In this document: one piece after another, positions 1 through 64,000 of the stretch
Position numbering within the stretch: the first letter of the stretch is position 1
Layout of the letters: each line of letters starts with the position of its first letter
Assembly (NCBI RefSeq): GCF_050920415.1
Contig: NZ_CP169309.1
Direction: 5' to 3' (one strand)
From: Escherichia coli
GTDB lineage: Bacteria; Pseudomonadota; Gammaproteobacteria; Enterobacterales; Enterobacteriaceae
DNA length: 64,000 nucleotides
Made by a program: the position numbers and the translations under genes
Notes under the pieces: model-generated
Database searches by the model: none
Seen by the model: the letters and a program-made list of their open reading frames with translations, nothing else
What the model was told of the DNA's origin: nothing

Positions 1-150
1 TGGTCGCGCCATCGTGCCGATACGCGTGCCGAGAAAACAGAGAACAGGGTAAGGAAGCTGTACCCAAAGCCAGAGTACACCAAGCCCAAACCACGTGAGC
101 CAGTAGCGAGGATGTAGAAACTCGCGGGAAAATTTGCATTTTGGAAACAT
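1..150 (-). CDS. lpxP: LpxP lipid A palmitoleoyltransferase, N-terminal fragment; gene continues beyond window start
   Basis: Reverse-strand translation from ATG at 150 reads [35 protein letters not shown], matching the remembered LpxP N-terminus; synteny with yfdY/ypdI. Confidence 0.7.
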
Positions 151-502
151 AGTTACCTTCTGTAGATACAAATTGTTGTATCGCAGAAGATTCCATGTCG
201 ACAGCGGTACACTCAATTGATTGGGCCATCATGTACGACAATGGTTCCTGTAAAGAGTGTAAAGACTAGTCAGGACATAACCACGAGGAGCATGAATGCG
301 GTGCTTTTACTTTATCACTGGCTGACTGCTTTCAGCTACTGATTATTTATCGTGCAAAGTAAATATTTTTTCGCACATTACAGTCTTGCATTTAACGTGC
401 TGTTTTCATTAATACTTAGCAAAAATTGCCAGAGGTTAAGGATTGTCTTACTATTAAAGTGACTGAAGTTACAGGTTTTTTAGCGCGGCAGGAGGTTGAG
501 CT

Positions 503-745
503 ATGATTTATTTATGGATGTTTCTCGCCCTGTGTATTGTCTGCGTAAGCGGATACATCGGTCAGGTACTGAACGTGGTCTCGGCGGTCTCTTCTTTCTT
601 CGGCATGGTGATCCTCGCTGCACTCATTTACTACTTCACCATGTGGTTAACTGGCGGTAATGAACTAGTGACGGGGATATTTATGTTTCTTGCCCCGGCT
701 TGTGGCTTGATGATTCGCTTTATGGTGGGGTATGGCAGGCGGTAG
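503..745 (+). CDS. yfdY: small inner-membrane protein YfdY
   Basis: 80-aa ORF with two hydrophobic helices; sequence and position match K-12 yfdY as remembered. Confidence 0.75.
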   Translation: MIYLWMFLALCIVCVSGYIGQVLNVVSAVSSFFGMVILAALIYYFTMWLTGGNELVTGIFMFLAPACGLMIRFMVGYGRR

Positions 746-821
746 TAGTTCAGGATGGATCATTTGGGCAGGTGCTCACATCATCAACAGATATGATTGT
801 TCACCTGCCATGTGACAGACG

Positions 822-1097
822 CTATCGCACAGGATGAATAAGATAATTCGCCTTTGTCGGAAAAGGGGGCGTGATGTCTTCTGTGAGATTTAATGGTGGC
901 GCATCTTCTCTCATCTTAAACAAAATCGCCTGTGATGGTTGAAGTTTTGTAGAATGAGTTGTCGTCATCACTGACGTTTTTTCTGTCTCTTTATAGCTCG
1001 TCTCACTTCCGCCACCAGAAATGGAAAATGCAAAAACATTGCATGCCATAATAGAGACCAATAAAAATAAGCTAAAAAGCATTAAGTTTACTTTCAT
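822..1097 (-). CDS. ypdI: putative lipoprotein YpdI
   Basis: 91-aa ORF with signal peptide and lipobox-like IMAC; synteny. Confidence 0.7.
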   Translation of the reverse strand: MKVNLMLFSLFLLVSIMACNVFAFSISGGGSETSYKETEKTSVMTTTHSTKLQPSQAILFKMREDAPPLNLTEDITPPFPTKANYLIHPVR

Positions 1098-1239
1098 AGA
1101 AAGTTATCCTGAGAATGGCTCACTGAGAACCTACGATGTTATGACTGTATTTACATTTAATTAATCAGTATTTACATCGATATAATAAATGACATCTCTT
1201 TGTGGTATATAAGAATAGTTCTCTGCGACAGGAAGCATA

Positions 1240-1257
1240 TTCCTACAATTGTAAGAC
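1240..1257. promoter_or_regulatory. candidate EvgA box upstream of yfdX (TTCCTACA-at-TGTAAGAC); a second weaker copy at 1283-1300
   Basis: Match to remembered EvgA consensus TTCYTACA-N2-TGTARGAA, about 135 bp upstream of yfdX. Confidence 0.45.
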
Positions 1258-1392
1258 TAAAATACTTCTTGCGATAATAACTACAACTGTAAGATAACCC
1301 TTTCAAAATGACCGTTGCTCTCTGATTTCTCATTTCATGCTCACCCAATATGATGGCGGCGTTTTCTAAAACTGTTAAAGAATGAGGTAAGT

Positions 1393-2025
1393 ATGAAACG
1401 TTTAATTATGGCTACGATGGTCACAGCAGTTCTGGCATCTTCAACTGTATGGGCTGCTGATAATGCACCGGTAGCAGCACAACAGCAAACTCAGCAAGTT
1501 CAGCAAACCCAGAAAACGGTAGCAGCAGAGCGTATCTCTGAACAGGGTTTATATGCGATGCGTGACGTGCAGGTAGCGCGCCTGGCTCTGTTTCATGGCG
1601 ATCCGGAAAAGGCAAAAGAACTGACCAATGAAGCTTCCGCTTTGCTGTCAGATGACAGTACTGAATGGGCAAAGTTCGCTAAGCCAGGTAAAAAGACCAA
1701 TATCAATGATGACCAATATATTGTCATTAATGCATCTGTCGGAATTTCTGAGAGTTATGTAGCGACACCCGAAAAAGAAGCAGCGATAAAAATTGCGAAT
1801 GAAAAAATGGCGAAAGGGGATAAAAAGGGAGCAATGGAAGAGCTTCGCCTGGCCGGTGTTGGCGTAATGGAAAACCAATATCTGATGCCGCTTAAACAGA
1901 CTCGTAATGCACTTGCTGATGCGCAGAAACTGCTTGATAAAAAGCAATACTACGAGGCAAACCTGGCGCTTAAAGGTGCGGAAGATGGAATCATCGTCGA
2001 TAGCGAAGCACTGTTTGTGAACTAA
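1393..2025 (+). CDS. yfdX: periplasmic protein YfdX
   Basis: 210-aa ORF with signal peptide; recognised as YfdX; synteny with frc-oxc. Confidence 0.85.
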
Positions 2026-2538
2026 TGCTGACAGGCAGCATATTGAAGTAAAAGATTTTACTCCCTCCAGGCGACAATTTTTTATGACCACAATACGACC
2101 GATTGTGGTCATAAAATTATTTGGCGCTCGCGGTTCTATAAACACGCATTATCTATTCCTCAAAGTAAACATCAATAATCCCGTGTCATCACGAAATCAT
2201 TGTTTATGTTATGTTTTATGGTACGATTTAAAAATCGTAATCATTTCCCTCACTGTAAATCACAATCGCTTCTTACAGTTGTAAGAATAACATCACAAAT
2301 GTCGCGGCTCTCTCTGATTACCGCAAACCAATATTTATCATATTCTTCTTTTCGTCCTCACTACTTACCATGCAAAAAGGAATTGGTAGTGGCGATGAAA
2401 TGATTTCCAGCACTTGATACAGGAATTTAAAAATATCGAGTGCAGCTACGACGATATTTTGCGGATTATTTATAGAGGGCGTTATGCCTTAAATAAACGC
2501 TAAATTAACATATATTTAATTAACTAATAGGTATTGCT

Positions 2539-3789
2539 ATGTCAACTCCACTTCAAGGAATTAAAGTTCTCGATTTCACCGGTGTGCAATCTGGCCCATC
2601 TTGTACTCAGATGCTGGCGTGGTTTGGCGCTGACGTCATTAAAATTGAACGTCCCGGCGTTGGTGACGTAACGCGTCGCCAGCTGCGAGATATTCCTGAT
2701 ATCGATGCACTTTACTTCACCATGCTTAACAGCAACAAACGTTCTATTGAATTAAATACCAAAACAGCGGAAGGCAAAGAGGTAATGGAAAAGCTGATCC
2801 GCGAAGCTGATATCTTGGTCGAGAACTTTCATCCAGGGGCTATTGATCACATGGGCTTCACCTGGGAGCATATTCAGGAAATCAACCCACGTCTGATTTT
2901 TGGTTCGATCAAAGGGTTTGATGAGTGTTCGCCTTATGTGAATGTAAAAGCCTATGAAAACGTTGCTCAGGCAGCGGGTGGCGCGGCATCCACTACGGGT
3001 TTTTGGGACGGCCCGCCGCTGGTAAGCGCTGCAGCGTTGGGTGACAGCAACACCGGAATGCATTTGCTGATCGGTTTACTTGCTGCTTTGCTGCATCGCG
3101 AAAAAACGGGGCGTGGGCAACGAGTTACCATGTCAATGCAGGATGCCGTGTTGAACCTTTGCCGCGTGAAATTACGCGACCAGCAGCGCCTCGATAAGCT
3201 GGGTTATCTGGAAGAATACCCGCAGTATCCGAATGGCACATTTGGTGATGCAGTTCCCCGCGGTGGTAATGCGGGTGGTGGCGGTCAGCCTGGCTGGATC
3301 CTGAAATGTAAAGGCTGGGAAACCGATCCTAATGCCTATATTTATTTCACTATTCAGGAGCAAAACTGGGAAAACACCTGTAAAGCTATCGGCAAACCAG
3401 AATGGATTACCGATCCGGCATATAGTACAGCTCATGCCCGACAGCCACATATTTTCGATATTTTTGCTGAAATCGAAAAATACACTGTCACTATTGATAA
3501 ACATGAAGCGGTGGCCTATTTGACTCAGTTTGATATTCCTTGTGCACCGGTTTTAAGTATGAAAGAAATTTCACTCGATCCCTCTTTGCGCCAAAGTGGC
3601 AGTGTTGTCGAAGTAGAGCAACCGTTGCGTGGAAAATATCTGACCGTTGGTTGTCCAATGAAATTCTCTGCCTTTACGCCGGATATTAAAGCTGCGCCGC
3701 TATTAGGTGAACATACCGCTGCTGTATTGCAGGAGCTGGGTTATAGCGACGATGAAATTGCTGCAATGAAGCAAAACCACGCCATCTGA
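2539..3789 (+). CDS. frc: formyl-CoA:oxalate CoA-transferase
   Basis: 416-aa family III CoA-transferase; recognised Frc sequence. Confidence 0.9.
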
Positions 3790-3842
3790 TATTAACGGGG
3801 GCTTCTGGCTCCCAATTTATAAAAATTTCGAGGTTATTAATC

Positions 3843-5537
3843 ATGTCAGATCAACTTCAAATGACAGATGGTATGCATATCATCGTTGAAGCATTAAAAC
3901 AGAATAATATTGACACTATTTATGGTGTTGTAGGTATTCCTGTGACGGATATGGCGCGCCATGCCCAGGCGGAAGGCATTCGTTATATTGGTTTTCGTCA
4001 TGAGCAATCTGCAGGCTATGCGGCTGCGGCAAGCGGTTTTCTTACCCAAAAGCCAGGGATCTGCCTGACCGTTTCTGCGCCAGGATTCCTCAATGGTTTG
4101 ACCGCATTGGCCAACGCAACAGTAAATGGTTTTCCGATGATCATGATCAGCGGCTCCAGCGATCGCGCGATCGTTGATCTCCAGCAAGGTGATTATGAAG
4201 AGCTGGACCAAATGAATGCGGCAAAACCCTATGCCAAAGCGGCATTCCGCGTTAACCAGCCGCAGGATCTTGGCATTGCGTTGGCACGCGCTATCCGGGT
4301 CTCCGTTTCGGGTCGCCCTGGTGGTGTTTATCTTGATTTGCCAGCAAATGTCCTGGCTGCGACGATGGAAAAAGACGAAGCATTAGCCACTATTGTTAAA
4401 GTTGAAAACCCATCGCCAGCGTTATTGCCATGCCCGAAGTCAGTCACTAGTGCAATTTCGCTGTTAGCAAAAGCAGAACGGCCATTAATTATCCTTGGTA
4501 AAGGCGCGGCGTATTCACAAGCTGATGAGCAGCTTCGTGAGTTTATTGAAAGTACCCAGATTCCATTCCTGCCAATGTCTATGGCGAAAGGGATCCTGGA
4601 AGATACGCATCCACTTTCTGCGGCGGCTGCGCGTTCGTTTGCGCTGGCAAATGCTGATGTTGTCATGCTTGTTGGGGCGCGACTGAATTGGTTACTGGCG
4701 CACGGTAAAAAAGGATGGGCGGCAGATACACAGTTTATTCAACTGGATATAGAACCGCAGGAAATTGACAGCAACCGCCCCATTGCTGTGCCAGTCGTTG
4801 GTGATATTGCATCCAGTATGCAAGGTATGCTGGCAGAACTGAAACAAAACACATTTACGACTCCACTGGTGTGGCGCGATATTTTAAATATCCACAAGCA
4901 GCAAAATGCGCAAAAAATGCATGAAAAGTTAAGTACAGATACCCAACCATTAAATTACTTTAATGCATTGAGTGCGGTGCGCGATGTATTGCGCGAGAAC
5001 CAGGATATTTATGTAGTTAATGAAGGGGCAAATACCCTGGATAATGCACGAAATATTATTGATATGTATAAACCACGTCGTCGTCTGGATTGTGGCACCT
5101 GGGGTGTCATGGGCATCGGTATGGGCTATGCCATCGGTGCTAGCGTGACCTCTGGTTCTCCGGTTGTCGCCATTGAAGGTGATAGTGCTTTTGGTTTCAG
5201 TGGGATGGAGATTGAAACGATTTGTCGATATAACCTGCCGGTGACGATCGTTATTTTTAATAATGGCGGCATCTACAGAGGAGACGGTGTTGATCTCAGT
5301 GGCGCTGGTGCACCATCACCAACAGATCTATTGCACCATGCAAGGTATGACAAATTAATGGATGCATTTCGTGGCGTTGGATATAACGTCACCACGACAG
5401 ATGAGCTTCGTCATGCGTTAACCACCGGTATTCAGTCGCGCAAACCGACCATTATTAATGTGGTCATCGACCCAGCAGCAGGAACTGAAAGTGGCCATAT
5501 TACCAAACTTAACCCAAAACAAGTCGCTGGTAATTAA
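3843..5537 (+). CDS. oxc: oxalyl-CoA decarboxylase (TPP-dependent)
   Basis: 564-aa TPP enzyme with GDSAFGFS-type motif; recognised Oxc. Confidence 0.9.
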
Positions 5538-5605
5538 ATACTGACATCGTCTCCTCTTGCCAACTCATTATCGATGGTGAGGGGACCCTTATCGGAAATA
5601 CTATT

Positions 5606-6550
5606 ATGCTAACATTTTTTATTGGCGATTTATTGCCTATTATCGTAATCATGCTGTTGGGTTATTTTAGCGGCAGACGAGAAACTTTTTCAGAAGATCA
5701 AGCCCGGGCATTTAATAAACTGGTATTAAACTACGCTCTTCCTGCGGCCCTATTTGTTTCTATTACCCGGGCAAACAGGGAAATGATTTTTGCGGACACT
5801 CGCCTGACCCTTGTATCACTTGTGGTTATTGTCGGATGTTTCTTTTTCTCCTGGTTTGGTTGCTACAAATTTTTTAAACGTACCCATGCAGAAGCAGCAG
5901 TATGTGCATTAATTGCAGGTTCACCTACCATTGGATTCCTGGGGTTTGCAGTTCTCGACCCTATTTATGGTGATTCCGTATCAACAGGTTTAGTGGTAGC
6001 AATTATTTCTATTATTGTTAACGCAATTACTATTCCTATTGGTCTGTATTTGCTGAATCCCTCCTCAGGAGCGGATGGTAAGAAGAATAGCAATCTGAGC
6101 GCGTTAATCTCTGCGGCAAAGGAGCCAGTCGTATGGGCACCTGTTCTGGCAACGATCCTGGTGTTGGTTGGGGTAAAAATTCCGGCAGCATGGGATCCAA
6201 CCTTTAATCTGATTGCGAAGGCCAACTCAGGGGTAGCGGTATTCGCTGCGGGGTTGACTCTGGCTGCACATAAATTCGAGTTCAGTGCTGAAATTGCTTA
6301 TAACACCTTCCTGAAGCTGATTCTGATGCCACTGGCACTGCTTCTCGTTGGTATGGCATGTCATTTGAACAGCGAACATCTGCAGATGATGGTACTGGCA
6401 GGCGCATTACCGCCGGCATTCTCCGGAATCATTATTGCCAGCCGGTTTAATGTCTACACCCGCACTGGTACAGCGTCATTGGCTGTTAGCGTGCTGGGTT
6501 TTGTCGTCACGGCTCCCTTGTGGATTTATGTCAGTCGACTGGTTTCATAA
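5606..6550 (+). CDS. yfdV: AEC-family membrane transporter YfdV
   Basis: 314-aa polytopic membrane protein; synteny. Confidence 0.8.
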
Positions 6551-6623
6551 TTAATCATGTTATTAATTTTCATAAATGCCGAAGAGTCTTTTCACCTTCG
6601 GCTTTTTTTCAAGGCATAAGCAA

Positions 6624-7769
6624 ATGACAAATACTAAAAGCAAAGGCCCATTTGAAGGGTTATTAGTTATTGATATGACTCATGTCCTTAATGGGCCTTT
6701 CGGAACTCAACTCCTTTGTAATATGGGCGCAAGGGTCATTAAAGTTGAGCCGCCGGGTCATGGTGATGATACCCGCACATTTGGTCCCTATGTGGATGGG
6801 CAGTCACTCTATTACAGTTTTATTAATCATGGCAAAGAGAGCGTGGTTCTTGATTTAAAGAATGACCACGATAAAAGTATATTTATAAATATGCTTAAAC
6901 AAGCGGATGTATTAGCTGAGAATTTTCGCCCAGGTACAATGGAAAAACTGGGATTTTCGTGGGAAACGCTACAAGAAATCAACCCACGCCTCATATATGC
7001 TTCATCGTCAGGTTTCGGACATACCGGTCCGCTAAAAGATGCTCCGGCCTACGATACCATTATTCAGGCAATGAGTGGAATAATGATGGAAACGGGATAT
7101 CCTGATGCTCCGCCAGTGCGTGTTGGCACCTCTCTTGCAGATCTCTGTGGCGGTGTCTATTTATTCAGTGGAATCGTGAGTGCGCTTTATGGCCGCGAAA
7201 AGAGCCAGCGAGGGGCGCATGTCGATATCGCGATGTTTGATGCCACTCTGAGTTTTCTGGAGCATGGACTGATGGCATATATCGCGACAGGGAAGTCACC
7301 ACAACGCCTGGGAAATCGCCATCCCTACATGGCTCCTTTTGATGTTTTCGATACTCAGGATAAACCAATTACTATTTGTTGTGGTAATGACAAGCTTTTT
7401 TCTGCGTTATGCCAGGCACTGGATCTGACGGAACTTGTTGATGATCCCCGATTTAACAGCAATATTTTACGTGTACAAAATCAAGCTATTCTTAAACAAT
7501 ATATTGAGCGGACGTTAAAAACGCAGGCAGCTGAAGTTTGGTTAGCCAGAATAAATGAAGTTGGTGTGCCTGTAGCGCCGCTATTAAGTGTGGCTGAGGC
7601 CATTAATTTGCCACAAACTCAGGCGAGAAATATGTTGATTGAAGCTGGCGGAATAATGATGCCGGGTAATCCGATAAAAATCAGCGGCTGCGCGGACCCG
7701 CATGTTATGCCGGGAGCGGCAACGCTCGACCAGCATGGGGAACAAATTCGCCATGAGTTCTCATCATAA
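6624..7769 (+). CDS. yfdE: acetyl-CoA:oxalate CoA-transferase YfdE (start chosen at MTNTKSK; longer ORF begins 6576)
   Basis: Family III CoA-transferase paralogous to Frc; synteny. Confidence 0.8.
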   Translation: MTNTKSKGPFEGLLVIDMTHVLNGPFGTQLLCNMGARVIKVEPPGHGDDTRTFGPYVDGQSLYYSFINHGKESVVLDLKNDHDKSIFINMLKQADVLAENFRPGTMEKLGFSWETLQEINPRLIYASSSGFGHTGPLKDAPAYDTIIQAMSGIMMETGYPDAPPVRVGTSLADLCGGVYLFSGIVSALYGREKSQRGAHVDIAMFDATLSFLEHGLMAYIATGKSPQRLGNRHPYMAPFDVFDTQDKPITICCGNDKLFSALCQALDLTELVDDPRFNSNILRVQNQAILKQYIERTLKTQAAEVWLARINEVGVPVAPLLSVAEAINLPQTQARNMLIEAGGIMMPGNPIKISGCADPHVMPGAATLDQHGEQIRHEFSS

Positions 7770-7791
7770 ATGTAAGATGTGCTGGTAAATA

Positions 7792-7818
7792 GCTCCCACA
7801 TTTGAACCTTGTGGGAGC
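7792..7818. terminator. hairpin between convergent yfdE and evgS (9-bp stem GCTCCCACA/TGTGGGAGC)
   Basis: Inverted repeat read directly from sequence. Confidence 0.4.
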
Positions 7819-7824
7819 CGCTAT

Positions 7825-10800
7825 TTAGTCATTTTGTTGACAGAAAACCGCAATCTCCTGGTCTAACTCTGCAATGTGTTCTTTAACAGAGTTCAGCAAC
7901 TTAAGAATTTCAGGCTTGCTGTCATCTGAAACGGGCGTTATTTCTAACTGGTGGCTAAGATTAATCAACTTTTGCAAATTCAGGATGTTAGCCGCACCGT
8001 GGATGCGATGAATACACTGATGGAAAGTTCTGTTATCGCCAGCTTCTAACGCATGAAACGCAGCGGGTAGATCTTTATGCGTTTCATGCTGGAAAGTCAT
8101 GAGAATCTCCTGCATCAGTTGTAGATCGTTCGCCGTATTATTTTTCAGGGCCTCGATATCAAGGTGGCGATACTGAGGTGCAATATGTGCAACCTGGTGT
8201 AACTGACTTAAATGTGTTTTCAGTACATCCAGGGTTAACGGTTTGAACAAACATAAGTTCATGCCGCAATTTAACCCTTTTTCACGTTCGTTAGCCTGTG
8301 CGTTGGCTGTAAGCCCCCAGATGGGTAAGGAAGAATTTTGCTCACGGAGTTTGCGAGTCAACTCAAAACCATCCATATTCGGCATATTAACGTCAGTAAT
8401 AAGCAGATCATAATGTTGCATACTGACTTTGTGTAGCGCTTGCACACCATCAGTTGCTTCATCAACATCATATCCTAATAGGTTTAGCTGGCGTTTGAGT
8501 AATAGCCTGTTGGTCGGATGATCATCCGCGATTAATATGCTCAACTTTTCAGGGAGTGTCATAGGTTGTTCTGCTTTTGCCTCGACAGTCGCCACTTGTT
8601 GGGTAATTTCTACCGGGATTGTGATCGTAAATGTCGTTCCTATGCCTGGATGACTTTCTAATGACAAATCGCCCTGCATGTTTTTAATTAATTCTTTGCA
8701 GATCATTAAGCCTAAACCAGAACCTGTTTGCTGACGACCTGCTGTTGTTTGGCTATAGCGTTTAAACAGTTGTTGTTGTTCTTCCTGAGATAATCCGCTT
8801 CCGGTGTCCATAATGGTCATTTTGATAACAGCGTGGTTGTCATCAATATGAACCAGGGAAGTCGTAATTTTTACTGCCCCCTCGGTGGTAAATTTAAGGG
8901 CATTACTCAGTAAATTAGACAGCACCTGCTTAAATGCTTGAGGGTCGATTTTAACCAGGTAGCGTTCAGGAAGCGTACTGCTGCAATTTAATGCGATGGA
9001 TTTGCTTGCAGCAATCGCACCGAAAGAATGACAAGTGTTCTGGACTAAAGTAGGGATATCGACCCATTGTGGTTGAAGTTGATAGTTACCCGACTCAATT
9101 TTGTCGACATCAAGGATTTCACCAATTAAGCCGAGGAGCGACTGTCCGGTGGCGTAAGCAAGTGAAATCGCCTCCACACGTTGCTCCTTGCTAAGACCTG
9201 AACCCGACAGAAGTTCCAGGAAGCCCATAATGGAGCTTATTGGTGTTCTTATTTCGTGACTCATTGTTGCCAGGAACTGGCTTTTTGCGACAGTTGCATT
9301 GATCGCTTTATTTCTTTCTACTTCGAGTGCATGAATTAAATCACGCGTCTCGGTAATATCTTGCCAACCACAAATATATACTGCATTGTCACTTGCAGGT
9401 AAATTGCATAATGTATGCCAATGATTAATGCATCTTTTTTCAGTACCATTATTAATTTCAAAAACTTGGCTATATATTGTTCTGTTTTCTTTTGTTTCTG
9501 CTGTGACTTCATGCACATTAGAAAAAACATCTTTAAAGGGGGAGTCACTGTTTTCTAATGGTAACATTGCATTTTTGTAGTAATCAGCAGTGAAATAATG
9601 TTCAAATGCACTATTGTGACTAATGACATTACCTTGCCAGTTTACAACATAAGTTGGATTCGGTAAGGAATCCGAGAGTGCTTTCCGGAATGATATTTGG
9701 TTTTCTAAATCACCCTGAATTACCTTACGACGACGAACTGAGCGTAACAGGTAGAATCCCCATAAAAGGCTACTGCCAACTAATAAAACGGATAAAGTCG
9801 TAACAATGTAAAATTGCTCACTATAGAGGTCCCATGTGTCAATGGTCACATTGGGCATTTTGATCCATTTTTCCGTCAGGCGCAGAACTTCGCTTGGGGG
9901 AATTGCATTCAATGCTTTATTAATAATATCCTTAAGTTCTGGTTCTCCGCGAGGAAAAGCGAACGAAAGCGATGCATTCTCAACGCCGGGAATAAGAAAA
10001 TGATAAAGCTCATTAGGATAGTAATGGTCGATCATGTAACGCGAATTTAGCTGTGTCGCGACCAGGGCATCAAGTTCACCTTCCTTAACCTTGTGAAATG
10101 CAGCGCTAGCATTATCGACTTGTATCCACTCAACCTCCGGATACATCTCTTTCAATTGCGAATGAAGCTCATAATAATATGGAATGGCAACTTTCATTCC
10201 TTTTTTTAAAGTTTGTTCACTATCAGGCGCTTTTTGCATGACGAAAACGTAAGGCGTTGTTATGAATGCTTCAGCAAATAAAACATTATTTTCTCGATCT
10301 TCACTATAAATAGCGCCAGGTAAGATATCCCATCCATCGGGATTAAGCTGTGTTCCGGCATGGATATTGTGTGAAACGGTGATCGGAGAAAATCTTAAAC
10401 CTGTTTGCAATGTAATAATATTAAGAATATCCCCCATAACGCCCCGAACCGAGCCATTTTCATCAGTCATAGAATAGGGAGGGGAGTAAGGATTTTCCAG
10501 CACCTTTAAATCGGGATGTTGCTTAATCCACTGTTTTTCATGTTCAGTGAGTTCTAATGGTTTGTTCAGAAAGGCCAGGTTTCCTGTATCAAGCCAATTT
10601 TGTGATACTTCATAGCGAACTTCATTTGTTAAAGCATCAACAAACCGATTGAGTACTTCATTAAGAATGACGGATTCTTTTCTGGTCAAGAAAAAATTAT
10701 ATTGACGCGGCGAGTTATAATATTTCACTACATTTAAGGAGTGAGTGAAATAGCGGGAAATCATACTGCTGGTAATGATGTTACTACCAATAAAGTAATC

Positions 10801-11418
10801 ATTATGTCCGGTAGAAACGGATGCTAATGCCTGATATAAATTTGTAAAAGAGATAATTGTTGCTTTTGGAAATGATTGATGAATTACCTCGTCTGGGGGG
10901 TAATTTGCTACCCGAGCAATATTTACTGGTTTTGGTGAGGTAAGCGGTCGCATTGAGTCGTGAAGGGTGGTTACCAGCGCCGGAAAGGTAATTATCAATG
11001 GTTTGGTTGCAGCAATGTCATTATTAAGAGGCGGCGAAGTAACTAAATGTGATAACACTATATCGACTTCACCTTCTGCAAGCGCGTCCATTGCTTTTTG
11101 ATGATCTGCGTATTCCCGGAGTGTTAATTTGATATTTAACGCTCTTTTTAAAAGATTTAAATAATCAGCATTAATACCACGAACCCGTTGCTGCGAATCG
11201 GTATGCAACAACGTAGCCGTTTGGGACTTGTGTACTGCAATCACAAGATTTTTTTTGCTCGCTAACCAACGTAATTCCTTGTTGCTCAGACGTAGTGGAT
11301 CAAGCGTGACACGGTTGTTACTACTGATGCCACGATATTCGATGTAATCTTCGTCTGCGAAACTTATGGTCGACCAAAGACCACAACAGAGAAGAAAAAA
11401 ATAGGGTAAAAACTTCAT
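7825..11418 (-). CDS. evgS: hybrid sensor histidine kinase EvgS
   Basis: 1197 aa; periplasmic binding domains, HisKA/HATPase, receiver and HPt domains; recognised EvgS. Confidence 0.9.
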   Translation of the reverse strand: MKFLPYFFLLCCGLWSTISFADEDYIEYRGISSNNRVTLDPLRLSNKELRWLASKKNLVIAVHKSQTATLLHTDSQQRVRGINADYLNLLKRALNIKLTLREYADHQKAMDALAEGEVDIVLSHLVTSPPLNNDIAATKPLIITFPALVTTLHDSMRPLTSPKPVNIARVANYPPDEVIHQSFPKATIISFTNLYQALASVSTGHNDYFIGSNIITSSMISRYFTHSLNVVKYYNSPRQYNFFLTRKESVILNEVLNRFVDALTNEVRYEVSQNWLDTGNLAFLNKPLELTEHEKQWIKQHPDLKVLENPYSPPYSMTDENGSVRGVMGDILNIITLQTGLRFSPITVSHNIHAGTQLNPDGWDILPGAIYSEDRENNVLFAEAFITTPYVFVMQKAPDSEQTLKKGMKVAIPYYYELHSQLKEMYPEVEWIQVDNASAAFHKVKEGELDALVATQLNSRYMIDHYYPNELYHFLIPGVENASLSFAFPRGEPELKDIINKALNAIPPSEVLRLTEKWIKMPNVTIDTWDLYSEQFYIVTTLSVLLVGSSLLWGFYLLRSVRRRKVIQGDLENQISFRKALSDSLPNPTYVVNWQGNVISHNSAFEHYFTADYYKNAMLPLENSDSPFKDVFSNVHEVTAETKENRTIYSQVFEINNGTEKRCINHWHTLCNLPASDNAVYICGWQDITETRDLIHALEVERNKAINATVAKSQFLATMSHEIRTPISSIMGFLELLSGSGLSKEQRVEAISLAYATGQSLLGLIGEILDVDKIESGNYQLQPQWVDIPTLVQNTCHSFGAIAASKSIALNCSSTLPERYLVKIDPQAFKQVLSNLLSNALKFTTEGAVKITTSLVHIDDNHAVIKMTIMDTGSGLSQEEQQQLFKRYSQTTAGRQQTGSGLGLMICKELIKNMQGDLSLESHPGIGTTFTITIPVEITQQVATVEAKAEQPMTLPEKLSILIADDHPTNRLLLKRQLNLLGYDVDEATDGVQALHKVSMQHYDLLITDVNMPNMDGFELTRKLREQNSSLPIWGLTANAQANEREKGLNCGMNLCLFKPLTLDVLKTHLSQLHQVAHIAPQYRHLDIEALKNNTANDLQLMQEILMTFQHETHKDLPAAFHALEAGDNRTFHQCIHRIHGAANILNLQKLINLSHQLEITPVSDDSKPEILKLLNSVKEHIAELDQEIAVFCQQND

Positions 11419-11422
11419 GTGA

Positions 11423-12037
11423 TTAGCCGATTTTGTTACGTTGCGCGAATGTGTAAAGATCCATCAGTGATTTACATTCTAATTTTTCCATCAGGCGACT
11501 TTTATACGTGCTGACAGTTTTGTTGCTGATGAACATTTTTTCCGCAATGTCATTATTGTCCTTGCCATCAAGAATATACCTCATGACACTAATTTCTTGT
11601 TTCGATAAGGAGTCGAGTTTTTGCTGGTCGGACGTTAAACTTCCAACAAACCGGTTGAGAGAGAAAGGGAAATAGCAGTAGCCATTTTTTGCAGCTTCAA
11701 TAGCCGCAATGATATTGTTCATGCCTTCTTTTTTACTCACGAATCCATTAGCGCCAGCATCAGCACAATGTTTCCCGTAAAAATGGTCATTTTTAGCGGA
11801 GACGATAATAATAATTCCGCTATATTGGCGCTTCCTCAGCGTTTCTAACACCTGGATACCGTTAACTCCGGGGATATCGACATCAATGATGACGATATCA
11901 GGTTTAAGTGTTTCCACCCGCTGAACGGCACTTCCCCCTTCAGTCAACTCCGCTAAGATTTCAATATCGTTTTTGATCAATAAATTACGAATTGCTGCGA
12001 TAGCAAGAGGATGGTCATCAATAATTATTGCGTTCAT
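11423..12037 (-). CDS. evgA: response regulator EvgA (LuxR/NarL family)
   Basis: 204 aa, receiver plus LuxR HTH; recognised EvgA. Confidence 0.9.
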   Translation of the reverse strand: MNAIIIDDHPLAIAAIRNLLIKNDIEILAELTEGGSAVQRVETLKPDIVIIDVDIPGVNGIQVLETLRKRQYSGIIIIVSAKNDHFYGKHCADAGANGFVSKKEGMNNIIAAIEAAKNGYCYFPFSLNRFVGSLTSDQQKLDSLSKQEISVMRYILDGKDNNDIAEKMFISNKTVSTYKSRLMEKLECKSLMDLYTFAQRNKIG

Positions 12038-12261
12038 AGATTATTCCCTTTGCAATGAAGCATCTCCCTTCTCCCTGTAGTAATACAGACATAAGGCATC
12101 ATCTCATTTTCTCAATCAAAATAAGAAAATTTGAGCTTCCTTTAAGATAATTCAACAAGTATACCATATAAATAGTCGGCATAAATGAAATGTCAACAAT
12201 AAAATCAGGGATAATACCGCTAACTTATAGTTTCAAATGAGTACTATAAGGCTTCTTATTA

Positions 12262-12279
12262 ATCCTACAGGCGTAAGAA
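12262..12279. promoter_or_regulatory. candidate EvgA box in evgA-emrK divergent region (ATCCTACA-gg-CGTAAGAA)
   Basis: Near-consensus EvgA inverted repeat, one mismatch per half-site. Confidence 0.45.
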
Positions 12280-12452
12280 TTGTATTGCAAAAGTCACGGT
12301 TTAGTCCTCTGTTGTATCTTCTGCAACTCCTTTAAATTAGGCCTCCAACGTTCCTGGGATAATGTGTAACACATGCACTGTGTTTGATATGAAGAATGAA
12401 TACTCTTTTCATTCAATTCATAAATTTCATCTATGCGAAATGAGAGATAATA

Positions 12453-13616
12453 GTGGAACAGATTAATTCAAATAAAAAACATTCTGACAGAAGAAAATAT
12501 TTTGCTTTATTAGCAGTGGTTTTATTTATTGCGTTTTCAGGAGCCTATGCCTATTGGTCACTGGAATTAGAAGACATGATTAGTACAGATGACGCCTATG
12601 TTACGGGGAATGCTGATCCAATTTCTGCACAAGTCTCAGGCAGTGTCACTGTCGTTAATCATAAAGATACGAACTTTGTTCGACAGGGTGACATTTTAGT
12701 TTCACTGGATAAAACTGATGCTACGATTGCACTCAATAAAGCTAAAAATAATCTGGCAAATATTGTGCGACAAACGAATAAACTATACTTACAGGATAAA
12801 CAATACAGTGCCGAAGTCGCTTCAGCACGTATCCAGTATCAACAATCTTTAGAAGATTATAATCGTCGTGTGCCGCTAGCAAAGCAGGGGGTTATTTCAA
12901 AAGAAACGCTGGAGCACACCAAAGATACGTTAATAAGTAGCAAAGCGGCATTGAATGCAGCTATTCAGGCTTATAAAGCGAACAAAGCCTTAGTAATGAA
13001 CACACCATTAAATCGCCAGCCACAAGTTGTTGAAGCTGCGGATGCAACCAAAGAAGCCTGGTTAGCGCTTAAGCGTACGGATATTAAGAGTCCGGTTACT
13101 GGTTATATTGCCCAGCGAAGTGTGCAGGTTGGCGAAACAGTGAGTCCTGGACAATCGTTAATGGCTGTCGTACCGGCACGTCAAATGTGGGTTAATGCCA
13201 ACTTTAAAGAAACACAACTCACGGATGTACGGATTGGTCAATCGGTTAATATAATCAGCGATCTTTATGGTGAAAATGTTGTGTTTCATGGTCGGGTGAC
13301 AGGGATCAATATGGGAACCGGCAATGCGTTCTCCTTATTACCTGCACAAAATGCGACAGGGAACTGGATCAAAATCGTTCAGCGTGTACCGGTTGAGGTG
13401 TCTCTGGATCCAAAAGAACTCATGGAACATCCCTTGCGCATTGGTTTATCGATGACTGCAACCATTGATACCAGGAACGAAGACATTGCCGATATGCCTG
13501 ATCTGGCTTCATCCGTGACGTCAATGCCTGCTTACACCAGTAAGGCCTTAGTTATCGATACCAGTCCGATAGAAAAAGAGATTAACAACATTATTTCTCA
13601 TAATGGACAACTTTAA
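12453..13616 (+). CDS. emrK: multidrug efflux membrane-fusion protein EmrK
   Basis: 387 aa EmrA-family MFP; recognised EmrK. Confidence 0.85.
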   Translation: MEQINSNKKHSDRRKYFALLAVVLFIAFSGAYAYWSLELEDMISTDDAYVTGNADPISAQVSGSVTVVNHKDTNFVRQGDILVSLDKTDATIALNKAKNNLANIVRQTNKLYLQDKQYSAEVASARIQYQQSLEDYNRRVPLAKQGVISKETLEHTKDTLISSKAALNAAIQAYKANKALVMNTPLNRQPQVVEAADATKEAWLALKRTDIKSPVTGYIAQRSVQVGETVSPGQSLMAVVPARQMWVNANFKETQLTDVRIGQSVNIISDLYGENVVFHGRVTGINMGTGNAFSLLPAQNATGNWIKIVQRVPVEVSLDPKELMEHPLRIGLSMTATIDTRNEDIADMPDLASSVTSMPAYTSKALVIDTSPIEKEINNIISHNGQL

Positions 13617-15154
13617 TGGCAATCACTAAATCAACTCCGGCACCATTAACCGGTGGGACGTTATGGTGCGTCACTATTGCATTGTCATTAGCGACGTTTA
13701 TGCAAATGTTGGACTCCACTATTTCTAACGTCGCAATACCCACAATATCTGGCTTTCTCGGAGCATCAACGGACGAAGGCACATGGGTTATCACATCGTT
13801 TGGCGTAGCAAATGCCATTGCGATCCCTGTTACCGGCAGGCTGGCACAAAGAATAGGCGAATTAAGGTTATTTTTACTATCAGTAACCTTCTTTTCGCTG
13901 TCTTCATTAATGTGTAGTCTTTCGACTAATCTTGATGTTCTTATATTTTTTAGAGTCGTCCAGGGATTAATGGCGGGGCCGTTAATTCCATTGTCACAGA
14001 GTTTATTATTAAGGAATTATCCGCCAGAAAAAAGAACATTTGCTTTGGCGTTATGGTCAATGACCGTAATTATCGCTCCGATTTGTGGGCCGATATTGGG
14101 TGGCTATATTTGTGATAACTTTAGTTGGGGATGGATATTTTTAATCAATGTCCCTATGGGGATTATCGTCCTGACATTATGTTTAACTTTACTTAAAGGA
14201 AGAGAAACTGAAACTTCACCGGTCAAAATGAATTTACCAGGGTTGACCCTGTTAGTGCTCGGTGTTGGTGGCTTGCAAATTATGCTTGATAAAGGGCGCG
14301 ATCTGGATTGGTTTAACTCGAGTACAATCATAATATTAACAATAGTGTCAATTATTTCTCTGATCTCTTTAGTCATTTGGGAGTCGACCTCAGAGAACCC
14401 AATTCTTGACCTCAGTTTATTCAAGTCGCGTAATTTCACCATTGGTATTGTGTGTATCACATGCGCATATTTATTTTACTCTGGGGCGATTGTACTTATG
14501 CCGCAGTTGCTGCAGGAAACTATGGGGTATAATGCGATATGGGCCGGGCTTGCCTATGCGCCAATCGGCATAATGCCACTATTAATATCGCCTTTAATAG
14601 GACGTTATGGCAACAAAATTGATATGCGTGCATTGGTTACATTTAGTTTTTTGATGTATGCGGTTTGCTATTACTGGCGTTCTGTGACATTTATGCCAAC
14701 GATTGATTTCACAGGCATCATTTTGCCACAGTTTTTCCAGGGATTCGCCGTTGCCTGTTTCTTTTTACCCTTAACAACGATTTCGTTTTCAGGGTTGCCA
14801 GATAATAAATTTGCCAATGCCTCGAGTATGAGTAATTTTTTTCGTACCCTGTCAGGATCAGTTGGTACGTCGTTGACAATGACGTTGTGGGGACGACGCG
14901 AATCGTTACACCATAGTCAGTTGACAGCAACCATCGATCAATTTAACCCCGTGTTTAATTCATCATCACAAATTATGGATAAATACTATGGTTCGCTTTC
15001 AGGGGTTCTTAATGAAATTAATAATGAAATAACTCAGCAGTCACTTTCAATTTCTGCAAATGAGATTTTCCGTATGGCGGCTATTGCTTTTATCTTACTT
15101 ACGGTATTGGTTTGGTTTGCGAAACCGCCGTTTACAGCGAAAGGTGTTGGGTGA
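13616..15154 (+). CDS. emrY: MFS multidrug efflux pump EmrY
   Basis: 512 aa 14-TMS MFS; recognised EmrY. Confidence 0.85.
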   Translation: MAITKSTPAPLTGGTLWCVTIALSLATFMQMLDSTISNVAIPTISGFLGASTDEGTWVITSFGVANAIAIPVTGRLAQRIGELRLFLLSVTFFSLSSLMCSLSTNLDVLIFFRVVQGLMAGPLIPLSQSLLLRNYPPEKRTFALALWSMTVIIAPICGPILGGYICDNFSWGWIFLINVPMGIIVLTLCLTLLKGRETETSPVKMNLPGLTLLVLGVGGLQIMLDKGRDLDWFNSSTIIILTIVSIISLISLVIWESTSENPILDLSLFKSRNFTIGIVCITCAYLFYSGAIVLMPQLLQETMGYNAIWAGLAYAPIGIMPLLISPLIGRYGNKIDMRALVTFSFLMYAVCYYWRSVTFMPTIDFTGIILPQFFQGFAVACFFLPLTTISFSGLPDNKFANASSMSNFFRTLSGSVGTSLTMTLWGRRESLHHSQLTATIDQFNPVFNSSSQIMDKYYGSLSGVLNEINNEITQQSLSISANEIFRMAAIAFILLTVLVWFAKPPFTAKGVG

Positions 15155-15262
15155 TGGTAAAAAGAGAGAGCTATAGCAGGTAAGACGGTAGAATCTTAAG
15201 CCTGCGCCATCGGCAGCATCGTTCACCCAGGGAAAGGATGGTGATGCTGCGTTGAAACGTTA

Positions 15263-16591
15263 TTAACGGCCTTTAGCCAGATATTGCTTCATCTCTTCTT
15301 CCGGCACCATTCCACCTCCTGTCGCCCACACCAGATGAGTGGCATTACGCAGTTGTTCTGTGCTGAAACCTTGCATCTGTTGGTAACTTACTGATGCGCA
15401 CACGCGCTGAGGCCCAGCCATACCCGCCAGTGCTGAAGGTTCAAGACGAATGTCTTCTTCCTGCGCCAGCCAGCCAAGCATGTCATACATGGTTTGATCG
15501 CTAAGGGTATAGAAGCCATCCAGCAGACGCTCCATTGCTCGCCCGACAAAGCCTGATGCGCGACCAACAGCAAGGCCATCCGCTGCGGTAAGGTTGTCGA
15601 TACCAATATCCTGAACAGAAATCTGATTGTGTAGTCCGGTATGGACGCCTAACAGCATACAAGGAGAGTGCGTGGGTTCGGCAAAAAAGCAGTGAACATG
15701 ATCGCCAAATGCCAGTTTAAGACCGAATGCGACGCCACCAGGACCACCGCCAACGCCACACGGCAGATAGACAAACAGAGGGTTACCAGCATCGACGATA
15801 CGACCTTGCTGGGCAAATTGCGCTTTAAGACGCTGGCCTGCGACGGAATACCCAAGGAACAACGTGCGGGAATTCTCGTCATCAATAAAGAAACAGTTCG
15901 GGTCAGACTGCGCTGCTTTACGTCCTTCCTCGACGGCAACCCCATAATCTTGCTCATATTCCACGACCGTAACGCCATGGCTGCGCAGTTTCGCTTTTTT
16001 CCATGCCCGGGCATCAGCAGACATATGTACTGTCACCTTAAAGCCAATGCGGGCGCTCATAATACCGATTGATAACCCCAGATTTCCGGTTGAGCCCACA
16101 GCAATGCTGTATTGGCTAAAGAACTGCTTAAACTCCGGAGAAAGCAGTTTGCTGTAGTCATCTTCAAGCGTCAGCAACCCTGCTTCCAGAGCCAGTTTTT
16201 CTGCATGTGCCAGGGCTTCATAAATCCCGCCGCGTGCTTTTATGGAGCCGGAAATAGGCAAATGGCTATCTTTTTTCAGTAACAGTTGCCCGCTGATCGG
16301 TTGCTGATATTCCTTTTCCAGCCGTTTTTGCATAGCCGGAATGGCAACCAGTTCTGATTCAATAATCCCTCCAGAGGCAGCCGTTTCAGGAAATGCTTTT
16401 GCCAGATAGGGGGCAAAACGAGATAAGCGCGCATGGGCGTCTTGAACATCCTGTTCGGTCAGGCCAACATAAGGTAAACCTTCAGCCAATGAGGTCGTGC
16501 CAGGATTGAACCAGGTGGTTTCTTTAAGAGCAACCAGATCCTTTACCAACGGATACTGGGCGATGAGCGAGTTCATTTTAGCGTTTTCCAT
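15263..16591 (-). CDS. dsdA: D-serine dehydratase (PLP-dependent)
   Basis: 442 aa; recognised DsdA. Confidence 0.9.
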
Positions 16592-16606
16592 AGTACGTCT
16601 CTTTGC

Positions 16607-16795
16607 GCTTAGATGATAAATGACAGCAGGAATGTGCCCGCCAGAGCGACGACTGAAGCGATAAATGTCGCTGTCGTATAGTATTTATATGTTTCACTGA
16701 GCGTAGCGCCGCAAAATTGTTTCATCAGCCAGAAAAACGAGTCCGTAACGATCGTGCAGCCAATCGCAATAATTTCCGGGCTGATGTCTGGTTAC
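16607..16795 (-). pseudogene. dsdX: 3'-terminal remnant of D-serine permease dsdX (last ~57 codons; 5' part deleted)
   Basis: Reverse strand reads [56 protein letters not shown]-stop, a GntP-family C-terminus; reading frame hits a stop just upstream, so no intact gene. Confidence 0.7.
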
Positions 16796-17047
16796 AGCCA
16801 CAGCACAATGATCCATATTTATATTTTTTCTCCGGGTGGGTGATGCCAGTCGGCATGTTTTACCTACTTGTCTGCATGGTGACTCGTTGGCGAGAACAGA
16901 GGCGGAATTGGTTACAATTGTCCGGGAATTCTTGTTATTTTTTACTGTATTGTCGTGTCGGGTGATAGGACGTTAAGAATATCGCTGGATCTCGCCAGTG
17001 ACGTCTGTTTCTGCTACAGTGCCCGTTTTACGGCAAACGGCTTGGGT

Positions 17048-18043
17048 ATGGCTTCATTAAAGGATGTCGCACGCCTGGCGGGAGTGTCGATGATGACTGT
17101 CTCCCGGGTGATGCATAATGCAGAATCTGTGCGTCCTGCAACGCGTGACCGCGTATTGCAGGCAATCCAAACCCTGAATTATGTTCCTGATCTTTCCGCT
17201 CGTAAGATGCGCGCTCAGGGACGTAAGCCGTCGACTCTCGCCGTGCTGGCGCAGGATACTGCTACCACTCCTTTCTCTGTTGATATTCTGCTTGCCATTG
17301 AACAAACCGCCAGCGAGTTTGGCTGGAATAGTTTTTTAATCAATATTTTTTCTGAAGATGACGCTGCCCGCGCGGCACGTCAGCTGCTTGCCCTCCGTCC
17401 GGATGGCATTATCTATACTACAATGGGACTGAGGCATATCACGCTGCCTGAGTCTCTGCATGGTGAAAATATTGTATTGGCGAACTGTGTGGCGGATGAC
17501 CCAGCGTTACCCAGTTATATCCCTGATGATTACACTGCCCAATATGAAGCAACACAGCATTTGCTCGCGGCGGGCTATCGTCAACCGTTATGCTTCTGGC
17601 TACCGGAAGGTGCGTTGGCAACAGGGTATCGTCGGCAGGGATTTGAGCAGGCCTGGCGTGATGCTGGACGAGATCTGGCTGAGGTGAAACAATTTCACAT
17701 GGCCATAGGTGATGATCACTACACCGATCTCGCAAGTATACTCAATGCCCACTTCCAGTCTGGAAAACCAGATTTTGATGTTCTGATTTGTGGTAACGAT
17801 CGCGCAGCCTTTGTGGCTTATCAGGTTCTTCTGGCGAAGGGGGTACGTATCCCGCAGGATGTCGCCGTAATGGGCTTTGATAATCTGGTTGGCGTCGGGC
17901 ATCTGTTTTTACCGCCGCTGACCACAATTCAGCTTCCACATGACATTATCGGGCGGGAAGCTGCATTGCATATTATTGAAGGTCGTGAAGGGGGAAGGGT
18001 AACGCAGATCCCTTGCCCGCTGTTGCTCCGTTGTTCCACCTGA
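17048..18043 (+). CDS. cscR: LacI-family sucrose operon repressor CscR (start chosen at MASLKDVA)
   Basis: N-terminal LacI HTH plus periplasmic-binding-like domain. Confidence 0.8.
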   Translation: MASLKDVARLAGVSMMTVSRVMHNAESVRPATRDRVLQAIQTLNYVPDLSARKMRAQGRKPSTLAVLAQDTATTPFSVDILLAIEQTASEFGWNSFLINIFSEDDAARAARQLLALRPDGIIYTTMGLRHITLPESLHGENIVLANCVADDPALPSYIPDDYTAQYEATQHLLAAGYRQPLCFWLPEGALATGYRRQGFEQAWRDAGRDLAEVKQFHMAIGDDHYTDLASILNAHFQSGKPDFDVLICGNDRAAFVAYQVLLAKGVRIPQDVAVMGFDNLVGVGHLFLPPLTTIQLPHDIIGREAALHIIEGREGGRVTQIPCPLLLRCST

Positions 18044-18050
18044 TATTATG

Positions 18051-19493
18051 TTACCCCAGTTGCCAGAGTGCTCCATGTTGCAGCACGGCCACTCCGTGGG
18101 CGGCATAGAGCGACAGTTCCCGTTCTTCTGGCTGCGGATAGATTCGGCTACTCATCACAGCTTCCCCGTCGTTAATAAATACTTCCACGGATGATGTATC
18201 GATAAATATCCTTAGGGCGAGCGTGTCACGCTGCGGGAGGGGAATACTACGGTAACCATCTAAATTCTCGTGTGGGTAATACCGCCACAAAACAAGTCGC
18301 TCAGATTGGTTATCAATATACAGCCGCATTCCCGTGCCGAGCTGTAATCCGTAATGTTCGGCATCGCTGTTCTTCAGAGCCCAGTGCAACTGAATCTCAA
18401 CCGCTTGCGCGTTTTCCTGCAAAACATATTTGTTGCTGATTGTGTGGGGAGAGATTGATTGATGCTGCTGGCGTAACGACTCAGCTTCGTGTACCGGGCG
18501 TTGTAGGAGTTTGCCATTGCTCTCTGAAAGCTCGCGCGCCAGCGTCATGCAGCCTGCCCAGCCTTCACGTTTTGAGGGCATTGGCGATTCCCACATATCC
18601 ATCCAGCCGATAACAATACGCCGACCATCCTTCGCTAAAAAGCTTTGTGGTGCATAAAAGTCATGCCCATTATCAAGTTCAGTAAAATGCCCGGATTGTG
18701 CAAAAAGTCGTCCTGGCGACCATATTCCGGGTATTACACCACTTTGAAAGCGATTTCGATAATTGTATCCCTCGGCATTCATTCCCTGCGGGGAAAACAT
18801 CAGATAATGTTGATCGCCAAGGCTGAAAAAGTCCGGACATTCCCACATATAGCTTTCACCCGCATCAGCGTGGGCCAGTACGCGATCGAAAGTCCATTCA
18901 CGCAATGAACTGCCGCGATAAAGCAGGATCTGTCCCGTGTTGCCTGGGTCTTTCGCCCCGACTACCATCCACCAGGTGTCGGCTTCACGCCACACTTTAG
19001 GATCGCGGAAGTGCATGATTCCTTCTGGTGGAGTGAGGATCACACCTTGTTTCTCGAAATGAATACCATCCCGGCTGGTAGCCAGACATTGTACTTCACG
19101 AATTGCATCGTCATTACCTGCACCATCGAGCCAGACGTGGCCGGTGTAGATAAGTGAGAGGACACCATTGTCATCAACAGCACTACCTGAAAAACACCCG
19201 TCTTTGTCATTCTCGTCTCCTGGCGCTAGCGCAATAGGCTCGTGCTGCCAGTGGATCATATCGTCGCTGGTGGCATGTCCCCAGTGCATTGGCCCCCAGT
19301 GTTCGCTCATCGGGTGATGCTGATAAAACGCGTGATAACGATTGTTAAACCAGATCAGGCCGTTTGGATCGTTCATCCACCCGGCTGGAGGCGCGAGGTG
19401 AAAATGGGGATAAAAAGTATTCCCCCGGCGCTCGTGAAGTTTTGCTAGTGCGTTTTGCGCCGCATGCAATCGAGATTGCGTCATTTTAATCAT
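18051..19493 (-). CDS. cscA: sucrose-6-phosphate hydrolase / invertase CscA (GH32)
   Basis: GH32 motifs WMNDPNG, FRDP, WECPD. Confidence 0.85.
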   Translation of the reverse strand: MIKMTQSRLHAAQNALAKLHERRGNTFYPHFHLAPPAGWMNDPNGLIWFNNRYHAFYQHHPMSEHWGPMHWGHATSDDMIHWQHEPIALAPGDENDKDGCFSGSAVDDNGVLSLIYTGHVWLDGAGNDDAIREVQCLATSRDGIHFEKQGVILTPPEGIMHFRDPKVWREADTWWMVVGAKDPGNTGQILLYRGSSLREWTFDRVLAHADAGESYMWECPDFFSLGDQHYLMFSPQGMNAEGYNYRNRFQSGVIPGIWSPGRLFAQSGHFTELDNGHDFYAPQSFLAKDGRRIVIGWMDMWESPMPSKREGWAGCMTLARELSESNGKLLQRPVHEAESLRQQHQSISPHTISNKYVLQENAQAVEIQLHWALKNSDAEHYGLQLGTGMRLYIDNQSERLVLWRYYPHENLDGYRSIPLPQRDTLALRIFIDTSSVEVFINDGEAVMSSRIYPQPEERELSLYAAHGVAVLQHGALWQLG

Positions 19494-19518
19494 CCTGGTT
19501 AAGCAAATTTGGTGAATT

Positions 19519-19530
19519 GTTAACGTTAAC
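19519..19530. promoter_or_regulatory. perfect 12-bp palindrome GTTAACGTTAAC, candidate CscR operator 1
   Basis: Palindrome in cscA-cscK divergent intergenic region. Confidence 0.5.
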
Positions 19531-19563
19531 TTTTATAAAAATAAAGCCCCTTATCTTTATAAA

Positions 19564-19579
19564 TGTGATTAATATCACA
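19564..19579. promoter_or_regulatory. candidate CRP site TGTGA-N6-TCACA
   Basis: Perfect match to CRP consensus half-sites. Confidence 0.5.
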
Positions 19580-19582
19580 AAT

Positions 19583-19594
19583 GTTAACGTTAAC
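19583..19594. promoter_or_regulatory. second copy of GTTAACGTTAAC palindrome, candidate CscR operator 2
   Basis: Identical palindrome 64 bp from the first. Confidence 0.5.
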
Positions 19595-19699
19595 TATGAC
19601 GTTTTGTGATCGAATGTGCATGTTTTAGTAAATCCATGACGATTTTGCGAAAAAGAGGTTTATCACTATGCGTAAGTCAGATGAATTTGAGGGAAAAAA

Positions 19700-20614
19700 A
19701 TGTCAGCCAAAGTATGGGTTTTAGGGGATGCGGTTGTCGATCTCTTGCCTGAATCAGACGGGCGCCTACTGCCTTGTCCTGGCGGCGCGCCAGCTAACGT
19801 TGCGGTGGGAATCGCCAGATTAGGCGGAATAAGTGGGTTTATAGGCCGGGTGGGTGATGATCCTTTTGGCGCGTTAATGCAAAGAACGCTGCTAACGGAG
19901 GGAGTCGATATCACGTATCTGAAGCAGGATGAATGGCACCGAACATCCACGGTGCTTGTCGATCTGAACGATCAGGGGGAACGTTCATTTACGTTTATGG
20001 TCCGCCCTGGTGCCGATCTTTTTTTAGAGACGACTGACTTGCCCTTCTGGCGACATGGCGAATGGTTACATCTCTGTTCTATTGCGTTGTCTGCTGAACC
20101 TTCGCGTACCAGCGCATTTACTGCGATGACGGCGATCCGGCATGCCGGAGGTTTTGTCAGCTTCGATCCCAATATTCGTGAAGATCTGTGGCAAGACGAG
20201 CATTTGCTCCGCTTGTGTTTGCGACAGGCGCTACAACTGGCGGATGTCGTCAAGCTCTCGGAAGAAGAATGGCGACTTATCAGCGGAAAAACACAGAACG
20301 ATCGGGATATATGTGCTCTGGCAAAAGAGTATGAGATCGCCATGCTGTTGGTGACTAAAGGTGCAGAAGGGGTGGTGGTCTGTTATCGAGGACAAGTTCA
20401 CCATTTTGCTGGAATGTCTGTGAATTGTGTCGATAGCACGGGGGCGGGAGATGCGTTCGTTGCCGGGTTACTCACAGGTCTTTCCTCTACGGGATTAGAG
20501 ACCGATGAGAGAGAAATGCGACGAATTATCGATCTCGCTCAACGTTGTGGAGCGCTTGCAGTAACGGCGAAAGGGGCAATGACAGCGCTGCCATGTCGAC
20601 AAGATCTGGAATAG
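19700..20614 (+). CDS. cscK: fructokinase CscK (PfkB family)
   Basis: PfkB motifs GGAPANVA and DSTGAGDAF. Confidence 0.85.
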   Translation: MSAKVWVLGDAVVDLLPESDGRLLPCPGGAPANVAVGIARLGGISGFIGRVGDDPFGALMQRTLLTEGVDITYLKQDEWHRTSTVLVDLNDQGERSFTFMVRPGADLFLETTDLPFWRHGEWLHLCSIALSAEPSRTSAFTAMTAIRHAGGFVSFDPNIREDLWQDEHLLRLCLRQALQLADVVKLSEEEWRLISGKTQNDRDICALAKEYEIAMLLVTKGAEGVVVCYRGQVHHFAGMSVNCVDSTGAGDAFVAGLLTGLSSTGLETDEREMRRIIDLAQRCGALAVTAKGAMTALPCRQDLE

Positions 20615-20685
20615 TGAGAAATAAACGGCGAGGCCGTTCTTGTCTCTGAATAGGACGTGAATATTTTAACGACAGGCAGGTAATT

Positions 20686-21933
20686 ATGGCACTGAATATA
20701 CCATTCAGAAATGTGTACTATCGTTTTGCATCCAGTTACTCATTTCTCTTTTTTATTTCCTGGTCGCTGTGGTGGTCGTTATACGCTATTTGGCTGAAAG
20801 GACATCTAGGGTTGACTGGGACGGAATTAGGTACACTTTATTCGGTCAACCAGTTTACCAGTATTCTATTTATGATGGTCTACGGCATCGTCCAGGATAA
20901 ACTCGGTCTGAAGAAACCGCTTATCTGGTGTATGAGTTTCATCCTGGTCTTGACCGGACCGTTTATGATTTACGTTTATGAACCGTTACTGCAAAGCAAT
21001 TTTTCTGTAGGTCTAATTTTGGGGGCGCTCTTTTTTGGCTTGGGGTATCTGGCGGGCTGCGGTCTGCTTGATAGCTTCACCGAAAAAATGGCACGAAATT
21101 TTCATTTCGAATATGGAACAGCGCGCGCCTGGGGATCTTTTGGCTATGCGATTGGCGCGTTCTTTGCTGGCATATTTTTCAGTATCAGTCCCCATATCAA
21201 CTTCTGGTTGGTTTCGCTATTTGGCGCTGTATTTATGATGATCAACATGCGTTTTAAATATCAGGATCAGCAGTGCGTAGCGGCAGATGCGGGAGGGGTA
21301 AAAAAAGAGGATTTTATTGCAGTTTTCAAGGACCGAAACTTCTGGATTTTCGTCATATTTATTGTGGGGACGTGGTCTTTCTATAACATTTTTGATCAAC
21401 AGCTCTTTCCTGTTTTTTATGCAGGTTTATTCGAATCACACGATGTAGGAACGCGCCTGTATGGTTATCTCAACTCATTCCAGGTTGTACTCGAAGCGCT
21501 GTGCATGGCCATTATTCCTTTCTTTGTTAATCGGGTAGGGCCAAAAAATGCATTACTTATCGGTGTTGTGATTATGGCGTTGCGTATTCTTTCCTGCGCA
21601 CTGTTCGTTAATCCCTGGATTATTTCATTAGTGAAGCTTTTACATGCCATTGAGGTTCCACTGTGTGTCATTTCCGTCTTCAAATACAGCGTGGCAAACT
21701 TTGATAAACGCCTGTCGTCGACGATCTTTCTGATTGGTTTTCAAATTGCCAGTTCGTTGGGGATTGTGTTGCTTTCAACGCCGACTGGAATACTTTTTGA
21801 CCATGCAGGTTACCAGACGGTTTTCTTCGTAATTTCGGGTATTGTCTGCCTGATGTTGTTATTTGGCATTTTCTTCCTGAGTAAAAAACGTGAGCAAATG
21901 GTGATGGAAACGCCTGTACCTTCTGCAATATAG
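20686..21933 (+). CDS. cscB: sucrose:H+ symporter CscB (MFS, LacY-like)
   Basis: 415 aa 12-TMS MFS permease. Confidence 0.85.
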   Translation: MALNIPFRNVYYRFASSYSFLFFISWSLWWSLYAIWLKGHLGLTGTELGTLYSVNQFTSILFMMVYGIVQDKLGLKKPLIWCMSFILVLTGPFMIYVYEPLLQSNFSVGLILGALFFGLGYLAGCGLLDSFTEKMARNFHFEYGTARAWGSFGYAIGAFFAGIFFSISPHINFWLVSLFGAVFMMINMRFKYQDQQCVAADAGGVKKEDFIAVFKDRNFWIFVIFIVGTWSFYNIFDQQLFPVFYAGLFESHDVGTRLYGYLNSFQVVLEALCMAIIPFFVNRVGPKNALLIGVVIMALRILSCALFVNPWIISLVKLLHAIEVPLCVISVFKYSVANFDKRLSSTIFLIGFQIASSLGIVLLSTPTGILFDHAGYQTVFFVISGIVCLMLLFGIFFLSKKREQMVMETPVPSAI

Positions 21934-22363
21934 ACGTAAACTCTTTCCGGTTGTTGTCGATAGCTCTATATCCCTCAACCGGAAAATAATAATACCAAAA
22001 TGCTTAGCGCGGCTAATAATCGCCTAATCCAAACGCCTCATTCATGTTCTGGAACAGCCGCTCAAATGTACTCAGGATACGCGGTTCGCTGATTTCCAGG
22101 AAATTGTCGTAATTCAGCGACCTGTCCCGTGTATCACGGGCCTGCTAATCCATCAAGGAATGCATTGCGGAGTGAAGTATCGAGTCAAGCCAGATTTCGC
22201 GATCAGGATTCTGTGTGATGATTACATTGCCAGGCCCGGGGCTGTTTAGTCATCGCCGCACAGTGCTGAGATTTCAACCTGTTGCAGGGAAAATGAGTAG
22301 ATTTAGGGCAAGTGTGCTGCCAAACCCAACTTTTACGCGGGGAAGGTAGATTTCGTTGGAAGG

Positions 22364-22383
22364 ATAAATGGTGTCCCCTGCAG
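22364..22383. repeat. prophage att core, torI-proximal copy (ATAAATGGTGTCCCCTGCAG)
   Basis: Exact 20-bp direct repeat of 62521-62540, which covers the 3' end of argW. Confidence 0.8.
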
Positions 22384-22456
22384 ACATCTACTTGAAGCGA
22401 CAGGGGATTGATTGGAATGGTGTTTTTTAGATGTGAGAAATATTTTACCCGCTATT

Positions 22457-22657
22457 TTACCCATTGGCGCGGCTTAAGAGCTTATTTTTGAATTCACAAT
22501 GGTCACGATATAACCATCTTGCTCGCCCGTGGATAACTTTGGCTTTTGGCAGGTCGCCGGACTTAATCCGGTCATAGATGAAGGTTTTACCAAAGCCAGT
22601 ATCGGCCATGATGAATTTCAAATCAACCAGTGAATCAGGCTGTAGTTCGTGTTGCAT
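22457..22657 (-). CDS. torI: TorI-like excisionase / recombination directionality factor (AlpA-Xis family)
   Basis: 66 aa; recognised as KplE1 TorI; sits at prophage end opposite the integrase. Confidence 0.8.
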   Translation of the reverse strand: MQHELQPDSLVDLKFIMADTGFGKTFIYDRIKSGDLPKAKVIHGRARWLYRDHCEFKNKLLSRANG

Positions 22658-22702
22658 GAGTGCTATCTCCGAATAGGGAATCGAACCTGCAAATCAGGCA
22701 AT

Positions 22703-22722
22703 AAAAAACCGCATTGATGCGG
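22703..22722 (-). terminator. intrinsic terminator at the end of the early-left operon, just upstream of torI
   Basis: Reverse strand: CCGCA-TCAA-TGCGG hairpin followed by TTTTTTAT. Confidence 0.5.
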
Positions 22723-22782
22723 CGATGGTAGGTCTGGATATCATTGAGAAATGAACAGGCCTCATCGAGTGTGAGGCTGTGG

Positions 22783-23127
22783 TTAGTCCTTGCGTAACTC
22801 GCTAATTCTTCTGTAAGTCTCTGGTGCTTTGTTTCCGTGTATCTTCATTTCAGACTTCAACAGAGCAACGAGGGAATCCCATTCGTTGAGGATGCCTTTG
22901 AATGCCGGAACGCGCTTTGCAACCTTGTTGAATGAATCTCTGATTTCTGGAATCTGCTCAACAAGTGCAACGCATCGTCTGAAATCGGCTGCGTCATGGG
23001 GAGCGCCGAAGCTATGACCATAGATATTCTTTTTCAGTCCACATGCGATTGAGGCAAGAGTTGCGCTACTGATGCCAACATCGCCAGTCGATTGCCATTT
23101 CAAAACCTTCATAGCCAAATCTGACAT
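22783..23127 (-). CDS. hypothetical early-left (ea-region) protein, 114 aa
   Basis: ORF in leftward operon; no family recognised. Confidence 0.45.
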   Translation of the reverse strand: MSDLAMKVLKWQSTGDVGISSATLASIACGLKKNIYGHSFGAPHDAADFRRCVALVEQIPEIRDSFNKVAKRVPAFKGILNEWDSLVALLKSEMKIHGNKAPETYRRISELRKD

Positions 23128-23227
23128 TTCTTGTCTCCATAAAACAAAACTCGCCGTAGCGAGTTCAGATAAAATAAATCCCCGCGAGTGCGAGGATTGT
23201 TATTCACCTTTAACGGCAAGTTGCAGG

Positions 23228-23896
23228 TTAGCCACGGTTTACCTCCTGAGGCGGTTCTGCTGCAAAATACGCAATACCTTTATCCCAGATGGATTTAATG
23301 GTCGTCCACGTGACTGGTACTTTAATTTCAATCCGCCCGCTACCGTCACAGGTATCGCAATCATCATCGCCAAAGCATTCCGGGCAGCTGATAAACGTAG
23401 TTTCTGAAAATTCACCGGATAGCGCACCCTTAGCGCCGTTCTCGGCTGTTAGTCTCTTCGGCACCATGACCCAACCATCCGGAGTTACCGGAGAGTTGCC
23501 CGACAGCTCGTTCAACTTGTAAGTTTGGCTTACAGGTTCGGCTTCCAGTTCTGCTATGCGTTTTTTTGCTGCTTCCAGCTCAACACGCAGCCTCCCAACC
23601 GTTAGTGCAATATTCTCGTTCTCCTGGTCGCGGTGTTTGATGTATTGCTGGTTTCTTTCCCGTTCATCCAGCAGCGCCTGCACTACTTCAGGGTTGAAAG
23701 CTGCGATATAACGAGCGTTGTTCTCTGCGTTTTTCTGTCCATCAAAGCCGGTCCATTTGATAACGTCTTCACATCGTTTATCACCGGGCGTATGCACCGC
23801 ATACGTACCAGTACCCGGTGAAATAAATGCGGACCATTCGCCTTGTGTTGCCTTTTTTGCTATCTCACGCAGTGCCTGATAGTCAATCTTGCTCAC
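23228..23896 (-). CDS. Ea22-like protein; start moved to GTG at 23896 preceded by AAGGAGG
   Basis: Coiled-coil middle, Cys-rich C-terminus; strong SD before GTG; longer ORF to 23989 overlaps the upstream gene. Confidence 0.45.
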   Translation of the reverse strand: MSKIDYQALREIAKKATQGEWSAFISPGTGTYAVHTPGDKRCEDVIKWTGFDGQKNAENNARYIAAFNPEVVQALLDERERNQQYIKHRDQENENIALTVGRLRVELEAAKKRIAELEAEPVSQTYKLNELSGNSPVTPDGWVMVPKRLTAENGAKGALSGEFSETTFISCPECFGDDDCDTCDGSGRIEIKVPVTWTTIKSIWDKGIAYFAAEPPQEVNRG

Positions 23897-24200
23897 TGGC
23901 TGCCTCCTTTGCTGGGCTTTCGAACTTCTGAGTGGTTGTATCAAACTCAAGCAACTTAACCACGTCATCAAACAGGACATAATCGCCATCAGAATCTTCA
24001 GTCATGTCAGCGCCACAATCCTGACCGAACGAGTCACAACCATCCATATCAAGCTCGTATCGCTTGAGTTTTGCGATATTTGATAAATTCAGCGCCAGTA
24101 CAGCAAGGTCATAAACCTCGTCAGCGGTATACCCGGCACCATGCCCATACATTTCAATGCGGGATATGATTTCTTCTACACGTTGTTTTGTGATCGTCAT
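23883..24200 (-). CDS. hypothetical acidic protein, 105 aa
   Basis: ORF translationally coupled to neighbours. Confidence 0.45.
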   Translation of the reverse strand: MTITKQRVEEIISRIEMYGHGAGYTADEVYDLAVLALNLSNIAKLKRYELDMDGCDSFGQDCGADMTEDSDGDYVLFDDVVKLLEFDTTTQKFESPAKEAASEQD

Positions 24201-24742
24201 TTTTGCTCACCTCCCTGTTCTTCCAGAAAAATACGCATAGCCTCAAGCATCTCTTCGGTGTCATACGGTGACAACTTGTCACGCAGGATGTGCTCAATGC
24301 TGTTAATGAACTTGCGGATTGCTTTGCGTTCAATTTCAGCCAGGAAAGCATCGGTGGCTGGGGTGTCTGATTGCAGAGACTTTGCGCGATAGTCATTCCA
24401 CCCTCTTGCATACATGGGATTAACTTGCACTCCATCTTTTACGCAATATGCCTGCCCTCCACGGTTGATAACATTGATTTCGTCCATAGCGCCAGCCTTC
24501 AGCCCCGCATTCTCCGCCGCCAGCGCCGAAAACTTCTCGTGTGCCAACTTAACAGCTGCATCAGCCTGCTTAATTGACTCAATCGCTTTCTGGTGGTCTT
24601 CGTACAGAGCCGAAATCTTGGCCTCCGCTTCAGCAAATTTACGCACCAGATATTCAGCGTTTGTTTCGTTAACCTTTAAATCTCGGGGGATGCATTTACC
24701 TTTCAGAAATCCATCCATCTCAATTAGTGACATTTGTTTCAT
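24197..24742 (-). CDS. hypothetical protein, 181 aa
   Basis: ORF in leftward operon. Confidence 0.45.
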
Positions 24743-24903
24743 TTCTTCCCACTCCGCAACATCGCGTTCAGATATTTGTTTTGATTCACTGAAGGAAAAG
24801 AATTTCTCTTAAGCAATTCCTCTCTCGATGGCATTGGCTTTACGCGTTGGCGAATAATCATTTCTGCCGGAAGAATTCCGGGATTGTATGCAAGTCCTCT
24901 CAT
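24739..24903 (-). CDS. small hypothetical protein, 54 aa
   Basis: ATG preceded by AAGAGG; ATGA overlap with downstream gene; below ORF-track size cut-off. Confidence 0.3.
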
Positions 24904-24919
24904 GGTAAATTCCTCTTTG

Positions 24920-25234
24920 TTAATTTATTCGTATGCCTGTTCTCTCTTCATCAAGTTTTTTTAGCTTGTATCGCATAGCTCTTACTGAATAAATTGAGCG
25001 GCAGGTTGCAATTGCTATTTCTTCTGCGGAGAACTTACCGAAAAGTGATACTTCGGCTCTTGTCCAGCGTCTTCCACGAAGTCGGCTAACAATGTCAGCT
25101 CCAATCCTTGTTGCTTTCGCCATTACTGCTTTTTCAGTCCTTTCCAGTTTTTCAGCGATAACTTCAACTGGCATTGTCGCCGCCACTTCGCGCAAGAAAT
25201 CGACTTCCCATTTCTCCCATGGAGTCTTTTTCAT
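24920..25234 (-). CDS. hypothetical protein, 104 aa
   Basis: ORF in leftward operon. Confidence 0.45.
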
Positions 25235-25245
25235 AGGCGATACCG

Positions 25246-25734
25246 TTATTTGATAAGAAGTGAAGGTTTCCCAACTTTGAGTTGAGCGCCGGGGATATTT
25301 ATTCCTGCTTTTAGTTGGTGTTTGATTGCCAGTTTGTCGGCTTTAATTGTTGTTTCAAACTCAACGTATTCTGGAGGAAGGGCGCTTGAGTCGATGATTT
25401 CTACAGTTTCTGACGGTTTGCGGATTGTTACCTGGTGAATACCTGCTCGAATCTTTTTCTTTCCAACCATTTCAAGCGATGACGCTATATACGTCATAAT
25501 GCTATCAATCTTATTTTGAATTACTGCTGCTCTTTCATTCAGTGACTTTGCCTCTTCCTTGAGGCGTTCAGCATAACCAGACTCATTTTTAATAATGGCA
25601 AGAAGTTGCTCTATTTTATCGGTAAATTCTCCTTCCATGCCTTCTATTGTGTCAGCAATCATCTCTGGTTCTAAATCTGAATCCATCAATTTTGCGTATT
25701 CATTGGCAATTTCATACAGTTTGCTCACTGGCAA
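25246..25734 (-). CDS. Gp157-like protein (often found with RecT/Erf recombinases)
   Basis: 162 aa; position immediately downstream of recT-like gene; family call from memory. Confidence 0.4.
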   Translation of the reverse strand: MPVSKLYEIANEYAKLMDSDLEPEMIADTIEGMEGEFTDKIEQLLAIIKNESGYAERLKEEAKSLNERAAVIQNKIDSIMTYIASSLEMVGKKKIRAGIHQVTIRKPSETVEIIDSSALPPEYVEFETTIKADKLAIKHQLKAGINIPGAQLKVGKPSLLIK

Positions 25735-26623
25735 CCTCCAGTTTCGCTTTGCATTCTATGTAAATGGCTTGTACGTTCTGCTGCAATTTCATTCCAGATG
25801 TCAGGCGATATGCTTCTGCAAAATATCGCTTCAAATCATCCATGTTTTCTGCCTGAGCCATTTCATCGCAAAGAAGTTGTGCTTTATCCATTATTTCCTG
25901 CTGGCGTTTCCGTTCATCTTCGCGGATATCTTCCTCTGATTTGTGCGGCATAACTGGTTCAGTCCATACACCTTCTTCTTCGTTTAGTACGTGAATAGCA
26001 CTATCAAGACGTGATGCCTTAGGCCAATACTTGCTTGCACGCTTCACGACCGTCTTTCGCGCCATCTCATTCCAGTGATTTACCCATGGTCCTTTATCGC
26101 TGAATGCCGCCTTGCTTGTTTTCCTTACAGCCTCAATTTCAGCAATACTCATCTCTTCCGTTAGATAATCACCTGCCGGCGTCTTAACTGTGCAGTAAAC
26201 GCCAACGATATCACCACGATCACCGAAGGCGTTGTATTTATGGGTTGGTGCTTTATCAAGCCCGTTTGACTCATAGGTATCGTTAGCATGAACAAGTTTT
26301 GCCTGACCCCATGAGATAACACCAGACTCCATTGCAATATGGAGCAATCCCATATAGCTGATATCAAGGCAAACCATGCCGTCGCGCGGAACCAGATAAG
26401 CCAGTTTGCTGGCCGGGTTTAAGGTGATGCCGATCGCCGCAACATTGATGATGGCGTTCTGTGCGCTGGTTGGATTTGCCAGTGCTGTTTTAGCCAGGTA
26501 ATCATTTTTCTGGAAATACTGAATTGCAAACTGGCTTTCCTTAGCCCATGTCACCGTCTGTTCAGTCAATGCTCCGCAGAATAACTGCTCCTGCTGTTTA
26601 ACGAATTCAACGATATTGCTCAT
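25712..26623 (-). CDS. RecT-family single-strand annealing recombinase
   Basis: 303 aa; motif GPWVNHWNEMARKTVVKRASKYWP resembles RecT GPWVTHWEEMAKKTAIRRLFKYLP. Confidence 0.7.
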   Translation of the reverse strand: MSNIVEFVKQQEQLFCGALTEQTVTWAKESQFAIQYFQKNDYLAKTALANPTSAQNAIINVAAIGITLNPASKLAYLVPRDGMVCLDISYMGLLHIAMESGVISWGQAKLVHANDTYESNGLDKAPTHKYNAFGDRGDIVGVYCTVKTPAGDYLTEEMSIAEIEAVRKTSKAAFSDKGPWVNHWNEMARKTVVKRASKYWPKASRLDSAIHVLNEEEGVWTEPVMPHKSEEDIREDERKRQQEIMDKAQLLCDEMAQAENMDDLKRYFAEAYRLTSGMKLQQNVQAIYIECKAKLEVASEQTV

Positions 26624-26931
26624 GCAGCTTCTCCATAAATATGTCTGCGTTTGAATATTGCGAAGGCATATTCAGCCTTAACTCTTTCGGTTATTGCATC
26701 CCAGAACCATTCAGCGGCTTTTTCCTGATAGTTACAGTCATCATCTTCCAGCCAGTCGATAGCGTCCTTAGTATGTTCATCTGGTTTATATGAGCGAAGC
26801 ATTTCGCTTATTGGGTCGCAACGTTTGCAGAGGCGATCAACTTCACTGTTGATTCGTTCGTAATCTTCATCAGTAAAACTTGCGATTATTTGCGATATTT
26901 CACGCTTATCATTCAGAGTCAGAATCATCAT
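26620..26931 (-). CDS. hypothetical protein at the gam/arf position, 103 aa
   Basis: ORF between kil-like and recT-like genes. Confidence 0.4.
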   Translation of the reverse strand: MMILTLNDKREISQIIASFTDEDYERINSEVDRLCKRCDPISEMLRSYKPDEHTKDAIDWLEDDDCNYQEKAAEWFWDAITERVKAEYAFAIFKRRHIYGEAA

Positions 26932-27012
26932 CTTTCTCCTGTTCTTTGTGCTGATTGAGCATTTTGTTCATCTGACGAATGAATTCTTCGTCTGACCAGT
27001 TATCTGTAAAAC

Positions 27013-27165
27013 TCATTTCCTGCGATACCACGGAAGATTGATGGCTGATTTCATCGCTTTATTTGCTTCAAGCCACATTTTTGAATCACCAATAAATCTG
27101 GCTATTACTGCTTTGTTCTGTGCAGCACGAAGCATCTGGTGATTAATGGCTATTTCATTGCGCAT
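27013..27165 (-). CDS. kil: Kil-like small protein (candidate FtsZ inhibitor)
   Basis: 50-aa ORF with GGAGG SD; ARFIGDSKMWLEA resembles remembered lambda Kil motif; below ORF-track cut-off. Confidence 0.4.
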   Translation of the reverse strand: MRNEIAINHQMLRAAQNKAVIARFIGDSKMWLEANKAMKSAINLPWYRRK

Positions 27166-27284
27166 AACGCCTCCATTTGTTTCTTTGCTGCTCTGATTAA
27201 TTGTTTAACTCGGCGTGATAATTCAGATTCGTGCGGGTAGAAAGCGGACATGACGCCGCTACCCGCGAGCTGAAAGTGCATCAT
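27150..27284 (-). CDS. CIII-like small protein (candidate FtsH/HflB inhibitor)
   Basis: 44-aa ORF with AAGGAG SD; central ESELSRRVKQLIRAAKK resembles lambda CIII helix ESLLERITRKL. Confidence 0.35.
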   Translation of the reverse strand: MMHFQLAGSGVMSAFYPHESELSRRVKQLIRAAKKQMEALCAMK

Positions 27285-27374
27285 GGGTAACTCCTTATAT
27301 TTGATTGCATAACGAAAACGCCTCGAGTGAAGCGTTATTGGTATGCGGTAAAGCCGCCAACAGGCGGCTATTTG

Positions 27375-27608
27375 CTATTGATTCTTTTCAAGAACATCAA
27401 TGATGTCGTCCGGGTTGTCTCCGTTGTCTTCACAAAATGCTTCGAATTCAGCCCATTTCGCGCTGATAAAATCAATTACTCTCATTAATTCGTATTCCAT
27501 ATTTTTCTCCAGACCAAAAGAATGCCGCCCATATAGAGCGGCAAGACTATCAAGGAATGATTTCCAATAATCAGAACAAGTCGGCTCCTGTTTAGTTACG
27601 AGCGACAT
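27375..27608 (-). CDS. hypothetical acidic protein, 77 aa (ral/ea10 position)
   Basis: ORF between N-like and cIII-like genes. Confidence 0.4.
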   Translation of the reverse strand: MSLVTKQEPTCSDYWKSFLDSLAALYGRHSFGLEKNMEYELMRVIDFISAKWAEFEAFCEDNGDNPDDIIDVLEKNQ

Positions 27609-27769
27609 TGCTCCGTGTATTCACTCGTTGGAATGAATACACAGTGCAGTGTTTATTAGTATGCCTGTCTTTTAACCACATCAGGCTCGGTGGTTCTCGT
27701 GTACCCCTACAGCGAGAAATCGGATAAACTCTATTCACCCCCTACAGAGAGAATGATGGAGATTCACCG

Positions 27770-28309
27770 ATGAGTAACTGGTGGCAGGAACTGTTACGTT
27801 TCTTCCTGCGTGGTCTTACGCTACAACAGTTAATTCATATGCTTATTATTTTAATTGCCCTGATAATAATCACCCCAGCATCAATTAAAGAGTGGGTAGA
27901 TATAAGGAACCCCGAAATACTTCCAGATCACTGGATGTATTACGCAATGCTTTTGTGTATCAGTTATGTTCTGAACAGGGTGATGGAGTTTATATTTCTG
28001 GCATCTTCAGACAGATATAAAAAATATCTCAGTAAGAGAGATGAGGATAAAGTAATTGTGGAGACTGAGCGCCTGTTCAATTCTCTGAGTATTCAGGAAA
28101 AAGAGGTTTTAGCATTTGCTGTTATGGCAAATAACAAAATCGTACTTAAGCACGGCGATCCGGTCGCTTTATCTCTTATGAGAAAAGGCCTTCTCCATCG
28201 CTCAGGTGTGACTTACAGCGCGTCAGGTAAAGAGAAATTTGTTATACCTGACGTCTGGTTCCATGAGTGTTATATGCGCTTTGCTGGTAAAGCTGATGAG
28301 CTAATTTAG
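27770..28309 (+). CDS. sieB: SieB-like superinfection exclusion membrane protein
   Basis: 179 aa; two N-terminal TM helices; adjacent to N; family assignment from memory. Confidence 0.5.
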   Translation: MSNWWQELLRFFLRGLTLQQLIHMLIILIALIIITPASIKEWVDIRNPEILPDHWMYYAMLLCISYVLNRVMEFIFLASSDRYKKYLSKRDEDKVIVETERLFNSLSIQEKEVLAFAVMANNKIVLKHGDPVALSLMRKGLLHRSGVTYSASGKEKFVIPDVWFHECYMRFAGKADELI

Positions 28310-28330
28310 TTCCTCGACGGCGGGGTATCG

Positions 28331-28714
28331 TCATCTCGCCGTCAGTTGTTTTGATTTCCGGTAGCCTGCTGCGTAAAGAGCTACATTTGGAAGACATACA
28401 CCAGTTTCTGGTTGCTTATGTCCAAACTCATTCGCGTACACAATGGCCGCTCTCTCCAGATTGCGTCTGTATTCTTTCTGTTGCCAGATCACGTCCTGTG
28501 CCATGAACTTAATTGGCTTAGCGTCTTCTATGCGCTCAGGCGTTTCGTGAGTACCTTTAGCCTGAATCTGCGCTCTGCTTAGAGTAGGGCGGTGTAATAC
28601 TTCTGAACTTATTGCTTCTTCGCGGGCCAGTACGCCGTTAGCTAATGCCTTTGCCTTTAAACGCTCACGACGACGAGAACGTGAATTGCCTTTGAACTGA
28701 GTTCTGCGTGTCAT
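28331..28714 (-). CDS. N-like antitermination protein (P22 gp24 type)
   Basis: Arg-rich N-terminus RRTQFKGNSRSRRRER; C-terminus LPNVALYAAGYRKSKQLTAR; downstream of pL/nutL. Confidence 0.7.
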   Translation of the reverse strand: MTRRTQFKGNSRSRRRERLKAKALANGVLAREEAISSEVLHRPTLSRAQIQAKGTHETPERIEDAKPIKFMAQDVIWQQKEYRRNLERAAIVYANEFGHKQPETGVCLPNVALYAAGYRKSKQLTAR

Positions 28715-28879
28715 ATAGACCTCCTGATGAACTTTGGTGGTGTGGTAGGTGGGAGACCCATTTCGACCTGTTTCGGCCTACTTCAATTCGGCAATAGTCC
28801 CGCAGGCCTCGCCGCTTTACGTGCGACATATTCCCGTCCATGAACCCTTCACCACACCCCAAAGTTCACTTTGGTTATT

Positions 28880-28894
28880 GCGCTTTGTCAGCGC
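28880..28894 (-). promoter_or_regulatory. nutL boxB-like hairpin (reverse strand GCGCTGACAAAGCGC)
   Basis: 5-bp stem / 5-nt loop between pL and N; matches remembered P22-type boxB. Confidence 0.5.
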
Positions 28895-28962
28895 CGTAGA
28901 TTCATATTCGAATCGTTGTATATTCACCGCCCTGGTGAGTAGTGCGTCCTGCTGATGTGTTT

Positions 28963-29025
28963 AGTATCACCGCCAGTGGTATTTATGTCAACACCGCCAG
29001 AGATAATTTATCACCGCAGATGGTT
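28963..29025 (-). promoter_or_regulatory. pL promoter with OL1-OL2-OL3 operators
   Basis: TATCACCGCCAGTGGTA (28965-28981), CAACACCGCCAGAGATA (28989-29005), TATCACCGCAGATGGTT (29009-29025); reverse-strand -35 TTGACA and -10 GATACT. Confidence 0.75.
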
Positions 29026-29182
29026 ATCTGTATGTTTTTTATATAGATTTATTTTTTTGCAGGGGTGTGTGGCTTGGGAGGTGATCGAGAGATCTGAATT
29101 GCGATGTTTAGTGAGTTGTATCTATTAATTTTCAAATAAATACAATTGGTTATGTGTTATTGGGTGAAGGGGATCGTGAGGC

Positions 29183-29208
29183 AAAGAAAACCCGGCGCTG
29201 AGGCCGGG
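29183..29208 (-). terminator. intrinsic terminator ending the cI-orfA-orfB operon
   Basis: Reverse strand: CCCGGC-loop-GCCGGG hairpin followed by TTTTCTTT, 8 bp after orfB stop. Confidence 0.55.
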
Positions 29209-29215
29209 TTGTGTG

Positions 29216-29587
29216 TTACTTAAGAACGAGTCCGTTTAAGGCATCAAGGATTTTGGAAACATAACTTCCAAAAATGTAGGCGCAAAATGCGAACACGAAA
29301 CTGACAACGACCGCAGATGCCTTGATGGTGATTTTTGCTGAGCTAATGCTTGTCTCAATACCTGACAGACGAGAATCTACAGATTTTATATCTGACTTTA
29401 CTTCAGCGAGATCGCGCTTGATGTATTCAACATCAGACTCTAGCTTTGCAACTCTAGCCTCAAGCATGTTACCTCCGCCGTTTCCTCCACCATGCCGTGA
29501 GTATGCATCATCAGTGGAATAGTGTCCAATTGGGCGAGATATGTTTTGATTTGGACGAAGCTGAGCAACCTTGTTATCTAAACTCAT
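29216..29587 (-). CDS. rex-slot cassette gene B: small protein with Gly-rich segment, coiled coil and C-terminal TM helix
   Basis: 123 aa; GGGNGGGN, heptad-like LEARVAKLESDVEYIKRDLAEVKSDIKSVDSRL, hydrophobic AVVVSFVFAFCAYIFGSYV; overlaps gene A by 14 bp; resembles XhlA-type architecture from memory. Confidence 0.55.
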   Translation of the reverse strand: MSLDNKVAQLRPNQNISRPIGHYSTDDAYSRHGGGNGGGNMLEARVAKLESDVEYIKRDLAEVKSDIKSVDSRLSGIETSISSAKITIKASAVVVSFVFAFCAYIFGSYVSKILDALNGLVLK

Positions 29588-30011
29588 CGCGAACTGATCC
29601 TGTTATCTTCACGTCAAAAAACGAACTTTTTACATCAATTACTTCGCCTTTATCAGGATTAACCAGTGATGCTCTAACTTCGAATATCCCAGGCTTGATA
29701 ATTTTCACCCTTGGGAAGTTAATTCTCATAGAAGTTGATACGATGGTTTCTCCATCGTTGGCTTCTGCTACCGTAAAAAACTTATGGTTGGAGTACAGTT
29801 TTGTGTCAATTGGTATCGGTATTTCTTGAGCATTGAAAACCTCAATGCCTATGGAATATTTTTTTGTAGCCTTAAGGCCGATAAAAAAAGCGCCAAATGA
29901 TAGATCCACTTCATGGGAGTCTTTATCCATTTCATAGATAAGAACTGGAGTTACTGGGTTGCCTTCATCCATCGCAATCGGAATGATATAAGAAATACGT
30001 TCTTTAATCAT
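29574..30011 (-). CDS. rex-slot cassette gene A: hypothetical soluble protein, 145 aa
   Basis: ATG 7 nt after cI stop on same strand; AT-rich; no family recognised. Confidence 0.55.
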   Translation of the reverse strand: MIKERISYIIPIAMDEGNPVTPVLIYEMDKDSHEVDLSFGAFFIGLKATKKYSIGIEVFNAQEIPIPIDTKLYSNHKFFTVAEANDGETIVSTSMRINFPRVKIIKPGIFEVRASLVNPDKGEVIDVKSSFFDVKITGSVRDEFR

Positions 30012-30018
30012 TTACGTG

Positions 30019-30735
<717 letters not shown>

Positions 30736-30742
30736 TTAAATC

Positions 30743-30806
30743 TATCACCGCAAGGGATAAATATCTAACACCGTGCGTGTTGACTGTTTTACCTCTAGCG
30801 GTGATA
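30743..30806. promoter_or_regulatory. OR3-OR2-OR1 operators with pRM/pR
   Basis: TATCACCGCAAGGGATA, TAACACCGTGCGTGTTG, TACCTCTAGCGGTGATA; -35 TTGACT and -10 GATAAT for pR. Confidence 0.8.
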
Positions 30807-30832
30807 ATGGTTGCATGTACTAAGGAGGTTGT

Positions 30833-31033
30833 ATGGAACAACGCATAACCCTGAAAGATTATGCAATGCGCTTTGGGCAAACCAAGACAGCTAAAGATCT
30901 CGGTGTATATCAAAGCGCGATCAACAAGGCCATTCATTCAGGCCGAAATATTTTTTTAACTATAAACGCTGATGGAAGCGTTTATGCGGAAGAGGTAAAG
31001 CCCTTCCCAAGTAACAAAAAAACAACTGCATAA
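30833..31033 (+). CDS. cro: Cro repressor, lambda type
   Basis: 66 aa, near-identical to remembered lambda Cro. Confidence 0.9.
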
Positions 31034-31171
31034 GTAACACCGCTATTTTCACAATGGACATTCGTCCTACGTCGCTGACAAAGCGAGTCCCAAGATATCT
31101 GACCAACTAAGGCCATATGCGTTTCCACGCATACCTTTCAACTAACTATTCACTATTGGAAATCTTAAGAA

Positions 31172-31468
31172 ATGGAACGAACAAGTTACAGCAAACTATC
31201 ACAGCGTGACGTTGATCGCGCAGAAACAGATTTACTCATCAACCTATCAACGCTTACCCAGCGCGGTCTGGCAAAGATGATTGGCTGTCATGAATCGAAG
31301 ATAAGCAGAACGGACTGGCGGTTTATTGCTTCGGTCTTGTGTGCTTTCGGAATGGCATCAGACATCAGTCCGATTAGCAGGGCTTTTAAGTATGCGCTTG
31401 ATGAAATCACCAATAAAAAACGCCCGGCGGCAACCGAGCGTTCTGATCAAATACAAATGGAATTTTAA
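31172..31468 (+). CDS. cII: CII-like transcriptional activator (mosaic)
   Basis: 98 aa; C-terminal TNKKRPAATERSDQIQMEF matches lambda CII, N-terminal ~75 aa diverge. Confidence 0.65.
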   Translation: MERTSYSKLSQRDVDRAETDLLINLSTLTQRGLAKMIGCHESKISRTDWRFIASVLCAFGMASDISPISRAFKYALDEITNKKRPAATERSDQIQMEF

Positions 31469-31630
31469 CAACATCCAACGAGGTAATTATATGCGAAAAA
31501 CGCAGGAAAATAAACGCGTTAATCACCGAAAAGATGTGCTACGTGACCAGTTTTATCAGGGGGTTAATCCAGCAATAGCTGTGCCACTGAGAGAAATACT
31601 TAACAGGTACAAAACTTCGGAGAAGTCAAA

Positions 31631-32407
31631 ATGAGCATGAATCTTATGGCTAAGGCCATGAATATAAAGGTTGGCAACCCACTGAGAAAACTGGTTCTGA
31701 TTAAACTTGCCGATAACGCCAATGATAATGGCGAATGCTGGCCTTCATATCAACATGTCGCTGACCAGTGTGAGGTGAGCAGATCGACAGTAAAAAGTCA
31801 CATTAGGGCACTGGAAGAGATGGGGCTTTTGAAAAGGGAATTCAGAAGAAAAGGAGAGCTTAACCAGTCAAACGTTTTTTATCTGACGCTGGATAATGCA
31901 CAACAAATCCAACCAGAATCAGGTGGGGCAGGAGCTGCCCGGGGTGGGGCAGGAGCTGCCCTAGGGGGTGGGGCAGGAGCTGCCCCCAGAACCTATCACT
32001 CTTTTGAACCAGTCAATGAACCTAAAAACATTATGTTCGAACATGTCCGAACGGAGTGTGAAAAAACTCCTGACCGTCACGAAGAAACCGACAAGGCATT
32101 CGAGGAAATATTCTGGTGTGCAGGCATGCGGAAGGCCGGGAAGAAAAACGCAGCGTCGGCATTCAGAACACAGTTCAGGGAATGGCGTAAAACTACCAGG
32201 GGTACGGCAAGCGAGTTTGCCACGATGCTGGCAGAAGACATCGCATGCAGGAATGGTAAGCAGTTCGGATTCGACAGGTTGTTACCATCGAGCTACCTGA
32301 ACGGTCAACGCTGGAACGACGAGAAGCCAGAAACTATTCAACCACAATCCAAACCATCATCCGCAATCACCGTATCGAAAACTGGCTACGTGTTTTTCGA
32401 CAGGTGA
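31631..32407 (+). CDS. replication initiator (O-like, HTH N-terminus) containing origin iterons
   Basis: 258 aa; internal Gly/Ala-rich segment encoded by the iterons; position between cII and helicase. Confidence 0.6.
   Translation: MSMNLMAKAMNIKVGNPLRKLVLIKLADNANDNGECWPSYQHVADQCEVSRSTVKSHIRALEEMGLLKREFRRKGELNQSNVFYLTLDNAQQIQPESGGAGAARGGAGAALGGGAGAAPRTYHSFEPVNEPKNIMFEHVRTECEKTPDRHEETDKAFEEIFWCAGMRKAGKKNAASAFRTQFREWRKTTRGTASEFATMLAEDIACRNGKQFGFDRLLPSSYLNGQRWNDEKPETIQPQSKPSSAITVSKTGYVFFDR
31923..31985. repeat. three 18-bp direct repeats GTGGGGCAGGAGCTGCCC, candidate ori iterons
   Basis: Copies at 31923-31940, 31944-31961, 31968-31985; each internally near-palindromic. Confidence 0.55.
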
Positions 32408-32514
32408 ACCATGAAATCAAAAATCAAATCGCTACTGGTCGCTGGTTATAACCACGGCTGGTTAAGTATTTCGTTTGTCGATTTCTGGTTTAAAAATCTC
32501 AATCTGAGGGAATC

Positions 32515-34395
32515 ATGACGCCAAGTGAACTTAGCGACCTGCTTTGGGCGCAGGTTGACAGGGTGGCTCCGCACCTGTTGCCAAACGGCAAGAAAGAGGG
32601 GCATGAGTGGGTTGCCGGTAACGTCAACGGTGACAAGGGAAACAGCCTTAAGGTCAACCTTAGCGGCAAGAAAAAATGGGCTGATTTCGCTGAGGGAGAC
32701 GGCGGTGACATGCTTGATTTGTGGATGGCATGTCGTGGAATTAACCTGCATCAGGCTATGCAGGAAGCGAAAGCCTTTCTCGGTATCAAGGATGACGATC
32801 ACCATTTCGATGCCAAACGTGAGAAGAAATTCTCCAGACCTGATCGCAAGAAAATCGCCCGCTACGTTACCAGAACAGAATCCCATCTTGAGTACCTGCA
32901 ATCGCGTGGCATATCGCCAGAAGTCGTAAAGCGCTACGAGGTTGTCAGCGGCAAGGTGTGGAATGGAGAACGAGAACTTGATGCACTGGTGCTTCCGTAC
33001 AAACGCGATGGTGAGTTGTTGCAGGTCAAGCGAATCAGCACTGAGCGCCCGGACGGGAAGAAAGTCATTATGGCAGAAGGTGATTGTGAACCTTGTCTGT
33101 TCGGATGGCAGGCTCTGGACGCTGGCGTGAGGGCGGTTGTGCTTTGCGAAGGCGAAATTGATTGTATGAGCTATGCGCAATACGGCATCTCGGCGTTATC
33201 CGTGCCGTTTGGTGGAGGAAAAGGCGCTAAGCAGCAGTGGATTGAGTTTGAGTATCACAACCTCGACAGGTTTGAGGAAATATTCATCTCGATGGACGTT
33301 GATGATGTTGGTCGTGAAGCCGCAAGGGAAATCGCAAGCCGACTCGGTGAACATCGTTGCCGTCTTGTTACTCTGCCGTACAAAGACATCAACGAATGCC
33401 TGATGAACGGTGTTACCGAGGATGAAATCTGGCAGTACATCGGCACGGCATCCTACTTCGATCCTGAAGAACTCTACAGCGCGCGAGAGTTTTACCAGGA
33501 CACTATCAACGCTTTCTACGGCAAGCAGCAGTATCTATTTAATCCACCGTGGGAATCTCTGGCAGATAAATTCCAGTTCCGTGAGGCCGAGTTGACGCTG
33601 GTCAATGGTGTGAACGGTCACGGAAAAACGGAGGTTGTCGGGCATATGGCACTTGAGGCAATGCGTCAGGGTGTGAAGACGTGCATCGCGTCACTTGAGC
33701 TGAAGCCTGGTATTCTCCTTAAGCGCCTTACCCGTCAGGCAACGTGCTGCAAGATGCCGCCAGTGCTTGAAATTGACTCTGCATTTAAATTCTATGACGA
33801 AAGACTTTGGGTGTTTGGCCTGACCGGAACGGCGAAAGCCGACAGGTTGATCGAAATATTCGACTACGCTCGCCGCCGATACGGCATCCAGTTATTCATC
33901 ATCGACAGCCTGATGAAATGCGGCATAGGTGACGATGACTATAACGGGCAGAAAGCATTTGTTGACTCGATTTGCGACTTCAAAAACAAAACAAACTCCC
34001 ACGTCATTCTCGTTACTCACTCCAGAAAAGGAGACAGCGAAGAAAAACCAACCGGGAAAATGGACGTAAAAGGCTCTGGAGCGATAACAGACCTGACAGA
34101 CAACCTTTTCATCATCTGGCGTAACAAGGCTCGCGAGAGAGCGTTACAGAGAGTTCAGAGTGGTGAAAAGATGTCAGAGAAGGACGAACAGCTACTGGCA
34201 TCTCCGGCATCTGTTTTGATGCTTGAAAAACAACGTAACGGCGAAGGTTGGGAAGGTGGTGTCCCGTTGTTCCTTGACGAGCAATCGCACCAGTTCCTGC
34301 AACTTGAATCAGGATCGCCTTATAGCTACATCGCCAATATGCCGAAATCGGAATATGACGAGGCGTGGCGACAGGAAAACGTGACGGAGTATTAA
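32515..34395 (+). CDS. primase (toprim) / DnaB-like helicase fusion replication protein
   Basis: 626 aa; toprim-like VVLCEGEIDCMSY, Walker A GVNGHGKT, Walker B-like LFIIDSL. Confidence 0.65.
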   Translation: MTPSELSDLLWAQVDRVAPHLLPNGKKEGHEWVAGNVNGDKGNSLKVNLSGKKKWADFAEGDGGDMLDLWMACRGINLHQAMQEAKAFLGIKDDDHHFDAKREKKFSRPDRKKIARYVTRTESHLEYLQSRGISPEVVKRYEVVSGKVWNGERELDALVLPYKRDGELLQVKRISTERPDGKKVIMAEGDCEPCLFGWQALDAGVRAVVLCEGEIDCMSYAQYGISALSVPFGGGKGAKQQWIEFEYHNLDRFEEIFISMDVDDVGREAAREIASRLGEHRCRLVTLPYKDINECLMNGVTEDEIWQYIGTASYFDPEELYSAREFYQDTINAFYGKQQYLFNPPWESLADKFQFREAELTLVNGVNGHGKTEVVGHMALEAMRQGVKTCIASLELKPGILLKRLTRQATCCKMPPVLEIDSAFKFYDERLWVFGLTGTAKADRLIEIFDYARRRYGIQLFIIDSLMKCGIGDDDYNGQKAFVDSICDFKNKTNSHVILVTHSRKGDSEEKPTGKMDVKGSGAITDLTDNLFIIWRNKARERALQRVQSGEKMSEKDEQLLASPASVLMLEKQRNGEGWEGGVPLFLDEQSHQFLQLESGSPYSYIANMPKSEYDEAWRQENVTEY

Positions 34396-34421
34396 ATGAC
34401 CATCTACATCACTGAGCTAAT

Positions 34422-34452
34422 AAAAGGCCTGCTGGTAATCGCAGGCCTTTTT
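34422..34452 (+). terminator. tR2-like intrinsic terminator before ninB
   Basis: AAAAGGCCTGC-loop-GCAGGCCTTTTT perfect inverted repeat with flanking A/T runs. Confidence 0.55.
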
Positions 34453-34472
34453 ATTTGGGGGAGAGGGAAGTC

Positions 34473-34913
34473 ATGAAAAAACTAACCTTTGAAATTCGAT
34501 CTCCGGCACATCAGCAAAACGCTATTCACGCGGTACAGCAAATCCTTCCAGACCCAACCAAGCCAATCGTAGTGATCATTCAGGAGCGCAACCGCAGCTT
34601 AGACCAGAATCGGAAGCTTTGGGCTTGCCTTGGTGACGTCTCTCGTCAGGTTGAATGGCATGGGCGTTGGCTGGATGCAGAAAGCTGGAAGTGTGTGTTT
34701 ACCGCAGCATTAAAGCAGCAGGATGTTGTTCCTAACCTTGCCGGGAATGGCTTTGTGGTAATAGGCCAGTCAACCAGCAGGATGCGTGTAGGCGAATTTG
34801 CGGAGCTATTAGAGCTTATACAGGCATTCGGTACAGAGCGTGGCGTTAAGTGGTCAGACGAAGCGCGACTGGCTCTCGAATGGAAAGCGCGATGGGGAGA
34901 TCGGGCTGCATGA
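34473..34913 (+). CDS. ninB: NinB (Orf recombination mediator)
   Basis: MKKLTFEIRSPAHQQNAIHAVQQILPD near-identical to remembered lambda NinB. Confidence 0.85.
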   Translation: MKKLTFEIRSPAHQQNAIHAVQQILPDPTKPIVVIIQERNRSLDQNRKLWACLGDVSRQVEWHGRWLDAESWKCVFTAALKQQDVVPNLAGNGFVVIGQSTSRMRVGEFAELLELIQAFGTERGVKWSDEARLALEWKARWGDRAA

Positions 34914-35437
34914 CTATCAAATCAAATACGCCAGCACACGACAAGGACTGCTGGCAAACGCCGCTTTGGCTTTTTGATGCACTGGATATTGAGTTTGGAT
35001 TCTGGCTGGATTCGGCAGCGAGCGACAAAAACGCTCTGTGCGCTCACTGGCTAACTGAGGCCGACGACGCGCTCAATTCTGAGTGGGTAAGCCACGGTGC
35101 AATCTGGAATAACCCACCGTACAGCAATATCAGGCCGTGGGTGGAAAAAGCCGCTGAGCAGTGTATACAACAGCGACAGACGGTAGTGATGCTTGTGCCA
35201 GAGGATATGTCAGTCGGATGGTTCAGCAAGGCTCTGGAGAGTGTCGACGAAGTTCGTATTATCACTGATGGACGGATTAATTTTATCGAACCATCGACAG
35301 GGCTAGAGAAGAAGGGAAACAGCAAAGGTTCCATGCTGCTGATTTGGCGACCGTTCATCAGTCCTCGACGGATGTTTACTACCGTATCCAAAGCGGCATT
35401 GATGGCGATCGGGCAGGGCGTCAGGAGGGCGGCATGA
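34910..35437 (+). CDS. phage DNA N6-adenine methyltransferase (orphan, Dam-like)
   Basis: 175 aa from ATG overlapping ninB stop; NPPY catalytic motif. Confidence 0.65.
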
Positions 35438-35616
35438 GACGACAGCGACGAAGTATCACCGACATAATCTGCGAAAACTGCAAATACCTTCCAACGAAGC
35501 GCTCCAGAAATAAACGCAAGCCAATCCCAAAAGAATCTGACGTAAAAACCTTCAACTACACGGCTCACCTGTGGGATATCCGGTGGCTTAGAGAACGTGC
35601 GAGGAAAATAAGGTGA
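35434..35616 (+). CDS. ninE: NinE
   Basis: [27 protein letters not shown] matches remembered lambda NinE. Confidence 0.75.
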
Positions 35617-35783
35617 TTGACCCAAATCGAAGTTACGAACAAGAAAGCGTAGAGCGGGCTTTAACGTGCGCTAACTGCGGTCAGAAGCTGCATGTGCTTG
35701 AAGTTCACGTGTGTGAGCACTGCTGCGCAGAACTGATGAGCGATCCGAATAGCTCAATGTACGAGGAAGAAGACGATGAATGA
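35613..35783 (+). CDS. ninF: NinF (GTG start)
   Basis: [56 protein letters not shown] resembles lambda NinF; below ORF-track cut-off. Confidence 0.6.
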
Positions 35784-36498
35784 GTTAATAAATGGCAATG
35801 CTATCAAAATGACAAGCATTGAAATCGCTGAGTTGGTGGGTAAGCGTCAAGACAATGTGAAACGTACCATCGAAACGCTGGCTAAAAATGGTGTTATCCG
35901 GCTTCCTCAAATTGAGGTTTCCGAAAGAATCAATAACTTAGGGTTCAATGTTCAGTACGAGCATTACGTCTTCGAAGGCGAACAAGGTAAGCGAGACAGT
36001 ATTGTCGTTGTTGCCCAGTTGTCGCCGGAATTCACCGCTCGTCTTGTTGACCGTTGGCGAGAGCTTGAGGAAACTGCGGTTAATATCCCCAAAACGCTAC
36101 CAGAAGCGTTGCGCCTTGCTGCTGATCTTGCTGAGCAGAAAATGCAACTGGAAAACCAGCTCGCAATTGCCGCACCTAAAGTTGAGTTTGCCGATCGCGT
36201 TGGCGAGGCCAGCGGAATTTTGATTGGAAACTTTGCAAAGGTTGTCGGTATTGGTCCAAACAAACTGTTTGCGTGGATGCGTGATCACAAAATCCTTATT
36301 GCTTCAGGTTCCCGGCGCAATGTGCCAATGCAGGAATATATGGATCGCGGCTATTTCACAGTGAAAGAAACAGCGGTCAACACAAATCACGGAATACAGA
36401 TATCGTTCACCACAAAAATCACCGGGCGTGGTCAACAGTGGCTGACCAGAAAGCTGCTCGATAACGGAATGCTGAAAGTAACAGGGGAGGCTGCTTAA
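35776..36498 (+). CDS. Rha-family phage regulatory / antirepressor-like protein
   Basis: 240 aa; N-terminal Rha-like domain; position in nin region. Confidence 0.55.
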   Translation: MNELINGNAIKMTSIEIAELVGKRQDNVKRTIETLAKNGVIRLPQIEVSERINNLGFNVQYEHYVFEGEQGKRDSIVVVAQLSPEFTARLVDRWRELEETAVNIPKTLPEALRLAADLAEQKMQLENQLAIAAPKVEFADRVGEASGILIGNFAKVVGIGPNKLFAWMRDHKILIASGSRRNVPMQEYMDRGYFTVKETAVNTNHGIQISFTTKITGRGQQWLTRKLLDNGMLKVTGEAA

Positions 36499-36788
36499 TG
36501 GCTAACCTACGCAAAGAAGCGCGCAACAGAGAATGCCAGGTACGTATTTACGGCGTATGCAATGGCAATCCTGAAACTACAGTTCTGGCACATTACCGGA
36601 TGGCTGGAATTTGCGGAACGGGAATGAAACCTGACGACCTGATCGGCGCATGGGCTTGTAGTGACTGCCACGCGGAGATCGACCGACGCACAAGGATTCT
36701 CGACAACAAAGACGCCAGACTTTACCACCTCGAAGGCGTGATAAGGACGCAGGCGATACTGCTGAAGGAGGGGAAGATTAAGCCATGA
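36498..36788 (+). CDS. NinX-like protein (Cys-rich)
   Basis: 96 aa with CxxC and CxxxxH; nin-region position. Confidence 0.5.
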   Translation: MANLRKEARNRECQVRIYGVCNGNPETTVLAHYRMAGICGTGMKPDDLIGAWACSDCHAEIDRRTRILDNKDARLYHLEGVIRTQAILLKEGKIKP

Positions 36789-37146
36789 ACGAATATCAGT
36801 TTGTGCTTCCATACCCGCCGTCGCTGAACACCTACTGGCGAAGACGGGGAGTCAATACTACATCAGCGATAAAGGCCAGAAATACCGAAAAGACGTTCAG
36901 CAAATCATCCGCCAACTTAAGTTAGACATTTTCACCAAATCACGACTCCGCATCAAAGTCATCGCAGACGTTCCAGACTCCCGCCGCCGCGACCTCGATA
37001 ACATCCTGAAGGGTTTACTCGACTCCCTTATCCACGCCGGATTTGCGGAAGACGACGAGCAATTCGATGACATTCGCGTAATTCGTGGTGTGAAAGTACC
37101 AGGCGGACGGCTTGGAATAAAAATCACCGAACTGGAGAACGTATGA
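36785..37146 (+). pseudogene. rusA: RusA-family Holliday junction resolvase, interrupted by a frameshift near 36845-36850
   Basis: Frame 1 gives MNEYQFVLPYPPSLNTYWRRRG then a stop at 36923; the +2 frame continues SQYYISDKGQKYR...DSRRRDLDNILKGLLD...GGRLGIKITELENV to 37146; G-run at junction. Confidence 0.7.
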
Positions 37147-37331
37147 ACGCCACAATTCAAACGATACCAGAGCTTCTTATCCAGACACGAGGCAATCAGA
37201 CCGAAGTGGCGAGGATGCTTTCCTGCGCAAGAGGAACAGTGCTCAAGTACAACCGAGACAGCAAAGGCGAGCGTCACGTAATAGTTAACGGCGTCCTGAT
37301 GGTCAAACAGGGCAAAAGGGGAAGGCCATGA
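37143..37331 (+). CDS. ninH: NinH-like protein
   Basis: IPELLIQTRGNQTEVARMLSCARGTVLKY resembles lambda NinH. Confidence 0.7.
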   Translation: MNATIQTIPELLIQTRGNQTEVARMLSCARGTVLKYNRDSKGERHVIVNGVLMVKQGKRGRP

Positions 37332-37951
37332 GACTAGAAAGCGTAGCTAAATTTCATTCGCCAAAAAGCCCGATGATGAGTGACTCACCACGGGCCACGG
37401 CTTCTGACTCTCTTTCCGGTACTGATGTGATGGCTGCTATGGGGATGGCGCAATCACAAGCCGGATTCGGAATGGCTGCATTCTGTGGTAAGCACGAACT
37501 CAGCCAGAACGACAAACAAAAGGCTATCAACTATCTGATGCAATTTGCACACAAGGTATCGGGGAAATACCGGGGTGTGGCAAAGCTCGAAGGAAATACT
37601 AAGGCAAAGGTACTGCAAGTGCTCGCAACATTCGCTTATGCTGATTATTGCCGTAGTGCCGCGACGCCGGGCGCAAGATGCAGAGATTGCCACGGTACAG
37701 GCCGTGCGGTTGATATAGCCAAAACAGAGCAGTGGGGGAGAGTTGTTGAGAAAGAGTGCGGAAGATGCAAAGGTGTCGGCTATTCAAGAATGCCAGCAAG
37801 CGCTGCATATCGCGCTGTAACGATGCTAATCCCAAACCTTACCCAACCCACCTGGTCACGCACTGTTAAGCCGCTGTATGACGCTCTGGTGGTGCAATGC
37901 CACAAAGAAGAGTCAATCGCAGACAACATTTTGAATGCGGTCACACGTTAG
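37328..37951 (+). CDS. Q: late-gene antiterminator Q, lambda type
   Basis: 207 aa, matches remembered lambda Q including zinc-finger cysteines. Confidence 0.9.
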   Translation: MRLESVAKFHSPKSPMMSDSPRATASDSLSGTDVMAAMGMAQSQAGFGMAAFCGKHELSQNDKQKAINYLMQFAHKVSGKYRGVAKLEGNTKAKVLQVLATFAYADYCRSAATPGARCRDCHGTGRAVDIAKTEQWGRVVEKECGRCKGVGYSRMPASAAYRAVTMLIPNLTQPTWSRTVKPLYDALVVQCHKEESIADNILNAVTR

Positions 37952-37993
37952 CAGCATGATTGCCACGGATGGCAACATATTAACGGCATGATA

Positions 37994-38022
37994 TTGACTT
38001 TTTGAATAAAGTTGGGTAAATT
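37994..38022 (+). promoter_or_regulatory. late promoter pR' (-35 TTGACT, -10 TAAATT, 17-bp spacer) with qut region
   Basis: Near-identical to remembered lambda pR' sequence. Confidence 0.65.
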
Positions 38023-38058
38023 TGACTCAACGATGGATAAATGCACTCGTTAAATAAA

Positions 38059-38085
38059 GCCCTGAGTTAATAGCTGGGGCTTTTT
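38059..38085 (+). terminator. hairpin plus T5 downstream of pR' (candidate tR')
   Basis: GCCCTG...CTGGGGC stem followed by TTTTT. Confidence 0.4.
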
Positions 38086-38383
38086 GCGTTTTAAGCACGA
38101 CCTTTCTGAAAGCGCATCAAACCAAATACCAGACAGACCAAAATAATCACCTTATCCGCTGTGGCTACGGTGCGGTGTGCTTTGCATAAAAGAAAACCAG
38201 CTCAATGGCTGGCTTCGTGAAAGCGGGTGGCAAGAGGTTGCGCTAACAACCTCATGCCGTTTTGCCCGTGCATATCGGTCACGAACAAATCTGATTACTA
38301 AACACAGTAGCCTGGATTTGTTCTATCAGTAATCGACCTTATTCCTAATTAAATAGAGCAAATCCCCTTATTGGGGGTAAGAC

Positions 38384-38707
38384 ATGAAGATGCCAGAAAA
38401 ACATGACCTGTTAGCCGCCATTCTCGCGGCAAAGGAACAAGGCATCGGGGCAATCCTTGCGTTTGCAATGGCGTACCTTCGCGGCAGATATAATGGCGGT
38501 GCGTTTACAAAAACAGTAATCGACGCAACGATGTGCGCCATTATCGCCTGGTTCATTCGTGACCTTCTCGACTTCGCCGGACTAAGTAGCAATCTCGCTT
38601 ATATAACGAGCGTGTTCATCGGCTACATCGGTACTGACTCGATTGGTTCGCTTATCAAACGCTTCGCTGCTAAAAAAGCCGGAGTAGAAGATGGTGGAAA
38701 TCAATAA
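38384..38707 (+). CDS. S: holin/antiholin S (dual-start MKMPEK)
   Basis: 107 aa, matches lambda S. Confidence 0.95.
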
Positions 38708-39167
38708 TCAACGTAAGGCGTTCCTCGATATGCTGGCGTGGTCAGAGGGAACTGATAACGGACGTCAGAAAACCAGAAATCATGGTTATGACGTCATTGT
38801 AGGCGGGGGGCTATTCACTGATTACTCCGATCACCCTCGCAAACTTGTCACGCTAAACCCCAAACTCAAATCAACAGCAGCCGGACGTTACCAGCTTCTT
38901 TCCCGTTGGTGGGATGCCTACCGCAAGCAGCTTGGCCTGAAAGACTTCTCTCCGAAAAGTCAGGACGCTGTGGCATTGCAGCAGATTAAGGAGCGTGGCG
39001 CTTTGCCGATGATTGATCGCGGTGATATTCGTCAGGCAATCGACCGTTGCAGCAATATCTGGGCTTCACTGCCGGGCGCTGGTTATGGCCAGTTCGAGCA
39101 TAAGGCTGACAGCCTGATTGCAAAATTCAAAGAAGCAGGCGGAACGGTTAGAGAGATTGAGGTATGA
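38691..39167 (+). CDS. R: endolysin R (lytic transglycosylase)
   Basis: 158 aa, matches lambda R. Confidence 0.95.
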
Positions 39168-39601
39168 GCAGAGTCACCGCGATTATCTCCGCTCTGATTA
39201 TCTGCATCGTCGTCTGTCTGTCATGGGCGGTCAATCATTACCGTGATAACGCCATCGCCTACAAAGAACAGCGCGATAAGGCCGCATCCACAATCGCTGA
39301 CATGCAGAAGCGTCAACGTGATGTAGCAGAACTTGACGCCAGATACACAAAGGAGCTTGCTGATGCTAATGCGACTATCGAAAGTCTCCGTGCTGATGTT
39401 TCTGCTGGTCGTAAGCGCCTGCAAGTCGCCGCCACCTGTGCAAAGTCAACGACCGGAGCCAACAGCATGGGCGATGGAGAAAGCCCAAGACTTACAGCAG
39501 ATGCTGAACTCAATTATTACCGTCTCAGAAGTGGAATCGACAAGATAACCGCGCAGGTTAACTACCTGCAGGAATACATCAGGACGCAATGCCTGAAATG
39601 A
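39164..39601 (+). CDS. Rz: i-spanin Rz
   Basis: 145 aa; N-terminal TM then coiled coil; lambda Rz-like. Confidence 0.85.
39333..39548 (+). CDS. Rz1: o-spanin Rz1 lipoprotein embedded in Rz (+1 frame); true start probably an internal Met
   Basis: Lipobox LVVSAC followed by Pro-rich segment. Confidence 0.55.
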
Positions 39602-39635
39602 TGGGCGATGAAAACCAAAAAACAGGAGCAATACA

Positions 39636-39910
39636 TGACTAAGCTTTATCACCGCATCTCAACTTTTCTCTCTGGGTGCTGGGCGTTTATCACGTCTATT
39701 TCGTTCGCCATCTTTAGTTTCGGTAGCACAGCATGCTCGCTTAGTCGGGGTATGTGGCGTGCTATTTCAGCACTAGCGCCGAAATTTTTACCTGAAAAGG
39801 CTGTTTGGCGAATTGTAGAGCGAATGTGTAGTGAGAGCGTTCGCGAGAAGATTAACGTATTTGGGCGTCATCCTCGAAATACAGGCGCATTGTGCAGTTC
39901 GTTACTGTAG
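39636..39910 (+). CDS. small hypothetical membrane protein, 91 aa
   Basis: ATG with AGGAG SD 6 nt upstream; hydrophobic N-terminus. Confidence 0.35.
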
Positions 39911-40449
39911 TCATTACAAAGCCCATCAATGGGTGGGCTTGATAATGAAACCGGAATTTATTCTGGGCCACCAGTTAACGGCAGTACAGCGAAACAACCC
40001 AAGCCAGTAAGTGGGGAAATAACACTGGCAGCCACTGAAAGATGAACCTCCTGCCTTATGGCAAAAAAGATTCTTTGTGGTGGCGGACTGATGGAAAGAC
40101 ATCCACTGAATCGATGATAAACAAGTGGAATAGGTTGCGATGGTTTCCGTGAACAAAGATCCGAAGGAAGGCGTTGAATACATCACTGGTGCTGATGGTG
40201 TGAAAAGGCCAATGGCTTATTACAAAGCTGCTGAAGAGAGGGCAAGAATGGAAAATCCCCCTAAATGCGGATCATTTTTCGACATGCTGGACCTTCAATG
40301 GAAGTTGTGAACAACTAACAGGTCGCTCAGGCGGCCTTTTTTATTGCCATCACAAAAGCCATTCCCTACATAGTGGCTTTGATAATGGCTTATACCCTAC
40401 ACGGGATAACTTAACTGATATCCCTTTTAACGGATAAACGGAGCCAACA

Positions 40450-40692
40450 ATGGCAGAGATTATTCCCATGACTGAAGAACAGAAGTTCAAGTTAGAAATT
40501 TACCGACTGCTATCTAAGAACAATTCAGCGGCAGAGGAAGCTTTTGCATTCATTGGTGCTGACCAACTGAAACTGGAATTGTTCAAGTTGCACTACAACG
40601 ATGGCGGTGCAAATCCAGACTTCACATCTCGCACTATCGAAGCGGTGCGTAAATCGAAGGAAGCGTTAGACCTGTTCACTACCGGAGCATAA
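40450..40692 (+). CDS. hypothetical protein upstream of terminase, 80 aa
   Basis: ORF with plausible start. Confidence 0.45.
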   Translation: MAEIIPMTEEQKFKLEIYRLLSKNNSAAEEAFAFIGADQLKLELFKLHYNDGGANPDFTSRTIEAVRKSKEALDLFTTGA

Positions 40693-40771
40693 ACATGGCA
40701 ACTCAAGGTTTCGACAACCCATCCAAATTCCGCGATGAATGGGATAAGCAAGCAGAAGGGAAATAATCAAT

Positions 40772-41260
40772 ATGGCAGCACCAAAGGGCAACCGATTTTG
40801 GGAGGCCCGCAGTAGTCATGGGCGAAATCCTAAATTCGAATCGCCTGAGGCGCTGTGGGCTGCTTGTTGTGAATACTTCGAGTGGGTGGAAGCTAACCCG
40901 CTATGGGAGATGAAGGCGTTCTCGTATCAGGGTGAAGTAATACAAGAGCCTATCGCCAAGATGCGAGCGATGACCATTACCGGCCTCACTCTGTTCATTG
41001 ATGTGACGCTTGAAACATGGCGCACATATCGCCTGCGAGAAGATTTATCTGAAGTCGTTACGCGAGCAGAACAGGTCATCTACGACCAGAAATTCTCTGG
41101 CGCAGCCGCTGACCTTCTCAACGCTAACATCATCGCCCGTGATTTGGGCCTCAAAGAGCAGTCGCAAGTTGAAGACGTGACACCTGATAAGGGAGATCGC
41201 GATAAGCGGCGCTCTCGTATCAAGGAGCTATTCAACCGTGGAACTGGACGCGATTCTTGA
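40772..41260 (+). CDS. terminase small subunit (P22 gp3 type)
   Basis: 162 aa, recognised as P22 gp3. Confidence 0.85.
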
Positions 41261-42737
41261 TAACCTGAGCGACGAAGAGCAAATCGAGTTGCTCGAGCTA
41301 CTCGAAGAAGAAGAGAACTACCGGAACACACACCTGCTATATGAATTTACGCCATACAGCAAGCAGCGTGAGTTCATCGACGCCGGGCATGACTATCCAG
41401 AGCGATGTTTTATGGCTGGTAACCAGCTTGGTAAGTCATTTACTGGTGCTGCTGAAGTCGCGTTTCACCTTACCGGTCGTTATCCGGGCACAAAAGGCTA
41501 TCCTGCTGATGGTAAATATGGCGGTGAGTGGAAAGGTAAGCGTTTCTATGAGCCTGTTGTCTTCTGGATTGGTGGAGAGACAAACGAGACTGTAACCAAA
41601 ACGACTCAACGCATCCTGTGCGGTCGTATCGAAGAGAATGGTGAGCCAGGCTACGGTTCCATACCGAAAGAAGACATCATTAGCTGGAAGAAGTCTCCTT
41701 TCTTTCCGAACCTTGTTGATCATCTTCTGGTTAAGCATCACACGGCTGATGGCGTTGAAGATGGCATTTCAATCTGCTACTTCAAACCATACTCGCAAGG
41801 CCGTGCTCGCTGGCAGGGTGACACAATCCACGGCGTGTGGTTTGACGAAGAGCCACCATACAGCATTTATGGCGAAGGTCTTACCCGTACCAACAAATAC
41901 GGGCAATTCTCAATTCTGACGTTTACCCCGCTGATGGGGATGTCTGACGTTGTTACCAAGTTCCTGAAGAATCCCAGCAAGTCTCAGAAAGTGGTCAACA
42001 TGACCATCTATGACGCTGAGCACTACACCGACGAGCAGAAAGAGCAAATCATCGCATCCTATCCTGAGCATGAGAGAGAGGCGCGTGCTCGCGGTATTCC
42101 TACGATGGGTAGTGGTCGAATCTTCCAGATACCGGAAGAGACGATTAAGTGTCAGCCGTTCGAGTGTCCTGATCACTTCTACGTAATTGGCGGTATGGAT
42201 TTCGGATGGGATCACCCGCAGGCGCAGGTTCAGCTTTGGTGGGATAAGGACGCAGACATAATCTACCTTTCACGCGTTTGGAAGGCGAAAGAAAAGACAG
42301 CCGTTCAGGCGTGGGGAGCTGTTAAACCATGGGCGCATAAAGTGCCAACCGCATGGCCTCATGACGGAAACCAGCACGAGAAGGGCGGCGGTGAGCAGCT
42401 CAAAGGGCAGTATGCGGACGCTGGATTTATGATGTTGCAGGAGCATGCGACATGGCCTGATGGCGGTAACGCTGTTGAGCCTGGCATCACTGAATTGCGA
42501 GACATGATGCTCGACGGTCGCTTCAAAGTATTCAACACCTGTGAGCCATTCTTTGAGGAGTTCCGCCTCTATCACCGTGATGAAAACGGGAAAATCGTCA
42601 AGCTTAACGACGACGTGCTATCCGCCGTTCGCTATGCATACATGATGCGCCGCTTCGCAAAAATGATGCGCGACATCAAAAAGCCAAAAGAGAAAAAGAT
42701 ACCAGCCCCAATCAGGCCCATCGCACGGAGAACTTAA
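41238..42737 (+). CDS. terminase large subunit (P22 gp2 type)
   Basis: 499 aa, recognised as P22 gp2. Confidence 0.9.
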
Positions 42738-44903
42738 ATGGCCGACGAAAACAGACTCAATTCCATTCTGTGTAAGTTTGACGCAGACTGGATGGCGAGC
42801 GATGAAGCCAGAACCGAGGCGACAAATGACCTGTATTTTAGCCGAGTGTCGCAATGGGATGACTGGCTATCAAACTACACCACCCTGCAATATCGCGGAC
42901 AATTCGATGTTGTTCGCCCGGTGGTCAGGAAGCTGGTCGCAGAGATGCGCCGGAACCCTATCGATGTTCTCTTCAGACCAAAAGACGGCGCTAATCCTGA
43001 TGCTGCCGATGTGCTGATGGGGATGTATCGTACTGATATGCGCCATAATACGGCAAAAATTGCCGTTAACGTTGGCGTTCGTGAGCAGATAGAGTCAGGC
43101 GTTGGTGCATGGCGTCTGGTCACGCAGTACGAAGACAACGATCCAACAAGCAACAATCAGGTAATCCGACGCCTGCCAATCCATGAAGCCTGCTCACACG
43201 TCATATGGGACGCCAACAGCAAGCAGATGGATAAGAGCGACGCTAAGCACTGCACGGTGATTAACGCCTTGTCGCGCAATGGCTGGAAAGAGTTCGCAGA
43301 GGATTACGGTATTGATCCGGACACGCTGCCATCTTTCCAGAATCCAAACGATACATGGCTGTTTCCGTGGGTATCGAATGATGTCGTCTACGTCGCTGAG
43401 TATTACGAGGTCGAAGAGAAGAAAGAGAAAGTCTTCATCTACCGCGACCCGCTGACAGGTGAGCCGGTCAGCTATTACCAGCAGGATATCAAAGACGTCA
43501 TCGACGACCTGGCTAATCGTGGATTCATTAAGGTAGCAGAGCGCAAGGTGAAGCGTCGGCGTGTGTATAAGTCGATCGTCACCTGCACGCAGATACTGAA
43601 AGACCGCGAGAAGATAGCCGGAGAGCATATTCCAATCGTTCCAGTATATGGCGAATGGTCATTCGCTGGTGACAAGGAGTGCTACGAAGGAGTGGTAAGG
43701 CTGACGAAAGACGGTCAACGCCTTCGTAACATGATCATGTCATTCAACGCCGATATTGTTGCTCGTTCACCGAAGAAGAAACCGACCTTCTTCCCTGAGC
43801 AAATCGAAGGCTACGAATACATGTACGGTGGAAATGATGACTATCCGTACTATCTGCAGAACAGGACCGATGAAAACGGCAACGACCTGCCGATTGGTCC
43901 AATCTCCTACATGGAAAACCCTGAAGTGCCGCAAGCCAACGCTTACATGCTTGAGGCTGCCACCAACGCAGTGAAAGAGGTGGCTAGTCTTGGTGTGGAT
44001 GCGCAGGCAGCAAACTCTCAGGTCGCTTTCGATACCGTCAATCAACTGAACATGCGGGCAGACCTTGAGACATACGTGTTTCAGGATAACCTTGCTACCG
44101 CAATGCGACGTGATGGCGAGATTTATGCTTCAATGGTCAATGATATTTATGACGTTCCTCGTCATGTAACGCTGACACTTGAAGATGGTAGCGAGAAAGA
44201 CGTTCAACTCTACGCGCAAGTTGTAGATTACCAGTCCGGTAATGTGGTCACACTCAACGACATTCGCGGTCGCTATGAGTGCTATACCGACGTTGGACCA
44301 TCCTTCCAGAGTATGAAGGAACAGAACCGCGCAGAGATTCAGGAGTTACTCACCAAGGTTCCGCAAGGTACTCCAGAGTTCCAGATGCTGATGTTGCAAT
44401 ACTTCACGCTGCTTGACGGTAAAGGCGTCGAGATGATGCGAGAGTACGCGAACAAGCAACTGGTGATGATGTGGCTGAAGAAACCAGAAACACCTGAAGA
44501 GATGGAGATGGTGCAACAGGCGCAACAGCAGCCGCAGCAGCCATCAGCAGAGCAAATTCAGGCGCAGGGTATCCTTCTGCAAGGTCAGGCTGAATTGATC
44601 AAGGCAGAGAACCAACAGGCGCAGATTCAGGTTGAAGCCGCCAAGGTTGAAGCCCAAAACCAACTCAACGCCGCGAAGATTGCAGAAATCTTCAACAATA
44701 TGGACCTCGACAAGCAGGCAGAACTGCGTGAGTACCTCAAGCTCGTAGGTCAATTCCAGCAACAGCGCAGCAAAGATGCTCGTGCTAACGCTGAGCTGCT
44801 TCTTAAAGATGCAGACCAGACTCATTCACAACGCATGGATTTCGCGAATCTTATGCGTCAAGTTCAAATCCCCTCCGGCGGAGTAGCCGAGACACCTCAA
44901 TAA
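42738..44903 (+). CDS. portal protein (P22 gp1 type)
   Basis: 721 aa, recognised as P22 portal. Confidence 0.9.
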
Positions 44904-44916
44904 GAGAGAGTTAACC

Positions 44917-45828
44917 ATGGACCAAACCACCGACATTCAGGCTTCTGAAGAATTAACCCTGCCCGGCAATCATGCAGCGGCATCTGCTGATGGCTTAGTT
45001 GTCGATAATGCCAACGACAGCGCAGGTCAGGAAGAAGGCTTTGAGATTGTCCTGAAAGACGATGAGAAACCAAAACAAGACCCGGCAACTAATGCTGAAT
45101 TTGCCCGTCGCCGCATCGAACGCAAACGCCAGCGTGAGCTTGAGCAGCAGATGGAAGCGGTTAAGCGTGGAGAGTTGCCGGAGCACCTGCGGGTGAACCC
45201 TGAGTTACCAAAACAACCAGACCCTAACGATTATCTTTCCGAAGATGCACTGGCTAAGTACGACTATGACCAGAGCCGCGCACTGGCTGCCTTCCAGCAG
45301 GCAAACAGTGAATGGCAGATCAAGGCCATGGACGCACGAAGCCAGGCTGTCGCCGAGCAGGGTCGCAAAACTCAGGAGTTCACCCAGCAATCAGCGCAAT
45401 ACGTCGAGGCAGCCCGTAAGCACTACGACGCAGCGGAAAAGCTCAATATCCCTGACTATCAGGAGAAAGAGGATGCATTCATGCAACTGGTGCCGCCAGC
45501 AGTCGGTGCCGACATCATGCGCCTCTTCCCGGAGAAATCCGCTGCTCTCATGTATCACCTTGGTGCTAATCCTGAGAAAACACGCCAGTTACTGGCGATG
45601 GACGGGCAATCCGCGCTGATTGAACTCACTCGACTGTCAGAACGTTTAACTCTCAAGCCTCGAGCCAAGTCTGTTTCAGAAGCCCCGTTACCTGATGAAC
45701 CCATTCAGGGACACGCTGTTGCTGCAAATATCTCTGCGATTGAAAAGCAGATGGAAGCGGCAGCAAACAAAGGTGATGTAGAGACGTACCGCAAGCTTAA
45801 GGCGCAACTGAATAAAGGAATTCGATAA
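44917..45828 (+). CDS. scaffolding protein (P22 gp8 type)
   Basis: 303 aa, recognised as P22 scaffold. Confidence 0.85.
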
Positions 45829-47123
45829 TGGCATTAAATGAAGGTCAACTGGTCACATATGCTCTGGATGAAATCATCGAAACCGTCCAGAACCTGACGC
45901 CAATGGCGTCCAAAGTGACAAAATACACCCCTCCGGCAGAATCCATGCAACGTTCAAGCAACACCGTGTGGATGCCTGTTGAGCAGGAAGCGCCAACTCA
46001 GACAGGCTGGGATTTAACTGGCAACGCAACCGGGATTCTGGAACTCTCCGTGAAATGCAACATGGGCGATCCGGATAACGATTTCTTCGAGCTTCGTGCA
46101 GATGACCTGCGTGATGAGCGTTCTTACCGTCGCCGCATCCAGGCATCCGCCAAAAAACTGGCGAATAACATTGAGTCAGCAATTGCCAAACAGGCAACCG
46201 AAATGGGCTCACTTGTTGTTCACGATACCCGCGCAATTGGTCCATCTACTGGCCTGTCTGGCTGGGATTTTGTGTCTGATGCAGAGCGCCTGATGTTCTC
46301 CCGTGAGCTAAACCGCGATATGGGCATCAGTTACTTCCTGAACCCTGACGATTACCGCAAAGCAGGCCGCAACCTGGTAGATGGTGACATCTTTGGGCGC
46401 GTTCCTGAAGAAGCGTATCGTAACGGTACTATTCAGCGTCAGATTGCTGGCTTTGATGAAATTCTTCGCTCACCGAAACTTCCGGCAGTTACCAAGTCAA
46501 CCGCTACTGGTGTAACTGTTTCTGGTGCGCAGAAGTTTAAGCCGCAGGCATACACCCTTGATACCGATGGTAACAAAGAGAACGTCGACAACCGTGTTGC
46601 AACGGTGACCGTATCCTCCACCACCGGATTTAAGCGCGGCGACAAAATCAGCTTCACTGGTGTGAAATTCCTATCTCAGATGGCGAAGAACGTGCTGACT
46701 GATGATGCTACTTTCTCAATCACCCGAGTGATCGATAGTACTCACATCGAAATCACGCCGAAGCCGATTGCGCTGGATGACTCGTCACTGACAAAAGAAG
46801 AGAAGGCTTACGCTAACGTAAACACCTCTCTTGCTGATGCCACTCCGGTAAACGTTCTGAACGTGGCAACAACCACCGCTAACGTGTTCTGGGCTGATGA
46901 CTCAATCCGCCTGCTGTCTCAGCCGATTCCGGTAACCCATGAACTGTTTGCTGGCATGAAAACTTCTTCCTTCAGCATTCCAGGTATTGGTGTTAACGGC
47001 ATCTTCGCAACGCAGGGTGATATCAACACTCTGTCTGGCAAGTGCCGTATTGCTGTGTGGTATTCAGCATGTGCTGTACGACCAGAGGCAATTGGTGTTG
47101 GTCTGCCTAACCAGACTGCGTGA
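45828..47123 (+). CDS. major coat protein (P22 gp5 type)
   Basis: 431 aa, recognised as P22 coat. Confidence 0.9.
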
Positions 47124-47130
47124 TAACCAG

Positions 47131-47154
47131 AGGGAGCTTCGGCTCCCTTTTTTA
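47131..47154 (+). terminator. intrinsic terminator after coat gene
   Basis: AGGGAGC-TTCG-GCTCCCT hairpin followed by TTTTTT. Confidence 0.6.
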
Positions 47155-47167
47155 TCTGGAGACAAGC

Positions 47168-47405
<238 letters not shown>

Positions 47406-47428
<23 letters not shown>

Positions 47429-47906
47429 TTTAGTTCTTGCGGCATTACGTAAGCTCGGTGTGGCATCAAATGCCACGTTAACCGATGTCGAACCGCAGTC
47501 TATGGAAGACGGCGTCAACGACCTTGAAATGATGATGGCTGAATGGCTTGGCGGTGATGTGTCACCTGGTATCAACGTTGGCTACATTTTCGCTGATGCA
47601 GATGTCGCTCCAGATCCGGGCGATGAGCACGGTTTATCAAATAACGCTATCAATGCTGTCATTTTCAACCTTGCCTGCCGCATTGCACCGGATTATGCGC
47701 TGGAAGCGCCTGCAAAACTTATAACCACTGCCAGATACGGGAAAGAGCGACTCGTCAAACTGTCTGCAATGGACAGAGCAAAAGCCGCTAAATGTAAGTC
47801 CGGTTATCCAAACCGTATGCCTGTTGGTAGCGGTAACCAGTTGGCGAAGTGGAACGGTTGGAATTACTTCCACCGAAAGGAACCTTGCGATAACGGGAGC
47901 GAATAA
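47406..47906 (+). CDS. tail accessory / head completion protein (P22 gp4 type)
   Basis: From [33 protein letters not shown], matching P22 gp4; the ORF-track upstream extension is repeat-derived. Confidence 0.75.
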
Positions 47907-49324
47907 TGCCGATTCAGCAACTTCCGCTCATGAAAGGTGTCGGCAAAGATTTCCGAAACGCCGACTATATCGACTATCTGCCAGTGAATATGTTGGCTAC
48001 ACCCAAAGAAATCCTCAACAGCAGCGGATATCTTCGCTCATTCCCGGGCATTGCCAAACGCTCTGATGTGAATGGTGTATCGCGCGGTGTCGAGTACAAC
48101 ATGGCGCAGAATGCTGTTTATCGCGTTTGCGGTGGCAAGCTGTACAAAGGAGAAAGTGAAGTCGGTGACGTTGACGGAAGTGGTCGTGTATCAATGGCGC
48201 ATGGTCGGACATCACAGGCGATAGGCGTTAATGGTCAACTGGTCGAGTATCGCTATGATGGCACGGTTAAAACCGTCTCAAACTGGCCTACAGACAGCGG
48301 ATTCACACAGTACGAGTTAGGTTCAGTTCGCGACATTACGCGCTTACGTGGGCGTTATGCGTGGTCAAAAGACGGAACTGATTCATGGTTTATCACTGAC
48401 CCTGAAGACGAATCGCACCCTGACCGATACAGTGCACAATATCGCGCAGAATCGCAGCCGGACGGCATCATCGGTATCGGGACATGGCGAGACTTCATCG
48501 TCTGCTTTGGTTCTTCGACGATTGAGTATTTTTCCCTGACTGGTGCAACCACCGTTGGTTCTGCTTTGTATGTCGCCCAGCCATCGCTGATGGTGCAGAA
48601 AGGCATTGCCGGGACTTACTGCAAAACGCCATTCGCTGATTCTTATGCGTTTATCAGCAATCCGGCAACAGGTGCGCCGTCTGTGTATATCATTGGCTCC
48701 GGTCAGGTGTCACCAATCGCCAGCGCGAGCATTGAGAAAATTCTCCGCTCCTACACTGCTGATGAACTGGCTGATGGTGTGATGGAGTCTCTGCGATTTG
48801 ATGCGCATGAGCTGCTGATTATCCATCTTCCGCGCCATGTTCTGGTGTACGACGCATCTTCAAGCGCCAATGGTCCGCAATGGTGTGTGCTGAAAACAGG
48901 CCTGTATGACGATGTGTACCGCGCTATCGACTTCATTTACGAAGGCAATCAGATAACGTGCGGCGATAAGCTGGAATCCGTGACCGGGAAATTGCAGTTC
49001 GATATCAGCAGTCAGTACGACAAGCAACAGGAACACCTGCTGTTTACTCCTTTGTTCAAAGCAGATAACGCCAGAGTTTTCGACCTTGAAGTTGAATCTT
49101 CAACTGGCGTTGCGCAGTACGCCGACCGCCTGTTCCTCTCTGCAACCACTGACGGCATAAATTACGGTCGTGAGCAGATGATTGAGCAGAATGAACCGTT
49201 CGTTTACGACAAACGCGTTTTGTGGAAGCGTGTCGGGCGCATCAGGAAAAATGTCGGCTTCAAATTGCGCGTTATCACGAAGTCACCTGTAACTCTGTCT
49301 GGCGCTCAGATAAGGATTGAGTAA
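47906..49324 (+). CDS. tail accessory protein (P22 gp10 type)
   Basis: 472 aa, recognised as P22 gp10. Confidence 0.85.
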
Positions 49325-50172
49325 TGGCGGATTCGAATCTCAATGTGCCGGTAATCATCCAGGCTACGCGGCTCGATACATCAGTCCTTCCACGCAATAT
49401 CTTCTCGCAGTCGTATCTGCTGTACGTTATCGCGCAAGGTACTGATGTTGGTAACGTGGCTAACAAGGCCAACGAGGCCGGACAGGGCGCTTATGATGCA
49501 CAGGTCAGGAACGATGAGCAGGATGTGATTCTCGCTGACCATGAGCAGCGAATTTCTGCTGCGGAAGCAACGCTTGTTAATCATGAGGAGCGAATCAGCC
49601 AGGCAGAATCAACTCTTCAGGAACATGAAACGCGAATCGCTCAGAATGAAAGCGATATTGCGTCGCTTGATACCAGAGTTCAGTCGCTGGAATCGCAGGT
49701 TTCAGATCATGAATCGCGCATTGATGCTCTGGATTATGCAACCACGCGCAAGAAGTCAGAGGTTGTTTACTCTGGCGTATCAGTAACCATTCCGACAGCG
49801 CCGACCAACCTTGTTAGCCTACTGAAAACGCTCACGCCGTCATCCGGCTCGTTGACACCATTCTTCGACACCGTTAACAACAAGATGGTTGTGTTCAACG
49901 AGAACAAAACCTTGTTCTTCAAGCTGTCGATCGTCGGGACGTGGCCCAGCGGAACCGCCAACAGGTCAATGCAACTAAGCTTTTCCGGCTCTGTTCCTGA
50001 CACACTGGTAAGCAGTCGCAACTCGGCGACAACAACCGATAACATCCTGTTAGCTACGTTCTTCAGCGTGGATAAAGACGGCTTTCTTGCCACAAATGGC
50101 AGTACGTTAACCATTCAGTCAAATGGTGCGGCGTTTACTGCCACAACCATCAAAATCATTGCGGAGCAGTGA
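49324..50172 (+). CDS. tail needle (P22 gp26 type, Sf6-like long form)
   Basis: 282 aa; conserved gp26 N-terminus, heptad repeats, divergent C-terminal domain. Confidence 0.8.
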
Positions 50173-50627
50173 TGATTCAGTTCAAACCAACGCGAAACAT
50201 CGACTTGATCGAAGCAGTCGGAAATCACCCTGACATTATTGCCGGGAGCAACAACGGTGATGGATACGACTACAAACCTGATTGCCGTTACTTTGAGGTG
50301 AACGTGCACGGGCAGTTCGGCGGCATTGTTTACTATCAGGAGATTCAGCCGCTGACATTCGATTGCCACGCCATGTACCTGCCAGAGATTCGCGGCTTCA
50401 GCAAGGAAATTGGGCTGGCGTTCTGGCGATACATTCTGACTAACACCACCGTCCAGTGTGTCACATCGTTCGCCGCACGCAAATTCCGCCACGGTCAGAT
50501 GTACTGCGCAATGATTGGCCTTAAGCGTGTAGGAACCATCAAGAAATACTTCAAAGGCGTGGATGACGTGACTTTTTACAGCGCCACACGCGAAGAACTA
50601 ATCGACTTCCTGAATCACGGGAGATAG
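50169..50627 (+). CDS. virion protein at the P22 gp14 position
   Basis: 152 aa; assignment by synteny only. Confidence 0.5.
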
Positions 50628-50629
50628 CC

Positions 50630-51322
50630 ATGTTATATGCATTTAAGCTGGGCAGAAAACTGCGCGGCGAGGAACCTTATTGCCCTGAAAAAGGCGGGAA
50701 AGGTGGCAGCTCTGATAAAAGCGCAAAGTATGCAGCAGAAGCTCAGAAGTATGCTGCAGATCTGCAAAATCAGCAGTGGCAGACGATCATGAAAAACCTT
50801 GCTCCGTTCACGCCTCTTGCGGAGCAGTATGTTAACCAGCTTCAGAACCTTTCCAGTTTAGAAGGTCAGGGGCAGGCACTTAATCAGTATTACAACTCTC
50901 AGCAGTATAAAGACCTTGCAGGTCAGGCTCGTTACCAGAGTCTTGCTGCTGCGGAGGCTACGGGAGGACTTGGTTCGACAGCCACAAGCAATCAACTGGC
51001 TACGATCGCGCCTACACTCGGTCAGTCTTGGTTATCAAACCAGATGAGCAATTACAACAATCTGGCAAACGTTGGGCTTGGTGCGCTGCAAGGTCAGGCA
51101 AACGCCGGGCAGACGTACGCCAACAACATGAGCAGCATTGCACAGCAAAGCGCAGCACTTGCCGCTGCTAATGCCAATAAACCATCAAGTCTTCAGACTG
51201 CAATTAGCGGTGGCACGTCTGGTGCGATTGCCGGTGCAGGTCTTGCCAGCCTTTTGGGAACATCAACGCCTTGGGGCGCTGGCATTGGTGCTGGTATCGG
51301 ATTGCTTGGCTCGTTGTTTTAA
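50630..51322 (+). CDS. ejection protein (P22 gp7 type)
   Basis: 230 aa; N-terminus MLYAF.LGRKLRGEEP; synteny. Confidence 0.65.
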   Translation: MLYAFKLGRKLRGEEPYCPEKGGKGGSSDKSAKYAAEAQKYAADLQNQQWQTIMKNLAPFTPLAEQYVNQLQNLSSLEGQGQALNQYYNSQQYKDLAGQARYQSLAAAEATGGLGSTATSNQLATIAPTLGQSWLSNQMSNYNNLANVGLGALQGQANAGQTYANNMSSIAQQSAALAAANANKPSSLQTAISGGTSGAIAGAGLASLLGTSTPWGAGIGAGIGLLGSLF

Positions 51323-51331
51323 GGGGTAATC

Positions 51332-52738
51332 ATGGCTACTTGGCAAGGAACAAACGGCGGATTGTTGGCTGGTATCGGCGGCGTCAACTCAAACGCTCCG
51401 AGCGTAAATGACATCGGCAATACGCTTCAGCTTATCAGGCAGAACAATGATATTGAGCGTTCAGGCGCTAACAATGTTGGGCTGACTGCTTTGCAAGGCC
51501 TTTCAGGTATTGCGGGGGTGTTTCAGCAGGAAAAGCAGGCTCAGCGGCAGAAAGAATTTCAGCAGGCATACGCTAATGCTTATGCGTCTGGTGATCGCGG
51601 TGCTTTGCGTCAGTTGGCTACTCAATATCCAGACCAGATTGAATCCGTTCGTAAAGGCATGGGATTCATTGATGAAGACCAGCGTAATTCTATCGGCACC
51701 TTAGCGGCTGGCGCTCGCCTTGCGGCATCGTCTCCAGAAGCGATGCAATCATGGCTGCAAAACAACGCCAAGGAACTGACTCGCGTAGGTGTTGACCCTA
51801 ACAACGTTGCTCAGATGTATCAGCAGAATCCTTCAGGATTTGGTGAGTTTGTTGATCACCTTGGGATGGCTGCTCTTGGTCCGATTGATTACTTCAATGT
51901 TCAGGACAAGATGGCTGGTCGTGAAATTGACCGAGGCAGGCTGGCAGAGACAATCCGCAGCAATCAGGCTGGCGAGGCACTTCAGGCGAGAGGGCAAAAC
52001 CTTTCCTATCAGTCAGCAATGACTGGACACAATATCGCAGCGCAACGCTTGGCTCTGGATCAGCAAGAGTTCGGGTTTAAGATGCAGCAAGCGCAGGAAA
52101 AGGCTCAGCAGTTGATTAGCGAAGCACCTAAGCTGTCAGTAAACATGGAAAAAGGCATCGAGACGGCTGTAAACAATGCCACAGCATCATCAAACTCAGC
52201 CAATTCCATGAGTGCGCTTGCTCAACAGTTCAGAGCAGAAAAACCAACGACAGGTTTGTTCGGTAACGCACAGAACATGTTCGCAAAACTTACCGGAAGC
52301 GATACGACATTGCGTGATTTGCGCATTCGCCAAAATGCCCTTGTTAACAGTCAGGTTCTTAAATTCCTACCTCCCGGCCCAGCAACGGATAAAGACGTTG
52401 AGATCGTTCGACAGGGTGCGCCAACTGACATGGATAACCCTGAGACGGTCGCAAGATGGCTTGATGCAATGGCAAACCTTGAGCGACGAAACGCGCAGTT
52501 TAATGAGTTTAAAGCCGAGTGGATGAGCGCGAATGGCAACCCTGGACAATCGCGTAATGGCGGTCAGATATTGGGGTTGGATGTTAAAAAAGGTGAATCA
52601 TTGGGGAGTGCCGTTAAGCGGTATATGTCAATGAATACTGACGCAGCGCCAGCACAAGATTCGACACCTTCAGGAGAACCACGGAATCAGGTTGGATCAT
52701 ATACCTCAAAATCAGGCATTCAATTTACGGTGGAATGA
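51332..52738 (+). CDS. ejection protein (P22 gp20 type)
   Basis: 468 aa; synteny and size. Confidence 0.65.
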   Translation: MATWQGTNGGLLAGIGGVNSNAPSVNDIGNTLQLIRQNNDIERSGANNVGLTALQGLSGIAGVFQQEKQAQRQKEFQQAYANAYASGDRGALRQLATQYPDQIESVRKGMGFIDEDQRNSIGTLAAGARLAASSPEAMQSWLQNNAKELTRVGVDPNNVAQMYQQNPSGFGEFVDHLGMAALGPIDYFNVQDKMAGREIDRGRLAETIRSNQAGEALQARGQNLSYQSAMTGHNIAAQRLALDQQEFGFKMQQAQEKAQQLISEAPKLSVNMEKGIETAVNNATASSNSANSMSALAQQFRAEKPTTGLFGNAQNMFAKLTGSDTTLRDLRIRQNALVNSQVLKFLPPGPATDKDVEIVRQGAPTDMDNPETVARWLDAMANLERRNAQFNEFKAEWMSANGNPGQSRNGGQILGLDVKKGESLGSAVKRYMSMNTDAAPAQDSTPSGEPRNQVGSYTSKSGIQFTVE

Positions 52739-54741
52739 TGAAAGTAACTGCAAACGGTAAGACATTTACCTTCCCTGATGGTACGAGCACGGAAGATATT
52801 GGCACCGCCATTGATGAGTATTTTGCTGGTCAGTCAGCACCAACACAACAAGGTGTTCAGCAATCGCCAGCAGACAACTCACTTGCATCAGGATATGCAC
52901 AGCTTGCCACTCAGCAGAAGGAAGGACTAGATCGCTCTGCTGAGCAAGGGGCTGTTTTAGGTGCTGCAATGCGCGATGCCGTTACCGGTGAAAGCCGAAT
53001 GACACCAGAAATGGAGAGACTGCAAAATGTTGGGTCTGCTCCAGAGCTTAATAGCTTAAGCACTGATGCGCTGCGTGCTGGATTGGGGCAGCTATTTGGT
53101 TCCGACGCTTCACAGGAGAAAATACTGCAAAGTATTGGCGGGAAAATCCGGAAGGATGAGAAGGGAAATTCCATAGTCACCCTTCCTTCAGGGGAATATG
53201 CACTTAACAAGCCTGGTTTGTCACCGCAGGATATAACGTCATTCTTGGCAAATGCTCTTGCATTCACTCCAGCAGGTAGAGCTGCGTCTGTTGTAGGTGC
53301 AACACTAAAATCAGGCGCTACTGATTTAGCTTTACAGGGTGCCACTAAGATCGCTGGCGGTGAGAATGTTAATCCAGTTCAAACTGCAATTTCTGCTGGT
53401 CTTGGTGGGGTACTGAAGGGTGTAGAAAACACCGCAAGCGCAGTGTCTCGTTCTGCTATGGGTAAGATTGCTCCTGAAAAACAAGCTCAGATTGACTTTG
53501 CCAAGCAGAACAACTTGCCACTGATGACAACAGATCTTGTGGAACCGGGAACAAATATTGGTAAGCAAGCACGAGCTATGGCTGAGCGAATCCCAATAGC
53601 CGGAACAGGTGGGATAAGAAATGCACAGCAAAAGGCCAGGGAAGATTTAGTTAGAACTTTTAGCGATAATGTTGGTGGAATATCTGACGCACAACTTTAC
53701 CAATCAGCTACTCGTGGTCAGCAGCAATTTATTCAGGCTGCTGGCAAGCGGTACGACAGGATCATCAGTTTGATGGGGGATACTCCTGTTGACATCACTG
53801 GAACAGTGAAAGCAATTGATGAGCAGATTTCCAAGTTAACTCGCCCAGGAGTATCGCAAGATCGCTCAGCTGTTTCTGTCCTTCAACAGTTTAGAAATGA
53901 CATCACCAGCGGTCCAAATAACCTGCAATTAGCTAGAGAAAACCGTACAAACTTACGTAAGCGCTTTATGGCAGCACCTGACGAGGTCGATAGAGATACG
54001 CTGGAGAAAGCTGCGCAGTCTGTTTATAACGCATACACAACAGACATGAAAAAAGCGGTTGGCGCAAAACTAGGTGCGAAGGAAGCGCAAAACATGTCGC
54101 GTGTTGATCGTTCTTGGGCAAAGTTCAACGACATGATGAGCAATACACGTGTCCAAAAAGCTATTCAGAGTGGTAAAACAACGCCAGAAGATGTCACTAA
54201 ACTAGTATTCAGCCAAAGCCCAGCGGAAAGGGCGCAACTTTATCGATTGCTTGATGATAGTGGGCGTCAAAATGCTAGAGCAGCACTTGTTCAGCGTGCA
54301 ATGGATAAGGCGACAAGCGATTCAGGAAAGCTTAGCGTTGAGAAGTTTATTAATGAAATGAAAAGGAATCGGAAGCAGGCTGAGACGTTCTTCAGAGGAG
54401 AGCATGGGAAACAGCTTGATGGGATAATGAAATATCTTGATTCCACTAGACAGGCAGCTACTGCTGCCGCAAGCCCACTAACAGGGCAAATGGTAGCTGG
54501 TCCAGCAGCGCTGATAACAGCTCTTGCGTCTGTTACAAATCCAATGTTTGCAAAAGTTGCGGCAGTTGGAGCTGGTATCGGTATGGCTGGCAGGGGCTAT
54601 GAGTCACGCGCGATGAGGAACGCATTACTAAAGTTAGCAAACACGCCAAAAGGAAGTACTGCTTATGATAGAGCGATCAGACGGGTATCTGAAACTCTTA
54701 CACCTCTAATTCAGGCTTCAAGTGAGAAAGCCCAGCAGTAA
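52735..54741 (+). CDS. ejection protein (P22 gp16 type)
   Basis: 668 aa; synteny and size. Confidence 0.65.
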   Translation: MMKVTANGKTFTFPDGTSTEDIGTAIDEYFAGQSAPTQQGVQQSPADNSLASGYAQLATQQKEGLDRSAEQGAVLGAAMRDAVTGESRMTPEMERLQNVGSAPELNSLSTDALRAGLGQLFGSDASQEKILQSIGGKIRKDEKGNSIVTLPSGEYALNKPGLSPQDITSFLANALAFTPAGRAASVVGATLKSGATDLALQGATKIAGGENVNPVQTAISAGLGGVLKGVENTASAVSRSAMGKIAPEKQAQIDFAKQNNLPLMTTDLVEPGTNIGKQARAMAERIPIAGTGGIRNAQQKAREDLVRTFSDNVGGISDAQLYQSATRGQQQFIQAAGKRYDRIISLMGDTPVDITGTVKAIDEQISKLTRPGVSQDRSAVSVLQQFRNDITSGPNNLQLARENRTNLRKRFMAAPDEVDRDTLEKAAQSVYNAYTTDMKKAVGAKLGAKEAQNMSRVDRSWAKFNDMMSNTRVQKAIQSGKTTPEDVTKLVFSQSPAERAQLYRLLDDSGRQNARAALVQRAMDKATSDSGKLSVEKFINEMKRNRKQAETFFRGEHGKQLDGIMKYLDSTRQAATAAASPLTGQMVAGPAALITALASVTNPMFAKVAAVGAGIGMAGRGYESRAMRNALLKLANTPKGSTAYDRAIRRVSETLTPLIQASSEKAQQ

Positions 54742-54749
54742 AAAGTTGG

Positions 54750-55070
54750 TTAGCGGTTGATGGTTGCTTTTTTCGGGTCATACCATCTCGGCCATTCTTT
54801 CAGGAATGGGAATGAGTCGGGAGCGTGGTTCTTTTTGTACGATTTAAGCAGCCTTAACCGCTCTATCGCACACTCATAAACCTCTTGTTGCCCTGTAGTC
54901 ATCTCGGTCCATGAAAGGTGATCCATTGATAAGACAACGTTTTCAGCTTCTTTTATGAGGGCGTTTTTATTTCTCACCGCAGCAGCATGGCTGACAGAGC
55001 AATCCTGCCATATTCTTAAAAGCCAAATAGCTAAGCAGATAAAAAAAATGGTAGATAGCGATATATACAC
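54750..55070 (-). CDS. small membrane protein, N-terminal TM helix (GTG start after AAGGAGG)
   Basis: 106 aa from GTG at 55070 with strong SD 5 nt upstream; the longer ORF to 55286 overlaps the divergent gene. Confidence 0.4.
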   Translation of the reverse strand: MYISLSTIFFICLAIWLLRIWQDCSVSHAAAVRNKNALIKEAENVVLSMDHLSWTEMTTGQQEVYECAIERLRLLKSYKKNHAPDSFPFLKEWPRWYDPKKATINR

Positions 55071-55100
55071 ACCAACCTCCTTAGTTTTGAGCAGGATACC

Positions 55101-55466
55101 ATGAAAAAAGTTAACATTGGAAACGTACCAAAGATGCTCGTACCGCTCTTTGAGAGCGGTACAATTGTGTTTTGTAGAGACTTTCCAGAATGGCAACGCC
55201 TGCATCAAAAACTTGGCGTTGACGTGCATGACTCGGACGCCAACGGAGCGTCTCATACAATGAGTAGCGAGAATGGTGTTTTGCATGTGATAGGCGTGTT
55301 CAATGGCAAACTATCTACTATTGCCCATGAGTGCGCTCACATGGCATTCGATATCTGCTCAAGGGTAGGTGTTGATGTTGAACCAGGAAGAGCCAACGAG
55401 ACTTACTGCTACTTAATGAGCAGGCTTGTTGAGTTCTGCGAGCGACATATCAAAAAGCCGGAGTGA
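55101..55466 (+). CDS. small protein with HExxH motif (HECAH), candidate minimal zinc metallopeptidase
   Basis: 121 aa; motif read from translation; divergent from the membrane-protein gene. Confidence 0.45.
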   Translation: MKKVNIGNVPKMLVPLFESGTIVFCRDFPEWQRLHQKLGVDVHDSDANGASHTMSSENGVLHVIGVFNGKLSTIAHECAHMAFDICSRVGVDVEPGRANETYCYLMSRLVEFCERHIKKPE

Positions 55467-55479
55467 CCCGGCTTGATTA

Positions 55480-55660
55480 TTACTTTTTGCTGTCTGGAGT
55501 TCGCTTATCCAATACCCAGCCATGACCTGGCTTTGTTGTTGGTGGAAGCCTTTCGTTGTCCTTGACGGTGGCAAAATTGTCTTTCTTACCGCCGCGTGGG
55601 CCAACTTCTTGGTATATTCCGCCGTTTTTTCCTGTGTTTTCACCTGGTTTTTTCGCCATG
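55480..55660 (-). CDS. small hydrophilic protein, 60 aa
   Basis: ATG with GAGG-like SD; MAKKPGENTGKNGGIYQEVGPRGGKK. Confidence 0.35.
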
Positions 55661-55758
55661 ATATACCTCAACATACACCCGTTATTGGGCGATTAAATAT
55701 TGATCTCATTTTATAAGTAGTCAATATGGCCCAGGTAAATGCAAAAATTAACTCACCG

Positions 55759-56010
55759 TCAGGTGGTTTTTTTGTACAAATCCTTCAGCGTATCAAACAC
55801 CATCTTCTTAACAAGATCTGACTGCTCATCAGCGAGTCGTTCTGCATCGTCACGATATCCAGTCACAGGCGATGGTTTTGATAGAGCATCTTGGACGATT
55901 TGCAACAATTCTGAGTTCATTGATCTACCATTTGACTCTGCTCTGTATTTTAATTTTTCTCTTACTTCCAAAGGCATGCGGAAGTTAAAGTGCGGATCGT
56001 CTCTAGCCAT
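55759..56010 (-). CDS. mnt: Mnt repressor (ribbon-helix-helix)
   Basis: 83 aa, near-identical to remembered P22 Mnt. Confidence 0.85.
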   Translation of the reverse strand: MARDDPHFNFRMPLEVREKLKYRAESNGRSMNSELLQIVQDALSKPSPVTGYRDDAERLADEQSDLVKKMVFDTLKDLYKKTT

Positions 56011-56033
56011 GCCATCACTCCAAGTTAGTATCT

Positions 56034-56297
56034 TTAACTTTCGTCTTTATTGTTGCCATACATGCATTTCAACTTCTCAACATCATGTTCAAGATCTATC
56101 AATCGTGATGCTATAGTTGCAAGGTCTAGTGCTTGAATGTGTTTATTTTTTTCGGTCCATGCTTCAAGTGCCGCGACCATCTCAGCATTTAATGAACGAG
56201 AATTAGCCTCAGCCAGTTCAATAAGACGTTCCTTTATCTCTACAGGAAGCCTCAGATTCACTTGAGGGTTTTTGTACTTACGATCAGACATCGGCAC
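56034..56297 (-). CDS. ribbon-helix-helix protein (Arc/MetJ-like) upstream of mnt
   Basis: N-terminal VNLRLPVEIKERLIELAEANSRSLNAEMVAALEAW RHH pattern. Confidence 0.5.
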   Translation of the reverse strand: MPMSDRKYKNPQVNLRLPVEIKERLIELAEANSRSLNAEMVAALEAWTEKNKHIQALDLATIASRLIDLEHDVEKLKCMYGNNKDES

Positions 56298-56396
56298 ATC
56301 CTGAATAATTTTTTACCACAGGATATGTAGGTATCTATTGACTATCAATGCGTACCTAAATACTATGTATGCGTACCACATACAACGGAGGATGCA

Positions 56397-56537
56397 ATGA
56401 AGGTAAAAACACTGCGTATGCCAGAGAAGTTAGAAAAAATCCTTGAAGAGAAAGCAAAGGAAGAGTGTCGCTCATTTAGCGCAGAAGTAATTAAACGGGT
56501 GATGGACAGCCTGAAGAGAGATGGGGTGGCGATATGA
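56397..56537 (+). CDS. Arc-like ribbon-helix-helix repressor
   Basis: 46-aa ORF with GGAGG SD; divergent from mnt; upstream of the ant-position gene. Confidence 0.55.
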   Translation: MKVKTLRMPEKLEKILEEKAKEECRSFSAEVIKRVMDSLKRDGVAI

Positions 56538-57439
56538 ATAAAGAAGATGGCTTTAAGTGCTCCTTCTGCTGAAAGCCTCAGCATGAATGTGCAATGTTGA
56601 TTCGCGCTAAAGCAGAGATATTTATCTGTAATGGTTGTGTATCTCTTTGCGTTGAAGCGATGGGGAAAGAGTTAAATTCTAGAAAAACAATGTTAGATGT
56701 GAGCATAAAACAGTGAAGCCCCAACTGCGGTAACAGTCAGGGCTTCGGTATCAACAAAACTTACGAGGTATTATTGATATGTCAAGCTTAGCAAAGTCAA
56801 CTGTAAATTGCACTAATAGCATCATCATTTCTGACGTCAAGATTCATATGGATTCAGAGGGTCGTTACTCGCTTAATGACCTTCATGTAGCGTCTGGAAA
56901 GGAGGAAAAACATCAGCCAGCTTTCTTCATGCGTAGAAATGAAACTATTGAATTGATTAATGAAATTTTTAATTCTGCGGATATGCAGAATAAGAATCCC
57001 GTCATTTCTAAGAAAGGTAGATATGGTGGAACATACGTGTGCAAGGAGCTTGTTTACTCCTACGCCATGTGGATTAGCGCAGCATTTGCGCTGAAGGTTA
57101 TCCGCGCATATGACGCAATGGTTACTGCCACACAAGAGAGGAAGGCTATTGGCGGTAAAACTTCAGTAGCTGAACGCACGCCGCTACGCGATGCAGTAAA
57201 CATGCTGGTAGGAAAGAAAGGACTTCGCTATGACGATGCATACAATATGGTTCATCAGCGTTTTGGTATTGACAGCATTGATGAACTTTCAATTGAACAA
57301 ATCCCGCTGGCCGTAGAGTACATCCACAGGGTAGTGCTTGAAGGTGAGTAGACTGGCCCCCTGAATCTCCAGACAACCAGTATCACTTAAATAAGTGATA
57401 GTCTTAATACTAGTTTTTAGACTAGTCATTGGAGAACAG

Positions 57440-57805
57440 ATGATTGATGTCTTAGGGCCGGAGAAACGCAGACGGCGTACCACACAGGAAAAGATCGCAA
57501 TTGTTCAGCAGAGCTTTGAACCGGGGATGACGGTCTCCCTCGTTGCCCGGCAACATGGTGTAGCAGCCAGCCAGTTATTTCTCTGGCGTAAGCAATACCA
57601 GGAAGGAAGTCTTACTGCTGTCGCCGCCGGAGAACAGGTTGTTCCTGCCTCTGAACTTGCTGCCGCCATGAAGCAGATTAAAGAACTCCAGCGCCTGCTC
57701 GGCAAGAAAACGATGGAAAATGAACTCCTCAAAGAAGCCGTTGAATATGGACGGGCAAAAAAGTGGATAGCGCACGCGCCCTTATTGCCCGGGGATGGGG
57801 AGTAA
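57440..57805 (+). CDS. insC: IS2 transposase OrfA
   Basis: [26 protein letters not shown] recognised. Confidence 0.9.
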
Positions 57806-58668
57806 GCTTAGTCAGCCGTTGTCTCCGGGTGTCGCGTGCGCAGTTGCACGTCATTCTCAGACGAACCGATGACTGGATGGATGGCCGCCGCAGTCGTCAC
57901 ACTGATGATACGGATGTGCTTCTCCGTATACACCATGTTATCGGAGAGCTGCCCACGTATGGTTATCGTCGGGTATGGGCGCTGCTTCGCAGACAGGCAG
58001 AACTTGATGGTATGCCTGCGATCAATGCCAAACGTGTTTACCGGATCATGCGCCAGAATGCGCTGTTGCTTGAGCGAAAACCTGCTGTACCGCCATCGAA
58101 ACGGGCACATACAGGCAGAGTGGCCGTGAAAGAAAGCAATCAGCGATGGTGCTCTGACGGGTTCGAGTTCTGCTGTGATAACGGAGAGAGACTGCGTGTC
58201 ACGTTCGCGCTGGACTGCTGTGATCGTGAGGCACTGCACTGGGCGGTGACTACTGGCGGCTTCAACAGTGAAACAGTACAGGACGTCATGCTGGGAGCGG
58301 TGGAACGCCGCTTCGGCGACGATCTTCCGTCGTCTCCAGTGGAGTGGCTGACGGATAATGGTTCATGCTACCGGGCTAATGAAACACGCCAGTTCGCCCG
58401 GATGTTGGGACTTGAACCGAAGAACACGGCGGTGCGGAGTCCGGAGAGTAACGGAATAGCAGAGAGCTTCGTGAAAACGATAAAGCGTGACTACATCAGT
58501 ATCATGCCCAAACCAGACGGGTTAACGGCAGCAAAGAACCTTGCAGAGGCGTTCGAGCATTATAACGAATGGCATCCGCATAGTGCGCTGGGTTATCGCT
58601 CGCCACGGGAATATCTGCGGCAGCGGGCTTGTAATGGGTTAAGTGATAACAGATGTCTGGAAATATAG
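57763..58668 (+). CDS. insD: IS2 transposase OrfB (DDE domain)
   Basis: 301 aa recognised as IS2 InsD. Confidence 0.9.
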
Positions 58669-59105
58669 GGGCAAATCCAGTGAGTTCATTGGCAAACAAG
58701 AGAAGAAAACCAACGAGCTTTCTGCAAAAGAAGCAAACAGCCTTGTATGGTTATGGGATTATGCCAACCGCTCACAGGCATTATTCCGCGAATTGTATCC
58801 GGCATTAAAACAAATTCAATCGAACTATTCCGGCAGATGTCATGACTGCGGTTATGAGTTCTCCCGTATTATCGATATAGCGAGAGACGTTTTAATTAAT
58901 CACACACGAGATGTTGATATCAATGAGCCAGACGGACCAACGAATCTTTCCGCATGGATGAGACTTAAGAATAAAGAATTACCTCCTTCAGTACATAATT
59001 ACTGACAGATAACCAACGCAACGACCCAGCTTCGGCTGGGTTTTTTTATGCCCAAAATTCACCGTAGCCATGCTGCGGCGATTCCTTGTATCTGGAGCAA
59101 ATTAA

Positions 59106-61063
59106 ATGACAGACATTACAGCCAATGTTGTAGTGAGCATGCCTTCGCAACTCTTTACTATGGCCCGCTCTTTTAAAGCCGTAGCTAATGGTAAAATTTA
59201 TATCGGTAAAATTGACACTGACCCGGTAAATCCTGAAAACCAGATTCAGGTTTATGTAGAGAACGAAGACGGCTCTCACGTTCCTGTTTCGCAACCAATC
59301 ATCATTAACGCTGCTGGATATCCGGTATATAACGGACAGATTGCCAAATTCGTAACTGTGCAAGGCCATTCTATGGCTGTATATGATGCGTATGGTGCAC
59401 AGCAGTTCTATTTTCCTAATGTGCTGAAGTATGACCCTGATCAGTTTAAGCAGCAGTTAGAAAGCGATGCTGATGGAATGGGAGATGCATTAGTTACAGT
59501 TAAACAACCGTACACTGGTGCTACTTCTATTTCACAGCACATTAAAAATTCACAGGCTATAAGTGTTATTGATTTTGGCGCTACAATTGACGGAACGCTT
59601 CACCCTTTAAGCGAGATATTTTCAACACTATCAGCCGCTCAGATGGTATATCCATTTGTTTCATCTCTATCTCAATCTGTTGATTATGCTGCGCTTCAGT
59701 CCGCATGTAACACGGGAAAAACAGTGCTTATTCCAAAGGGAACTGGTTACTATAATTCAACTATTTTTCTGAAAAACTCCGTCAGGATTGTTGGAGAGGG
59801 AACTGATACAATAAATAGAGCGCAATCATTTATGTCTATTGTTGGTAATATTTCAGCCTTTGCTTTAGATCAAGGTGATTCACTATCGACAAAAATGATT
59901 CAGATTTTTATTGATGGTCTTTATATTTTCTATGATCCAGGAACCACACCAACGAATCCTGAAGATGATGGTGGGAAAATTGCATTTAATTTCTACTCGA
60001 CAATTCCAAATTCAACAAGCTTGGAAATGTCTGAAATTAAAAACTGTACAGTTCATGGTGCATGGTCATGCTTTAATGATCAGACTGGCACATACTTGAC
60101 AAAACTTACGAATGTGTGGGCCAGAAACTGCCATAATGGTTTTACAAAAGGAACTGGCACTACCATTCTGATGGAAAGATGTTATACATCTGGATGTATA
60201 TCACCATATCAGTTTGGTTCTGTCTTTGCAGCTACAATGATTAACTGTGCCATGGATGGATCAAATATTTCGTTAAACGCAGGTTCGCTTGGTGGGGCTG
60301 GCGTTCATGTTCTTAACACACATAGTTTTAACATTATTGGTTTTGATGCGGAGGGTAACACCATCTCTACAGATGGTTATGGAGAGGCAGCACTATTCCA
60401 TTTCGAAAATAGTAGTGGTGGCATTTCTGGCCTGACTGCACATCAGAACAGCATGCGAAGTGTTGCGCCAAGTGATGCTGGTGTAGTTTCCTACATCAGG
60501 GCGTCAGGTAGCAGCGATGTAAAATTGAGTCATCAGAAGATGATTTATCTGACACCAACACAGTTGCATATACTGGGTCTGGGTATCCCATCATGCTACA
60601 TGCAACTGACACAGCTAAAATAAGCGTCTTTAATAGCAGATTCAGGGCGACTACCACTGGTACCCCTGTCTTAAGTACGCTAAGTACTGGTGATGTATCA
60701 TGGTATGACTGCCCTAAAAAAACAGGACTTATCGTAGATGGTTATTCACAAATAACATCTAAGGAAGGATTGCAAACATCATGCTTCTATACCAGTAAAG
60801 GCTCTACTGCTGTTGCTGAAAATACTCCGACAACACTTTTCTCTCTACCAGATTCGCAAGGTACTTACATTATTAGCGTATGGGGGGCTGGAAGCGGAGA
60901 AAATTACGCATCTACACAACTGGCAATGTATGATGGAGATAAGCTAATTCTTGTTGCGTTAAAAATAGCAGCATTTCTTAGTTTTTCAGCAACAGGGAGA
61001 ATTGTAACCATTACAAGCCAGGGCACAGGCACTTTTAATTGGACCTACACAAAAATAGGTTAA
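59106..61063 (+). pseudogene. tailspike (P22 gp9-type head-binding N-terminus) split into two overlapping ORFs, 59106-60623 and 60593-61063; apparent frameshift
   Basis: N-terminus [34 protein letters not shown] matches P22 tailspike head-binding domain; second frame is open from 60512 with no SD-preceded start. Confidence 0.6.
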
Positions 61064-61206
61064 TATATTTTGAACTATCTACGTTATTTAGTTCGTTAAG
61101 TAGACATAGGGCGGTTATCTCTGTTGCTGGTGAGAAAAAAATGAGAAACACAAAGCTTTGCACTGTATTGCAAGGCTTTGCGCTCTTCGATAGTGGTTAA
61201 GGTGGA

Positions 61207-62400
61207 TCACTCCACCTTTTCATCAATCCAATCCGCCCACCACTGCATCATTTCTCTGCGCTTATCGAGATACTGAGCATGGTTGTAAATTCCGCGCACA
61301 GATCCGCCGTTGGCATGTGCCAGTTGCACTTCAATAGCATCAGCAGGCCATTCGTGCTCGTTCATAATCGTGCTGAATTCATGCCTGAATCCGTGACCGC
61401 TTTCCAGACCTTCATAGCCGATTTGTTTGATCACAAGCAGTACCGCGTTCTCGCAGATTGGCTTCTTCTTATCGTTGCGCCCGGCAAAAACAAACTCTGA
61501 TACTGGTTTGGTGATTGAGCTTAGCGTAGTGAGAAGTTCAACCACCTGGTCCGACATCGGGACAACATGAATCTTGCGTCCCTTCATCACACTGGCGTCG
61601 ATAGTGATAATCCTGTTTTCAAAATCGACGTTCTTCCATTGCATGGAACGAAGCTCTTTCGTTCTTAGGGCTGTGTAGCGTAAAACTTTGGTCGCAATGA
61701 GCGATACGATACTTCCTGAAAATGTTGCCAGTGCTTTGTTGAATGCAGGGATCTGGTCTGCAGGAAGAAACGGGAAGTTCTTCTTGCGGTATCCCTTCAT
61801 GGCGTCAGCAAGGTCAGGTGCCGGGTTATATTTAGCCCTTCCGGTGACAATAGCGTAACGGAAAACCTCGCCGCATCTTCTGCGTGCTTTGTTGGCTCGC
61901 TCCATTGCACCGCGATCTTCAAATCTGCGGATTACTTCCAGAAGTTGCATCGGCTCAATATCCTGAATTTCAAGGCTGCCGATGATAGGTAAAATGTCGT
62001 CATCAAACATTTTGGCAAGTTCAGTTGCATAGCCTACTGACCAGACTTGCTTCTTGTGCTCGTACCATTCCTTGTAAATCGCACTAAAGGAATTGTTGTT
62101 AGACGAAGCCTTTTTCGCCTTTACCGGATCGATACCAACCGAGATGTCTTTCCTCGCAGTCCATGCTTTATCCCTTGCCTCCTGCAAAGTCATAAGCGGA
62201 TATTTTCCGACGGTCAGGATTTTCTCCTTACCGTCAATCTTGTAGCGAAGCTGCCATACCTTTTTCCCTGACACAGGGACATAAAGGTACAGGCCATTAC
62301 CATCGAGAAGGCGGTATGGTTTTTCTTTCGGCTTTGCTGCTTCAATCTGCTTAACGGTGAGCATGGGTAAAAATCCGGTGGGTAAAATTATTTTATCCAC
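61207..62400 (-). CDS. intS: tyrosine integrase (IntS / KplE1-Sf6 type); likely start is the internal ATG at 62364
   Basis: C-terminal catalytic signature R..HGFRHEFST..Y; adjacent to argW. Confidence 0.9.
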   Translation of the reverse strand: MDKIILPTGFLPMLTVKQIEAAKPKEKPYRLLDGNGLYLYVPVSGKKVWQLRYKIDGKEKILTVGKYPLMTLQEARDKAWTARKDISVGIDPVKAKKASSNNNSFSAIYKEWYEHKKQVWSVGYATELAKMFDDDILPIIGSLEIQDIEPMQLLEVIRRFEDRGAMERANKARRRCGEVFRYAIVTGRAKYNPAPDLADAMKGYRKKNFPFLPADQIPAFNKALATFSGSIVSLIATKVLRYTALRTKELRSMQWKNVDFENRIITIDASVMKGRKIHVVPMSDQVVELLTTLSSITKPVSEFVFAGRNDKKKPICENAVLLVIKQIGYEGLESGHGFRHEFSTIMNEHEWPADAIEVQLAHANGGSVRGIYNHAQYLDKRREMMQWWADWIDEKVE

Positions 62401-62520
62401 TTTTTACCCGTCATGGTGTGCGGCTGTCAACGATCTGACGCGAACCATGACGAACTGTGAATCTACGGAAGGCTTGATATTCAGGGGATTTTGCGGACTG
62501 GTACGGATGGGAGCGAACTG

Positions 62521-62540
62521 ATAAATGGTGTCCCCTGCAG
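62521..62540. repeat. prophage att core, integrase/argW-proximal copy
   Basis: Exact repeat of 22364-22383. Confidence 0.8.
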
Positions 62541-62600
62541 GAATCGAACCTGCAATTAGCCCTTAGGAGGGGCTCGTTATATCCATTTAACTAAGAGGAC
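62526..62600 (-). tRNA. argW: tRNA-Arg (argW)
   Basis: Reverse strand reads GTCCTCTTAGTTAAATGGATATAACGAGCCCCTCCTAAGGGCTAATTGCAGGTTCGATTCCTGCAGGGGACACCA, 75 nt with T-arm and CCA end. Confidence 0.9.
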
Positions 62601-62675
62601 AATGCGGCATGAGTATACCCGCTAATGCTCAGCGGGGTAAGTACACTGCCGCTCGATTGCTTAAACCCTCGCCAT

Positions 62676-63608
62676 TTATGCCGGGTTTTTATCATTTTTC
62701 TTAATGTTTTCCGCACGTTCTGCTTTTTGTCGTGCTTCTGCTTTGCGCTTGTTGCTCATGTCGTTACGGATCTGTGCATGACTCATTAACGCGAATATAA
62801 AGGTGCCGCCGCAGATGTTTCCTGCCAGAGTAGGCAGCGCGAAGGGCCAGATGAAATCGCTCCAGTGCAGCGTGCCGTTAAATACCAGATAGAGGATTTC
62901 TACAGAACCGACAACGATGTGGGTGGTGTCTCCGAGGGCGATAAGCCAGGTCATTAATATAATCACTACAATCTTTGCCGCACCCGCTGCAGGAAACATC
63001 CATACCATAGTGGCGATCAGCCAGCCGGAAATGATCGCGTTGGCAAACATCTCACTGGGGGTGTTCTTCATCACATCCATGCCGATTTTTACAAATGCAT
63101 CGCGAGTTTCTTCATTAAAGATAGGCATATATTCAAATGCCCACGCCGCAATACCTGTCCCGAGAATATTCCCCAGCAGCACGACGCCCCATAACCGCAT
63201 AAGTAAGCCGACGTTGCTCATTGTCGGTTTTTGCATGACGGGTAGTACCGCAGTCACGGTGTTTTCGGTAAATAATTGCTGGCGGGCCATAATGACGATA
63301 ATAAAGCCAAAGGTATAACCGAGATTCTCCAGCAAGAAACTGCCCGGCACGCCTTCCAGTTCGACATGAAATATCCCTTTTGCCAGTAGTGAAGCGCCCA
63401 TCGACAGACCCGCCGCAATGGCTGACCACAGTAGCGCCATTGCGTCGCGTTCCAGCTCTTTTTCACCATCCTGGCGGATATGTTCATGAATTGCCATCGC
63501 CCGGGAGGGGAGTCGGTCTTCATCTATTTCTATTTTTTTGCCGCGTTCTTTTTCTTCGCTCTCAACTTCAATTTCGTCGCTGTGTTGATCAATTTTGTCG
63601 TTGTCCAT
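62676..63608 (-). CDS. yfdC: formate/nitrite transporter family inner-membrane protein YfdC
   Basis: 310 aa polytopic membrane protein; synteny next to argW. Confidence 0.8.
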   Translation of the reverse strand: MDNDKIDQHSDEIEVESEEKERGKKIEIDEDRLPSRAMAIHEHIRQDGEKELERDAMALLWSAIAAGLSMGASLLAKGIFHVELEGVPGSFLLENLGYTFGFIIVIMARQQLFTENTVTAVLPVMQKPTMSNVGLLMRLWGVVLLGNILGTGIAAWAFEYMPIFNEETRDAFVKIGMDVMKNTPSEMFANAIISGWLIATMVWMFPAAGAAKIVVIILMTWLIALGDTTHIVVGSVEILYLVFNGTLHWSDFIWPFALPTLAGNICGGTFIFALMSHAQIRNDMSNKRKAEARQKAERAENIKKNDKNPA

Positions 63609-63902
63609 GGTCTCTTCTCTTGAATTAGCACGTATAGCTAAAGCGTAGCGGCTTTTTTGCTCGCAACTGGCGGGAGTTACTCTGAAAATGTAGAAAAGGC
63701 TGTGTTTGCCTTTTTCTGTTTCTATAGAATCAAGTAGCCTACAGGGCGTCGATTACCAGGCTATGATCAAATCAGCAAATCAGGGCGTCTGGACATCAGT
63801 TGACGTGCTGTTACAATCGCCCACACCTAAACAGGCGGATACGGTATCGTTCCGTCATGGATGGCAAACTGCATAAGCCATAAAAAAAACAGGGAGACAT
63901 TT

Positions 63903-64000
63903 ATGAAGCTTCGCCTGTCGGCGCTTGCTCTTGGAACTACGCTTCTGGTGGGGTGTGCGAGTTCCGGTACAGATCAGCAAGGGCGTTCTGACCCATTAGA
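63903..64000 (+). CDS. mlaA: MlaA (VacJ) lipoprotein, 5' fragment; continues past window end
   Basis: MKLRLSALALGTTLLVGCASSGTDQQGRSDP with lipobox LVGC; AGGGAGA SD. Confidence 0.8.
   Translation, partial: MKLRLSALALGTTLLVGCASSGTDQQGRSDPL

Follow-up and report, generated by a model that had tools for sequence, protein, structure and literature searches.

In the csc regulon of Escherichia coli, sucrose enters the cell with a proton through CscB and is hydrolysed by CscA once in the cytoplasm, after which CscK phosphorylates the fructose. The regulon of strain EC3132 is said to go back to work by Bockmann in 1992 and Jahreis in 2002, and the exchange of dsdC-dsdX for csc was, as the citing papers relate, reportedly described by Alaeddinoglu and Charles in 1979, Jahreis in 2002, and Moritz and Welch in 2006. 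Further descriptions of this exchange are those of Archer 2011 (PMC3032704), Connolly 2015, O'Boyle 2020 and Stephens 2024, and two accounts (PMC4366372, PMC3032704) place the csc replacement at the argW hotspot and report the loss of D-serine use. In the published descriptions of EC3132 and W, cscR, cscA, cscK and cscB are accompanied by divergent promoters, two 12-bp palindromic operators and a CRP site, and the genes are inserted between the argW region and dsdX (PMC3032704). The alternative allele is that of K-12, argW-CPS-53-dsdCXA, with the same flanking genes (yfdC, argW; dsdA, emrYK, evgAS).

We analysed a 64,000-nucleotide stretch of E. coli DNA (the window), in which the following features were located.

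15263-16591, minus strand: dsdA, D-serine ammonia-lyase, 442 aa, intact (TIGR02035, 807 bits, full profile)
16609-16805, minus strand: dsdX 3' stub (pseudogene), homologous to K-12 DsdX residues 374-445 (tblastn, alignments)
16805-16806: left breakpoint, where dsdX homology stops and csc-side sequence starts in all csc+ loci compared
16806-17047, plus strand: cscR upstream region of the csc block, collinear across csc+ loci, missing from K-12
17048-18043, plus strand: cscR, LacI-family sucrose repressor, 331 aa (LacI-family matches)
18051-19484, minus strand: cscA, GH32 invertase / sucrose hydrolase, 477 aa (TIGR01322, 479 bits)
19485-19699: divergent cscA / cscKB control region with two palindromes and a CRP-like site
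19700-20614, plus strand: cscK, fructokinase, 304 aa (NF006957, 501 bits, above the curated cutoff)
20686-21933, plus strand: cscB, sucrose:H+ symporter of the oligosaccharide MFS family, 415 aa (TIGR00882, 590 bits)
21934-22362, minus strand: conserved 434-bp cscB-argW spacer with a decayed 3' DUF4942 gene fragment (~22030-22231)
22363-22383: att repeat, an exact 21-bp direct repeat of 62520-62540 (15 nt of the argW 3' end plus 6 nt), prophage boundary
22384-62540: P22-like prophage at argW, 40,157 bp, outside the swap itself
22457-22657, minus strand: TorI-like excisionase, with torI homology to K-12 CPS-53
61207-62400, minus strand: prophage integrase (Pfam)
62526-62600, minus strand: argW, tRNA-Arg(CCU), integration hotspot (ARAGORN)

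In agreement with the preliminary description, open reading frames and family matches give the order dsdA, dsdX stub, cscR/cscA/cscK/cscB, prophage, with a full-length dsdA and no tblastn match to dsdC within the 64-kb window, which leaves dsdA without its activator and its cognate permease. A truncated dsdX abutting cscR, a missing dsdC and a retained dsdA are the features of the Moritz and Welch 2006 type of csc allele, and the locus description in four papers that cite this work and Jahreis 2002 (PMC4366372, PMC7486766, PMC3032704, PMC11251922) matches the window. When the prophage is removed, cscB is followed by 434 bp and argW, as in comparison locus L001. Hence, we assign the window locus with high confidence to the standard csc allele of the E. 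coli argW-dsd locus. The proposed replacement of dsdC-dsdX by csc at an argW-associated hotspot is thus real but ordinary: it has been documented before, and about half of the complete E. coli genomes have it.

The closest described relatives are the O157:H7 strains Sakai and EDL933 (ECs_3241-3245 / z3623-z3626), which share the gene order, the dsdX breakpoint and the cscB-argW spacer with the window, and which also carry a P22-like element, Sp16, at the argW att site. Sakai differs from the window by ~3-4% at the nucleotide level throughout; its prophage is an 8.5-kb remnant, whereas that of the window is a full 40-kb element, and its dsdX stub (219 nt) has 72 open codons, whereas that of the window is interrupted by a nonsense codon and has lost 21 bp. 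Like the window, K-12 has a prophage at the argW att site that belongs to the same integration family and bears torI at its distal end, but it keeps dsdC and a full dsdX and lacks both the csc genes and the DUF4942-relic spacer.

The dsdX remnant had been given as ~57 codons at 16607-16795, which is close. Its stop codon lies at 16609-16611, the 60 sense codons between it and an in-frame TAA at 16792-16794 are open, and homology extends to 16805/16806; with the 21-bp deletion, which is in frame, ~65 homologous codons are left. In the identical locus L001, PGAP annotates a DsdX pseudogene at 16609-16791. The nonsense codon, the deletion and mostly nonsynonymous changes suggest that the stub decays neutrally in the window lineage. 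A multiple alignment of the window, L003, L004, L005, L006 and K-12 placed the left breakpoint, and the comparison with other csc+ loci that had been suggested gave the same dsdX breakpoint in all of them, the junction being identical in six csc+ loci of two haplotypes ~4% apart and in Sakai. The right end of the sucrose island had been set at 22363. This position is the first base of the argW att repeat, but 21934-22362 is the relic spacer and not csc.

All four csc genes are uninterrupted open reading frames, and together with NCBIfam matches they give the order of the csc regulon, R-A(reverse)-K-B; a 99.4%-identical locus bears the names cscR/cscA/cscK/cscB in RefSeq. CscR, annotated in L003 as 'sucrose operon repressor CscR', is 96.7% identical to the Sakai protein at the amino acid level, and a 362-aa frame starting at 16955 is an upstream GTG extension of it. 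CscA (98.3% identity to Sakai) contains the motifs WMNDPNG (residue 36), RDP (160) and ECP (215), the pfkB motif DSTGAGD is present in CscK, and CscB is 97.8% identical to Sakai CscB. In the divergent control region, the 12-bp palindrome GTTAACGTTAAC occurs at 19519-19530 and again at 19583-19594, 64 bp apart, and a CRP-like site, TGTGATTAATATCACA, lies between the two copies at 19564-19579. PMC11251922, crediting Jahreis 2002, describes a pair of 12-bp inverted repeats as operators together with a CRP site, and the sites of the window match this account. By analogy, CscR would repress the divergent cscA and cscKB promoters through the two GTTAACGTTAAC operators, while the CRP site would confer catabolite control.

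The csc genes give slow growth on sucrose (PMC11251922), at a rate that depends on the strain. Without DsdC and the dsdX promoter, dsdA would be expressed at a low basal level, as in published strains of the same layout: in the O157:H7 background, dsdA was shown to be silent and to be reactivatable by read-through from cscAp after cscR deletions (PMC7486766). The same study places dsdAp in the region upstream of dsdA, which is included in the dsdX stub, and reports that D-serine still enters such strains via CycA/SstT. As other carriers still import it, D-serine would be not only unusable as a carbon source but also growth-inhibitory in strains with the csc allele, and the outcome would be D-serine sensitivity beyond mere non-use. 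Between 16400 and 22500, promoter-like sites found by a consensus scan were fewer than in shuffled sequences, and terminator-like hairpins were weak only. For the window strain, slow, CscR-repressed growth on sucrose, no growth on D-serine and D-serine sensitivity are expected from the sequence. The proposed trade of D-serine use for sucrose use agrees with the published locus, the two phenotypes being predicted from gene content. Such a locus is a classic niche-linked metabolic trade-off in E. coli, between sucrose-using, D-serine-sensitive intestinal and diarrhoeagenic lineages and D-serine-using extraintestinal lineages; D-serine is, moreover, a repressor of type III secretion in EHEC (PMC4366372). 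For the window, its significance lies mainly in a correct annotation.

The trade would not be a real one if the csc genes were cryptic and the strain used neither sucrose nor D-serine. Among 29 csc+ scr- isolates, five failed to grow on sucrose, one with a cscB frameshift and four with apparently intact genes, while most others grew slowly (PMC11251922); since non-growers may show no obvious defect, intact reading frames do not guarantee sucrose use. The Csc proteins of the window lineage each differ from those of Sakai by 7-11 residues, with a cluster at CscB 189-195. However, all four frames are full length with intact catalytic motifs, the regulatory sites (operators and CRP) are conserved, and dN/dS values of 0.05-0.10 for cscA/K/B between haplotypes point to continued selection. 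We therefore regard cryptic csc genes as unlikely, and the non-functional csc genes that would have spoken against the trade appear, from the reading frames, not to be present. Alternatively, the trade would be undone by a second, intact dsdCXA elsewhere, as in many K1/B2 strains, with D-serine use kept beside sucrose use. Second copies exist in E. coli (at most two places per genome, 199 extra places), and a few strains with both loci are known (PMC11251922). Among 5,426 complete E. coli genomes, 2,663 contained cscKB and 2,771 contained dsdC-dsdX5', with 5,354 in the union, 80 having both and 72 neither. For these counts cscKB alone served as the query; the whole csc block had drawn 138 weak GH32 cross-hits. 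A dsdC/dsdX5' match was thus found in only 3.0% of the csc+ genomes and none in 97%, no plasmid of the survey genomes carried dsdC, and csc and dsdCX are nearly mutually exclusive in E. coli. In the 23 complete genomes closest to the window, all of its own lineage and one of them 100% identical across the locus, no dsdC/dsdX5' was found elsewhere on the chromosome, a chimeric query of backbone and dsdC matching a single place in each. Judging from these relatives, the window strain probably has no second dsdCX copy, and retained D-serine use is extremely improbable.

The preferred reading of the locus, an exchange of dsdC-dsdX for intact csc genes, would go back to a single ancestral event, in which a block of cscR, cscA, cscK, cscB and the relic spacer was joined to dsdX at codon ~373, with the same event removing the dsdC-dsdX control region along with all of dsdC and five-sixths of dsdX from its start. 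Both the direction and the single origin are inferred from the shared junctions, and the haplotypes have evidently recombined, as L004 dsdA shows. The segment from dsdA to cscB is collinear in 2,646 genomes; 2,623 genomes match the spacer over >=80% of its length, and the spacer is collinear with Sakai, L004 and L006. It is 73-78% identical at the nucleotide level to full-length DUF4942 genes elsewhere, and its fragment is read as a relic of an older CP4-type island; this reading needed a DNA-level search because the Pfam match of the spacer peptide to DUF4942 was sub-threshold (E=0.016). Several independent origins of the allele at the hotspot might be suspected from the highly variable occupancy of the argW region in the loci examined, but are very improbable given a base-identical dsdX breakpoint and a collinear relic spacer in haplotypes ~4% diverged, as well as the spread of that spacer.

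The host of the window belongs to a rare, deeply divergent lineage. The csc/ΔdsdX junctions are common to mainstream E. coli and to this lineage, which lies ~4% away, and the divergence of csc keeps pace with that of the backbone. As the deep lineage keeps both junctions, the swap is probably old. We tentatively propose, as a possibility with somewhat less than an even chance, that csc/ΔdsdX is an old, long-maintained polymorphism and not a recent island gain, and that the 'orphan' dsdA is kept by selection. DsdA is 97.7% identical to the K-12 protein at the amino acid level and has the PLP lysine K118. Its dN/dS of ~0.07 (range 0.04-0.13 against other alleles) is confounded by recombination as a test of selection after orphaning, because dsdA of the csc+ locus L004 is 99.8% identical to K-12, evidence of haplotype recombination. 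Instead, the stub and dsdA were contrasted within the lineage, with only 11 substitutions in the stub. On these comparisons, the 'orphan' dsdA is under purifying selection and not a dead gene. Since the stub appears to decay neutrally while dsdA has a dN/dS of ~0.07, DsdA may still be useful in csc+ cells without DsdC and DsdX; it might detoxify D-serine at a basal level, or its expression might be tied to csc transcription. The same junctions in a deeply divergent lineage, and measurable selection on a supposedly silent dsdA, add a modest new evolutionary angle.

The element at the argW att site is a P22-like (Lederbergvirus-type) prophage with P22-type genes, a tyrosine integrase adjacent to the tRNA gene and flanking att repeats. 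Pfam matches comprise a P22 portal, terminase, injectosome, tailspike head-binding domain and integrase, and phage IME10 is 96% identical over 57% of the prophage query. A search with the csc-prophage junction and 24 kb of the prophage gave a best coverage of 69% among complete genomes. Removal of 22384-62540 results in 100.000% identity over 11,844 bp to the prophage-free strain MFDS1022581. The prophage entered the argW att site later and independently of the swap, leaving the csc/dsd junctions undisturbed. Among the loci examined, the argW region was occupied by no element, a full P22-like phage, degraded Sp16, a CP4-like island or CPS-53.

The preliminary description held that the sucrose genes (csc) had replaced the D-serine regulator and permease genes dsdC-dsdX at an argW hotspot, orphaning the ammonia-lyase gene dsdA. 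This observation is confirmed, and its reading as a csc-for-dsdCX trade at argW is supported, the phenotypes being those that we infer. The window runs in reverse of the K-12 E. coli chromosome; positions 1-16805 are collinear with K-12 at 95.7% identity.

Genes of the backbone (open reading frames, NCBIfam matches and K-12 collinearity) and of the csc region (uninterrupted open reading frames)
Left end, in order: yfdX, frc, oxc, yfdV, yfdE, evgS
11423-12037, minus: evgA
12453-13616, plus: emrK
13616-15154, plus: emrY
15263-16591, minus: dsdA
17048-18043, plus: cscR
18051-19484, minus: cscA
19700-20614, plus: cscK
20686-21933, plus: cscB

As claimed, dsdA is intact: it encodes 442 aa, matches TIGR02035 over the full length (807 bits) and retains K118, the PLP lysine. 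Upstream of it only a stub of dsdX survives, with its stop codon at 16609-16611 and homology limited to K-12 DsdX residues 374-445, reaching as far as 16805, and a tblastn search with K-12 DsdC gave no match within the 64-kb window; the reported 3' remnant and loss of dsdC are thus borne out. The stub carries an in-frame TAA (16792-16794) and a 21-bp in-frame deletion, and PGAP calls a DsdX pseudogene over the same 183 nt in an identical genome.

All four csc genes lie uninterrupted between dsdA and the prophage. CscA keeps the GH32 motifs WMNDPNG, RDP and ECP, and CscK the pfkB motif DSTGAGD. The cscA-cscK intergenic region holds the palindrome GTTAACGTTAAC twice (19519-19530 and 19583-19594), with a near-perfect sequence match to a CRP site between the copies (19564-19579); this agrees with the description of the csc operators and CRP site in PMC11251922, which credits Jahreis 2002. 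Four of the nine differences between CscB and its counterpart in O157:H7 Sakai fall within residues 189-195 (C189R, D192Y, K193Q, H195Q), which presumably belong to the central cytoplasmic loop.

The dsdX/csc breakpoint, 16805|16806, was compared with other csc-positive strains, as the preliminary description had proposed. It is base-identical in all five loci compared, namely a close relative (L003, NZ_CM148325.1), common-haplotype O45:H2, the B2 probiotic A0 34/86 and 05_3471 (n = 3), and Sakai, and the cscB-argW spacer is likewise collinear in these. Sakai shares the architecture, including a P22-like element at argW, and the window's proteins are 96.7-98.3% identical to its own; its element, Sp16, is degraded, whereas the window's prophage is complete.

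The host backbone belongs to a rare, deep lineage. For positions 1-10000, just 23 complete genomes are at least 98.3% identical, the other ~5,400 reaching at most 96.6%; this divergence, unusual for E. coli, covers 1-16805 and 61121-64000, and emrK/emrY dS is about 0.25 versus K-12. The sequence would fit a lineage resembling cryptic clade I that has been filed under E. coli. Since the identity of csc to the common allele, 96.2%, reflects a divergence similar to that of the backbone, we infer that the junctions either predate the split of this lineage or result from an ancient exchange.

Among 5,426 complete E. coli genomes, the dsdA-to-cscB block is collinear in 2,646, cscKB is present in 2,663 and K-12 dsdC plus 5' dsdX in 2,771. 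A concatenated query of both matched 5,354, so that 80 genomes (3.0% of csc-positive ones) carry both and 72 neither; no plasmid-borne dsdC was found in this collection. An intact dsdC-dsdX elsewhere in the genome, the refuting case named in the preliminary description, was sought in relatives as a proxy for the source strain: a chimeric query of lineage-specific backbone (positions 1-3500) and K-12 dsdC-dsdX5' matched a single place in 23/23 genomes of the window's lineage, including the 100%-identical MFDS1022581, and therefore dsdC/dsdX5' is absent from all of these chromosomes.

The 72-codon stub of the common csc allele (Sakai, O45:H2) still encodes the same amino acids as K-12 DsdX; the nonsense codon and 21-bp deletion are additional in the window's lineage. 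Within the lineage, the stub shows 8 nonsynonymous (including the nonsense codon) and 3 synonymous changes and the one 21-bp deletion, against 9 nonsynonymous and 35 synonymous changes in dsdA with the same comparator (Fisher p = 0.002). Because of this contrast, the "orphan" dsdA appears to remain under purifying selection, with small numbers and evident recombination at the locus. The 79 nt directly preceding dsdA are perfectly conserved and lie inside the ~115-nt upstream stretch to which PMC7486766 assigns dsdAp.

The swap itself is an already published and very common feature. Published accounts cite Jahreis 2002, Moritz & Welch 2006 and Alaeddinoglu & Charles 1979, and PMC3032704 describes the same replacement, with loss of D-serine use, in E. 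coli W. PMC11251922 gives csc in 35-37% of isolates (all of those in phylogroups D and E, nearly all in B1, none in A and F), with slow csc-conferred growth and a few strains having both loci. According to PMC7486766, dsdA is silent in the csc layout, D-serine enters by CycA/SstT and is inhibitory, and deletions removing cscR reactivate dsdA through cscAp read-through. What is added here is small: a deep-lineage host with shared junctions, and stub decay versus selection on dsdA.

Features from cscB to argW
21934-22362: spacer from cscB to att repeat, 434 bp
22363-22383 and 62520-62540: att repeat GATAAATGGTGTCCCCTGCAG, 21 bp
22457-22657, minus: TorI-like excisionase
25712-26623, minus: RecT
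42738-44903: P22-type portal
51332-52738: injectosome protein
59106-60623: tailspike with P22 head-binding domain
61207-62400, minus: integrase
62526-62600, minus: argW

Part of the spacer (~22030-22231) shows 73-78% identity to full-length copies of the DUF4942 gene that ends CP4-type islands elsewhere in E. coli. The spacer is probably a decayed DUF4942 fragment left by an older island at argW, which hints that the space between csc and argW was once occupied by an integrative island. The whole spacer is found at no less than 80% coverage in 2,623 complete genomes, and it is kept beside csc in about 2,600.

The island's proposed end, 22363, coincides exactly with base 1 of the att repeat, whose second copy overlaps the argW 3' end. 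After removal of 22384-62540 the window is 100.000% identical over 11,844 bp to prophage-free MFDS1022581, where the spacer and then argW come straight after cscB. The 40,157-bp block thus represents a prophage that integrated cleanly into the argW att site. This complete P22-like prophage, flanked by the repeats, also encodes a P22-type terminase; its integrase adjoins argW and the excisionase lies at the opposite end. Its best phage match is IME10 (96% identity over 57% of the query), and none of the complete E. coli genomes searched covers more than 69% of it. Within the prophage, an IS3-family transposase ORF with rve/HTH_21 domains (57763-58668) lies after a KilA-N gene (56779-57351) and before that for the tailspike; it may reflect insertion of an IS into the late/tail region.

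Differing cargo at the same att site in csc-positive strains illustrates the hotspot: L006 (NZ_CP074946.1, 8427-10886) has a CP4-type island with YeeU antitoxin, DUF987, JAB/RadC, antirestriction and DUF932 genes, and L003 (10250-13293) a prophage remnant that includes torI along with genes for a PACE efflux transporter and a LysR regulator.

Follow-up and report, generated by a model that had tools for sequence, protein, structure and literature searches.

The 215 bp between the divergent genes cscA and cscK in the analysed stretch of Escherichia coli DNA (64 kb, hereafter the window) very probably form the bidirectional control region of the csc sucrose genes, in which CscR would act on two identical palindromes and cAMP-CRP would activate the divergent promoters. 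Both palindromes and a CRP site lie inside this gap, and cscR is a neighbouring gene. That the csc genes are controlled by two CscR operators and CRP is correct and has been known from publications since 2002; what is added here are refinements of a known system and not a new kind of element, namely: a further CRP site, the wide distribution and rigid spacing of the module, a probable -10 element within an operator, a perfect CRP core that is specific to an allele and an invariant block in front of cscK. According to the proposed mechanism CscR, the LacI-family repressor encoded next door, would bind the two CG-centred palindromes, probably with one dimer on each (we infer the oligomeric state). 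CscR on the copy within the cscA promoter core would block RNA polymerase, while the second copy, 64 bp away on the cscK side, would be wedged between two CRP sites and be the one at which a mutation relieves the repression of the regulon. CscR would be released by sucrose or one of its products, and cAMP-CRP at CRP site 1, probably also at CRP site 2, would activate both divergent promoters when glucose is absent (coordinates in the table). CscR repression, the operator up-mutation and the cAMP dependence have been reported in the literature, which is cited here second-hand through later papers; our own analysis shows exactly where the sites are, how rare they are, that their geometry is constant over about 60 species and that they are found alongside regulators with the same recognition helix.

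The csc gene set adjoins dsdA and consists, according to the listing of open reading frames and NCBIfam scans, of genes for a LacI-family regulator, a GH32 sucrose hydrolase, a fructokinase and a LacY-type permease. This is the arrangement of the csc genes at the dsd locus of E. coli (cscR-cscA / cscK-cscB, with cscA divergent from cscKB), and the divergent flanking genes are those that had been named in the initial annotation. The gene coordinates were fixed with the RefSeq annotation of NZ_CP027579, which is identical to the window over the csc stretch. The mechanically derived reading frames were over-extended for cscR (start 16955, 362 aa) and cscA (480 aa). For cscR, the NCBIfam LacI-family matches begin around residue 31-35 of the reading frame, whose translation reads M32 and then ASLKDVARLAGVSMMTVSR; the RefSeq coordinates agree with a start at 17048, which gives a protein with the N-terminus MASLKDVARLAGVSMMTVSR. 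The closest solved structure is PDB 6NDI ('Transcriptional regulator', 334 aa), to which CscR aligns from end to end (E-value 2.6e-112) and which is usable as a template for modelling the binding of effector and DNA. The CscA protein of the window shares 98% identity with its counterpart in Escherichia sp. MOD1-EC7003 and 93% with the one in the E. coli species representative. The matching RefSeq genome annotation further places a truncated pseudogene (16573-16791) between dsdA and cscR, and torI with hypothetical genes just 3' of cscB (about 22457-23100); the pseudogene remnant and the torI region fit the known rearrangement and prophage hot spot. A tRNA search of positions 12000-30000, in which argW was sought near the locus, found none.

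Table. Genes and control elements of the csc locus (positions refer to the window)
Feature	Position	Strand	Remarks
dsdA	15263-16591	-	ORF listing and NCBIfam scan
cscR	17048-18043	+	LacI-family repressor, 331 aa
cscA	18051-19484	-	sucrose hydrolase (GH32 invertase), 477 aa; TIGR01322 scrB_fam, 479 bits; RefSeq coordinates agree
candidate cscA -10, AACAAT	19516-19521	-	putative; overlaps the 3' half of the cscA-side operator
cscA-proximal putative CscR operator	19519-19530	.	exact palindrome GTTAACGTTAAC; invariant in 10 csc-type loci
alternative cscA -10, TATAAA	19532-19537	-	in line with the published layout (operator on the start site)
candidate -35 region for AACAAT, CTTTAT	19541-19546	-	putative; conserved block
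CRP site 1	19564-19579	.	TGTGATTAATATCACA; 22-mer at 19561-19582, AAATGTGATTAATATCACAAAT
cscK-side (distal) putative CscR operator	19583-19594	.	exact palindrome GTTAACGTTAAC; invariant in 10 csc-type loci
CRP site 2 (CRP-like)	19605-19620	.	TGTGATCGAATGTGCA; near half perfect, far half weak
invariant block, GTTTATCA	19658-19665	+	35-42 bp upstream of the cscK start codon
cscK	19700-20614	+	fructokinase; NF006957, 501 bits; RefSeq CDS coordinates agree
cscB	20686-21933	+	sucrose:H+ symporter, LacY-type oligosaccharide MFS; TIGR00882, 590 bits; RefSeq CDS coordinates agree

The two 12-bp palindromes stand in the sequence exactly as first annotated: GTTAACGTTAAC is its own reverse complement, is centred on CG and has no further exact copy within the 64 kb. 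Operators of the LacI/GalR family are even-length palindromes with a central CG, and they are usually found 30-140 bp upstream of the regulated start codon (PMC4052901). The cscA-side copy lies 35-46 bp from the ATG of cscA (19484) and the cscK-side copy 106-117 bp from the ATG of cscK (19700), both inside that range, and a cognate LacI-family gene, cscR, is part of the same locus. In none of 100 dinucleotide-preserving shuffles was a copy of the 12-mer encountered, while palindrome-like sites with at most 2 mismatches occur elsewhere in the window at about background (4 versus 1.9 expected for all sites). It is extremely improbable that the palindromes are a product of chance or without function, for instance a duplicated pair of HpaI-type hexamers: only the A+T-rich character of the region counts in favour, whereas the exact sequence is missing from the shuffles and conservation of the pair, with its spacing unchanged, extends from Escherichia to Yersinia, Serratia and Klebsiella. 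By this conservation the readings of the palindromes as chance, hairpins or restriction sites are ruled out.

The same repeats have been described before. As cited in PMC11251922, Jahreis et al. (2002) recognized putative CscR operators in a 12-bp inverted repeat that occurs twice between cscA and cscK, mapped an up-mutation (derepressing) to one of the two copies, placed a putative Crp-cAMP site next to the -35 of cscA and demonstrated catabolite repression; the control elements were noted to be conserved in five species (PMC11251922). Repression is believed to run via operator sites of cscA and of cscKB that lie between the genes, the same change in the cscKB operator was recovered again in E. 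coli W, a cyaA::Tn5 mutant does not use sucrose, and a bidirectional promoter with two cAMP-CrpA sites was described by Sabri et al. (2013), as cited in the same paper (PMC3938415). The 'cscKB operator' of these publications presumably is the cscK-side palindrome. The csc system of E. coli EC3132 and E. coli W (Jahreis 2002; Sabri 2013) is thus the same system as that of the window, as far as the citing papers represent it: the genes, the dsdA neighbour, the repeats, the Crp-cAMP control and the second CRP site all agree. CscR and ScrR motifs are also contained in the LacI-family catalogue of Ravcheev et al. 2014 (PMC4052901). Engineering and evolution studies report that deletion or loss of function of cscR leads to derepression of the csc genes; we found in that literature no promoter architecture, only this derepression. 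A literature search for mapped csc start sites had PMC11251922 as its sole match, and in the csc literature, the primary studies of which are known to us through citing papers, no direct CscR binding (EMSA or footprint) was found. The assignment of the palindromes to CscR is therefore best described as supported, by genetic evidence that is second-hand and by comparative evidence. In this form the earlier proposal of dual CscR operators with catabolite control is upheld, both by the published assignment and by the conservation of the sites together with CscR-type regulators.

CRP site 1 has the perfect TGTGA-N6-TCACA core that had been claimed for it, and no other perfect core is present in the window. 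Its 22-mer agrees by eye with the consensus AAATGTGATCTAGATCACATTT at 16 of the 18 arm positions. Perfect cores are expected about 0.06 times in 64 kb by arithmetic, and sequences with at most 1 mismatch are not enriched (4 versus 2.5 expected); the core alone is thus only mildly unlikely and the significance of the site derives from its position and its conservation. It does lie between the palindromes that were said to bracket it, but off-centre, the gap being 3 bp on the right and 33 bp on the left. CRP site 2, which is absent from the initial annotation, lies 10 bp beyond the cscK-side operator, and the centres of the two CRP sites are 41 bp apart.

For comparison, species-representative genomes were scanned with CscA, which yielded 80 loci of Enterobacterales, ranging from Escherichia to Yersinia, Serratia, Klebsiella, Providencia and Proteus. 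A pair of operators (sites like GTTAACGTTAAC) was present in about 63 of the 80, with a spacing of exactly 64 bp in 45, of 62-63 bp in most others and of 68-69 bp in Proteus. With the invertase on the plus strand the elements always succeed one another in the same way: the distal operator, 3 bp on a CRP-like core, after another 33 bp the proximal operator, and then the downstream gene. The downstream gene is cscA in the E. coli-type loci, and in most other genera a LacY-type permease that is followed by the invertase. The permease of the latter loci is only around 40% identical to CscB and the module there drives an operon in one direction (L006-L080; e.g. L019 3641-3716 and L077 3635-3710), with the regulator gene either upstream and divergent or downstream and convergent.

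The 45 modules with a 64-bp spacing were lined up without gaps to obtain a column-wise footprint, in which six conserved blocks stand out from drifting sequence: CRP-like site 2 next to the distal operator, then CRP site 1, and finally the proximal operator, which has a CTT block ahead of it and a trailing AAT behind it. The operators carry an information content of 8-9 of 9, and the palindrome extends over 16 bp in many loci compared with 12 bp in the window. A CRP-like core with 0-2 mismatches is found 3 bp from the distal operator in 42 of the 45 modules (versus 0.04% of random positions), and CRP site 2 with 0-3 mismatches at its fixed offset in all 45 (versus 0.3%). CRP site 2 is also retained in loci of Yersinia (L019) and Serratia (L044) without a divergent neighbour upstream, which argues that it is part of an ancestral one-directional module and was not added for the sake of cscK. 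In loci that are not of the E. coli type (L016-L080), CRP site 1 has TTAACA as its 6-bp spacer in almost every case (TGTGATTAACATCACA; module positions 20-25); this sequence resembles an operator half-site (GTTAAC) and a CRP spacer is not normally so conserved, although shared ancestry could account for it. A variant of the module is found in Proteus (L045-L048, L051, L053, L057), with the operators GATAACGTTAAC and GTTATCGTTAAC at 68-69 bp, no recognisable CRP site between them, and a divergent kinase (about 43% identical to CscK) and the invertase on the two sides.

The sites travel with the regulator. A regulator homologue is encoded within 5 kb in nearly all loci with palindromes, and the palindromes are missing from the four loci that contain the invertase and lack a homologue of the regulator and the permease (L039, L041, L042, L058). 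The CscR-type regulators are 48-95% identical overall and in all of them the HTH recognition helix reads VS[ML]MTVSR and the hinge YVPDxSA[RK], as is expected if these diverged proteins read the same operator; site and DNA-reading head are hence conserved together across species, as for LacI/GalR operators. The conservation of the operators, CRP site 1 and their spacing in dozens of genera supports the putative assignment of the operators to CscR. Binding by another LacI-family protein in place of CscR (Cra/FruR, or ScrR in strains with scr) is very unlikely. An AACGTT-like central core is common to many LacI-family operators, and scr and csc are both present in some E. coli strains (PMC11251922); against this, the sites accompany a CscR-type regulator gene whose recognition helix is conserved alongside, loss of cscR derepresses csc, the motifs of non-orthologous sucrose regulators are reported to be clearly different (PMC4052901) and there is no other good copy of the site in the 64-kb window. 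The control of the scrY promoter of pUR400 and of related scr loci by ScrR does resemble that of csc in having two short inverted-repeat operators upstream and downstream of the promoter, an upstream CRP site and induction by sucrose (PMC11251922). The scr system differs from csc in that ScrR is not orthologous to CscR (it belongs to the FruR branch), in that the scr operators are 14 bp long with another motif (PMC11251922, PMC4052901) and in that the CRP site of scr shows little conservation between species (PMC11251922), while the csc CRP sites are well conserved.

The succession of CRP site 2, 10 bp, operator, 3 bp and CRP site 1 is invariant in the 45 modules, which stem from many genera, while the neighbouring sequence drifts. 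It recalls the complexes of CytR and CRP at deoP2 and cdd, in which a LacI-family operator likewise has CRP sites on both sides at a conserved CRP-CRP distance; in csc this distance is 41 bp in the 45 modules. The CRP centres at deoP2 are roughly 52 bp apart, which differs from the csc value. By analogy CscR at the distal operator could contact or displace the CRP dimers between which it sits (anti-activation), or CRP could aid the binding of CscR; we rate this reading as rather unlikely. CytR acts in this way between tandem CRP sites (PMC3454398), the 22-bp contact regions of CRP would abut or slightly overlap a 16-bp operator, the arrangement persists where a divergent upstream gene is lacking (the above loci of Yersinia and Serratia), and the reading could explain how cscK is repressed from an operator far upstream of its promoter. 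On the other hand, CytR operators are weak, degenerate octamer repeats that require CRP, whereas the csc operator between the CRP sites is a perfect CG-centred palindrome, identical to the copy in the promoter core, and is expected to bind its repressor alone; csc moreover has this second operator in the promoter core, which suffices for ordinary repression, and the Proteus-type loci keep the operator pair (68-69 bp) without a recognisable CRP site 1. We know of no cooperativity between CscR and CRP.

The constant spacing of the operators may also be read in terms of a loop. In lac, the order of the elements is auxiliary operator, CRP site, promoter and main operator. The csc elements follow the same order, and in both systems a LacI-family repressor regulates a LacY-type permease; the systems differ in the spacing of the operators (92 bp in lac versus 64 bp in csc) and in the additional CRP site that csc has beyond the auxiliary operator. 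One CscR oligomer could then bridge both operators and close a 64-bp loop around CRP site 1 and the promoter, like lac O3-CAP-O1, but we give this only a low probability. The distance of 64 bp from centre to centre in the 45 modules (62-64 bp in nearly all others) amounts to about six helical turns, which would place both operators on one face of the helix, and the order of the elements mirrors that of lac. A loop of 64 bp would, however, be very tight, and the fixed spacing could as well stem from the geometry of promoter and CRP. Furthermore, the 331 aa of CscR match PurR up to about residue 306 of 340 and contain no C-terminal extension like the tetramerisation helix of LacI: the protein ends with the core domain, as is also seen from its end-to-end alignment with 6NDI. 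The missing C-terminal tetramerisation segment makes looping doubtful, although other routes to an oligomer may exist.

Returning to the preferred reading, with repression by CscR at each operator and activation by cAMP-CRP, the promoter elements that may be in use are inferred from conserved hexamers. On the cscA strand, AACAAT is the sole sigma70-like -10 that is consistently placed: a -10-like hexamer is found at its position in 84% of the 45 modules, and it is the best position by PWM in 23 of them (27 if the adjacent offset is counted as well). The hexamer is made up of the last bases of the proximal operator and the conserved AAT, which is kept although it breaks the palindrome. The candidate -35 region CTTTAT belongs to the conserved CTT block; in 10 csc-type loci its bases C, T, T, A and T do not vary, and in the 45 modules the T at module position 49 hardly does. 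The alternative -10, TATAAA, scores the same as AACAAT in the window (5.5 bits) and is not conserved in Citrobacter, Tatumella and Pluralibacter; its use would put the transcription start inside the operator, as in the published putative layout. CRP activates from centres at -41.5, -61.5, -71.5 and so on relative to the transcription start. The centre of CRP site 1 would lie near -61.5 to -62.5 with AACAAT, and near -46.5, which is not a canonical position, with TATAAA. The layout based on AACAAT predicts a start around 19509, CRP site 1 around -62, CRP site 2 around -103, the proximal operator from -21 to -10 and the distal operator around -79. On these grounds a class I layout of the cscA promoter, with AACAAT as putative -10, is favoured over the published layout with the operator on the start site. 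A class II model, with CRP site 1 at -41.5, is disfavoured: module positions 50-58 contain no consistently placed -10-like hexamer.

For cscK, none of the 10 csc-type loci, Pluralibacter among them, departs from the block GTTTATCA, while the sequence around it does change, and this block may contain the -10 (TATCAC, 19661-19666). A PWM scan for the cscK promoter gave candidates of 3-4 bits (-10 at 19605, 19612, 19628, 19659-19661 and 19682) without a clear winner, and a simple consensus scan for promoters and terminators over 19400-19760 gave a single match, which lies within cscK on the wrong strand; the intergenic region had none. If cscK uses TATCAC, CRP site 2 would be centred around -61.5 and the cscK-side operator would lie about 85 bp upstream of the start, in which case the known operator mutation needs an explanation beyond simple steric occlusion.

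A more far-reaching claim can be formulated for the module as a whole (CRP-operator-CRP-promoter-operator, with spacings of 41 and 64 bp), namely that CscR acts via CRP and that the cscA-type promoter is of class I with its -10 in the operator; taken together we regard this as improbable. If it is true, CscR at the upstream operator would work by anti-activation or in a repression complex with CRP-bent DNA and not only as a roadblock, and cscA-type promoters would be of class I with the -10 AACAAT inside an operator, contrary to the published putative layout. The discovery value of the region itself is small, as publication of the csc sites and of their roles dates from 2002 and later work has returned to them. 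The csc cassette has been widely moved into production strains and an exact map of its control aids rational promoter engineering, a value that is modest; the fixed geometry across many genera provides a compact natural test case of a LacI-type dimer and CRP that share 100 bp.

The variation within csc-type loci was inspected in an alignment of ten cscA-cscK intergenic regions: those of the window, three ordinary E. coli alleles (L082-L084, including O157:H7), Escherichia sp., the E. coli species representative, two Citrobacter amalonaticus, Tatumella and Pluralibacter. Both operators are invariant in these ten loci, as is the TGTGATC of CRP site 2, and the surrounding intergenic DNA diverges to a mean column identity of 84%. 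CRP site 1 is variable: the three ordinary E. coli alleles, including that of O157:H7, read TGCGATGAATATCACA and thus TGCGA, so that the consensus core of the first annotation holds for the window and is specific to its allele. Compared with the csc genes of EC3132 and W, the window represents a minority allele, and the perfect core of CRP site 1 is a feature of that allele; the strength of the CRP site may differ between csc alleles. The control region is found in 2663 of 5426 complete E. coli genomes, most of them about 95% identical and only 37 matching at ≥99%, which, together with the CscA identities given above, hints that the csc allele of the window (17048-21933, control region 19400-19760) is a distinct lineage or an imported allele.

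Follow-up and report, generated by a model that had tools for sequence, protein, structure and literature searches.

A decayed DUF4942 gene fragment between cscB and argW in Escherichia coli, probably a remnant of an old CP4-type island

Introduction

The variable region between argW and dsdCXA is a known recombination hot spot of Escherichia coli, and in two reports on it the csc genes are described as replacing dsdC and part of dsdX beside argW (PMC11251922, PMC3032704). In K-12, the attR of prophage CPS-53 (KplE1), pawZ, has the same architecture as the attachment site analyzed here, with the same 15-nt argW-derived core beside torI. The chromosomal sides of the two sites are unlike, however: in K-12 the core is followed by 95 bp and dsdC, whereas here an island relic and then cscB follow, and the two flanks are without similarity. 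A second group of elements, the argW islands with a P4-type integrase, uses the same att core, and the 70 nt after their core are 47–50% identical to the DNA analyzed here at the same offset. Unlike these islands, the present locus lacks the integrase, the cargo, and the distal direct repeat, and the similarity is too low for a recent copy. Finally, CP4-57- and CP4-44-like islands carry a DUF4942 gene (PF13708) that is homologous to our locus over approximately aa 33–153, and the orientation of the homologous piece relative to the tRNA gene fits that of a distal island gene. Unlike the CP4-type islands, our locus retains an internal fragment only, and the neighboring island genes are all gone.

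The primary papers on the argW–dsdCXA/csc variable region are reportedly Jahreis et al. 2002 and Moritz & Welch 2006. Within the accessible literature, a scope that these two locus papers lie outside, the content of the spacer between cscB and argW is not described. We analyzed this spacer, which lies at the same hot spot, in a 64,000-nt stretch of an E. coli chromosome (hereafter, the window). The segment under study, positions 21934–22363, is the stretch from the cscB stop codon to the attR core of the resident prophage. We conclude that these 430 bp between cscB and the argW att site are probably nonfunctional fossil DNA, for the most part a decayed DUF4942 fragment.

Results

Layout of the Locus and Its Open Reading Frames

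The left boundary of the segment is the stop codon of cscB, the sucrose permease gene (20686–21933, plus strand), a 415-aa ORF that is annotated as cscB or as an oligosaccharide MFS transporter in the matching RefSeq genomes. The ORF list places cscK at 19700–20614 on the plus strand and cscA at 18051–19493 on the minus strand. To the right of the segment lies the att core TGGTGTCCCCTGCAG (22369–22383, plus strand), the reverse complement of the argW 3′ end and the attR of the resident prophage. An exact second copy of the 15-nt core, at 62526–62540, is found within the 3′ end of argW itself, a tRNA-Arg(CCU) gene (62526–62600, minus strand; called by ARAGORN and Rfam) that contains the attL core. 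The prophage of ~40 kb is bracketed by torI (22457–22657, minus strand) and an IntS homologue (61207–62400, minus strand), both just inside the att repeats, and P22-like phages such as IME10 match the left end of its DNA.

A first-pass annotation of the window had stated that the segment holds no ORF of 60 aa or more with a start codon, and this is correct: the longest ORF starting with ATG, GTG, or TTG has 44 aa (22215–22349, plus strand). It had also described a frame that is open for about 80 codons from 22166 and runs into the att core. On the plus strand, that frame spans only 57 codons (22176–22346) and ends 20 nt short of the core; an open frame of the described length that crosses the core exists, but on the minus strand only (22206–22451, 82 codons). 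The 82-codon stop-free run is at chance level, 33% of 2000 shuffles of 21934–22460 matching or exceeding its length, and the second-longest run (22028–22246, plus strand, 73 codons) is the antisense of the relic described below. As the plus-strand open frame is a chance-level run, it gives no evidence for the idea it had prompted, namely that the segment may be a remnant of a displaced gene or of an older integration event. The idea itself was borne out by homology: approximately 300 of the 430 bp derive from the interior of a minus-strand DUF4942 gene and are degraded, and the 70 nt at the core (22299–22368) resemble the attL arm of living islands that integrate at argW.

An Internal Piece of a DUF4942 Gene

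Searching the window with an intact DUF4942 gene region (L007), nhmmer aligned 22015–22317 with an E value of 1e-38, and two sub-blocks of the alignment matched separately, 22015–22249 with E = 5e-36 and the upstream block 22250–22330 with E = 9.5e-6. The relic (22015–22317, minus strand) corresponds to approximately aa 33–153 of a 281-aa protein, is truncated at both ends, and has an internal deletion of ~55 nt. Its best-preserved block (22022–22249, minus strand) is ungapped and in frame and represents aa 76–151; aligned by tblastn with the intact 281-aa protein, it shows 43 of 76 residues identical (57%, E = 5e-23) and is interrupted by a single in-frame stop. Against Pfam PF13708, its conceptual translation reaches 32.8 bits (gathering cut-off 25; E = 7e-8) but covers only profile positions 5–62 of 190. 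In the BLASTN comparison that the first-pass annotation had proposed, query positions 97–298 are 73–78% identical to DUF4942 genes found at other E. coli loci.

The relic is at least 22% diverged in DNA from each of the intact E. coli DUF4942 copies found. Its translation has no closer intact homologue in the protein database, where the matches are the same short E. coli stubs of 44–131 aa. The segment could be read as ordinary intergenic DNA with a chance resemblance to a gene, as it is without a long ORF, has open frames at chance level only, and lacks regulatory motif matches. That reading is ruled out by the E values of 5e-23 and 1e-38 and by a Pfam score above the gathering threshold, and we regard it as having practically no chance of being right.

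Decay of the Relic

The best-preserved block is interrupted by an in-frame TAG stop at 22145–22147 (minus strand; translation ...SLMD*QARD...) that is specific to the window haplotype. In the majority haplotype, the stop occurs at another place (PRI*STF), and in that of strain 536 this block is free of stops. Between haplotypes, substitutions in the relic are spread over codon positions 1, 2, and 3 as 6, 6, and 7, and the differing codons comprise 11 nonsynonymous and 6 synonymous cases; together with the haplotype-specific stops, these counts give no sign of purifying selection on the DUF4942 frame. The intact frame of ~281 aa with a start and a stop codon is likewise missing, given the TAG, the ~55-nt deletion, and the lack of any ORF of 60 aa or more. 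A gap of ~50 nt is common to all three main haplotypes, and the relic is therefore older than their split. In a divergent E. coli (L012), further deletions have removed most of the relic. To judge from these patterns in the sequences, the relic is a neutrally decaying pseudogene, not a gene.

PGAP labels stubs of 34–50 aa within the relic as "DUF4942 domain-containing protein" or "hypothetical protein," the stub being 34 aa long in the window haplotype and 50 aa long in the majority one. The presence of such RefSeq CDSs in many genomes would fit a functional small protein derived from DUF4942, as would the block 22022–22249 having stayed ungapped and in frame; alternatively, the region might encode a functional RNA, and the relic is co-directional with argW, so that read-through transcription is conceivable. 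A functional protein is, however, hard to reconcile with stops that differ by haplotype, a divergence uniform over codon positions, and a product covering less than a third of the Pfam profile, and the deletion of most of the relic in L012 speaks against both a protein and an RNA. Scans for promoters and terminators found no promoter-like site or regulatory motif in the segment, and Rfam 15 gave no match in 21800–22500 even at E ≤ 1. At the gathering score, Rfam found nothing in the whole window besides the tRNA and a sar RNA, and no unusual folding energy was seen downstream of argW. We consider a functional product very improbable and regard the short CDSs annotated here in RefSeq as stubs of a pseudogene.

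A Probable attL Arm on the argW Side and Living Islands at argW

Between the relic and the core lies a stretch (22318–22368, minus strand) that is probably a diverged attL arm of an island with a P4-type integrase, that is, of the CP4 type; this assignment draws on sequence similarity measured over 22299–22368. Anchored at the core and aligned without gaps, these 70 nt agree at 33–35 of 70 positions (47–50%) with the attL arm that the argW island has in L020 and L021, and this holds for the three main haplotypes. Such identity was reached by 1–5 of 20000 shuffles (p ~1e-4), and the controls, the KplE1 attL arm and the K-12 flank, were at chance level with 17–22 of 70. The similarity, at 33–35 of 70, is short and diverged, and ~19 nt of it fall within the low-confidence end of the relic's nhmmer alignment.

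A P4-type integrase and the arm directly follow argW in 266 of the 5426 E. coli genomes, for example in strains wlxctx60, Ecol_743, and ARS-C301. In wlxctx60, the argW island carries antirestriction, RadC, DUF987/YeeT, and YeeU genes co-directional with argW, and the relic, co-directional with argW and with its 5′ end facing it, has the same orientation as this CP4 module. In the intact CP4-type islands inspected, DUF4942 comes at the end, preceded by cbtA, DUF5983, and DUF957; a co-directional CP4 module with a distal DUF4942 gene, as expected of such an island, is the reference arrangement in L007, L008, and L020. The segment has the position expected of an island at a tRNA 3′ end, abutting argW in prophage-free strains and the duplicated core (22369–22383) where the prophage is present. 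No integrase homology was found in 21934–22368, and only ~50 nt of arm-like sequence separate the core from the relic. Two present-day argW islands, those of Ecol_743 and ARS-C301, were inspected for an intact DUF4942 gene with the direct repeat behind it; both are mosaic and reach beyond the 20–47 kb covered downstream of the integrase.

The csc Cassette and Its Boundaries

Using a scan for CscB with one genome per species, we found csc loci in Citrobacter amalonaticus. In blastn comparisons with these loci (L013 and L017), homology with the window spans 17007–22001 and then stops. The segment's first 68 bp (21934–22001, plus strand) thus belong to the mobile csc cassette as its 3′ tail, the final part shared with the Citrobacter csc locus, and the relic lies outside the cassette. 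Within 21934–22001, the window allele has no match to the DUF4942 gene region. In both Citrobacter loci (positions 2320–7320 of L013 and L017), the cscRAKB cassette has 81–83% DNA identity and is flanked by ytfT/yjfF-like ABC permease genes on one side and by an MCP-like gene, then fbp and mpl, on the other, a non-tRNA locus. This comparison shows that the csc cassette of ~5 kb moves as a unit with defined ends, and its right boundary, now fixed at ~22001, is of use in engineering or tracing sucrose utilization.

The cassette tail contains a stem-loop 3′ of cscB (21944–21985, plus strand), a perfect 10-bp inverted repeat (21944–21953 and 21976–21985) with the arms TTTCCGGTTG and CAACCGGAAA and a 22-nt loop. 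Its RNA fold has a free energy of −16.6 kcal/mol (z = −3.4), and across four E. coli haplotypes and the two Citrobacter loci the loop is variable but neither arm changes; no covariation was seen in the alignment of these six sequences. The element at 21944–21985 does not look like a Rho-independent terminator, its loop being 22 nt long and its tail AAAAUAAUAAUA being without a U-tract, and a consensus terminator scan made no call there. By its structure and place, it may be an mRNA 3′-end element or a terminator of cscB, and it is likely the sole part of the segment to act.

At the other end of the cassette, where the Citrobacter homology starts at 17005–17007, a second junction of ~213 bp (16792–17004) lies between a dsdX remnant (16609–16791, minus strand) and the cassette start. 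This piece occurs in csc-positive E. coli only (2691 genomes), and it contains neither a core-like repeat nor DUF4942 homology. We considered that the csc insertion had split the DUF4942 gene, and rejected this: by tblastn and nhmmer, the C-terminal half is absent left of the cassette, in 16792–17004. As that half is not found across the cassette, the csc event was a replacement or a deletion and not a clean insertion. Between the relic and the dsdX remnant, no second core-like repeat was found at up to three mismatches.

Distribution among E. coli Genomes

Of 5426 complete E. coli genomes, 2623 contained the full 430 bp in a megablast search, as a single copy in each and always on the chromosome. 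A query extended by the last 400 bp of cscB was found at 80% coverage or more in 2619 of the 5426, and the near equality of the two counts indicates that the junction between cscB and the segment is fixed. The order in the carriers is constant, with cscB and the segment followed by argW or attR, and a prophage at argW is present or absent. In prophage-free csc-positive strains, the segment directly abuts an intact argW, the full gene beginning at the core position. Among the complete E. coli genomes searched, the relic was seen in csc-positive genomes only and never separately; the matches from a plasmid collection were limited to chromosomal copies that had been mis-binned, unrelated permeases, and DUF4942 paralogues of ~77% identity. 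The first-pass annotation had set ordinary conserved intergenic DNA of csc-positive strains against the remnant reading. That description is also true, as the count of 2623 genomes shows, and the two hold together because an old relic became fixed along with the csc locus.

The comparison with the torI–dsdC junction of K-12, which had also been proposed, shows that dsdC lies 95 bp from the core (pawZ) there, and the segment is absent from K-12. A vague likeness of the two junctions in a MAFFT alignment was dropped, as local alignment with shuffles and a comparison anchored at the core show no homology. The csc and dsd haplotypes part exactly at the argW 3′ end.

The window allele is rare: 38 genomes are at least 99% identical to it, and the majority are ~91% identical. 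Between the window and the majority haplotype, the csc genes are 95–96% identical, the csc intergenic spacers 88.7–90.7%, and the segment 90.8%. With an identity like that of csc intergenic DNA, the segment behaves as unconstrained DNA.

Some lineages have changed further. In E. coli O157:H7 AC-5 (L004, 4607–5104), a deletion reaches from mid-cscK to segment position 327, so that cscB and the whole DUF4942 relic are gone, and another phage, with a recombinase-family protein, sits at the argW core. In strain RMDEC465 (L001, 679–3704), which has the window-type allele, cscA has a frameshift and is separated from cscK by an inserted IS4 element, showing ongoing decay of csc in some lineages.

Discussion

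Origin of the Segment

The segment is likely what is left of a gutted old CP4-type island at argW that the csc cassette later came to abut. The sequences show which gene the relic comes from and how far it extends, where it occurs, that its substitutions follow a neutral pattern, where the cassette ends, and that living islands use argW in the matching orientation; the identity of the arm and the order of events, which cannot be proved, are inferred. A CP4-type island would first have integrated at argW, giving the order of tRNA, integrase, cargo, cbtA module, DUF4942, and direct repeat, and an internal deletion would have taken out all DNA between a point just past the attL arm and codon ~33 of DUF4942. 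The cscRAKB cassette would then have occupied the site, with the loss of the distal half of DUF4942, the direct repeat, dsdC, and the 5′ part of dsdX, and the relic would have drifted neutrally along with the csc haplotypes. In the window strain, a P22-like/KplE1-type prophage would later have integrated at the same core; the relic sits beside attR because this prophage used that core. Read from argW on the minus strand, the resulting anatomy would be the core, ~50 nt of arm, the deletion junction, the DUF4942 piece, a second junction, and the 68-bp csc tail with its hairpin. An intact ancestor, with core, arm, integrase, a DUF4942 gene of the relic's lineage, and direct repeat, was not found in the genomes searched.

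The confinement of the relic to csc-positive genomes also fits another origin, in which the DUF4942 fragment was not resident beforehand and hitch-hiked with csc, the donor locus lying beside a CP4-type island or csc being the cargo of an argW island. The csc and dsd haplotypes diverging exactly at the argW core would be expected if the whole csc side had come by site-specific integration, and the gap from the cassette tail to the relic is only ~13 bp. The part of the csc cassette in common with Citrobacter stops at 22001 and lacks the relic, however, and the far junction lies inside dsdX and is without a core-like repeat; moreover, as a DUF4942 gene normally closes the gene order ahead of the direct repeat, csc would lie outside the expected island limits. 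On balance, we find such a joint arrival unlikely. A bolder version, in which relic and arm are all that is left of the element by which the csc regulon reached argW, csc having entered as cargo of an argW-integrating P4-type island or welded to one through integrase-mediated recombination, we regard as doubtful and somewhat speculative; if true, it would explain why csc and dsd diverge exactly at the tRNA 3′ end.

On the preferred reading of a resident island that was gutted before csc arrived, the history of the argW hot spot gains a dated layer, from the island through its deletion and csc to the prophages. As a pseudogene and island relic at a well-known hot spot, the segment is ordinary; it is half-flagged already in RefSeq and implies no new mechanism or function.

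Related Rearrangements and the Prophage Side

In wlxctx60 (L020, NZ_AP045833.1, 22862–38560), tandem elements are found at argW. The P4-type island lies between exact cores at 22922–22936 and 38077–38091, and its direct repeat is followed by a KplE1-type attL arm and ~62 codons of intS. The intS stump is fused, at a core-like site within the gene (TTGCAGGAG/ACAACAG, ~38430–38445), to an attR core, after which comes the cscB–argW segment. Recombination of this secondary core-like site in intS with attR has apparently deleted the prophage, and the strain shows the same kind of relic, an attL arm with a gene stump, made from a KplE1-type prophage.

The 6–7 nt just outside the att core (22362–22368 in the window) vary by haplotype in comparison with L003, L009, L010, and L012. 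The window type and L012 have TTTATCC, which starts like the KplE1 attL arm (TTTATCA), and the majority and strain 536 haplotypes have GATACCC. These haplotype-specific nucleotides may be the footprint of past prophage integration and excision with a crossover outside the 15-nt core.

Within the prophage, a tRNA-T-arm-like string, GGGAATCGAACCTGCAAATCAGG, lies upstream of the torI start at 22670–22700, where ARAGORN calls no tRNA. The attR arm contains, just outside the torI stop, a tandem 10-nt repeat at 22441–22462, two copies of TATTTTACCC spaced 12 nt apart. Rfam places a sar RNA, the P22-type antisense RNA of the immI region, at 56712–56777 on the minus strand; this match marks the argW prophage as P22-like despite its KplE1-type IntS and TorI.

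Follow-up and report, generated by a model that had tools for sequence, protein, structure and literature searches.

A conserved tRNA T-arm-like box in the leader of the excisionase gene torI of argW prophages

The torI gene of an argW prophage in Escherichia coli stands between two sequences that lie side by side in argW, the att core and a 16-bp copy of the tRNA T arm. This raises the question of whether torI was inserted into an ancestral, longer tRNA homology and left the 16-mer behind, or whether the tRNA-like sequence upstream of torI has a use of its own; the original prediction allowed both. Using the window, i.e. the whole 64,000-nt stretch of DNA that carries the prophage, and relatives of its recombination module, we found that the tRNA-like sequence exceeds chance and is probably used, given a 15/16 consensus match and signs of purifying selection, but that torI does not appear to interrupt one ancestral homology.

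The prophage comprises 40,136 bp of the window sequence (22384-62519) and is followed by argW; cscK and cscB are located in the left part of the window, before the prophage. It is of the HK620/Sf6/KplE1 type, sited in argW, and its recombination module is very well known: we found no difference from the argW module (IntS plus TorI) of KplE1 (CPS-53), HK620, Sf6, CUS-3 and Kapi1 described by Panis, Ansaldi and co-workers, with which it shares the 16-nt core, the five GTTCG-type attL sites, attP between xis and int, and torI and intS at opposite ends of the prophage. The torI ORF (22457-22657, minus strand) adjoins attR, 74 bp from the att core, and encodes a 66-aa excisionase, or recombination directionality factor (RDF), with 100% identity to K-12 TorI. 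At the other end, intS (61207-62364, minus strand) encodes a P4-type tyrosine integrase of 385 aa with 99% identity to K-12 IntS; it adjoins argW and is transcribed away from the tRNA. The IntS profile match is to NCBIfam PRK09692 (integrase domain-containing protein), under its curated cut-off, tyrosine-recombinase models are weaker still, and the P4-type label follows the annotation of a related phage integrase with cd00801 INT_P4_C. ARAGORN placed argW, a tRNA-Arg(CCU) gene, at 62526-62600 (minus strand).

The intS promoter (PintS) overlaps attL (PMC2951348), and we mapped the five TorI-binding pentamers of attL onto the window with the sites and layout of that study (62431-62518, minus strand): I1 at 62514-62518, I2 at 62494-62498, I3 at 62451-62455, I4 at 62441-62445 and I5 at 62431-62435. 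In the tRNA sense, these read GTTCG, GTCCG, GTTCG, GTTCG and GATCG, respectively, and the layout of five sites in two blocks overlapping PintS is the same in four other lineages. By BLAST, 1597 of 5426 complete E. coli genomes (~30%) contain the torI/attR stretch, as do HK620, Sf6, Kapi1 and many P22-like phages, and relatives of the module occur in Salmonella, Citrobacter, Erwinia, Pantoea and Edwardsiella.

As originally predicted, the 16-mer GGAATCGAACCTGCAA occurs exactly at 22677-22692 and at 62540-62555, where it is supplied by the argW T arm. We found no further match in the window, even with two mismatches (shuffles had a mean of 0.07), and of all exact matches that the prophage interior shares with the argW region this one is the longest; 0.0012 shared exact 16-mers are expected. 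The predicted 293-bp gap (22384-22676) also held, with the whole torI ORF inside it. Core and 16-mer share the G at 62540 and together tile 36 contiguous bases of the argW region (62520-62555). Related phages could have lacked the 16-mer entirely, but K-12 KplE1, HK620 and Sf6 all carry the same 16-mer upstream of torI. A chance match to generic T-loop sequence has to be considered, since GGTTCGA(A/T)TCC is a very common T-arm sequence and many phage tRNA genes match the 3' half of argW at 80-90% identity. However, given the low numbers expected at random and the recurrence of the match in diverged lineages, the probability of a chance match is negligible.

The repeat that had been taken as the att core is real, but it is 21 bp rather than 20 bp long and begins one base earlier than predicted (22363 instead of 22364). 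The identity block GATAAATGGTGTCCCCTGCAG is an exact repeat, with its attR copy at 22363-22383 and its attL copy, at the 3' end of intact argW, at 62520-62540; it consists of the last 15 nt of argW, as predicted, and of 6 rather than 5 nt downstream. The published 16-nt KplE1 core CTGCAGGGGACACCAT (PMC2951348) is present at both ends, at 22368-22383 and 62525-62540. In K-12, the 21-bp core is annotated at the KplE1 attR as the pseudo-tRNA fragment pawZ. Direct repeats of tRNA 3' ends at the ends of prophages and islands were reportedly described by Reiter in 1989 and Williams in 2002, and the core at 22363-22383 is exactly such a repeat. In contrast, the 16-mer is not at the junction and is outside the crossover identity; since it corresponds to the T arm, on the bacterial side of the crossover, integration cannot have produced it.

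From the sequence, we infer a crossover region at 22370-22388 (minus strand) that reads GATGTC / TGCAGGG / GACACC in the tRNA sense, i.e. two inverted 6-bp core-type half-sites around a 7-bp overlap. The core inverted repeat is perfect in phage g341c, and both half-sites change jointly in the Edwardsiella lineage. Directly past the torI stop codon, conservation in relatives revealed the direct repeats GGGTAAAATAGCGGGTAAAAT (22442-22462, minus strand), which are kept in all TorI-type relatives, while g341c-type modules have GGGCATAA repeats in their stead. The GGGTAAAATAGCGGGTAAAAT repeats are probably the arm-type (P) sites of IntS, inside the 135-bp functional attR; we assign them by extension from PMC2951348, which marks arm-type sites on attL only. 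The putative layout of 6-bp inverted half-sites with a 7-bp overlap is that of the lambda-type C-O-C'/B-O-B' core sites of heterobivalent tyrosine integrases. In these terms, the 16-mer would be the B half-site plus the remaining T loop, but lambda has no described counterpart to an isolated half-site copy that is 294 bp away from the core and lacks the overlap region and a partner half-site.

We then weighed the reading in which an ancestral attP with ~36 nt of contiguous argW homology was split by the torI module, so that the 16-mer would be its displaced, non-functional remainder. The E. coli-type pieces do tile argW 62520-62555 with one shared base and in the same orientation, and the 16-mer is clearly tRNA-derived, with 15/16 positions in the family consensus. 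However, attP still holds its own in-register TTCGAT beside the core: immediately 5' of TGCAGGGG, the majority of related attP and attR sites have TTCGAT in their P arm, aligned without any offset to the tRNA T loop (e.g. TGCAAATTCGATGTATGCAGGGG in lineage L016 versus TGCAGGTTCGATTCCTGCAGGGG in the tRNA), and the TTCGAT columns match the tRNA in 0.5-1.0 of lineages, with ~0 for the neighbouring columns. Hence, attP has contiguous, albeit decayed, tRNA homology of its own, to which the 16-mer adds a further copy; with the T-loop-homologous hexamer still beside the core in most lineages, nothing is missing. In addition, the exact tiling with the core is confined to the E. coli-type module, with the edge bases (TTGC) differing elsewhere; a relic would not hold 89% identity while its flanks drop to ~38%, and would not be expected in tandem copies or at a fixed distance from a Shine-Dalgarno sequence. 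A search for uninterrupted 35-nt homology found no true attP with it among related phages and prophages: the matches to long argW 3' homology in the phage search were host argW within prophage records, and in Stx2a phages integrated at argW the duplicated sequence is 24 bp from the 5' end of the tRNA. The in-register hexamer of attP largely refutes, as judged from these alignments, the insertion of torI into a longer tRNA homology, and we consider this origin very unlikely. Long-range RNA pairing between the 16-mer and the core copy downstream of torI was rejected, since the pairing potential is limited to GCAG/CUGC (4 bp).

What the E. coli module carries as the 16-mer is one version of a conserved element, the T-loop box, with the family consensus TTCCAGGTTCGATTCCC. 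In the window, the box occupies 22677-22692 (minus strand), and within it the conserved part CAGGTTCGATTCC spans 22677-22689 and the invariant octamer GTTCGATT spans 22679-22686. We sampled torI-type loci from one genome per species, from IMG/VR and from phage records, and Salmonella phage g341c led us to a second Xis subfamily, with 51% identity to TorI. Across 12 diverged TorI-type lineages, the 12-nt box has 89% pairwise identity and its octamer GTTCGATT is invariant, versus 38% for the left flank (12 nt), 40% for the spacer and 56% for the 4-fold synonymous sites of xis. For both Xis subfamilies together (76 distinct leaders from 193 contigs), the octamer is intact in 59 leaders, has 1-2 mismatches in 3 and is absent in 14; among E. 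coli-type contigs, it is changed in 1 of 77. The box persists in the second Xis subfamily despite the 51% protein identity and the different arm-type sites. These patterns indicate that the box is under purifying selection, and hence that it is probably used.

Over the 16 positions of the 16-mer, the family-wide consensus TTCCAGGTTCGATTCC (TTCCAGGTTCGATTCCC) and the argW T arm agree at 15; in the perfect 16/16 match, only the TTGC edge is specific to the E. coli type. This consensus match makes descent of the box from a tRNA T arm likely. In Edwardsiella, a scan for the target tRNA with a 14-mer gave mostly chance matches and one tRNA (L279), in the tRNA cluster of an unrelated phage, and a more specific pattern gave two attP forms only.

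The box has a constant place in the excisionase leader, whose order is intrinsic terminator, box, 4-7 nt, GGAG and ATG; it is always 4-7 nt 5' of the xis Shine-Dalgarno GGAG. In the window, a terminator scan found the intrinsic terminator (GCCGCATCAATGCGG followed by a T run; 22703-22723, minus strand) at the end of the upstream early-left genes, the torI leader starts at its T tract, and the torI Shine-Dalgarno GGAG, which is invariant in the leader alignment, reads at 22667-22670 (minus strand). The terminator is part of an HK97/HK022/434-type module that starts near 22695, and its position is taken by another hairpin in other E. coli-type modules. The box is unique in the HK620 genome and single in most lineages, and it occurs in two tandem copies, with a period of 14-16 bp, in Erwinia/Pantoea-type phages. 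It is missing from Chronis, vB_EhrS_49, L018, L022 and L023, which belong to the same module family, and the 14 of 76 leaders without it are mostly those in which xis abuts the upstream ORF, plus one clean deletion. Hence, the box is dispensable for a working module. Before the TorI-type and the g341c-type xis, the 60-nt leader is identical at 59 of 60 positions and homology breaks at the ATG. Hence, the leader moves as a portable expression cassette. Such a portable leader fits the 'boundary sequence' bsq2 annotated in Sf6.

The box is also separate from the recombination site. A 135-bp attR, whose inner end is the primer attR-IHF2, supports excision in vitro (PMC3509656); we mapped this primer to 22461-22480, which puts the box 200 bp beyond the end of that attR. 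The box is outside the DNA needed on the attR side for excision in vitro and is not part of that recombination site. Three studies of the module (PMC2951348, PMC3509656, PMC8787464) do not mention the box upstream of torI; the protein sites that they map are confined to attL and to a 135-bp attR with its end inside torI. That the match is real, that the box is conserved in sequence and position, its copy number and its independence from the att core are direct observations.

Searches of the leader for known elements were negative. ARAGORN found no tRNA gene in the window other than argW, Rfam at E<=10 gave nothing relevant in 22300-22900, and no sigma-70 promoter hexamers with 16-18 bp spacing were found on either strand in 22300-23200. 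Likenesses of the leader to sigma-54, sigma-32, IHF and TorR-box sites, noted by eye, were dropped, as none is conserved beyond the E. coli-type leader.

Given its place in the leader, we considered whether the box acts in the torI mRNA, either by pairing with the Shine-Dalgarno sequence and so dampening read-through translation, or as a T-loop-like recognition or processing signal. The pairing partners would be the 3' part of the box, (A)UU(U)CC, or UUCGA, with the Shine-Dalgarno region (U)CGGAG(A/G)U. The box is on the transcribed strand, downstream of a terminator and upstream of the Shine-Dalgarno sequence, from which it is 4-7 nt away, and no sigma-70 promoter intervenes; the fixed distance suits a role at the RNA level equally well. 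Moreover, the box is missing where the leader is of another kind or where xis abuts or overlaps the preceding ORF. When sequences are folded singly, most lineages show pairing of the box with the Shine-Dalgarno sequence (AUUUCC:GGAGAU, 6 bp, in L016, L117, L119 and L121), Shine-Dalgarno accessibility is under the shuffled mean in 12 of 16 lineages, and the Edwardsiella lineage has a 6-bp hairpin round the box, whose stem is kept in L110 with a changed loop. However, RNAalifold on 17 leaders gave no consensus structure and no covarying pair, the occlusion of the Shine-Dalgarno sequence is not significant versus composition-matched shuffles (z mostly -0.3 to -1.5), and the pairing register varies by lineage. 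Pairing with the Shine-Dalgarno sequence also leaves the invariant GTTCGA unexplained, L115 and L117 lack the pairs that close a true T loop, and Rfam finds nothing. We regard an RNA-level element as unlikely, though a serious possibility.

Two further readings come from existing phage annotations. The HK620 record (AF335538; Clark et al. 2001) has a 'phage integration' promoter at 1664-1702 with a cII-binding site at 1689-1701, which we mapped to 22664-22702 and 22689-22701 of the window, and would make the region a cII-activated, pI-type promoter for lysogeny in which the 16-mer overlaps the second TTGC of the cII site. Sf6 (AF547987) annotates a homologous pI promoter and, as bsq2, a boundary sequence over gene 18 and the torI leader. 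These annotations concern the same nucleotides, with HK620 1664-1702 and Sf6 18404-18431 covering the box; they rest on the TTGC repeats and on mosaic joints, and the tRNA identity is not noted there. The spacing of the repeats argues against the promoter, being TTGC-N5-TTGC here. The lambda cII sites of pRE, pI and paQ have the spacing TTGC-N6-TTGC, with the two repeats on either side of the -35 region. In addition, K-12 and 22 of 77 E. coli-type contigs have TTAC in place of the first TTGC, the repeats are missing from other box-bearing lineages, no sigma-70-like hexamers are present, and such a promoter would yield excisionase along with integrase, the wrong output for integration; a cII promoter is highly improbable. 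A conserved linker, by which the leader would be a recombination hot spot that swaps xis-attP-int modules with no role in expression, agrees with bsq2, with the near-identical leader before two xis genes and its breakpoint at the ATG, and with mosaic joints at 22695-22723. Yet selection for exchangeability is second-order and would not fix an 8-nt core while the 6-nt spacer and the left flank vary, 8-13 nt are too short to drive homologous exchange, and the tRNA identity and the tandem copies stay unexplained, so we think a linker quite unlikely.

Our preferred explanation, to which we give about an even chance, is that the box is a conserved, tRNA-derived leader element for the cis-acting control of torI through a DNA-binding protein of the module. 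The box would descend from the T arm of the target tRNA, i.e. from the bacterial half-site (B) that flanks TGCAGGG in attB. It is a second, independently maintained copy rather than a continuation of the attP homology and, as judged by excision in vitro, is not needed for strand exchange; it would serve as a binding site for one of the module's own proteins, with IntS or TorI at the box possibly restraining leaky or read-through expression of the excisionase. The regulatory role, the tRNA ancestry and the identity of the factor are what we infer from comparing sequences.

An element of this kind, conserved, non-coding and carried along with a mosaic module, would in the simplest case have as its reader a protein encoded by the module, a universal component of the host or the torI mRNA. 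As the candidate reader of the box, IntS ranks slightly above TorI. IntS leads since the box holds a whole B-type half-site, TTCGATTCC, and this half-site coincides exactly with the conserved part. The putative half-sites C and B both contain TT(C/A)G(A/G)T at an equal distance from TGCAGGG, and the C-to-A variant of the phage half-sites C recurs in box variants. Counting against IntS, B-type half-sites are weaker (GATTCC versus the consensus G(A/G)TGTC), and binding to a half-site on its own is expected to be poor. TorI is the second candidate since the box holds its GTTCG pentamer (22682-22686, minus strand), oriented as I1-I5 in the tRNA sense; the cores of TorI sites are GTTCG, GATCG and GTCCG, and TorI represses PintS (PMC2951348). 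Counting against TorI, the base after the pentamer departs from the extended I-site consensus AGTTCGC(C/A): the 25 I-sites of five lineages read AGTTCGC(C/A) or GTTCGT and never GTTCGA, whereas the box always reads GTTCGAT. TorI binding is highly cooperative on site arrays (PMC3509656), against which stands the single box of most lineages, and the T loop within the published attL fragments is not reported as a TorI site, which also counts against TorI.

Excisionases that double as regulators (P2 Cox, 186 Apl, P4 Vis, and TorI at PintS) are small winged-helix RDFs that repress promoters through short repeated sites. The box has the TorI pentamer and is in tandem in some phages; unlike such sites, it has no evident promoter, and the base after its pentamer consistently differs from the I-sites. 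A more specific reading, which we hold tentatively and think rather unlikely, is that the box is a decoy B half-site for IntS, possibly bridged from the arm-type sites past torI so that the gene is looped. IntS, constitutive in the lysogen, would then keep torI silent; together with the known repression of intS by TorI, this would amount to a mutual-repression toggle. If true, the excision decision would be set independently of the phage immunity region, and the travel of the leader cassette with modules among unrelated phages would be explained.

The box is a real feature inside a very well known module, rather than a new kind of system, and one that its conservation marks as selected; its function is probably regulatory. 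Rho control of torI was reportedly described by Menouni in PNAS in 2013. In this family, a low level of integrase is made at all times, and whether excision takes place depends on expression of the excisionase gene; the excision switch 'relies on RDF gene expression', whose control is not yet understood (Panis et al., PMC2951348). No cis elements controlling torI are described in the accessible literature. For the att site, the core picture can now be tested, with the 7-bp overlap TGCAGGG between inverted half-sites, and the tRNA homology of attP was shown to be contiguous but decayed. Within the torI leader, no other non-coding element is as conserved as the box, which K-12, HK620 and Sf6 all carry; with its 8-13 nt, it provides a defined sequence to mutagenize in the step that is said to govern excision (PMC2951348).

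The att core of the prophage (crossover region 22370-22388, with its attL counterpart at 62527-62545) reads GATGTC|TGCAGGG|GACACC in tRNA sense, i.e. a 7-bp spacer flanked by 6-bp inverted half-sites, and looks like a canonical tyrosine-recombinase site on this layout. Salmonella phage g341c has the inverted repeat in perfect form (GGTGTC|TGCAGGG|GACACC), and the two half-sites are altered jointly in the Edwardsiella lineage (GGCGTA|TGCAGGG|AACGCC). If the core is read as inverted half-sites, strand exchange would fall where the T stem meets the acceptor stem. The core also lies within a 43-aa ORF (22333-22464, minus strand), a homologue of HK620 hkaB and Sf6 gene 17, which integration would cut; this ORF is probably not a real gene.

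The identity block in the window runs 6 nt past the tRNA 3' end (GATAAA, 22363-22368 and 62520-62525), and is 21 bp long versus 16-17 bp in K-12 and Kapi1. At the position of GATAAA, the empty argW site of another strain has GGTATC (loci compared include L004 2495-2503). Hence, the attR side of the window lysogen acquired phage-arm bases.

Stx2a-converting phages that occupy argW lie between two copies of a 24-bp stretch (TTATATCCATTTAACTAAGAGGAC) from the tRNA 5' end, as in the flanks of Stx2a phage LC645409 (L185 1-140 and L186 1100-1260). These phages and the IntS family use opposite ends of one tRNA gene.

The T-loop box, whose 16-bp form in the window is identical to the argW T arm and lies in the torI leader (22677-22692, minus strand), was also found upstream of xis in a second Xis subfamily that has 51% identity to TorI (Salmonella phage g341c, L308 2100-2760, and L309-L388). 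The argW-type core is common to both types of module, and the arm-type repeats GGGTAAAA are replaced by GGGCATAA in the second subfamily.

Two loci, L016 and L358, have 59/60 identity over the 60-nt leader preceding the xis start codon (comprising terminator, box and Shine-Dalgarno sequence) but have different xis genes, with no relation in the coding sequence or in the DNA farther upstream than the leader; the mosaic breakpoint falls exactly on the ATG. Upstream of the torI leader in the window, a terminator and a 114-aa ORF (22695-23127) form a separate mosaic module, common to HK97, HK022, 434 and mEp235 at 90-98%, and the HK620-type terminator occupies the same position in other E. coli-type prophages.

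Degenerate boxes repeatedly carry TTAGA in place of TTCGA, a C-to-A change at a CpG (L110, L335 and L339), and the same change is found in the T-loop-like hexamer adjoining the core (TTCGAT/TTAGAT). One binding protein that tolerates the change in both elements, or a hot spot of mutation, could explain this recurrence.

Box copy number also varies. Tandem duplicates are present at L007 2305-2336 and in the leaders of L115, L116, L118 and L124, for example GGGAATCGAACCTGAC/GGGAATCGAACCTGTG with a period of 16 bp; the period is 14 bp in L115, and one copy has drifted to GTTCGGTT in L124. The box is cleanly absent from the leaders of L376, L381, L384 and L388, where the T tract of the terminator, with ATTGCCTG/ACGCCTG, leads directly into GAGATAATGATATG. 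This absence has the appearance of a natural deletion that took place between short CTGG/CCGG repeats, and it could be used as a ready-made mutant design.

Follow-up and report, generated by a model that had tools for sequence, protein, structure and literature searches.

The window, a 64,000-nt stretch of Escherichia coli DNA (NZ_CP169309.1), carries a P22-like prophage in argW at positions 22363–62540, which confirms the original observation. The element is a mosaic P22-like phage (Lederbergvirus) in which lambda immunity is combined with a P22/Sf6/N7-type head and injection cluster and a P22 immI region. It is probably best read as a near-complete temperate phage, integrated by IntS, that was acquired recently, or lost recently from a sister strain, and is in early decay, and not as a domesticated element.

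Integration site and recombination module

The boundaries are defined by two copies of the same 21-nt sequence, GATAAATGGTGTCCCCTGCAG, in direct orientation, one of which overlaps the tRNA gene; argW stays intact by virtue of the core repeat that the phage brings with it.

22363–22383: torI-side att site (attL), 21-nt core repeat, direct repeat D9
22457–22657, minus strand: torI, recombination directionality factor (excisionase), 66 of 66 residues as in K-12 TorI
61207–62364, minus strand: intS, tyrosine integrase, 383 of 385 residues as in K-12 IntS
62520–62540: intS-side att site (attR), 21-nt core repeat, overlapping the argW 3' end
62526–62600, minus strand: argW, tRNA-Arg(CCT) (ARAGORN; Rfam tRNA, 63.4 bits)

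In the complete genome of strain MFDS1022581 (NZ_CP169399.1) the argW site is empty and holds one copy of the core repeat; its flanks match those of the prophage at 100% identity without gaps over 22,362 nt on one side and 1,481 nt on the other. Given the single core and the gapless flanks, the insertion measures exactly 40,157 bp. Since an empty site occurs between identical flanks, presence of the prophage is polymorphic inside a near-clonal lineage and not fixed, and the absence of any mismatch or gap over 23.8 kb limits the divergence time only loosely.

The preliminary description had drawn attention to int and xis lying at opposite ends in a KplE1-type split, and this arrangement is indeed present; it is not, however, peculiar to this prophage, because it is the published standard of the recombination module shared by KplE1, HK620, Sf6 and CUS-3, in which transcription of int and of the directionality factor is uncoupled (PMC2951348, PMC3509656). 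Sf6 gp18 and the N7 excisionase match the torI product at 100% identity, and the same layout (csc genes, torI, then intS, argW and yfdC) is found in two further E. coli genomes. The Sf6 annotation places attP between int and the torI homologue; both ends of the prophage align to it, with the attP core (18099–18114) aligning to the torI-side att site. On the circular form of the phage, attP would likewise lie between intS and torI, so that integration would put intS next to the tRNA gene and torI at the opposite boundary. A promoter scan gave a promoter-like site for intS at 62414–62387, within the att arm, the position occupied by the KplE1 intS promoter (PMC2951348); intS would be transcribed from this promoter of its own and torI presumably separately upon induction, as demonstrated for KplE1.

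Mosaic gene content

Immunity and early genes are laid out as follows.

22783–27284, minus strand: early-left accessory and recombination genes, including ea-type ORFs (PHROG matches)
25246–25734, minus strand: Mu Gam-like gene (PHROG match)
25712–26623, minus strand: RecT gene (PHROG match)
27013–27165, minus strand: kil, 100% identical to Sf6
27150–27284, minus strand: cIII-like ORF
27770–28309, plus strand: sieB-like superinfection exclusion gene (phrog_1301, E 3.9e-94; 49% identity to P22 SieB)
28331–28714, minus strand: N-like antiterminator with an arginine-rich N-terminus (phrog_271, E 9.5e-39)
28965–29025: operators OL1–OL3, exact lambda matches at 28965, 28989 and 29009
29216–30011, minus strand: two-gene cassette (145 and 123 aa; phrog_5893 and phrog_6136, both "unknown function")
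30019–31033: lambda-type immunity core (cI, OR, cro)
30019–30732, minus strand: cI, 2 of 237 residues differing from lambda (T3A, K71N)
30743–30806: OR3, OR2 and OR1, the first two exact to lambda, OR1 with one G-to-A change
30833–31033, plus strand: cro, 2 of 66 residues differing from lambda
31172–31468, plus strand: cII-like gene (PHROG match)
31631–32407, plus strand: O-like initiator (PHROG match), with three 21-nt iterons at 31920–31985 (repeat family D2)
32515–34395, plus strand: primase/helicase (PHROG match)
34455–37331, plus strand: nin region, with ninB, a DNA adenine methyltransferase gene, ninE, ninF, a KilAC antirepressor-like gene, a DUF1364/HNH gene, the rusA pseudogene and ninH

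Gene-by-gene identities to lambda, P22, Sf6 and N7 bear out the mosaic make-up that had been proposed, with some qualification of its "lambda-identical" modules. The proteins are very close to those of lambda (cI 99%, cro 97%, Q 100%, S 99% and R 98% identical), whereas identity at the DNA level is 93–98%; of the nin region ninB (NinB 99% identical), ninE and ninF are lambda-like and the rest is not, and Rz is of the Sf6/P22 type. Five of the six lambda operators are matched exactly, and lysogeny would be maintained by cI through OL and OR, all of the lambda type. There is no rexAB; the two-gene cassette occupies their place immediately downstream of cI. Its DNA is approximately 77% identical to epsilon34 genes 44/45; it matches nothing in PADLOC or NCBIfam and nothing significantly in Pfam, the sole hit being a weak one to XhlA.

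The late genes follow in P22 order.

37328–37951, plus strand: late antiterminator Q, 207 of 207 residues as in lambda Q
38384–39601, plus strand: lysis cassette (S 38384–38707, R 38691–39167, Rz 39164–39601, Rz1 embedded)
40772–54741, plus strand: morphogenesis/injection cluster (terS, terL, portal, scaffold, coat, a small ORF, gp4, gp10, gp26, gp14, gp7, gp20, gp16)
47406–47906, plus strand: gp4, intact
54750–56777: immI region, 96.7% identical to P22 13827–14789 (PHROG matches)
54750–55070, minus strand: small membrane ORF
55101–55466, plus strand: HExxH ORF
55480–55674, minus strand: orf59a-like gene
55759–56010, minus strand: mnt, 94% identical to P22
56034–56297, minus strand: second ribbon-helix-helix gene
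56397–56537, plus strand: arc-like gene
56712–56777, minus strand: sar RNA (Rfam RF00262, 62.8 bits; gathering score 43)

Rz is 94% identical to Sf6 and Rz1 is intact with a lipoprotein signal; the tR' stem is one base short compared with relatives. The head genes are 58–100% identical to P22; for gp10 to gp7 the match is Sf6 (97–100%), and for gp16 it is N7 (100%). The immI genes mnt, arc, sar and ant would add a second layer of control, of which the antirepressor gene is now disrupted.

Three lesions of unequal predicted consequence

The three lesions reported for this element are present in the sequence.

36785–37146, plus strand: rusA pseudogene (Holliday junction resolvase), 1-nt deletion at about 36849, after codon 22
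56779–59005, plus strand: ant (antirepressor), interrupted by IS2, N-terminal part 56779–57348 and C-terminal part 58685–59005
57349–58679, plus strand: IS2, 1331 bp, with terminal inverted repeats
59106–61063, plus strand: tailspike gene, 1-nt deletion at 60519

The IS2 is 99.5% identical to annotated copies, encodes the transposase TnpB (NF006918, 725 bits; cut-off 597 bits), and is flanked by a 5-bp target duplication, GTGAG, at 57344–57348 and 58680–58684. On both sides of it the sequence matches P22 ant, and its removal in silico restores an ORF of 297 aa (phrog_2812, E 2.5e-113). The rusA deletion is seen against N7 rusA (120 aa) and EP91A, and in the tailspike gene GATGTTAAAA has become GATGTAAAA, where all six independent relatives keep the extra T; two or more independent relatives back each deletion, and downstream of both the original frame is open to the normal stop. 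The tailspike product retains its head-binding domain (PF09008, E 7e-66) and consists of 473 authentic and 32 out-of-frame residues, the last 179 being missing; ETEC1730 has an intact homologue of 652 aa, 97.5% identical. A frameshifted tailspike allele unique to this window fits a private recent mutation and an error alike.

Each lesion inactivates a gene, as had been described, but only one of them would be expected to inactivate the phage. Because ant and rusA are dispensable in P22-like and lambdoid phages, it is the tailspike lesion alone that should abolish infectivity; if real, the loss of the C-terminal 179 residues should prevent assembly of a functional trimeric spike, and on this point the earlier reading holds. 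The IS2 might in addition be polar on tailspike transcription. A precedent for an insertion sequence in an accessory gene is given by Sf6, an isolated phage whose annotated genome has IS911 in a ninG-like gene.

Apart from those in rusA and the tailspike gene, there are no unpaired 1-nt indels in coding sequence where relatives at least about 90% identical allow a check, and the coding sequence of the morphogenesis cluster shows no unpaired indels against AHM8C212RI, EP91A or N7. Approximately 5 kb of the prophage, including 22781–23936, 27168–28340, 29211–30018 and 31439–32022, lack a close relative among the compared loci, and subtle defects are possible there; the OR1 substitution and the shortened tR' stem may also have an effect. 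Wherever close relatives permit a comparison, all other genes are full length, among them those for holin, endolysin, Rz/Rz1, replication, terminase and head; judged from sequence, the genes for lysis, replication, packaging and excision appear intact. Upon SOS induction, excision, replication, DNA packaging and cell lysis would still be expected, and would yield tailspike-less, non-infectious heads.

Status of the prophage

The preliminary description took the element for a domesticated prophage retained for functions expressed in the lysogen, and we consider this improbable. A prophage that no longer spreads and is under selection for immunity, for sieB and for the cassette that follows cI would keep what is intact here, namely cI, cro, the operators, the sieB-like gene and both genes in the rexAB position; loss of the antirepressor could stabilize lysogeny, and decayed P22-like prophages, K-12 KplE1 among them, are common at argW. 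Against this, a strain with 100%-identical flanks does without the prophage. The lesions are minimal, fresh, single events with no deletions of sequence blocks, leaving downstream frames open and the IS2 duplication in place; the genes for lysis, replication, terminase and head, of no use or even a danger to the host, are without exception full length where some loss would be expected. No lesion abolishes a function harmful to the host on induction, and the one in the tailspike gene brings the host no benefit. Less probable still is that the lesions near the int end arose not by random decay but because, in argW P22-like prophages, the ant–tailspike segment is a mutational hot spot or under recurrent selection. 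The tailspike of EP91A is truncated beside an IS1 remnant, in PEC422 an IS3-family element lies in a tailspike gene of this type, approximately 45 nt from the frameshift seen here, and VE-T10 has one between ant and tailspike; however, these are a handful of relatives picked by similarity search with no denominator, the types of event differ, AHM8C212RI is damaged elsewhere, in gp16, and tailspike loss has no known mechanism of benefit to the host.

A fully functional prophage, in which the single-base losses in rusA and the tailspike gene stem from faulty sequencing or assembly, ant::IS2 is tolerated and induction gives plaque-forming phage, is the more serious alternative, though still an unlikely one. 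The frameshifted tailspike allele is seen in this window alone and no record of the truncated protein was found; the reading frames past the deletions are otherwise undamaged, the remaining genes look intact, and an insertion sequence did find a place in the annotated genome of Sf6. On the other hand, the 23.8-kb flank match to an independent complete genome suggests an accurate assembly, there is no long homopolymer at either deletion (TT to T and AA to A), the long coding alignments with relatives contain no further unpaired indels, and comparable real decay is found in relatives at argW. In the reading we favor, a near-complete temperate phage was acquired recently, or lost recently from the sister strain, and the lesions are a first step of decay.

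Comparison with known systems

As a mosaic the prophage is new: any one phage record covers at most 53% of either half, and coverage stays below 80% in every complete E. coli genome. Its closest relatives are the argW phages Sf6, HK620, CUS-3, IME10 and N7 (Lederbergvirus), which have the same site, the same IntS/TorI module and the P22 gene order; Sf6 and N7 show 97–98% DNA identity to it at both ends, the P22-type tailspike head-binding domain is common to the P22-like argW phages and the prophage, and Sf6 likewise carries an insertion sequence. According to the record annotations, however, N7 has a P22 C2-type repressor and Sf6 434-like operators in place of lambda immunity, and Sf6 differs from terS to coat, which are of the P22 type in the prophage. 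Apart from FT130, only a few pig ETEC prophages have the same tailspike receptor domain, and, unlike in the argW P22-like phages, no O-antigen modification gene lies between tailspike and int.

Amino acid identity to P22 is 93% for terL, 85% for scaffold, 77% for portal, 73% for coat and 88% for the C-terminal half of ant; the immI match covers 963 nt, taking in mnt and orf59a, and both the prophage and P22 have sar RNA. P22 differs in having int and xis adjacent at another integration site, with the annotated attP core beside int on the side away from xis, and in its c2 immunity, its tailspike receptor domain and its gtrABC conversion genes, which the prophage lacks. With lambda the prophage has cI, cro, Q, S, R, NinB and five of six operators in common; it departs from lambda in N, cII, Rz, int/xis, the replication genes, every structural gene and the greater part of the nin region, and an unrelated two-gene cassette stands in for rexAB. 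KplE1 (CPS-53) of E. coli K-12 occupies the same argW site with intS beside the tRNA gene and torI at the far end, has an identical TorI, a 99% identical IntS and DNA about 96% identical, and places the intS promoter inside the att arm as predicted here; yet it is a 10-kb remnant without cI, lysis or head genes, whereas the prophage described here is essentially complete at 40 kb.

Integration at argW

ARAGORN predicts one tRNA in the window, a tRNA-Arg(CCT) at 62526-62600 on the minus strand, and a 21-nt direct repeat, GATAAATGGTGTCCCCTGCAG, is present at 22363-22383 and at 62520-62540; the latter copy overlaps the 3' end of the tRNA, which is intact. The KplE1/HK620/Sf6 module integrates in this way, into the argW 3' end by means of a core repeat from which the tRNA is restored. 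The left flank (1-22362) is a 100.0% match by BLAST to E. coli MFDS1022581 (complete genome NZ_CP169399.1), and the right flank (62520-64000) is 100% identical to the same genome with no gaps. In MFDS1022581, cscB is followed by argW and yfdC with nothing between, and there is exactly one copy of the 21-mer; given the single copy and the identical flanks, the element is therefore a precise insertion of 40,157 bp, in agreement with the prophage coordinates of the preliminary description. Two genes lie in the chromosomal flank beside the att site:

19700-20614, cscK-like sucrose (csc) gene
20686-21933, cscB-like sucrose (csc) gene

At the csc position, K-12 has dsdC and dsdX instead. The genes dsdA, emrY, evgS and oxc are located upstream of the csc genes in the left flank, which is ~99.2% identical in many strains besides MFDS1022581.

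TorI (66/66 residues) and IntS (383/385) are identical or nearly so to the K-12 KplE1 proteins, and torI (22457-22657) and intS lie at opposite ends of the prophage, as in the KplE1/HK620/Sf6 module. The split of int and xis across the two ends, which the preliminary description had singled out, is borne out; for this module it is textbook knowledge already. The Sf6 record annotates the attP core between int (gene 16) and the TorI homologue (gene 18), and both ends of our element align to that point, with att arms of 97-98.6% identity to Sf6 and a putative promoter-like site within the arm. The module has been described as “highly conserved” in KplE1, HK620, Sf6, CUS-3 and other argW (pro)phages, with transcription of int and of the recombination directionality factor (RDF) uncoupled and the intS promoter overlapping the att region (Panis et al.; PMC2951348, PMC3509656). 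Two more E. coli genomes have the layout from the csc genes to yfdC with the same int/torI arrangement.

The stretch of argW that follows the att core, GGAATCGAACCTGCAA (62540-62555), has an exact 16-nt second copy at 22677-22692, just upstream of torI and 293 bp inside the prophage, so that torI has one piece of the tRNA 3' half on each side, the two being consecutive. The chance expectation for such a match is ~2e-5, and the copy is kept in Sf6 (inside the annotated pI promoter), N7, K-12 KplE1, AHM8C212RI and EP91A. The arrangement hints at an older, longer segment of tRNA homology in attP into which torI was inserted.

Modular composition of the prophage

Alignments with lambda, Sf6, P22, N7 and two E. 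coli genomes carrying related argW prophages show a P22-like (Lederbergvirus) temperate phage assembled from known modules. The early-left arm reads torI, ea-type ORFs, a Mu Gam-like gene, RecT, kil, a cIII-like ORF, a sieB-like gene and an N-like antiterminator. Immunity is of the lambda type: cI (30019-30732) is identical to lambda at 235 of 237 residues (T3A and K71N) and cro at 64 of 66 (A36S and K39N), and OL1-3, OR2 and OR3 match exactly, with one mismatch in OR1. The OR1 change (operator at 30790-30806, TACCTCTAGCGGTGATA) is a single G-to-A near the centre. The rexA-rexB pair of the lambda immunity group is missing; its place downstream of cI (29216-30011) is taken by an unrelated two-gene cassette that shows no similarity to rexAB.

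This cassette (29216-30011, minus strand) begins 8 nt past the cI stop, at the lambda rexAB position, and encodes a protein of 145 aa and then one of 123 aa with a coiled coil and a C-terminal membrane helix; given this position directly after the cI stop, expression in the lysogen is expected. The two genes match phrog_5893 and phrog_6136 (both “unknown function”), a match to XhlA is weak, and the Salmonella phages epsilon34 (genes 44/45) and g341c carry DNA ~77% identical to the cassette. PADLOC gave nothing significant when the cassette and the other accessory ORFs were compared with known defence systems, NCBIfam had no match for the three genes tested (the cassette pair and the sieB-like gene), and Pfam had nothing significant for the cassette. 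We regard the cassette as a candidate exclusion system; both it and the sieB-like gene are intact.

Replication genes comprise an O-like initiator, which carries three iterons, and a primase/helicase. Only part of the nin region (ninB, ninE, ninF) is lambda-like, and the rest is as in N7: a methyltransferase, a KilAC antirepressor-like gene, DUF1364/HNH, rusA and ninH. The KilAC gene (35776-36498, plus strand; phrog_63 “anti-repressor Ant”, E 1e-97) is intact and is the second antirepressor-like gene of the prophage; through it, an antirepressor-type function may persist despite ant::IS2.

The Q proteins of the prophage and lambda are identical, S and R share 98-99% identity with their lambda counterparts, and Rz and Rz1 resemble those of Sf6/P22. 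At the position of P22 tR', downstream of Q, a terminator-like hairpin (~38058-38090) has one C missing in its 3' arm (AGCTCGGGGCT to AGCTGGGGCT relative to N7, EP91A, AHM8C212RI and P22), which shortens the stem as read from the aligned sequences and might make late transcription leakier.

The head, portal and injection genes (40772-54741) follow the P22 order gp3-2-1-8-5-4-10-26-14-7-20-16 that defines Lederbergvirus, 13 genes when a small ORF is included, with lengths that match P22, Sf6 or N7 and no frameshift found in the cluster. From terS to coat the genes are of P22 type and from gp10 to gp7 of Sf6 type, and gp16 shows no difference from that of N7. Between coat and gp4, the small ORF (phrog_1175) contains a perfect (CAGAGC)n hexanucleotide repeat (47313-47358) of polymorphic length, EP91A having an additional 6 nt, in frame.

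The immI region of Lederbergvirus is represented by mnt (94% identical to P22), an Arc-like ORF of 46 aa, the sar antisense RNA (Rfam RF00262, 62.8 bits against a threshold of 43) and ant, broken by IS2; the Rfam scan returned only the tRNA and sar, and no other phage RNA at the gathering threshold. P22 has one mnt, whereas here two Mnt-like ribbon-helix-helix genes stand in tandem (55759-56010 and 56034-56297, minus strand) upstream of the arc-like gene. The ORF at 54750-55286 (minus strand) was considered as sieA and rejected, since conservation with P22 sieA is limited to the promoter and first codons; its coding part corresponds to ORF14 of N7, a membrane protein of 106 aa (“unknown function”). 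On the late-operon strand, the same region has an ORF of 121 aa with an HExxH motif (HECAH; 55101-55466, plus strand; phrog_1365, “unknown function”), and this ORF is intact in P22 (13861-14226 of L003, the P22 locus) with one amino-acid difference, where the P22 RefSeq record annotates no CDS. After arc/sar the gene order is ant, tailspike, intS. The tailspike has the P22 head-binding domain (PF09008, E 7.3e-66, measured on an intact homologue 97.5% identical to the window tailspike), as in Lederbergvirus, with PDB matches to the N-termini of the Sf6 and P22 tailspikes.

Lesions in ant, rusA and the tailspike gene

The three lesions listed in the preliminary description are all present in the window sequence:

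~36849, one A missing from rusA
57349-58679, IS2 in ant
60519, one T missing from the tailspike gene (GATGTTAAAA to GATGTAAAA)

The insertion in ant has the features of IS2 (IS3 family): it measures 1331 bp and has the imperfect terminal inverted repeats of IS2, a 5-bp duplication (GTGAG) and two overlapping transposase ORFs, of which the second is TnpB (725 bits against a curated cut-off of 597); this copy is 99.5% identical to annotated IS2. Excising IS2 and one copy of the duplication in silico restores an ORF of 297 aa, which is a true ant because it lies directly downstream of arc and sar.

In rusA the deletion falls after codon 22 by comparison with N7 and EP91A, and the original frame downstream is open to the normal stop. 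In the tailspike gene the frame is lost at codon 474: the product would have 473 authentic residues, 469 of them identical to the intact 652-aa CDS of ETEC1730 (97.5% identical), followed by 32 out-of-frame residues and a stop, with the last 179 residues lost. Rescue by programmed or transcriptional slippage was considered and rejected, since GTAAAATTG offers no more than an A4 run and none of the known slippery motifs.

Further damage was sought by listing every indel against eight relatives. The deletions in rusA and the tailspike gene are the only unpaired 1-nt indels inside coding sequence, and the others all map to intergenic spacers or to junctions between genes (31164, 38075, 39977, 47904, 51331). 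Translation showed gp4 and Rz1 to be intact, and some 5 kb with no close relative among the compared loci was judged by intact ORFs only.

The two deletions may be genuine and not sequence errors. The flanks of the prophage are gap-free against an independent genome over 23.8 kb, neither deletion sits in a long homopolymer, no further unpaired indels occur across long coding alignments, and real decay is found in the argW relatives (gp16 of AHM8C212RI, the tailspikes of EP91A and PEC422). On the other side, the tailspike allele is unique to the window and the downstream frames bear no secondary damage. The T at 60519 is present in six of six independent relatives (ETEC1730, FT130, PEC422 and three IMG/VR contigs, the only IMG/VR matches), the truncated tailspike protein is not on record, and the IS2-ant junction is found neither in IMG/VR nor in 5,426 E. 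coli genomes, so no independent confirmation of the frameshifts was found.

The consequences of the three lesions differ. The antirepressor gene ant is dispensable for growth of P22, lambdoid phages can do without the nin region, junction resolvase included (phages with the nin5 deletion are viable), and an IS911 lies in the ninG-like gene of the annotated genome of Sf6, an isolated phage; therefore the ant::IS2 and rusA lesions should leave phage growth possible. Trimer formation by the P22 tailspike needs the C-terminal part, and gene 9 mutants of P22 form stable, DNA-filled, non-infectious heads, so that, if the tailspike deletion is real, induction would lead through excision, replication, packaging and lysis to non-infectious particles. 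Of the lesions called inactivating in the preliminary description, the tailspike frameshift should thus be the only one to inactivate the phage, with no obvious benefit to the host, and those in ant and rusA are not expected to do so.

Domestication or recent acquisition

The preliminary description took the prophage to be domesticated and retained for functions expressed in the lysogen, a view we find unsupported given the empty site, the fresh lesions and the apparently intact host-killing genes. A domesticated prophage would be fixed and vertically inherited; MFDS1022581 is empty at flanks that are 100% identical, and none of 5,426 complete E. coli genomes was found to carry the prophage itself. 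Nor is there the loss of lytic, structural or excision modules seen in domesticated or cryptic prophages: the lysis, replication, packaging, head and int/torI genes are full length, and only the three point-like lesions were found. A prophage that was recently acquired, or recently lost from the sister strain, and that has taken the first step of decay is the better description.

Damage was also noted in related prophages:

EP91A (L009), 39720-41663, truncated tailspike with an adjoining IS1 remnant
PEC422 (L011), 4107-7401, IS3-family insertion in the same tailspike type, ~45 nt from the window frameshift
AHM8C212RI (L008), 13284-14558, gp16 pseudogene
VE-T10 (L015), 5489-6717, IS3-family element between ant and tailspike, in a prophage not at argW

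The ant-tailspike segment of argW P22-like prophages could be a recurrent target of inactivation, hosts repeatedly selecting such lysogens, and loss of the antirepressor and/or the O-antigen-cleaving spike would then be an early, directed taming of prophages. We hold this to be very improbable. The frameshift and IS2 here, and the IS or truncation events in EP91A, PEC422 and VE-T10, would be instances of such inactivation, to which random decay is the alternative.

Comparison with known phages

The exact mosaic is absent from the phage and complete E. coli collections searched; the best coverage of one prophage half is 53% among phage records and 76% among complete E. coli genomes, none of which covers at least 80% of either half. 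Nothing in the architecture or the lesions is surprising, and the element matters little beyond annotation, adding one more mosaic, with the expected KplE1-type module, to the well-studied argW P22-like phages. Its modest value lies in showing the very start of prophage decay cleanly, with three fresh and individually reversible lesions, and the window strain and the empty-site strain, with their identical flanks, form a convenient natural pair if the strains are available. In overall type and integration module the prophage is closest to Sf6, HK620, CUS-3, IME10 and N7, in integration module alone to KplE1, in head genes and immI to P22, and in immunity, Q and lysis genes to lambda; every defining feature tested for these families was found, with the exception of rexAB.

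Follow-up and report, generated by a model that had tools for sequence, protein, structure and literature searches.

Background

Tyrosine integrases of the heterobivalent kind contact DNA in two ways, with an N-terminal domain on arm sites and C-terminal domains on the core. For KplE1, the cryptic prophage of Escherichia coli K-12, IntS binding data and a mapping of the sites are reportedly contained in a 2007 JBC paper by Panis, Mejean and Ansaldi. A functional IHF site on attR is said to be described in the abstract of a 2010 Virology paper by Panis et al.

The organization of the KplE1 attL is laid out in some detail elsewhere (PMC2951348). Here, the core is quoted as the 16-nt sequence CTGCAGGGGACACCAT. 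The four IntS arm-type sites of attL, P'1 to P'4, all contain TAAA; they are termed "previously characterized", citing JBC 2007, and their TAAA was mutated to ATTT. The intS promoter overlaps attL, with TTGACA as its -35 box and TAaAAa as its -10 box, and P'1 lies on the latter. Transcription starts at MG1655 2464536/7, as located by primer extension. Both IntS and TorI repress intS, with P'1 mediating the negative autoregulation. TorI itself has five sites of the GTTCG/GATCG/GTCCG type, arranged in two attL blocks, and these too were defined and mutated (PMC2951348).

The same elements appear in the annotation of a free phage. The GenBank record of HK620 (AF335538, 2001) carries three "attP" repeat_regions, TGGGTAAAATAGCGGGTAAAATA, CGGGTAAAAAGTGGATAAAATA and AATTTTACCCACCGGATTTTTACCCA, which together hold exactly the six copies of the motif that is the subject of this report.

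That motif came to attention in a stretch of 64,000 nucleotides of E. coli DNA (contig NZ_CP169309.1, here called the window), where five copies near the two ends of a prophage had been proposed to bind either the integrase or the recombination directionality factor (RDF). The comparison made below argues strongly for the first of these: the copies are very probably IntS arm-type sites of the KplE1/HK620/Sf6 recombination module. Such arm sites are already known, of course, having been mapped, mutated, annotated and published between 2001 and 2010 for essentially identical sequence.

The prophage and its attachment sites

A direct repeat of 21 nt, GATAAATGGTGTCCCCTGCAG, occurs at 22363-22383 and at 62520-62540, and contains the 16-nt core. 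The right-hand copy falls at the 3' end of the only tRNA gene that ARAGORN finds in the window, that for tRNA-Arg(CCT). Between the two ends lies a complete, mosaic P22-like prophage of about 40 kb, inserted in argW. Among phages it is best matched by Escherichia phages Dewey, Louie, HZ41 and IME10, whose identity is about 96% over roughly half of the first 24 kb.

The ends are far more familiar than the body. Against MG1655, attL has four single-base differences, none of them in an arm-type or TorI site. The attR arm is that of K-12 from torI to the end of the core, and the bacterial flank beyond it diverges. When the phage-side halves are joined in silico, the resulting attP is contiguous at 97-99% in Sf6, HK620, IME10, HK633 and others. 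The recombination module is intact, and the prophage should be able to excise. The features that compose it are collected in Table 1.

Several other observations concern the surroundings. The bacterial flank past attR (22300-22362) is unrelated to the dsdC-side flank of K-12, and the host is therefore of a different E. coli lineage. An open reading frame at 20686-21933 in this flank encodes a putative sucrose permease CscB. Within the prophage, a repeat finder reports two loci (47313-47358 and 31920-31985) of short in-frame tandem repeats, one in which CAGAGC recurs about seven times and one in which a unit of 21-24 nt, GGGGTGGGGCAGGAGCTGCCC, occurs three times; both are unrelated to the att sites.

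Table 1. Elements of the recombination module in the window, from left to right
Feature	Position	Strand	Basis and remarks
att core, attR copy, 16 nt, CTGCAGGGGACACCAT	22368..22383	-	direct repeat; "attP core" in HK620 and Sf6 records
IHF-like AATCAATCCCCTG, candidate attR IHF site	22401..22413	-	between P-arm sites and core; putative assignment
second P-arm IntS arm-type site, GGGTAAAAT	22443..22450	-	exact motif, conservation
P-arm IntS arm-type site, GGGTAAAAT	22455..22462	-	exact motif; identical in K-12, HK620, Sf6
torI (hkaC/gene 18 homolog), recombination directionality factor, 66 aa	22457..22657	-	ORF
intS, tyrosine integrase, 385 aa	61207..62364	-	ORF; K-12 intS annotation
P'4 IntS arm-type site	62365..62372	+	inverted; abuts intS ATG (62364 to 62362)
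P'3 IntS arm-type site	62380..62387	+	GGGTAAAA on + strand; inverted relative to P'1/P'2
P'2 IntS arm-type site, GGATAAAA	62391..62398	-	one mismatch; 11 bp from P'1
P'1 IntS arm-type site, GGGTAAAA(A)	62402..62409	-	exact motif; overlaps PintS -10
PintS -35 hexamer TTGACA	62425..62430	-	from sequence; stated in PMC2951348; invariant in 7/8 phages
TorI block I3;I4;I5	62432..62459	-	10-bp spacing, ends beside -35; published 2464472-2464499 (PMC2951348) converted
TorI block I1;I2: ATCAGTTC, 12 nt, ACCAGTCC	62495..62522	-	published 2464409-2464436 (PMC2951348) converted
att core, attL copy = argW 3' end	62525..62540	-	direct repeat
argW, tRNA-Arg(CCT), integration target	62526..62600	-	ARAGORN; identical to K-12 argW

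Six copies of the motif on two arms

Five exact copies of the motif (TTTTACCC/GGGTAAAA) are found no more than about 160 bp from one or other att core. A scan that tolerates one mismatch adds a sixth at 62391-62398, amid the right-hand cluster, reading TTTTATCC on the plus strand and GGATAAAA on the minus. The motif is unrelated to the core CTGCAGGGGACACCAT and has copies on both arms.

The observation from which the analysis started is thus real, but it was mislocated on the left and incomplete, as the sixth copy had been missed. On the right, GGGTAAAA on the plus strand at 62365-62372 and 62380-62387 and TTTTACCC at 62402-62409 are where the original prediction put them. Of the overlap that it saw with the 5' end of int and its promoter, the promoter part stands, with 62402-62409 on the -10 box, while 62365-62372 abuts the intS ATG without overlapping it. 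On the left, the pair exists, but had been placed 12 bases too far left; its true positions are 22443-22450 and 22455-22462. The span 22431-22450, said to hold two copies, holds just one, and the letters at 22431-22438 are GATGTGAG. Nor do both left copies lie between the att core and torI: 22443-22450 does, whereas 22455-22462 overlaps the end of torI.

The four copies of the P' arm run from 62409 to 62365, 115-160 bp from the core, and all have TAAA. We infer which individual copies should bear the names P'2 to P'4, and likewise the names of the two P sites. P'1 (GGGTAAAAA) overlaps the -10 hexamer TAAAAA at 62406 to 62401, which follows TTGACA after a spacer of 18 nt. The T and A at 62395/62394, 6-7 nt past TAAAAA, are where the published transcription starts fall after conversion. 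The P'2 and P'3 copies lie in the HK620 repeat_regions CGGGTAAAAAGTGGATAAAATA and AATTTTACCCACCGGATTTTTACCCA, respectively, and P'4 is placed in the intS 5' UTR, at the location expected of a ribosome-binding site. The integrase encoded next to this arm carries an N-terminal Pfam Arm-DNA-bind_3 domain (E = 2.2e-25; residues 3-87, counted from one codon upstream of the ATG, where the submitted translation began), with Phage_int_M and Phage_integrase after it.

The two copies of the P arm span 59-78 bp from the core, with 12 bp from start to start and the 22443-22450 site 59 bp from the core. On the minus strand, the 22455-22462 site reads GGG-TAA-AA, the Gly66 codon and TAA stop of torI, and it falls within the HK620 "attP" repeat_region TGGGTAAAATAGCGGGTAAAATA. 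Excision substrates used in vitro can be placed here by their primers (Panis et al., 2012; PMC3509656). The attL substrate covers 62341-62560 (220 bp), and that of attR extends 135 bp leftwards from 22480, with primer attR-IHF2 at 22461-22480. The 22443-22450 site is inside the 135-bp attR substrate, and the two substrates together enclose all six copies. From motif identity, the HK620 annotation, conservation and presence within a functional attR substrate, we infer that the P-arm copies would be IntS sites.

Between these copies and the core, AATCAATCCCCTG departs by one mismatch from the IHF consensus WATCAANNNNTTR and is kept across the alignment of E. coli and Erwinia phage attP sequences. 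A scan of the window for WATCAANNNNTTR gives 80 matches against 80.7 expected; with no enrichment, a match is uninformative alone. The neighboring gene, torI, differs from its K-12 counterpart by two synonymous changes only in the alignment, and is annotated in 1609 of 5426 complete E. coli genomes. A Pfam search of TorI returned no match at E <= 0.001; its identity comes from the RefSeq annotation and from its sequence identity to K-12.

An open reading frame of 43 aa on the minus strand (22333-22464) also runs through this arm. It is homologous to HK620 hkaB and Sf6 gene 17, has its ATG within CCAATGGGTAAAAT, and translates the two P-arm sites as GKI-A-GKI. It crosses the att core, so that in the prophage its C-terminus comes from host DNA. 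A genuine gene here is unlikely.

Conservation in diverged phages

Diverged forms of this attP are present in the Klebsiella phages Chronis and RCIP0114 (76-78% identity), the Erwinia phages Midgardsormr38 and vB_EhrS_49 (74.5%), and the Salmonella phage Emek (69%). When attP is aligned with MAFFT, islands of conservation mark the core, the -35 box and all of the six arm and five TorI sites. Among the seven phages with sites of the GGGTAAA type, 42 of the 48 arm-site columns are invariant, while elsewhere in the non-coding attP 52 of 140 are (Fisher p = 5e-10, a value that overstates independence because these seven phages represent about four independent lineages).

The variation that is tolerated gives the consensus G-R-R-T-A-A-A. 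P'1 shows no variation among all GGGTAAA-type phages. At the equivalent of the 22455-22462 site, the phages of Klebsiella and Erwinia have GGGTAAAG and GGGTAAAT, and Emek has GGGCATAA; P'2 is GAGTAAAA in the Klebsiella phages and GGGCACAT in Emek.

Emek (L009 429-684) departs from the others in an orderly way. Its core and its spacings (12, 59, 115 and 11 bp) equal those of the window. Its arm sites, on the other hand, read GGGCATAA, GGGCATAA, GGGCATAT, GGGCACAT and TTATGCCC, the last being the counterpart of P'4 and the reverse complement of GGGCATAA, so that GGGCATAA or GGGCAYAT stands at five of the six positions. Over the N-terminal 100 residues, the Emek integrase is 55% identical to IntS, compared with 81-97% for the others.

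A single word is altered in concert at a number of fixed positions, and the arm-binding domain has diverged with it, as would be expected of sites recognized by one protein's domain. By its sequence, Emek looks like a case of a concerted switch in arm specificity with the core target unchanged. That the rewriting of GGGTAAAA to GGGCATAA at five of six positions, together with the Int N-terminal domain and with core, site count and spacing all kept, amounts to a natural specificity swap is a tentative proposal, and we would sooner doubt it than rely on it. If true, it would let the recognition code of Arm-DNA-bind_3 be read. The comparison supplies a small and clean example in which arm sites and arm-binding domain change together with an unaltered core target.

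Promoter elements, TorI sites or chance

The copies might be mere promoter elements, resembling the -10 boxes TAAAAT or TAAAAA, or simply AT-rich untranslated sequence, with no role in recombination. Such a view draws on the coincidence of P'1 with the experimentally mapped -10 box (PMC2951348) and on a promoter scan that reports a promoter-like match in the P' stretch. TAAAAT is a good -10 hexamer, and it is contained in GGGTAAAAT; therefore the conservation of P'1 could in part reflect promoter function alone. The generic sigma-70 scan, it should be said, missed TTGACA-18-TAAAAA itself, as it demands T at position 6 of the -10 box, and reported another, weak match.

The rest of the pattern is hard to obtain from promoters, however. 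The GGG part of the motif is conserved as well as its TAAA part. Copies occur in both orientations, and also at the far end of the prophage over the torI stop, where no promoter is needed. The Emek sites shift jointly to GGGCATAA, which does not resemble a -10 box, while their spacing to the core remains exact to the base, and the integrase has a domain dedicated to arm binding. The conserved GGG, the inverted copies, those at the torI stop and the Emek word led to rejection of promoter function as the whole explanation, which is very improbable.

The other half of the original prediction, that the copies bind the RDF, would make them sites of the excisionase TorI. The sites of RDFs tend to be short and directly repeated, to recur at intervals of roughly one helical turn and to lie close to att cores, and the spacing of the motif, 12 bp in the attR pair and 11 bp between P'1 and P'2, has just that character. 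The mapped TorI sites, however, are separate from the motif, at 62522-62495 and 62459-62432. Published MG1655 positions were carried over by anchoring on the intS ATG and the mapped transcription starts, with an offset taken as 1978 bases between NC_000913.3 and the version of the MG1655 sequence used in the published work. The mapping is validated by the published spacings, which recur here (12 nt between I1 and I2, 2 nt within I3-I5). The I1;I2 block has pentamers of the GTTCG/GTCCG kind. The pentamers of I3-I5 are GTTCG, GTTCG and GATCG, at 62455, 62445 and 62435, in a block conserved in all of the diverged phages.

The motif TTTTACCC contains none of the pentamers GTTCG, GATCG or GTCCG, and no pentamer of the TorI type was found on the attR arm. 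Further, sites that contain TAAA are treated as IntS arm-type in the KplE1 work (PMC2951348), and the inverted P'3 and P'4 would be unexpected for a cooperative RDF filament. With a TorI motif that differs, that is located elsewhere and that is absent from the attR arm, the copies are extremely unlikely to be RDF sites, and this part of the prediction was abandoned. The integrase part has fared better: the copies match the experimentally characterized IntS sites in the near-identical arms of K-12 KplE1.

A different element near torI does resemble a TorI site. An exact 16-nt repeat, GGAATCGAACCTGCAA, occurs at 22677-22692 and at 62540-62555, the latter being the segment of the argW T-arm that abuts the att core. 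The former is 20 nt upstream of the torI ATG and 293 bp (torI plus the P arm) from the attR core copy. GGAATCGAACCTGCAA is also found upstream of torI in K-12, HK620 and Sf6, and in the HK620 record this region bears annotations for a cII box (TTGCCTGATTTGC) and for a "phage integration" promoter. Upstream of torI, the element AGGTTCGATTCCC matches the argW T-arm exactly and includes the GGTTCG that forms the TorI core; Erwinia phage Midgardsormr38 has two tandem copies of it, and the Klebsiella phages are without it. It could be a TorI operator, in which case the RDF would regulate its own synthesis; it could also be a relic of the tRNA, or a product of chance.

How often should the motif appear at all? 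A background count over the whole window finds nine exact copies, where dinucleotide-preserving shuffles of the window predict 1.59 +/- 1.22, and none of 100 shuffles reaches nine. If nine matches are placed uniformly, three in 45 bp would occur with P ~1e-4, and at least five of the nine inside two 160-bp arms with P ~4e-10, so that the clustering is well above chance. The 40-kb prophage interior has no exact copy. The other four, each reading GGGTAAAAA, are lone singles at 6171, 11404, 14763 and 21296 in the 22-kb host flank, unclustered and slightly above the shuffle expectation for that length.

The clustering of a motif of just 8 bp, with four flank copies somewhat in excess of the shuffle prediction, might still be laid to chance or composition, a view that was rejected and has next to no probability in the face of these shuffle and placement statistics and of positions and spacings conserved in phages of only 69-78% identity.

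A model for IntS on its arms

The reading preferred here remains that of IntS arm-type sites, a direct pair on the P arm and, on the P' arm, two direct and two inverted copies, one of them degenerate (GGATAAAA). IntS, as a heterobivalent tyrosine recombinase, would hold these sites through its N-terminal Arm-DNA-bind_3 domain, while its C-terminal domains would bind and cut the 16-nt core in argW. In this way it would bridge arm and core, both within and between att partners. IHF would bend attR and help the arms to fold into an intasome, and cooperative binding of TorI to its five attL sites would promote the folding of the arms that leads to excision. The intasome would then carry out integration or excision.

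The same sites would govern the supply of the enzyme. P'1 overlaps the -10 box, and P'2-P'4 would cover the start site and the 5' UTR as far as the ATG. Occupancy of P'1-P'4 by IntS thus shuts off intS. This shut-off keeps IntS in the narrow range of concentration at which excision is efficient (PMC2951348).

Comparison with known systems

The value of these results is largely one of annotation: prophage ends, core, arm sites, RDF sites and the intS promoter are placed to the base.

The closest relative is KplE1 (CPS-53) of K-12. The two share the argW site and the 16-nt core, their attL and attR arms are about 99% identical, and the six arm sites, the five TorI sites, both promoter boxes (-35, -10) and the positions of the transcription starts are all identical. 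In both, intS and torI are found at opposite ends of the prophage, with the intS promoter within attL. KplE1 is a cryptic remnant of 10 kb, whereas the P22-like prophage of the window is complete, at about 40 kb; at the ends themselves, the direct repeat measures 21 nt in the window and 16 in K-12.

HK620 and the Shigella phage Sf6 (Lederbergvirus) have the in-silico attP as a contiguous sequence, at 97.6-98.6% identity. They are, of course, free phage genomes with a whole attP, while in the window the attP is split into attL and attR. Further, the prophage in the window is a mosaic, and at most about 55% of its first 24 kb matches any single phage.

Phage lambda offers the more distant comparison. 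Lambda Int is likewise a heterobivalent integrase that uses short motifs in each of the two arms (P1, P2 and P'1-P'3 in lambda), with no relation to the core sequence, and in lambda as here, accessory bending proteins (IHF and the RDF) set directionality. However, the arm motif and the number, orientation and spacing of its copies are all unlike those of lambda, and the arm-binding domain of IntS belongs to the P4-type Arm-DNA-bind_3 family, which that of lambda does not. In the KplE1 type of module, it is attL, the arm next to int, that carries the RDF sites, and not the P arm as in lambda. Also unlike lambda, the genes for integrase and RDF flank attP on opposite sides and are transcribed separately, and the int promoter lies inside an arm, which leads to autorepression by the integrase (PMC2951348).
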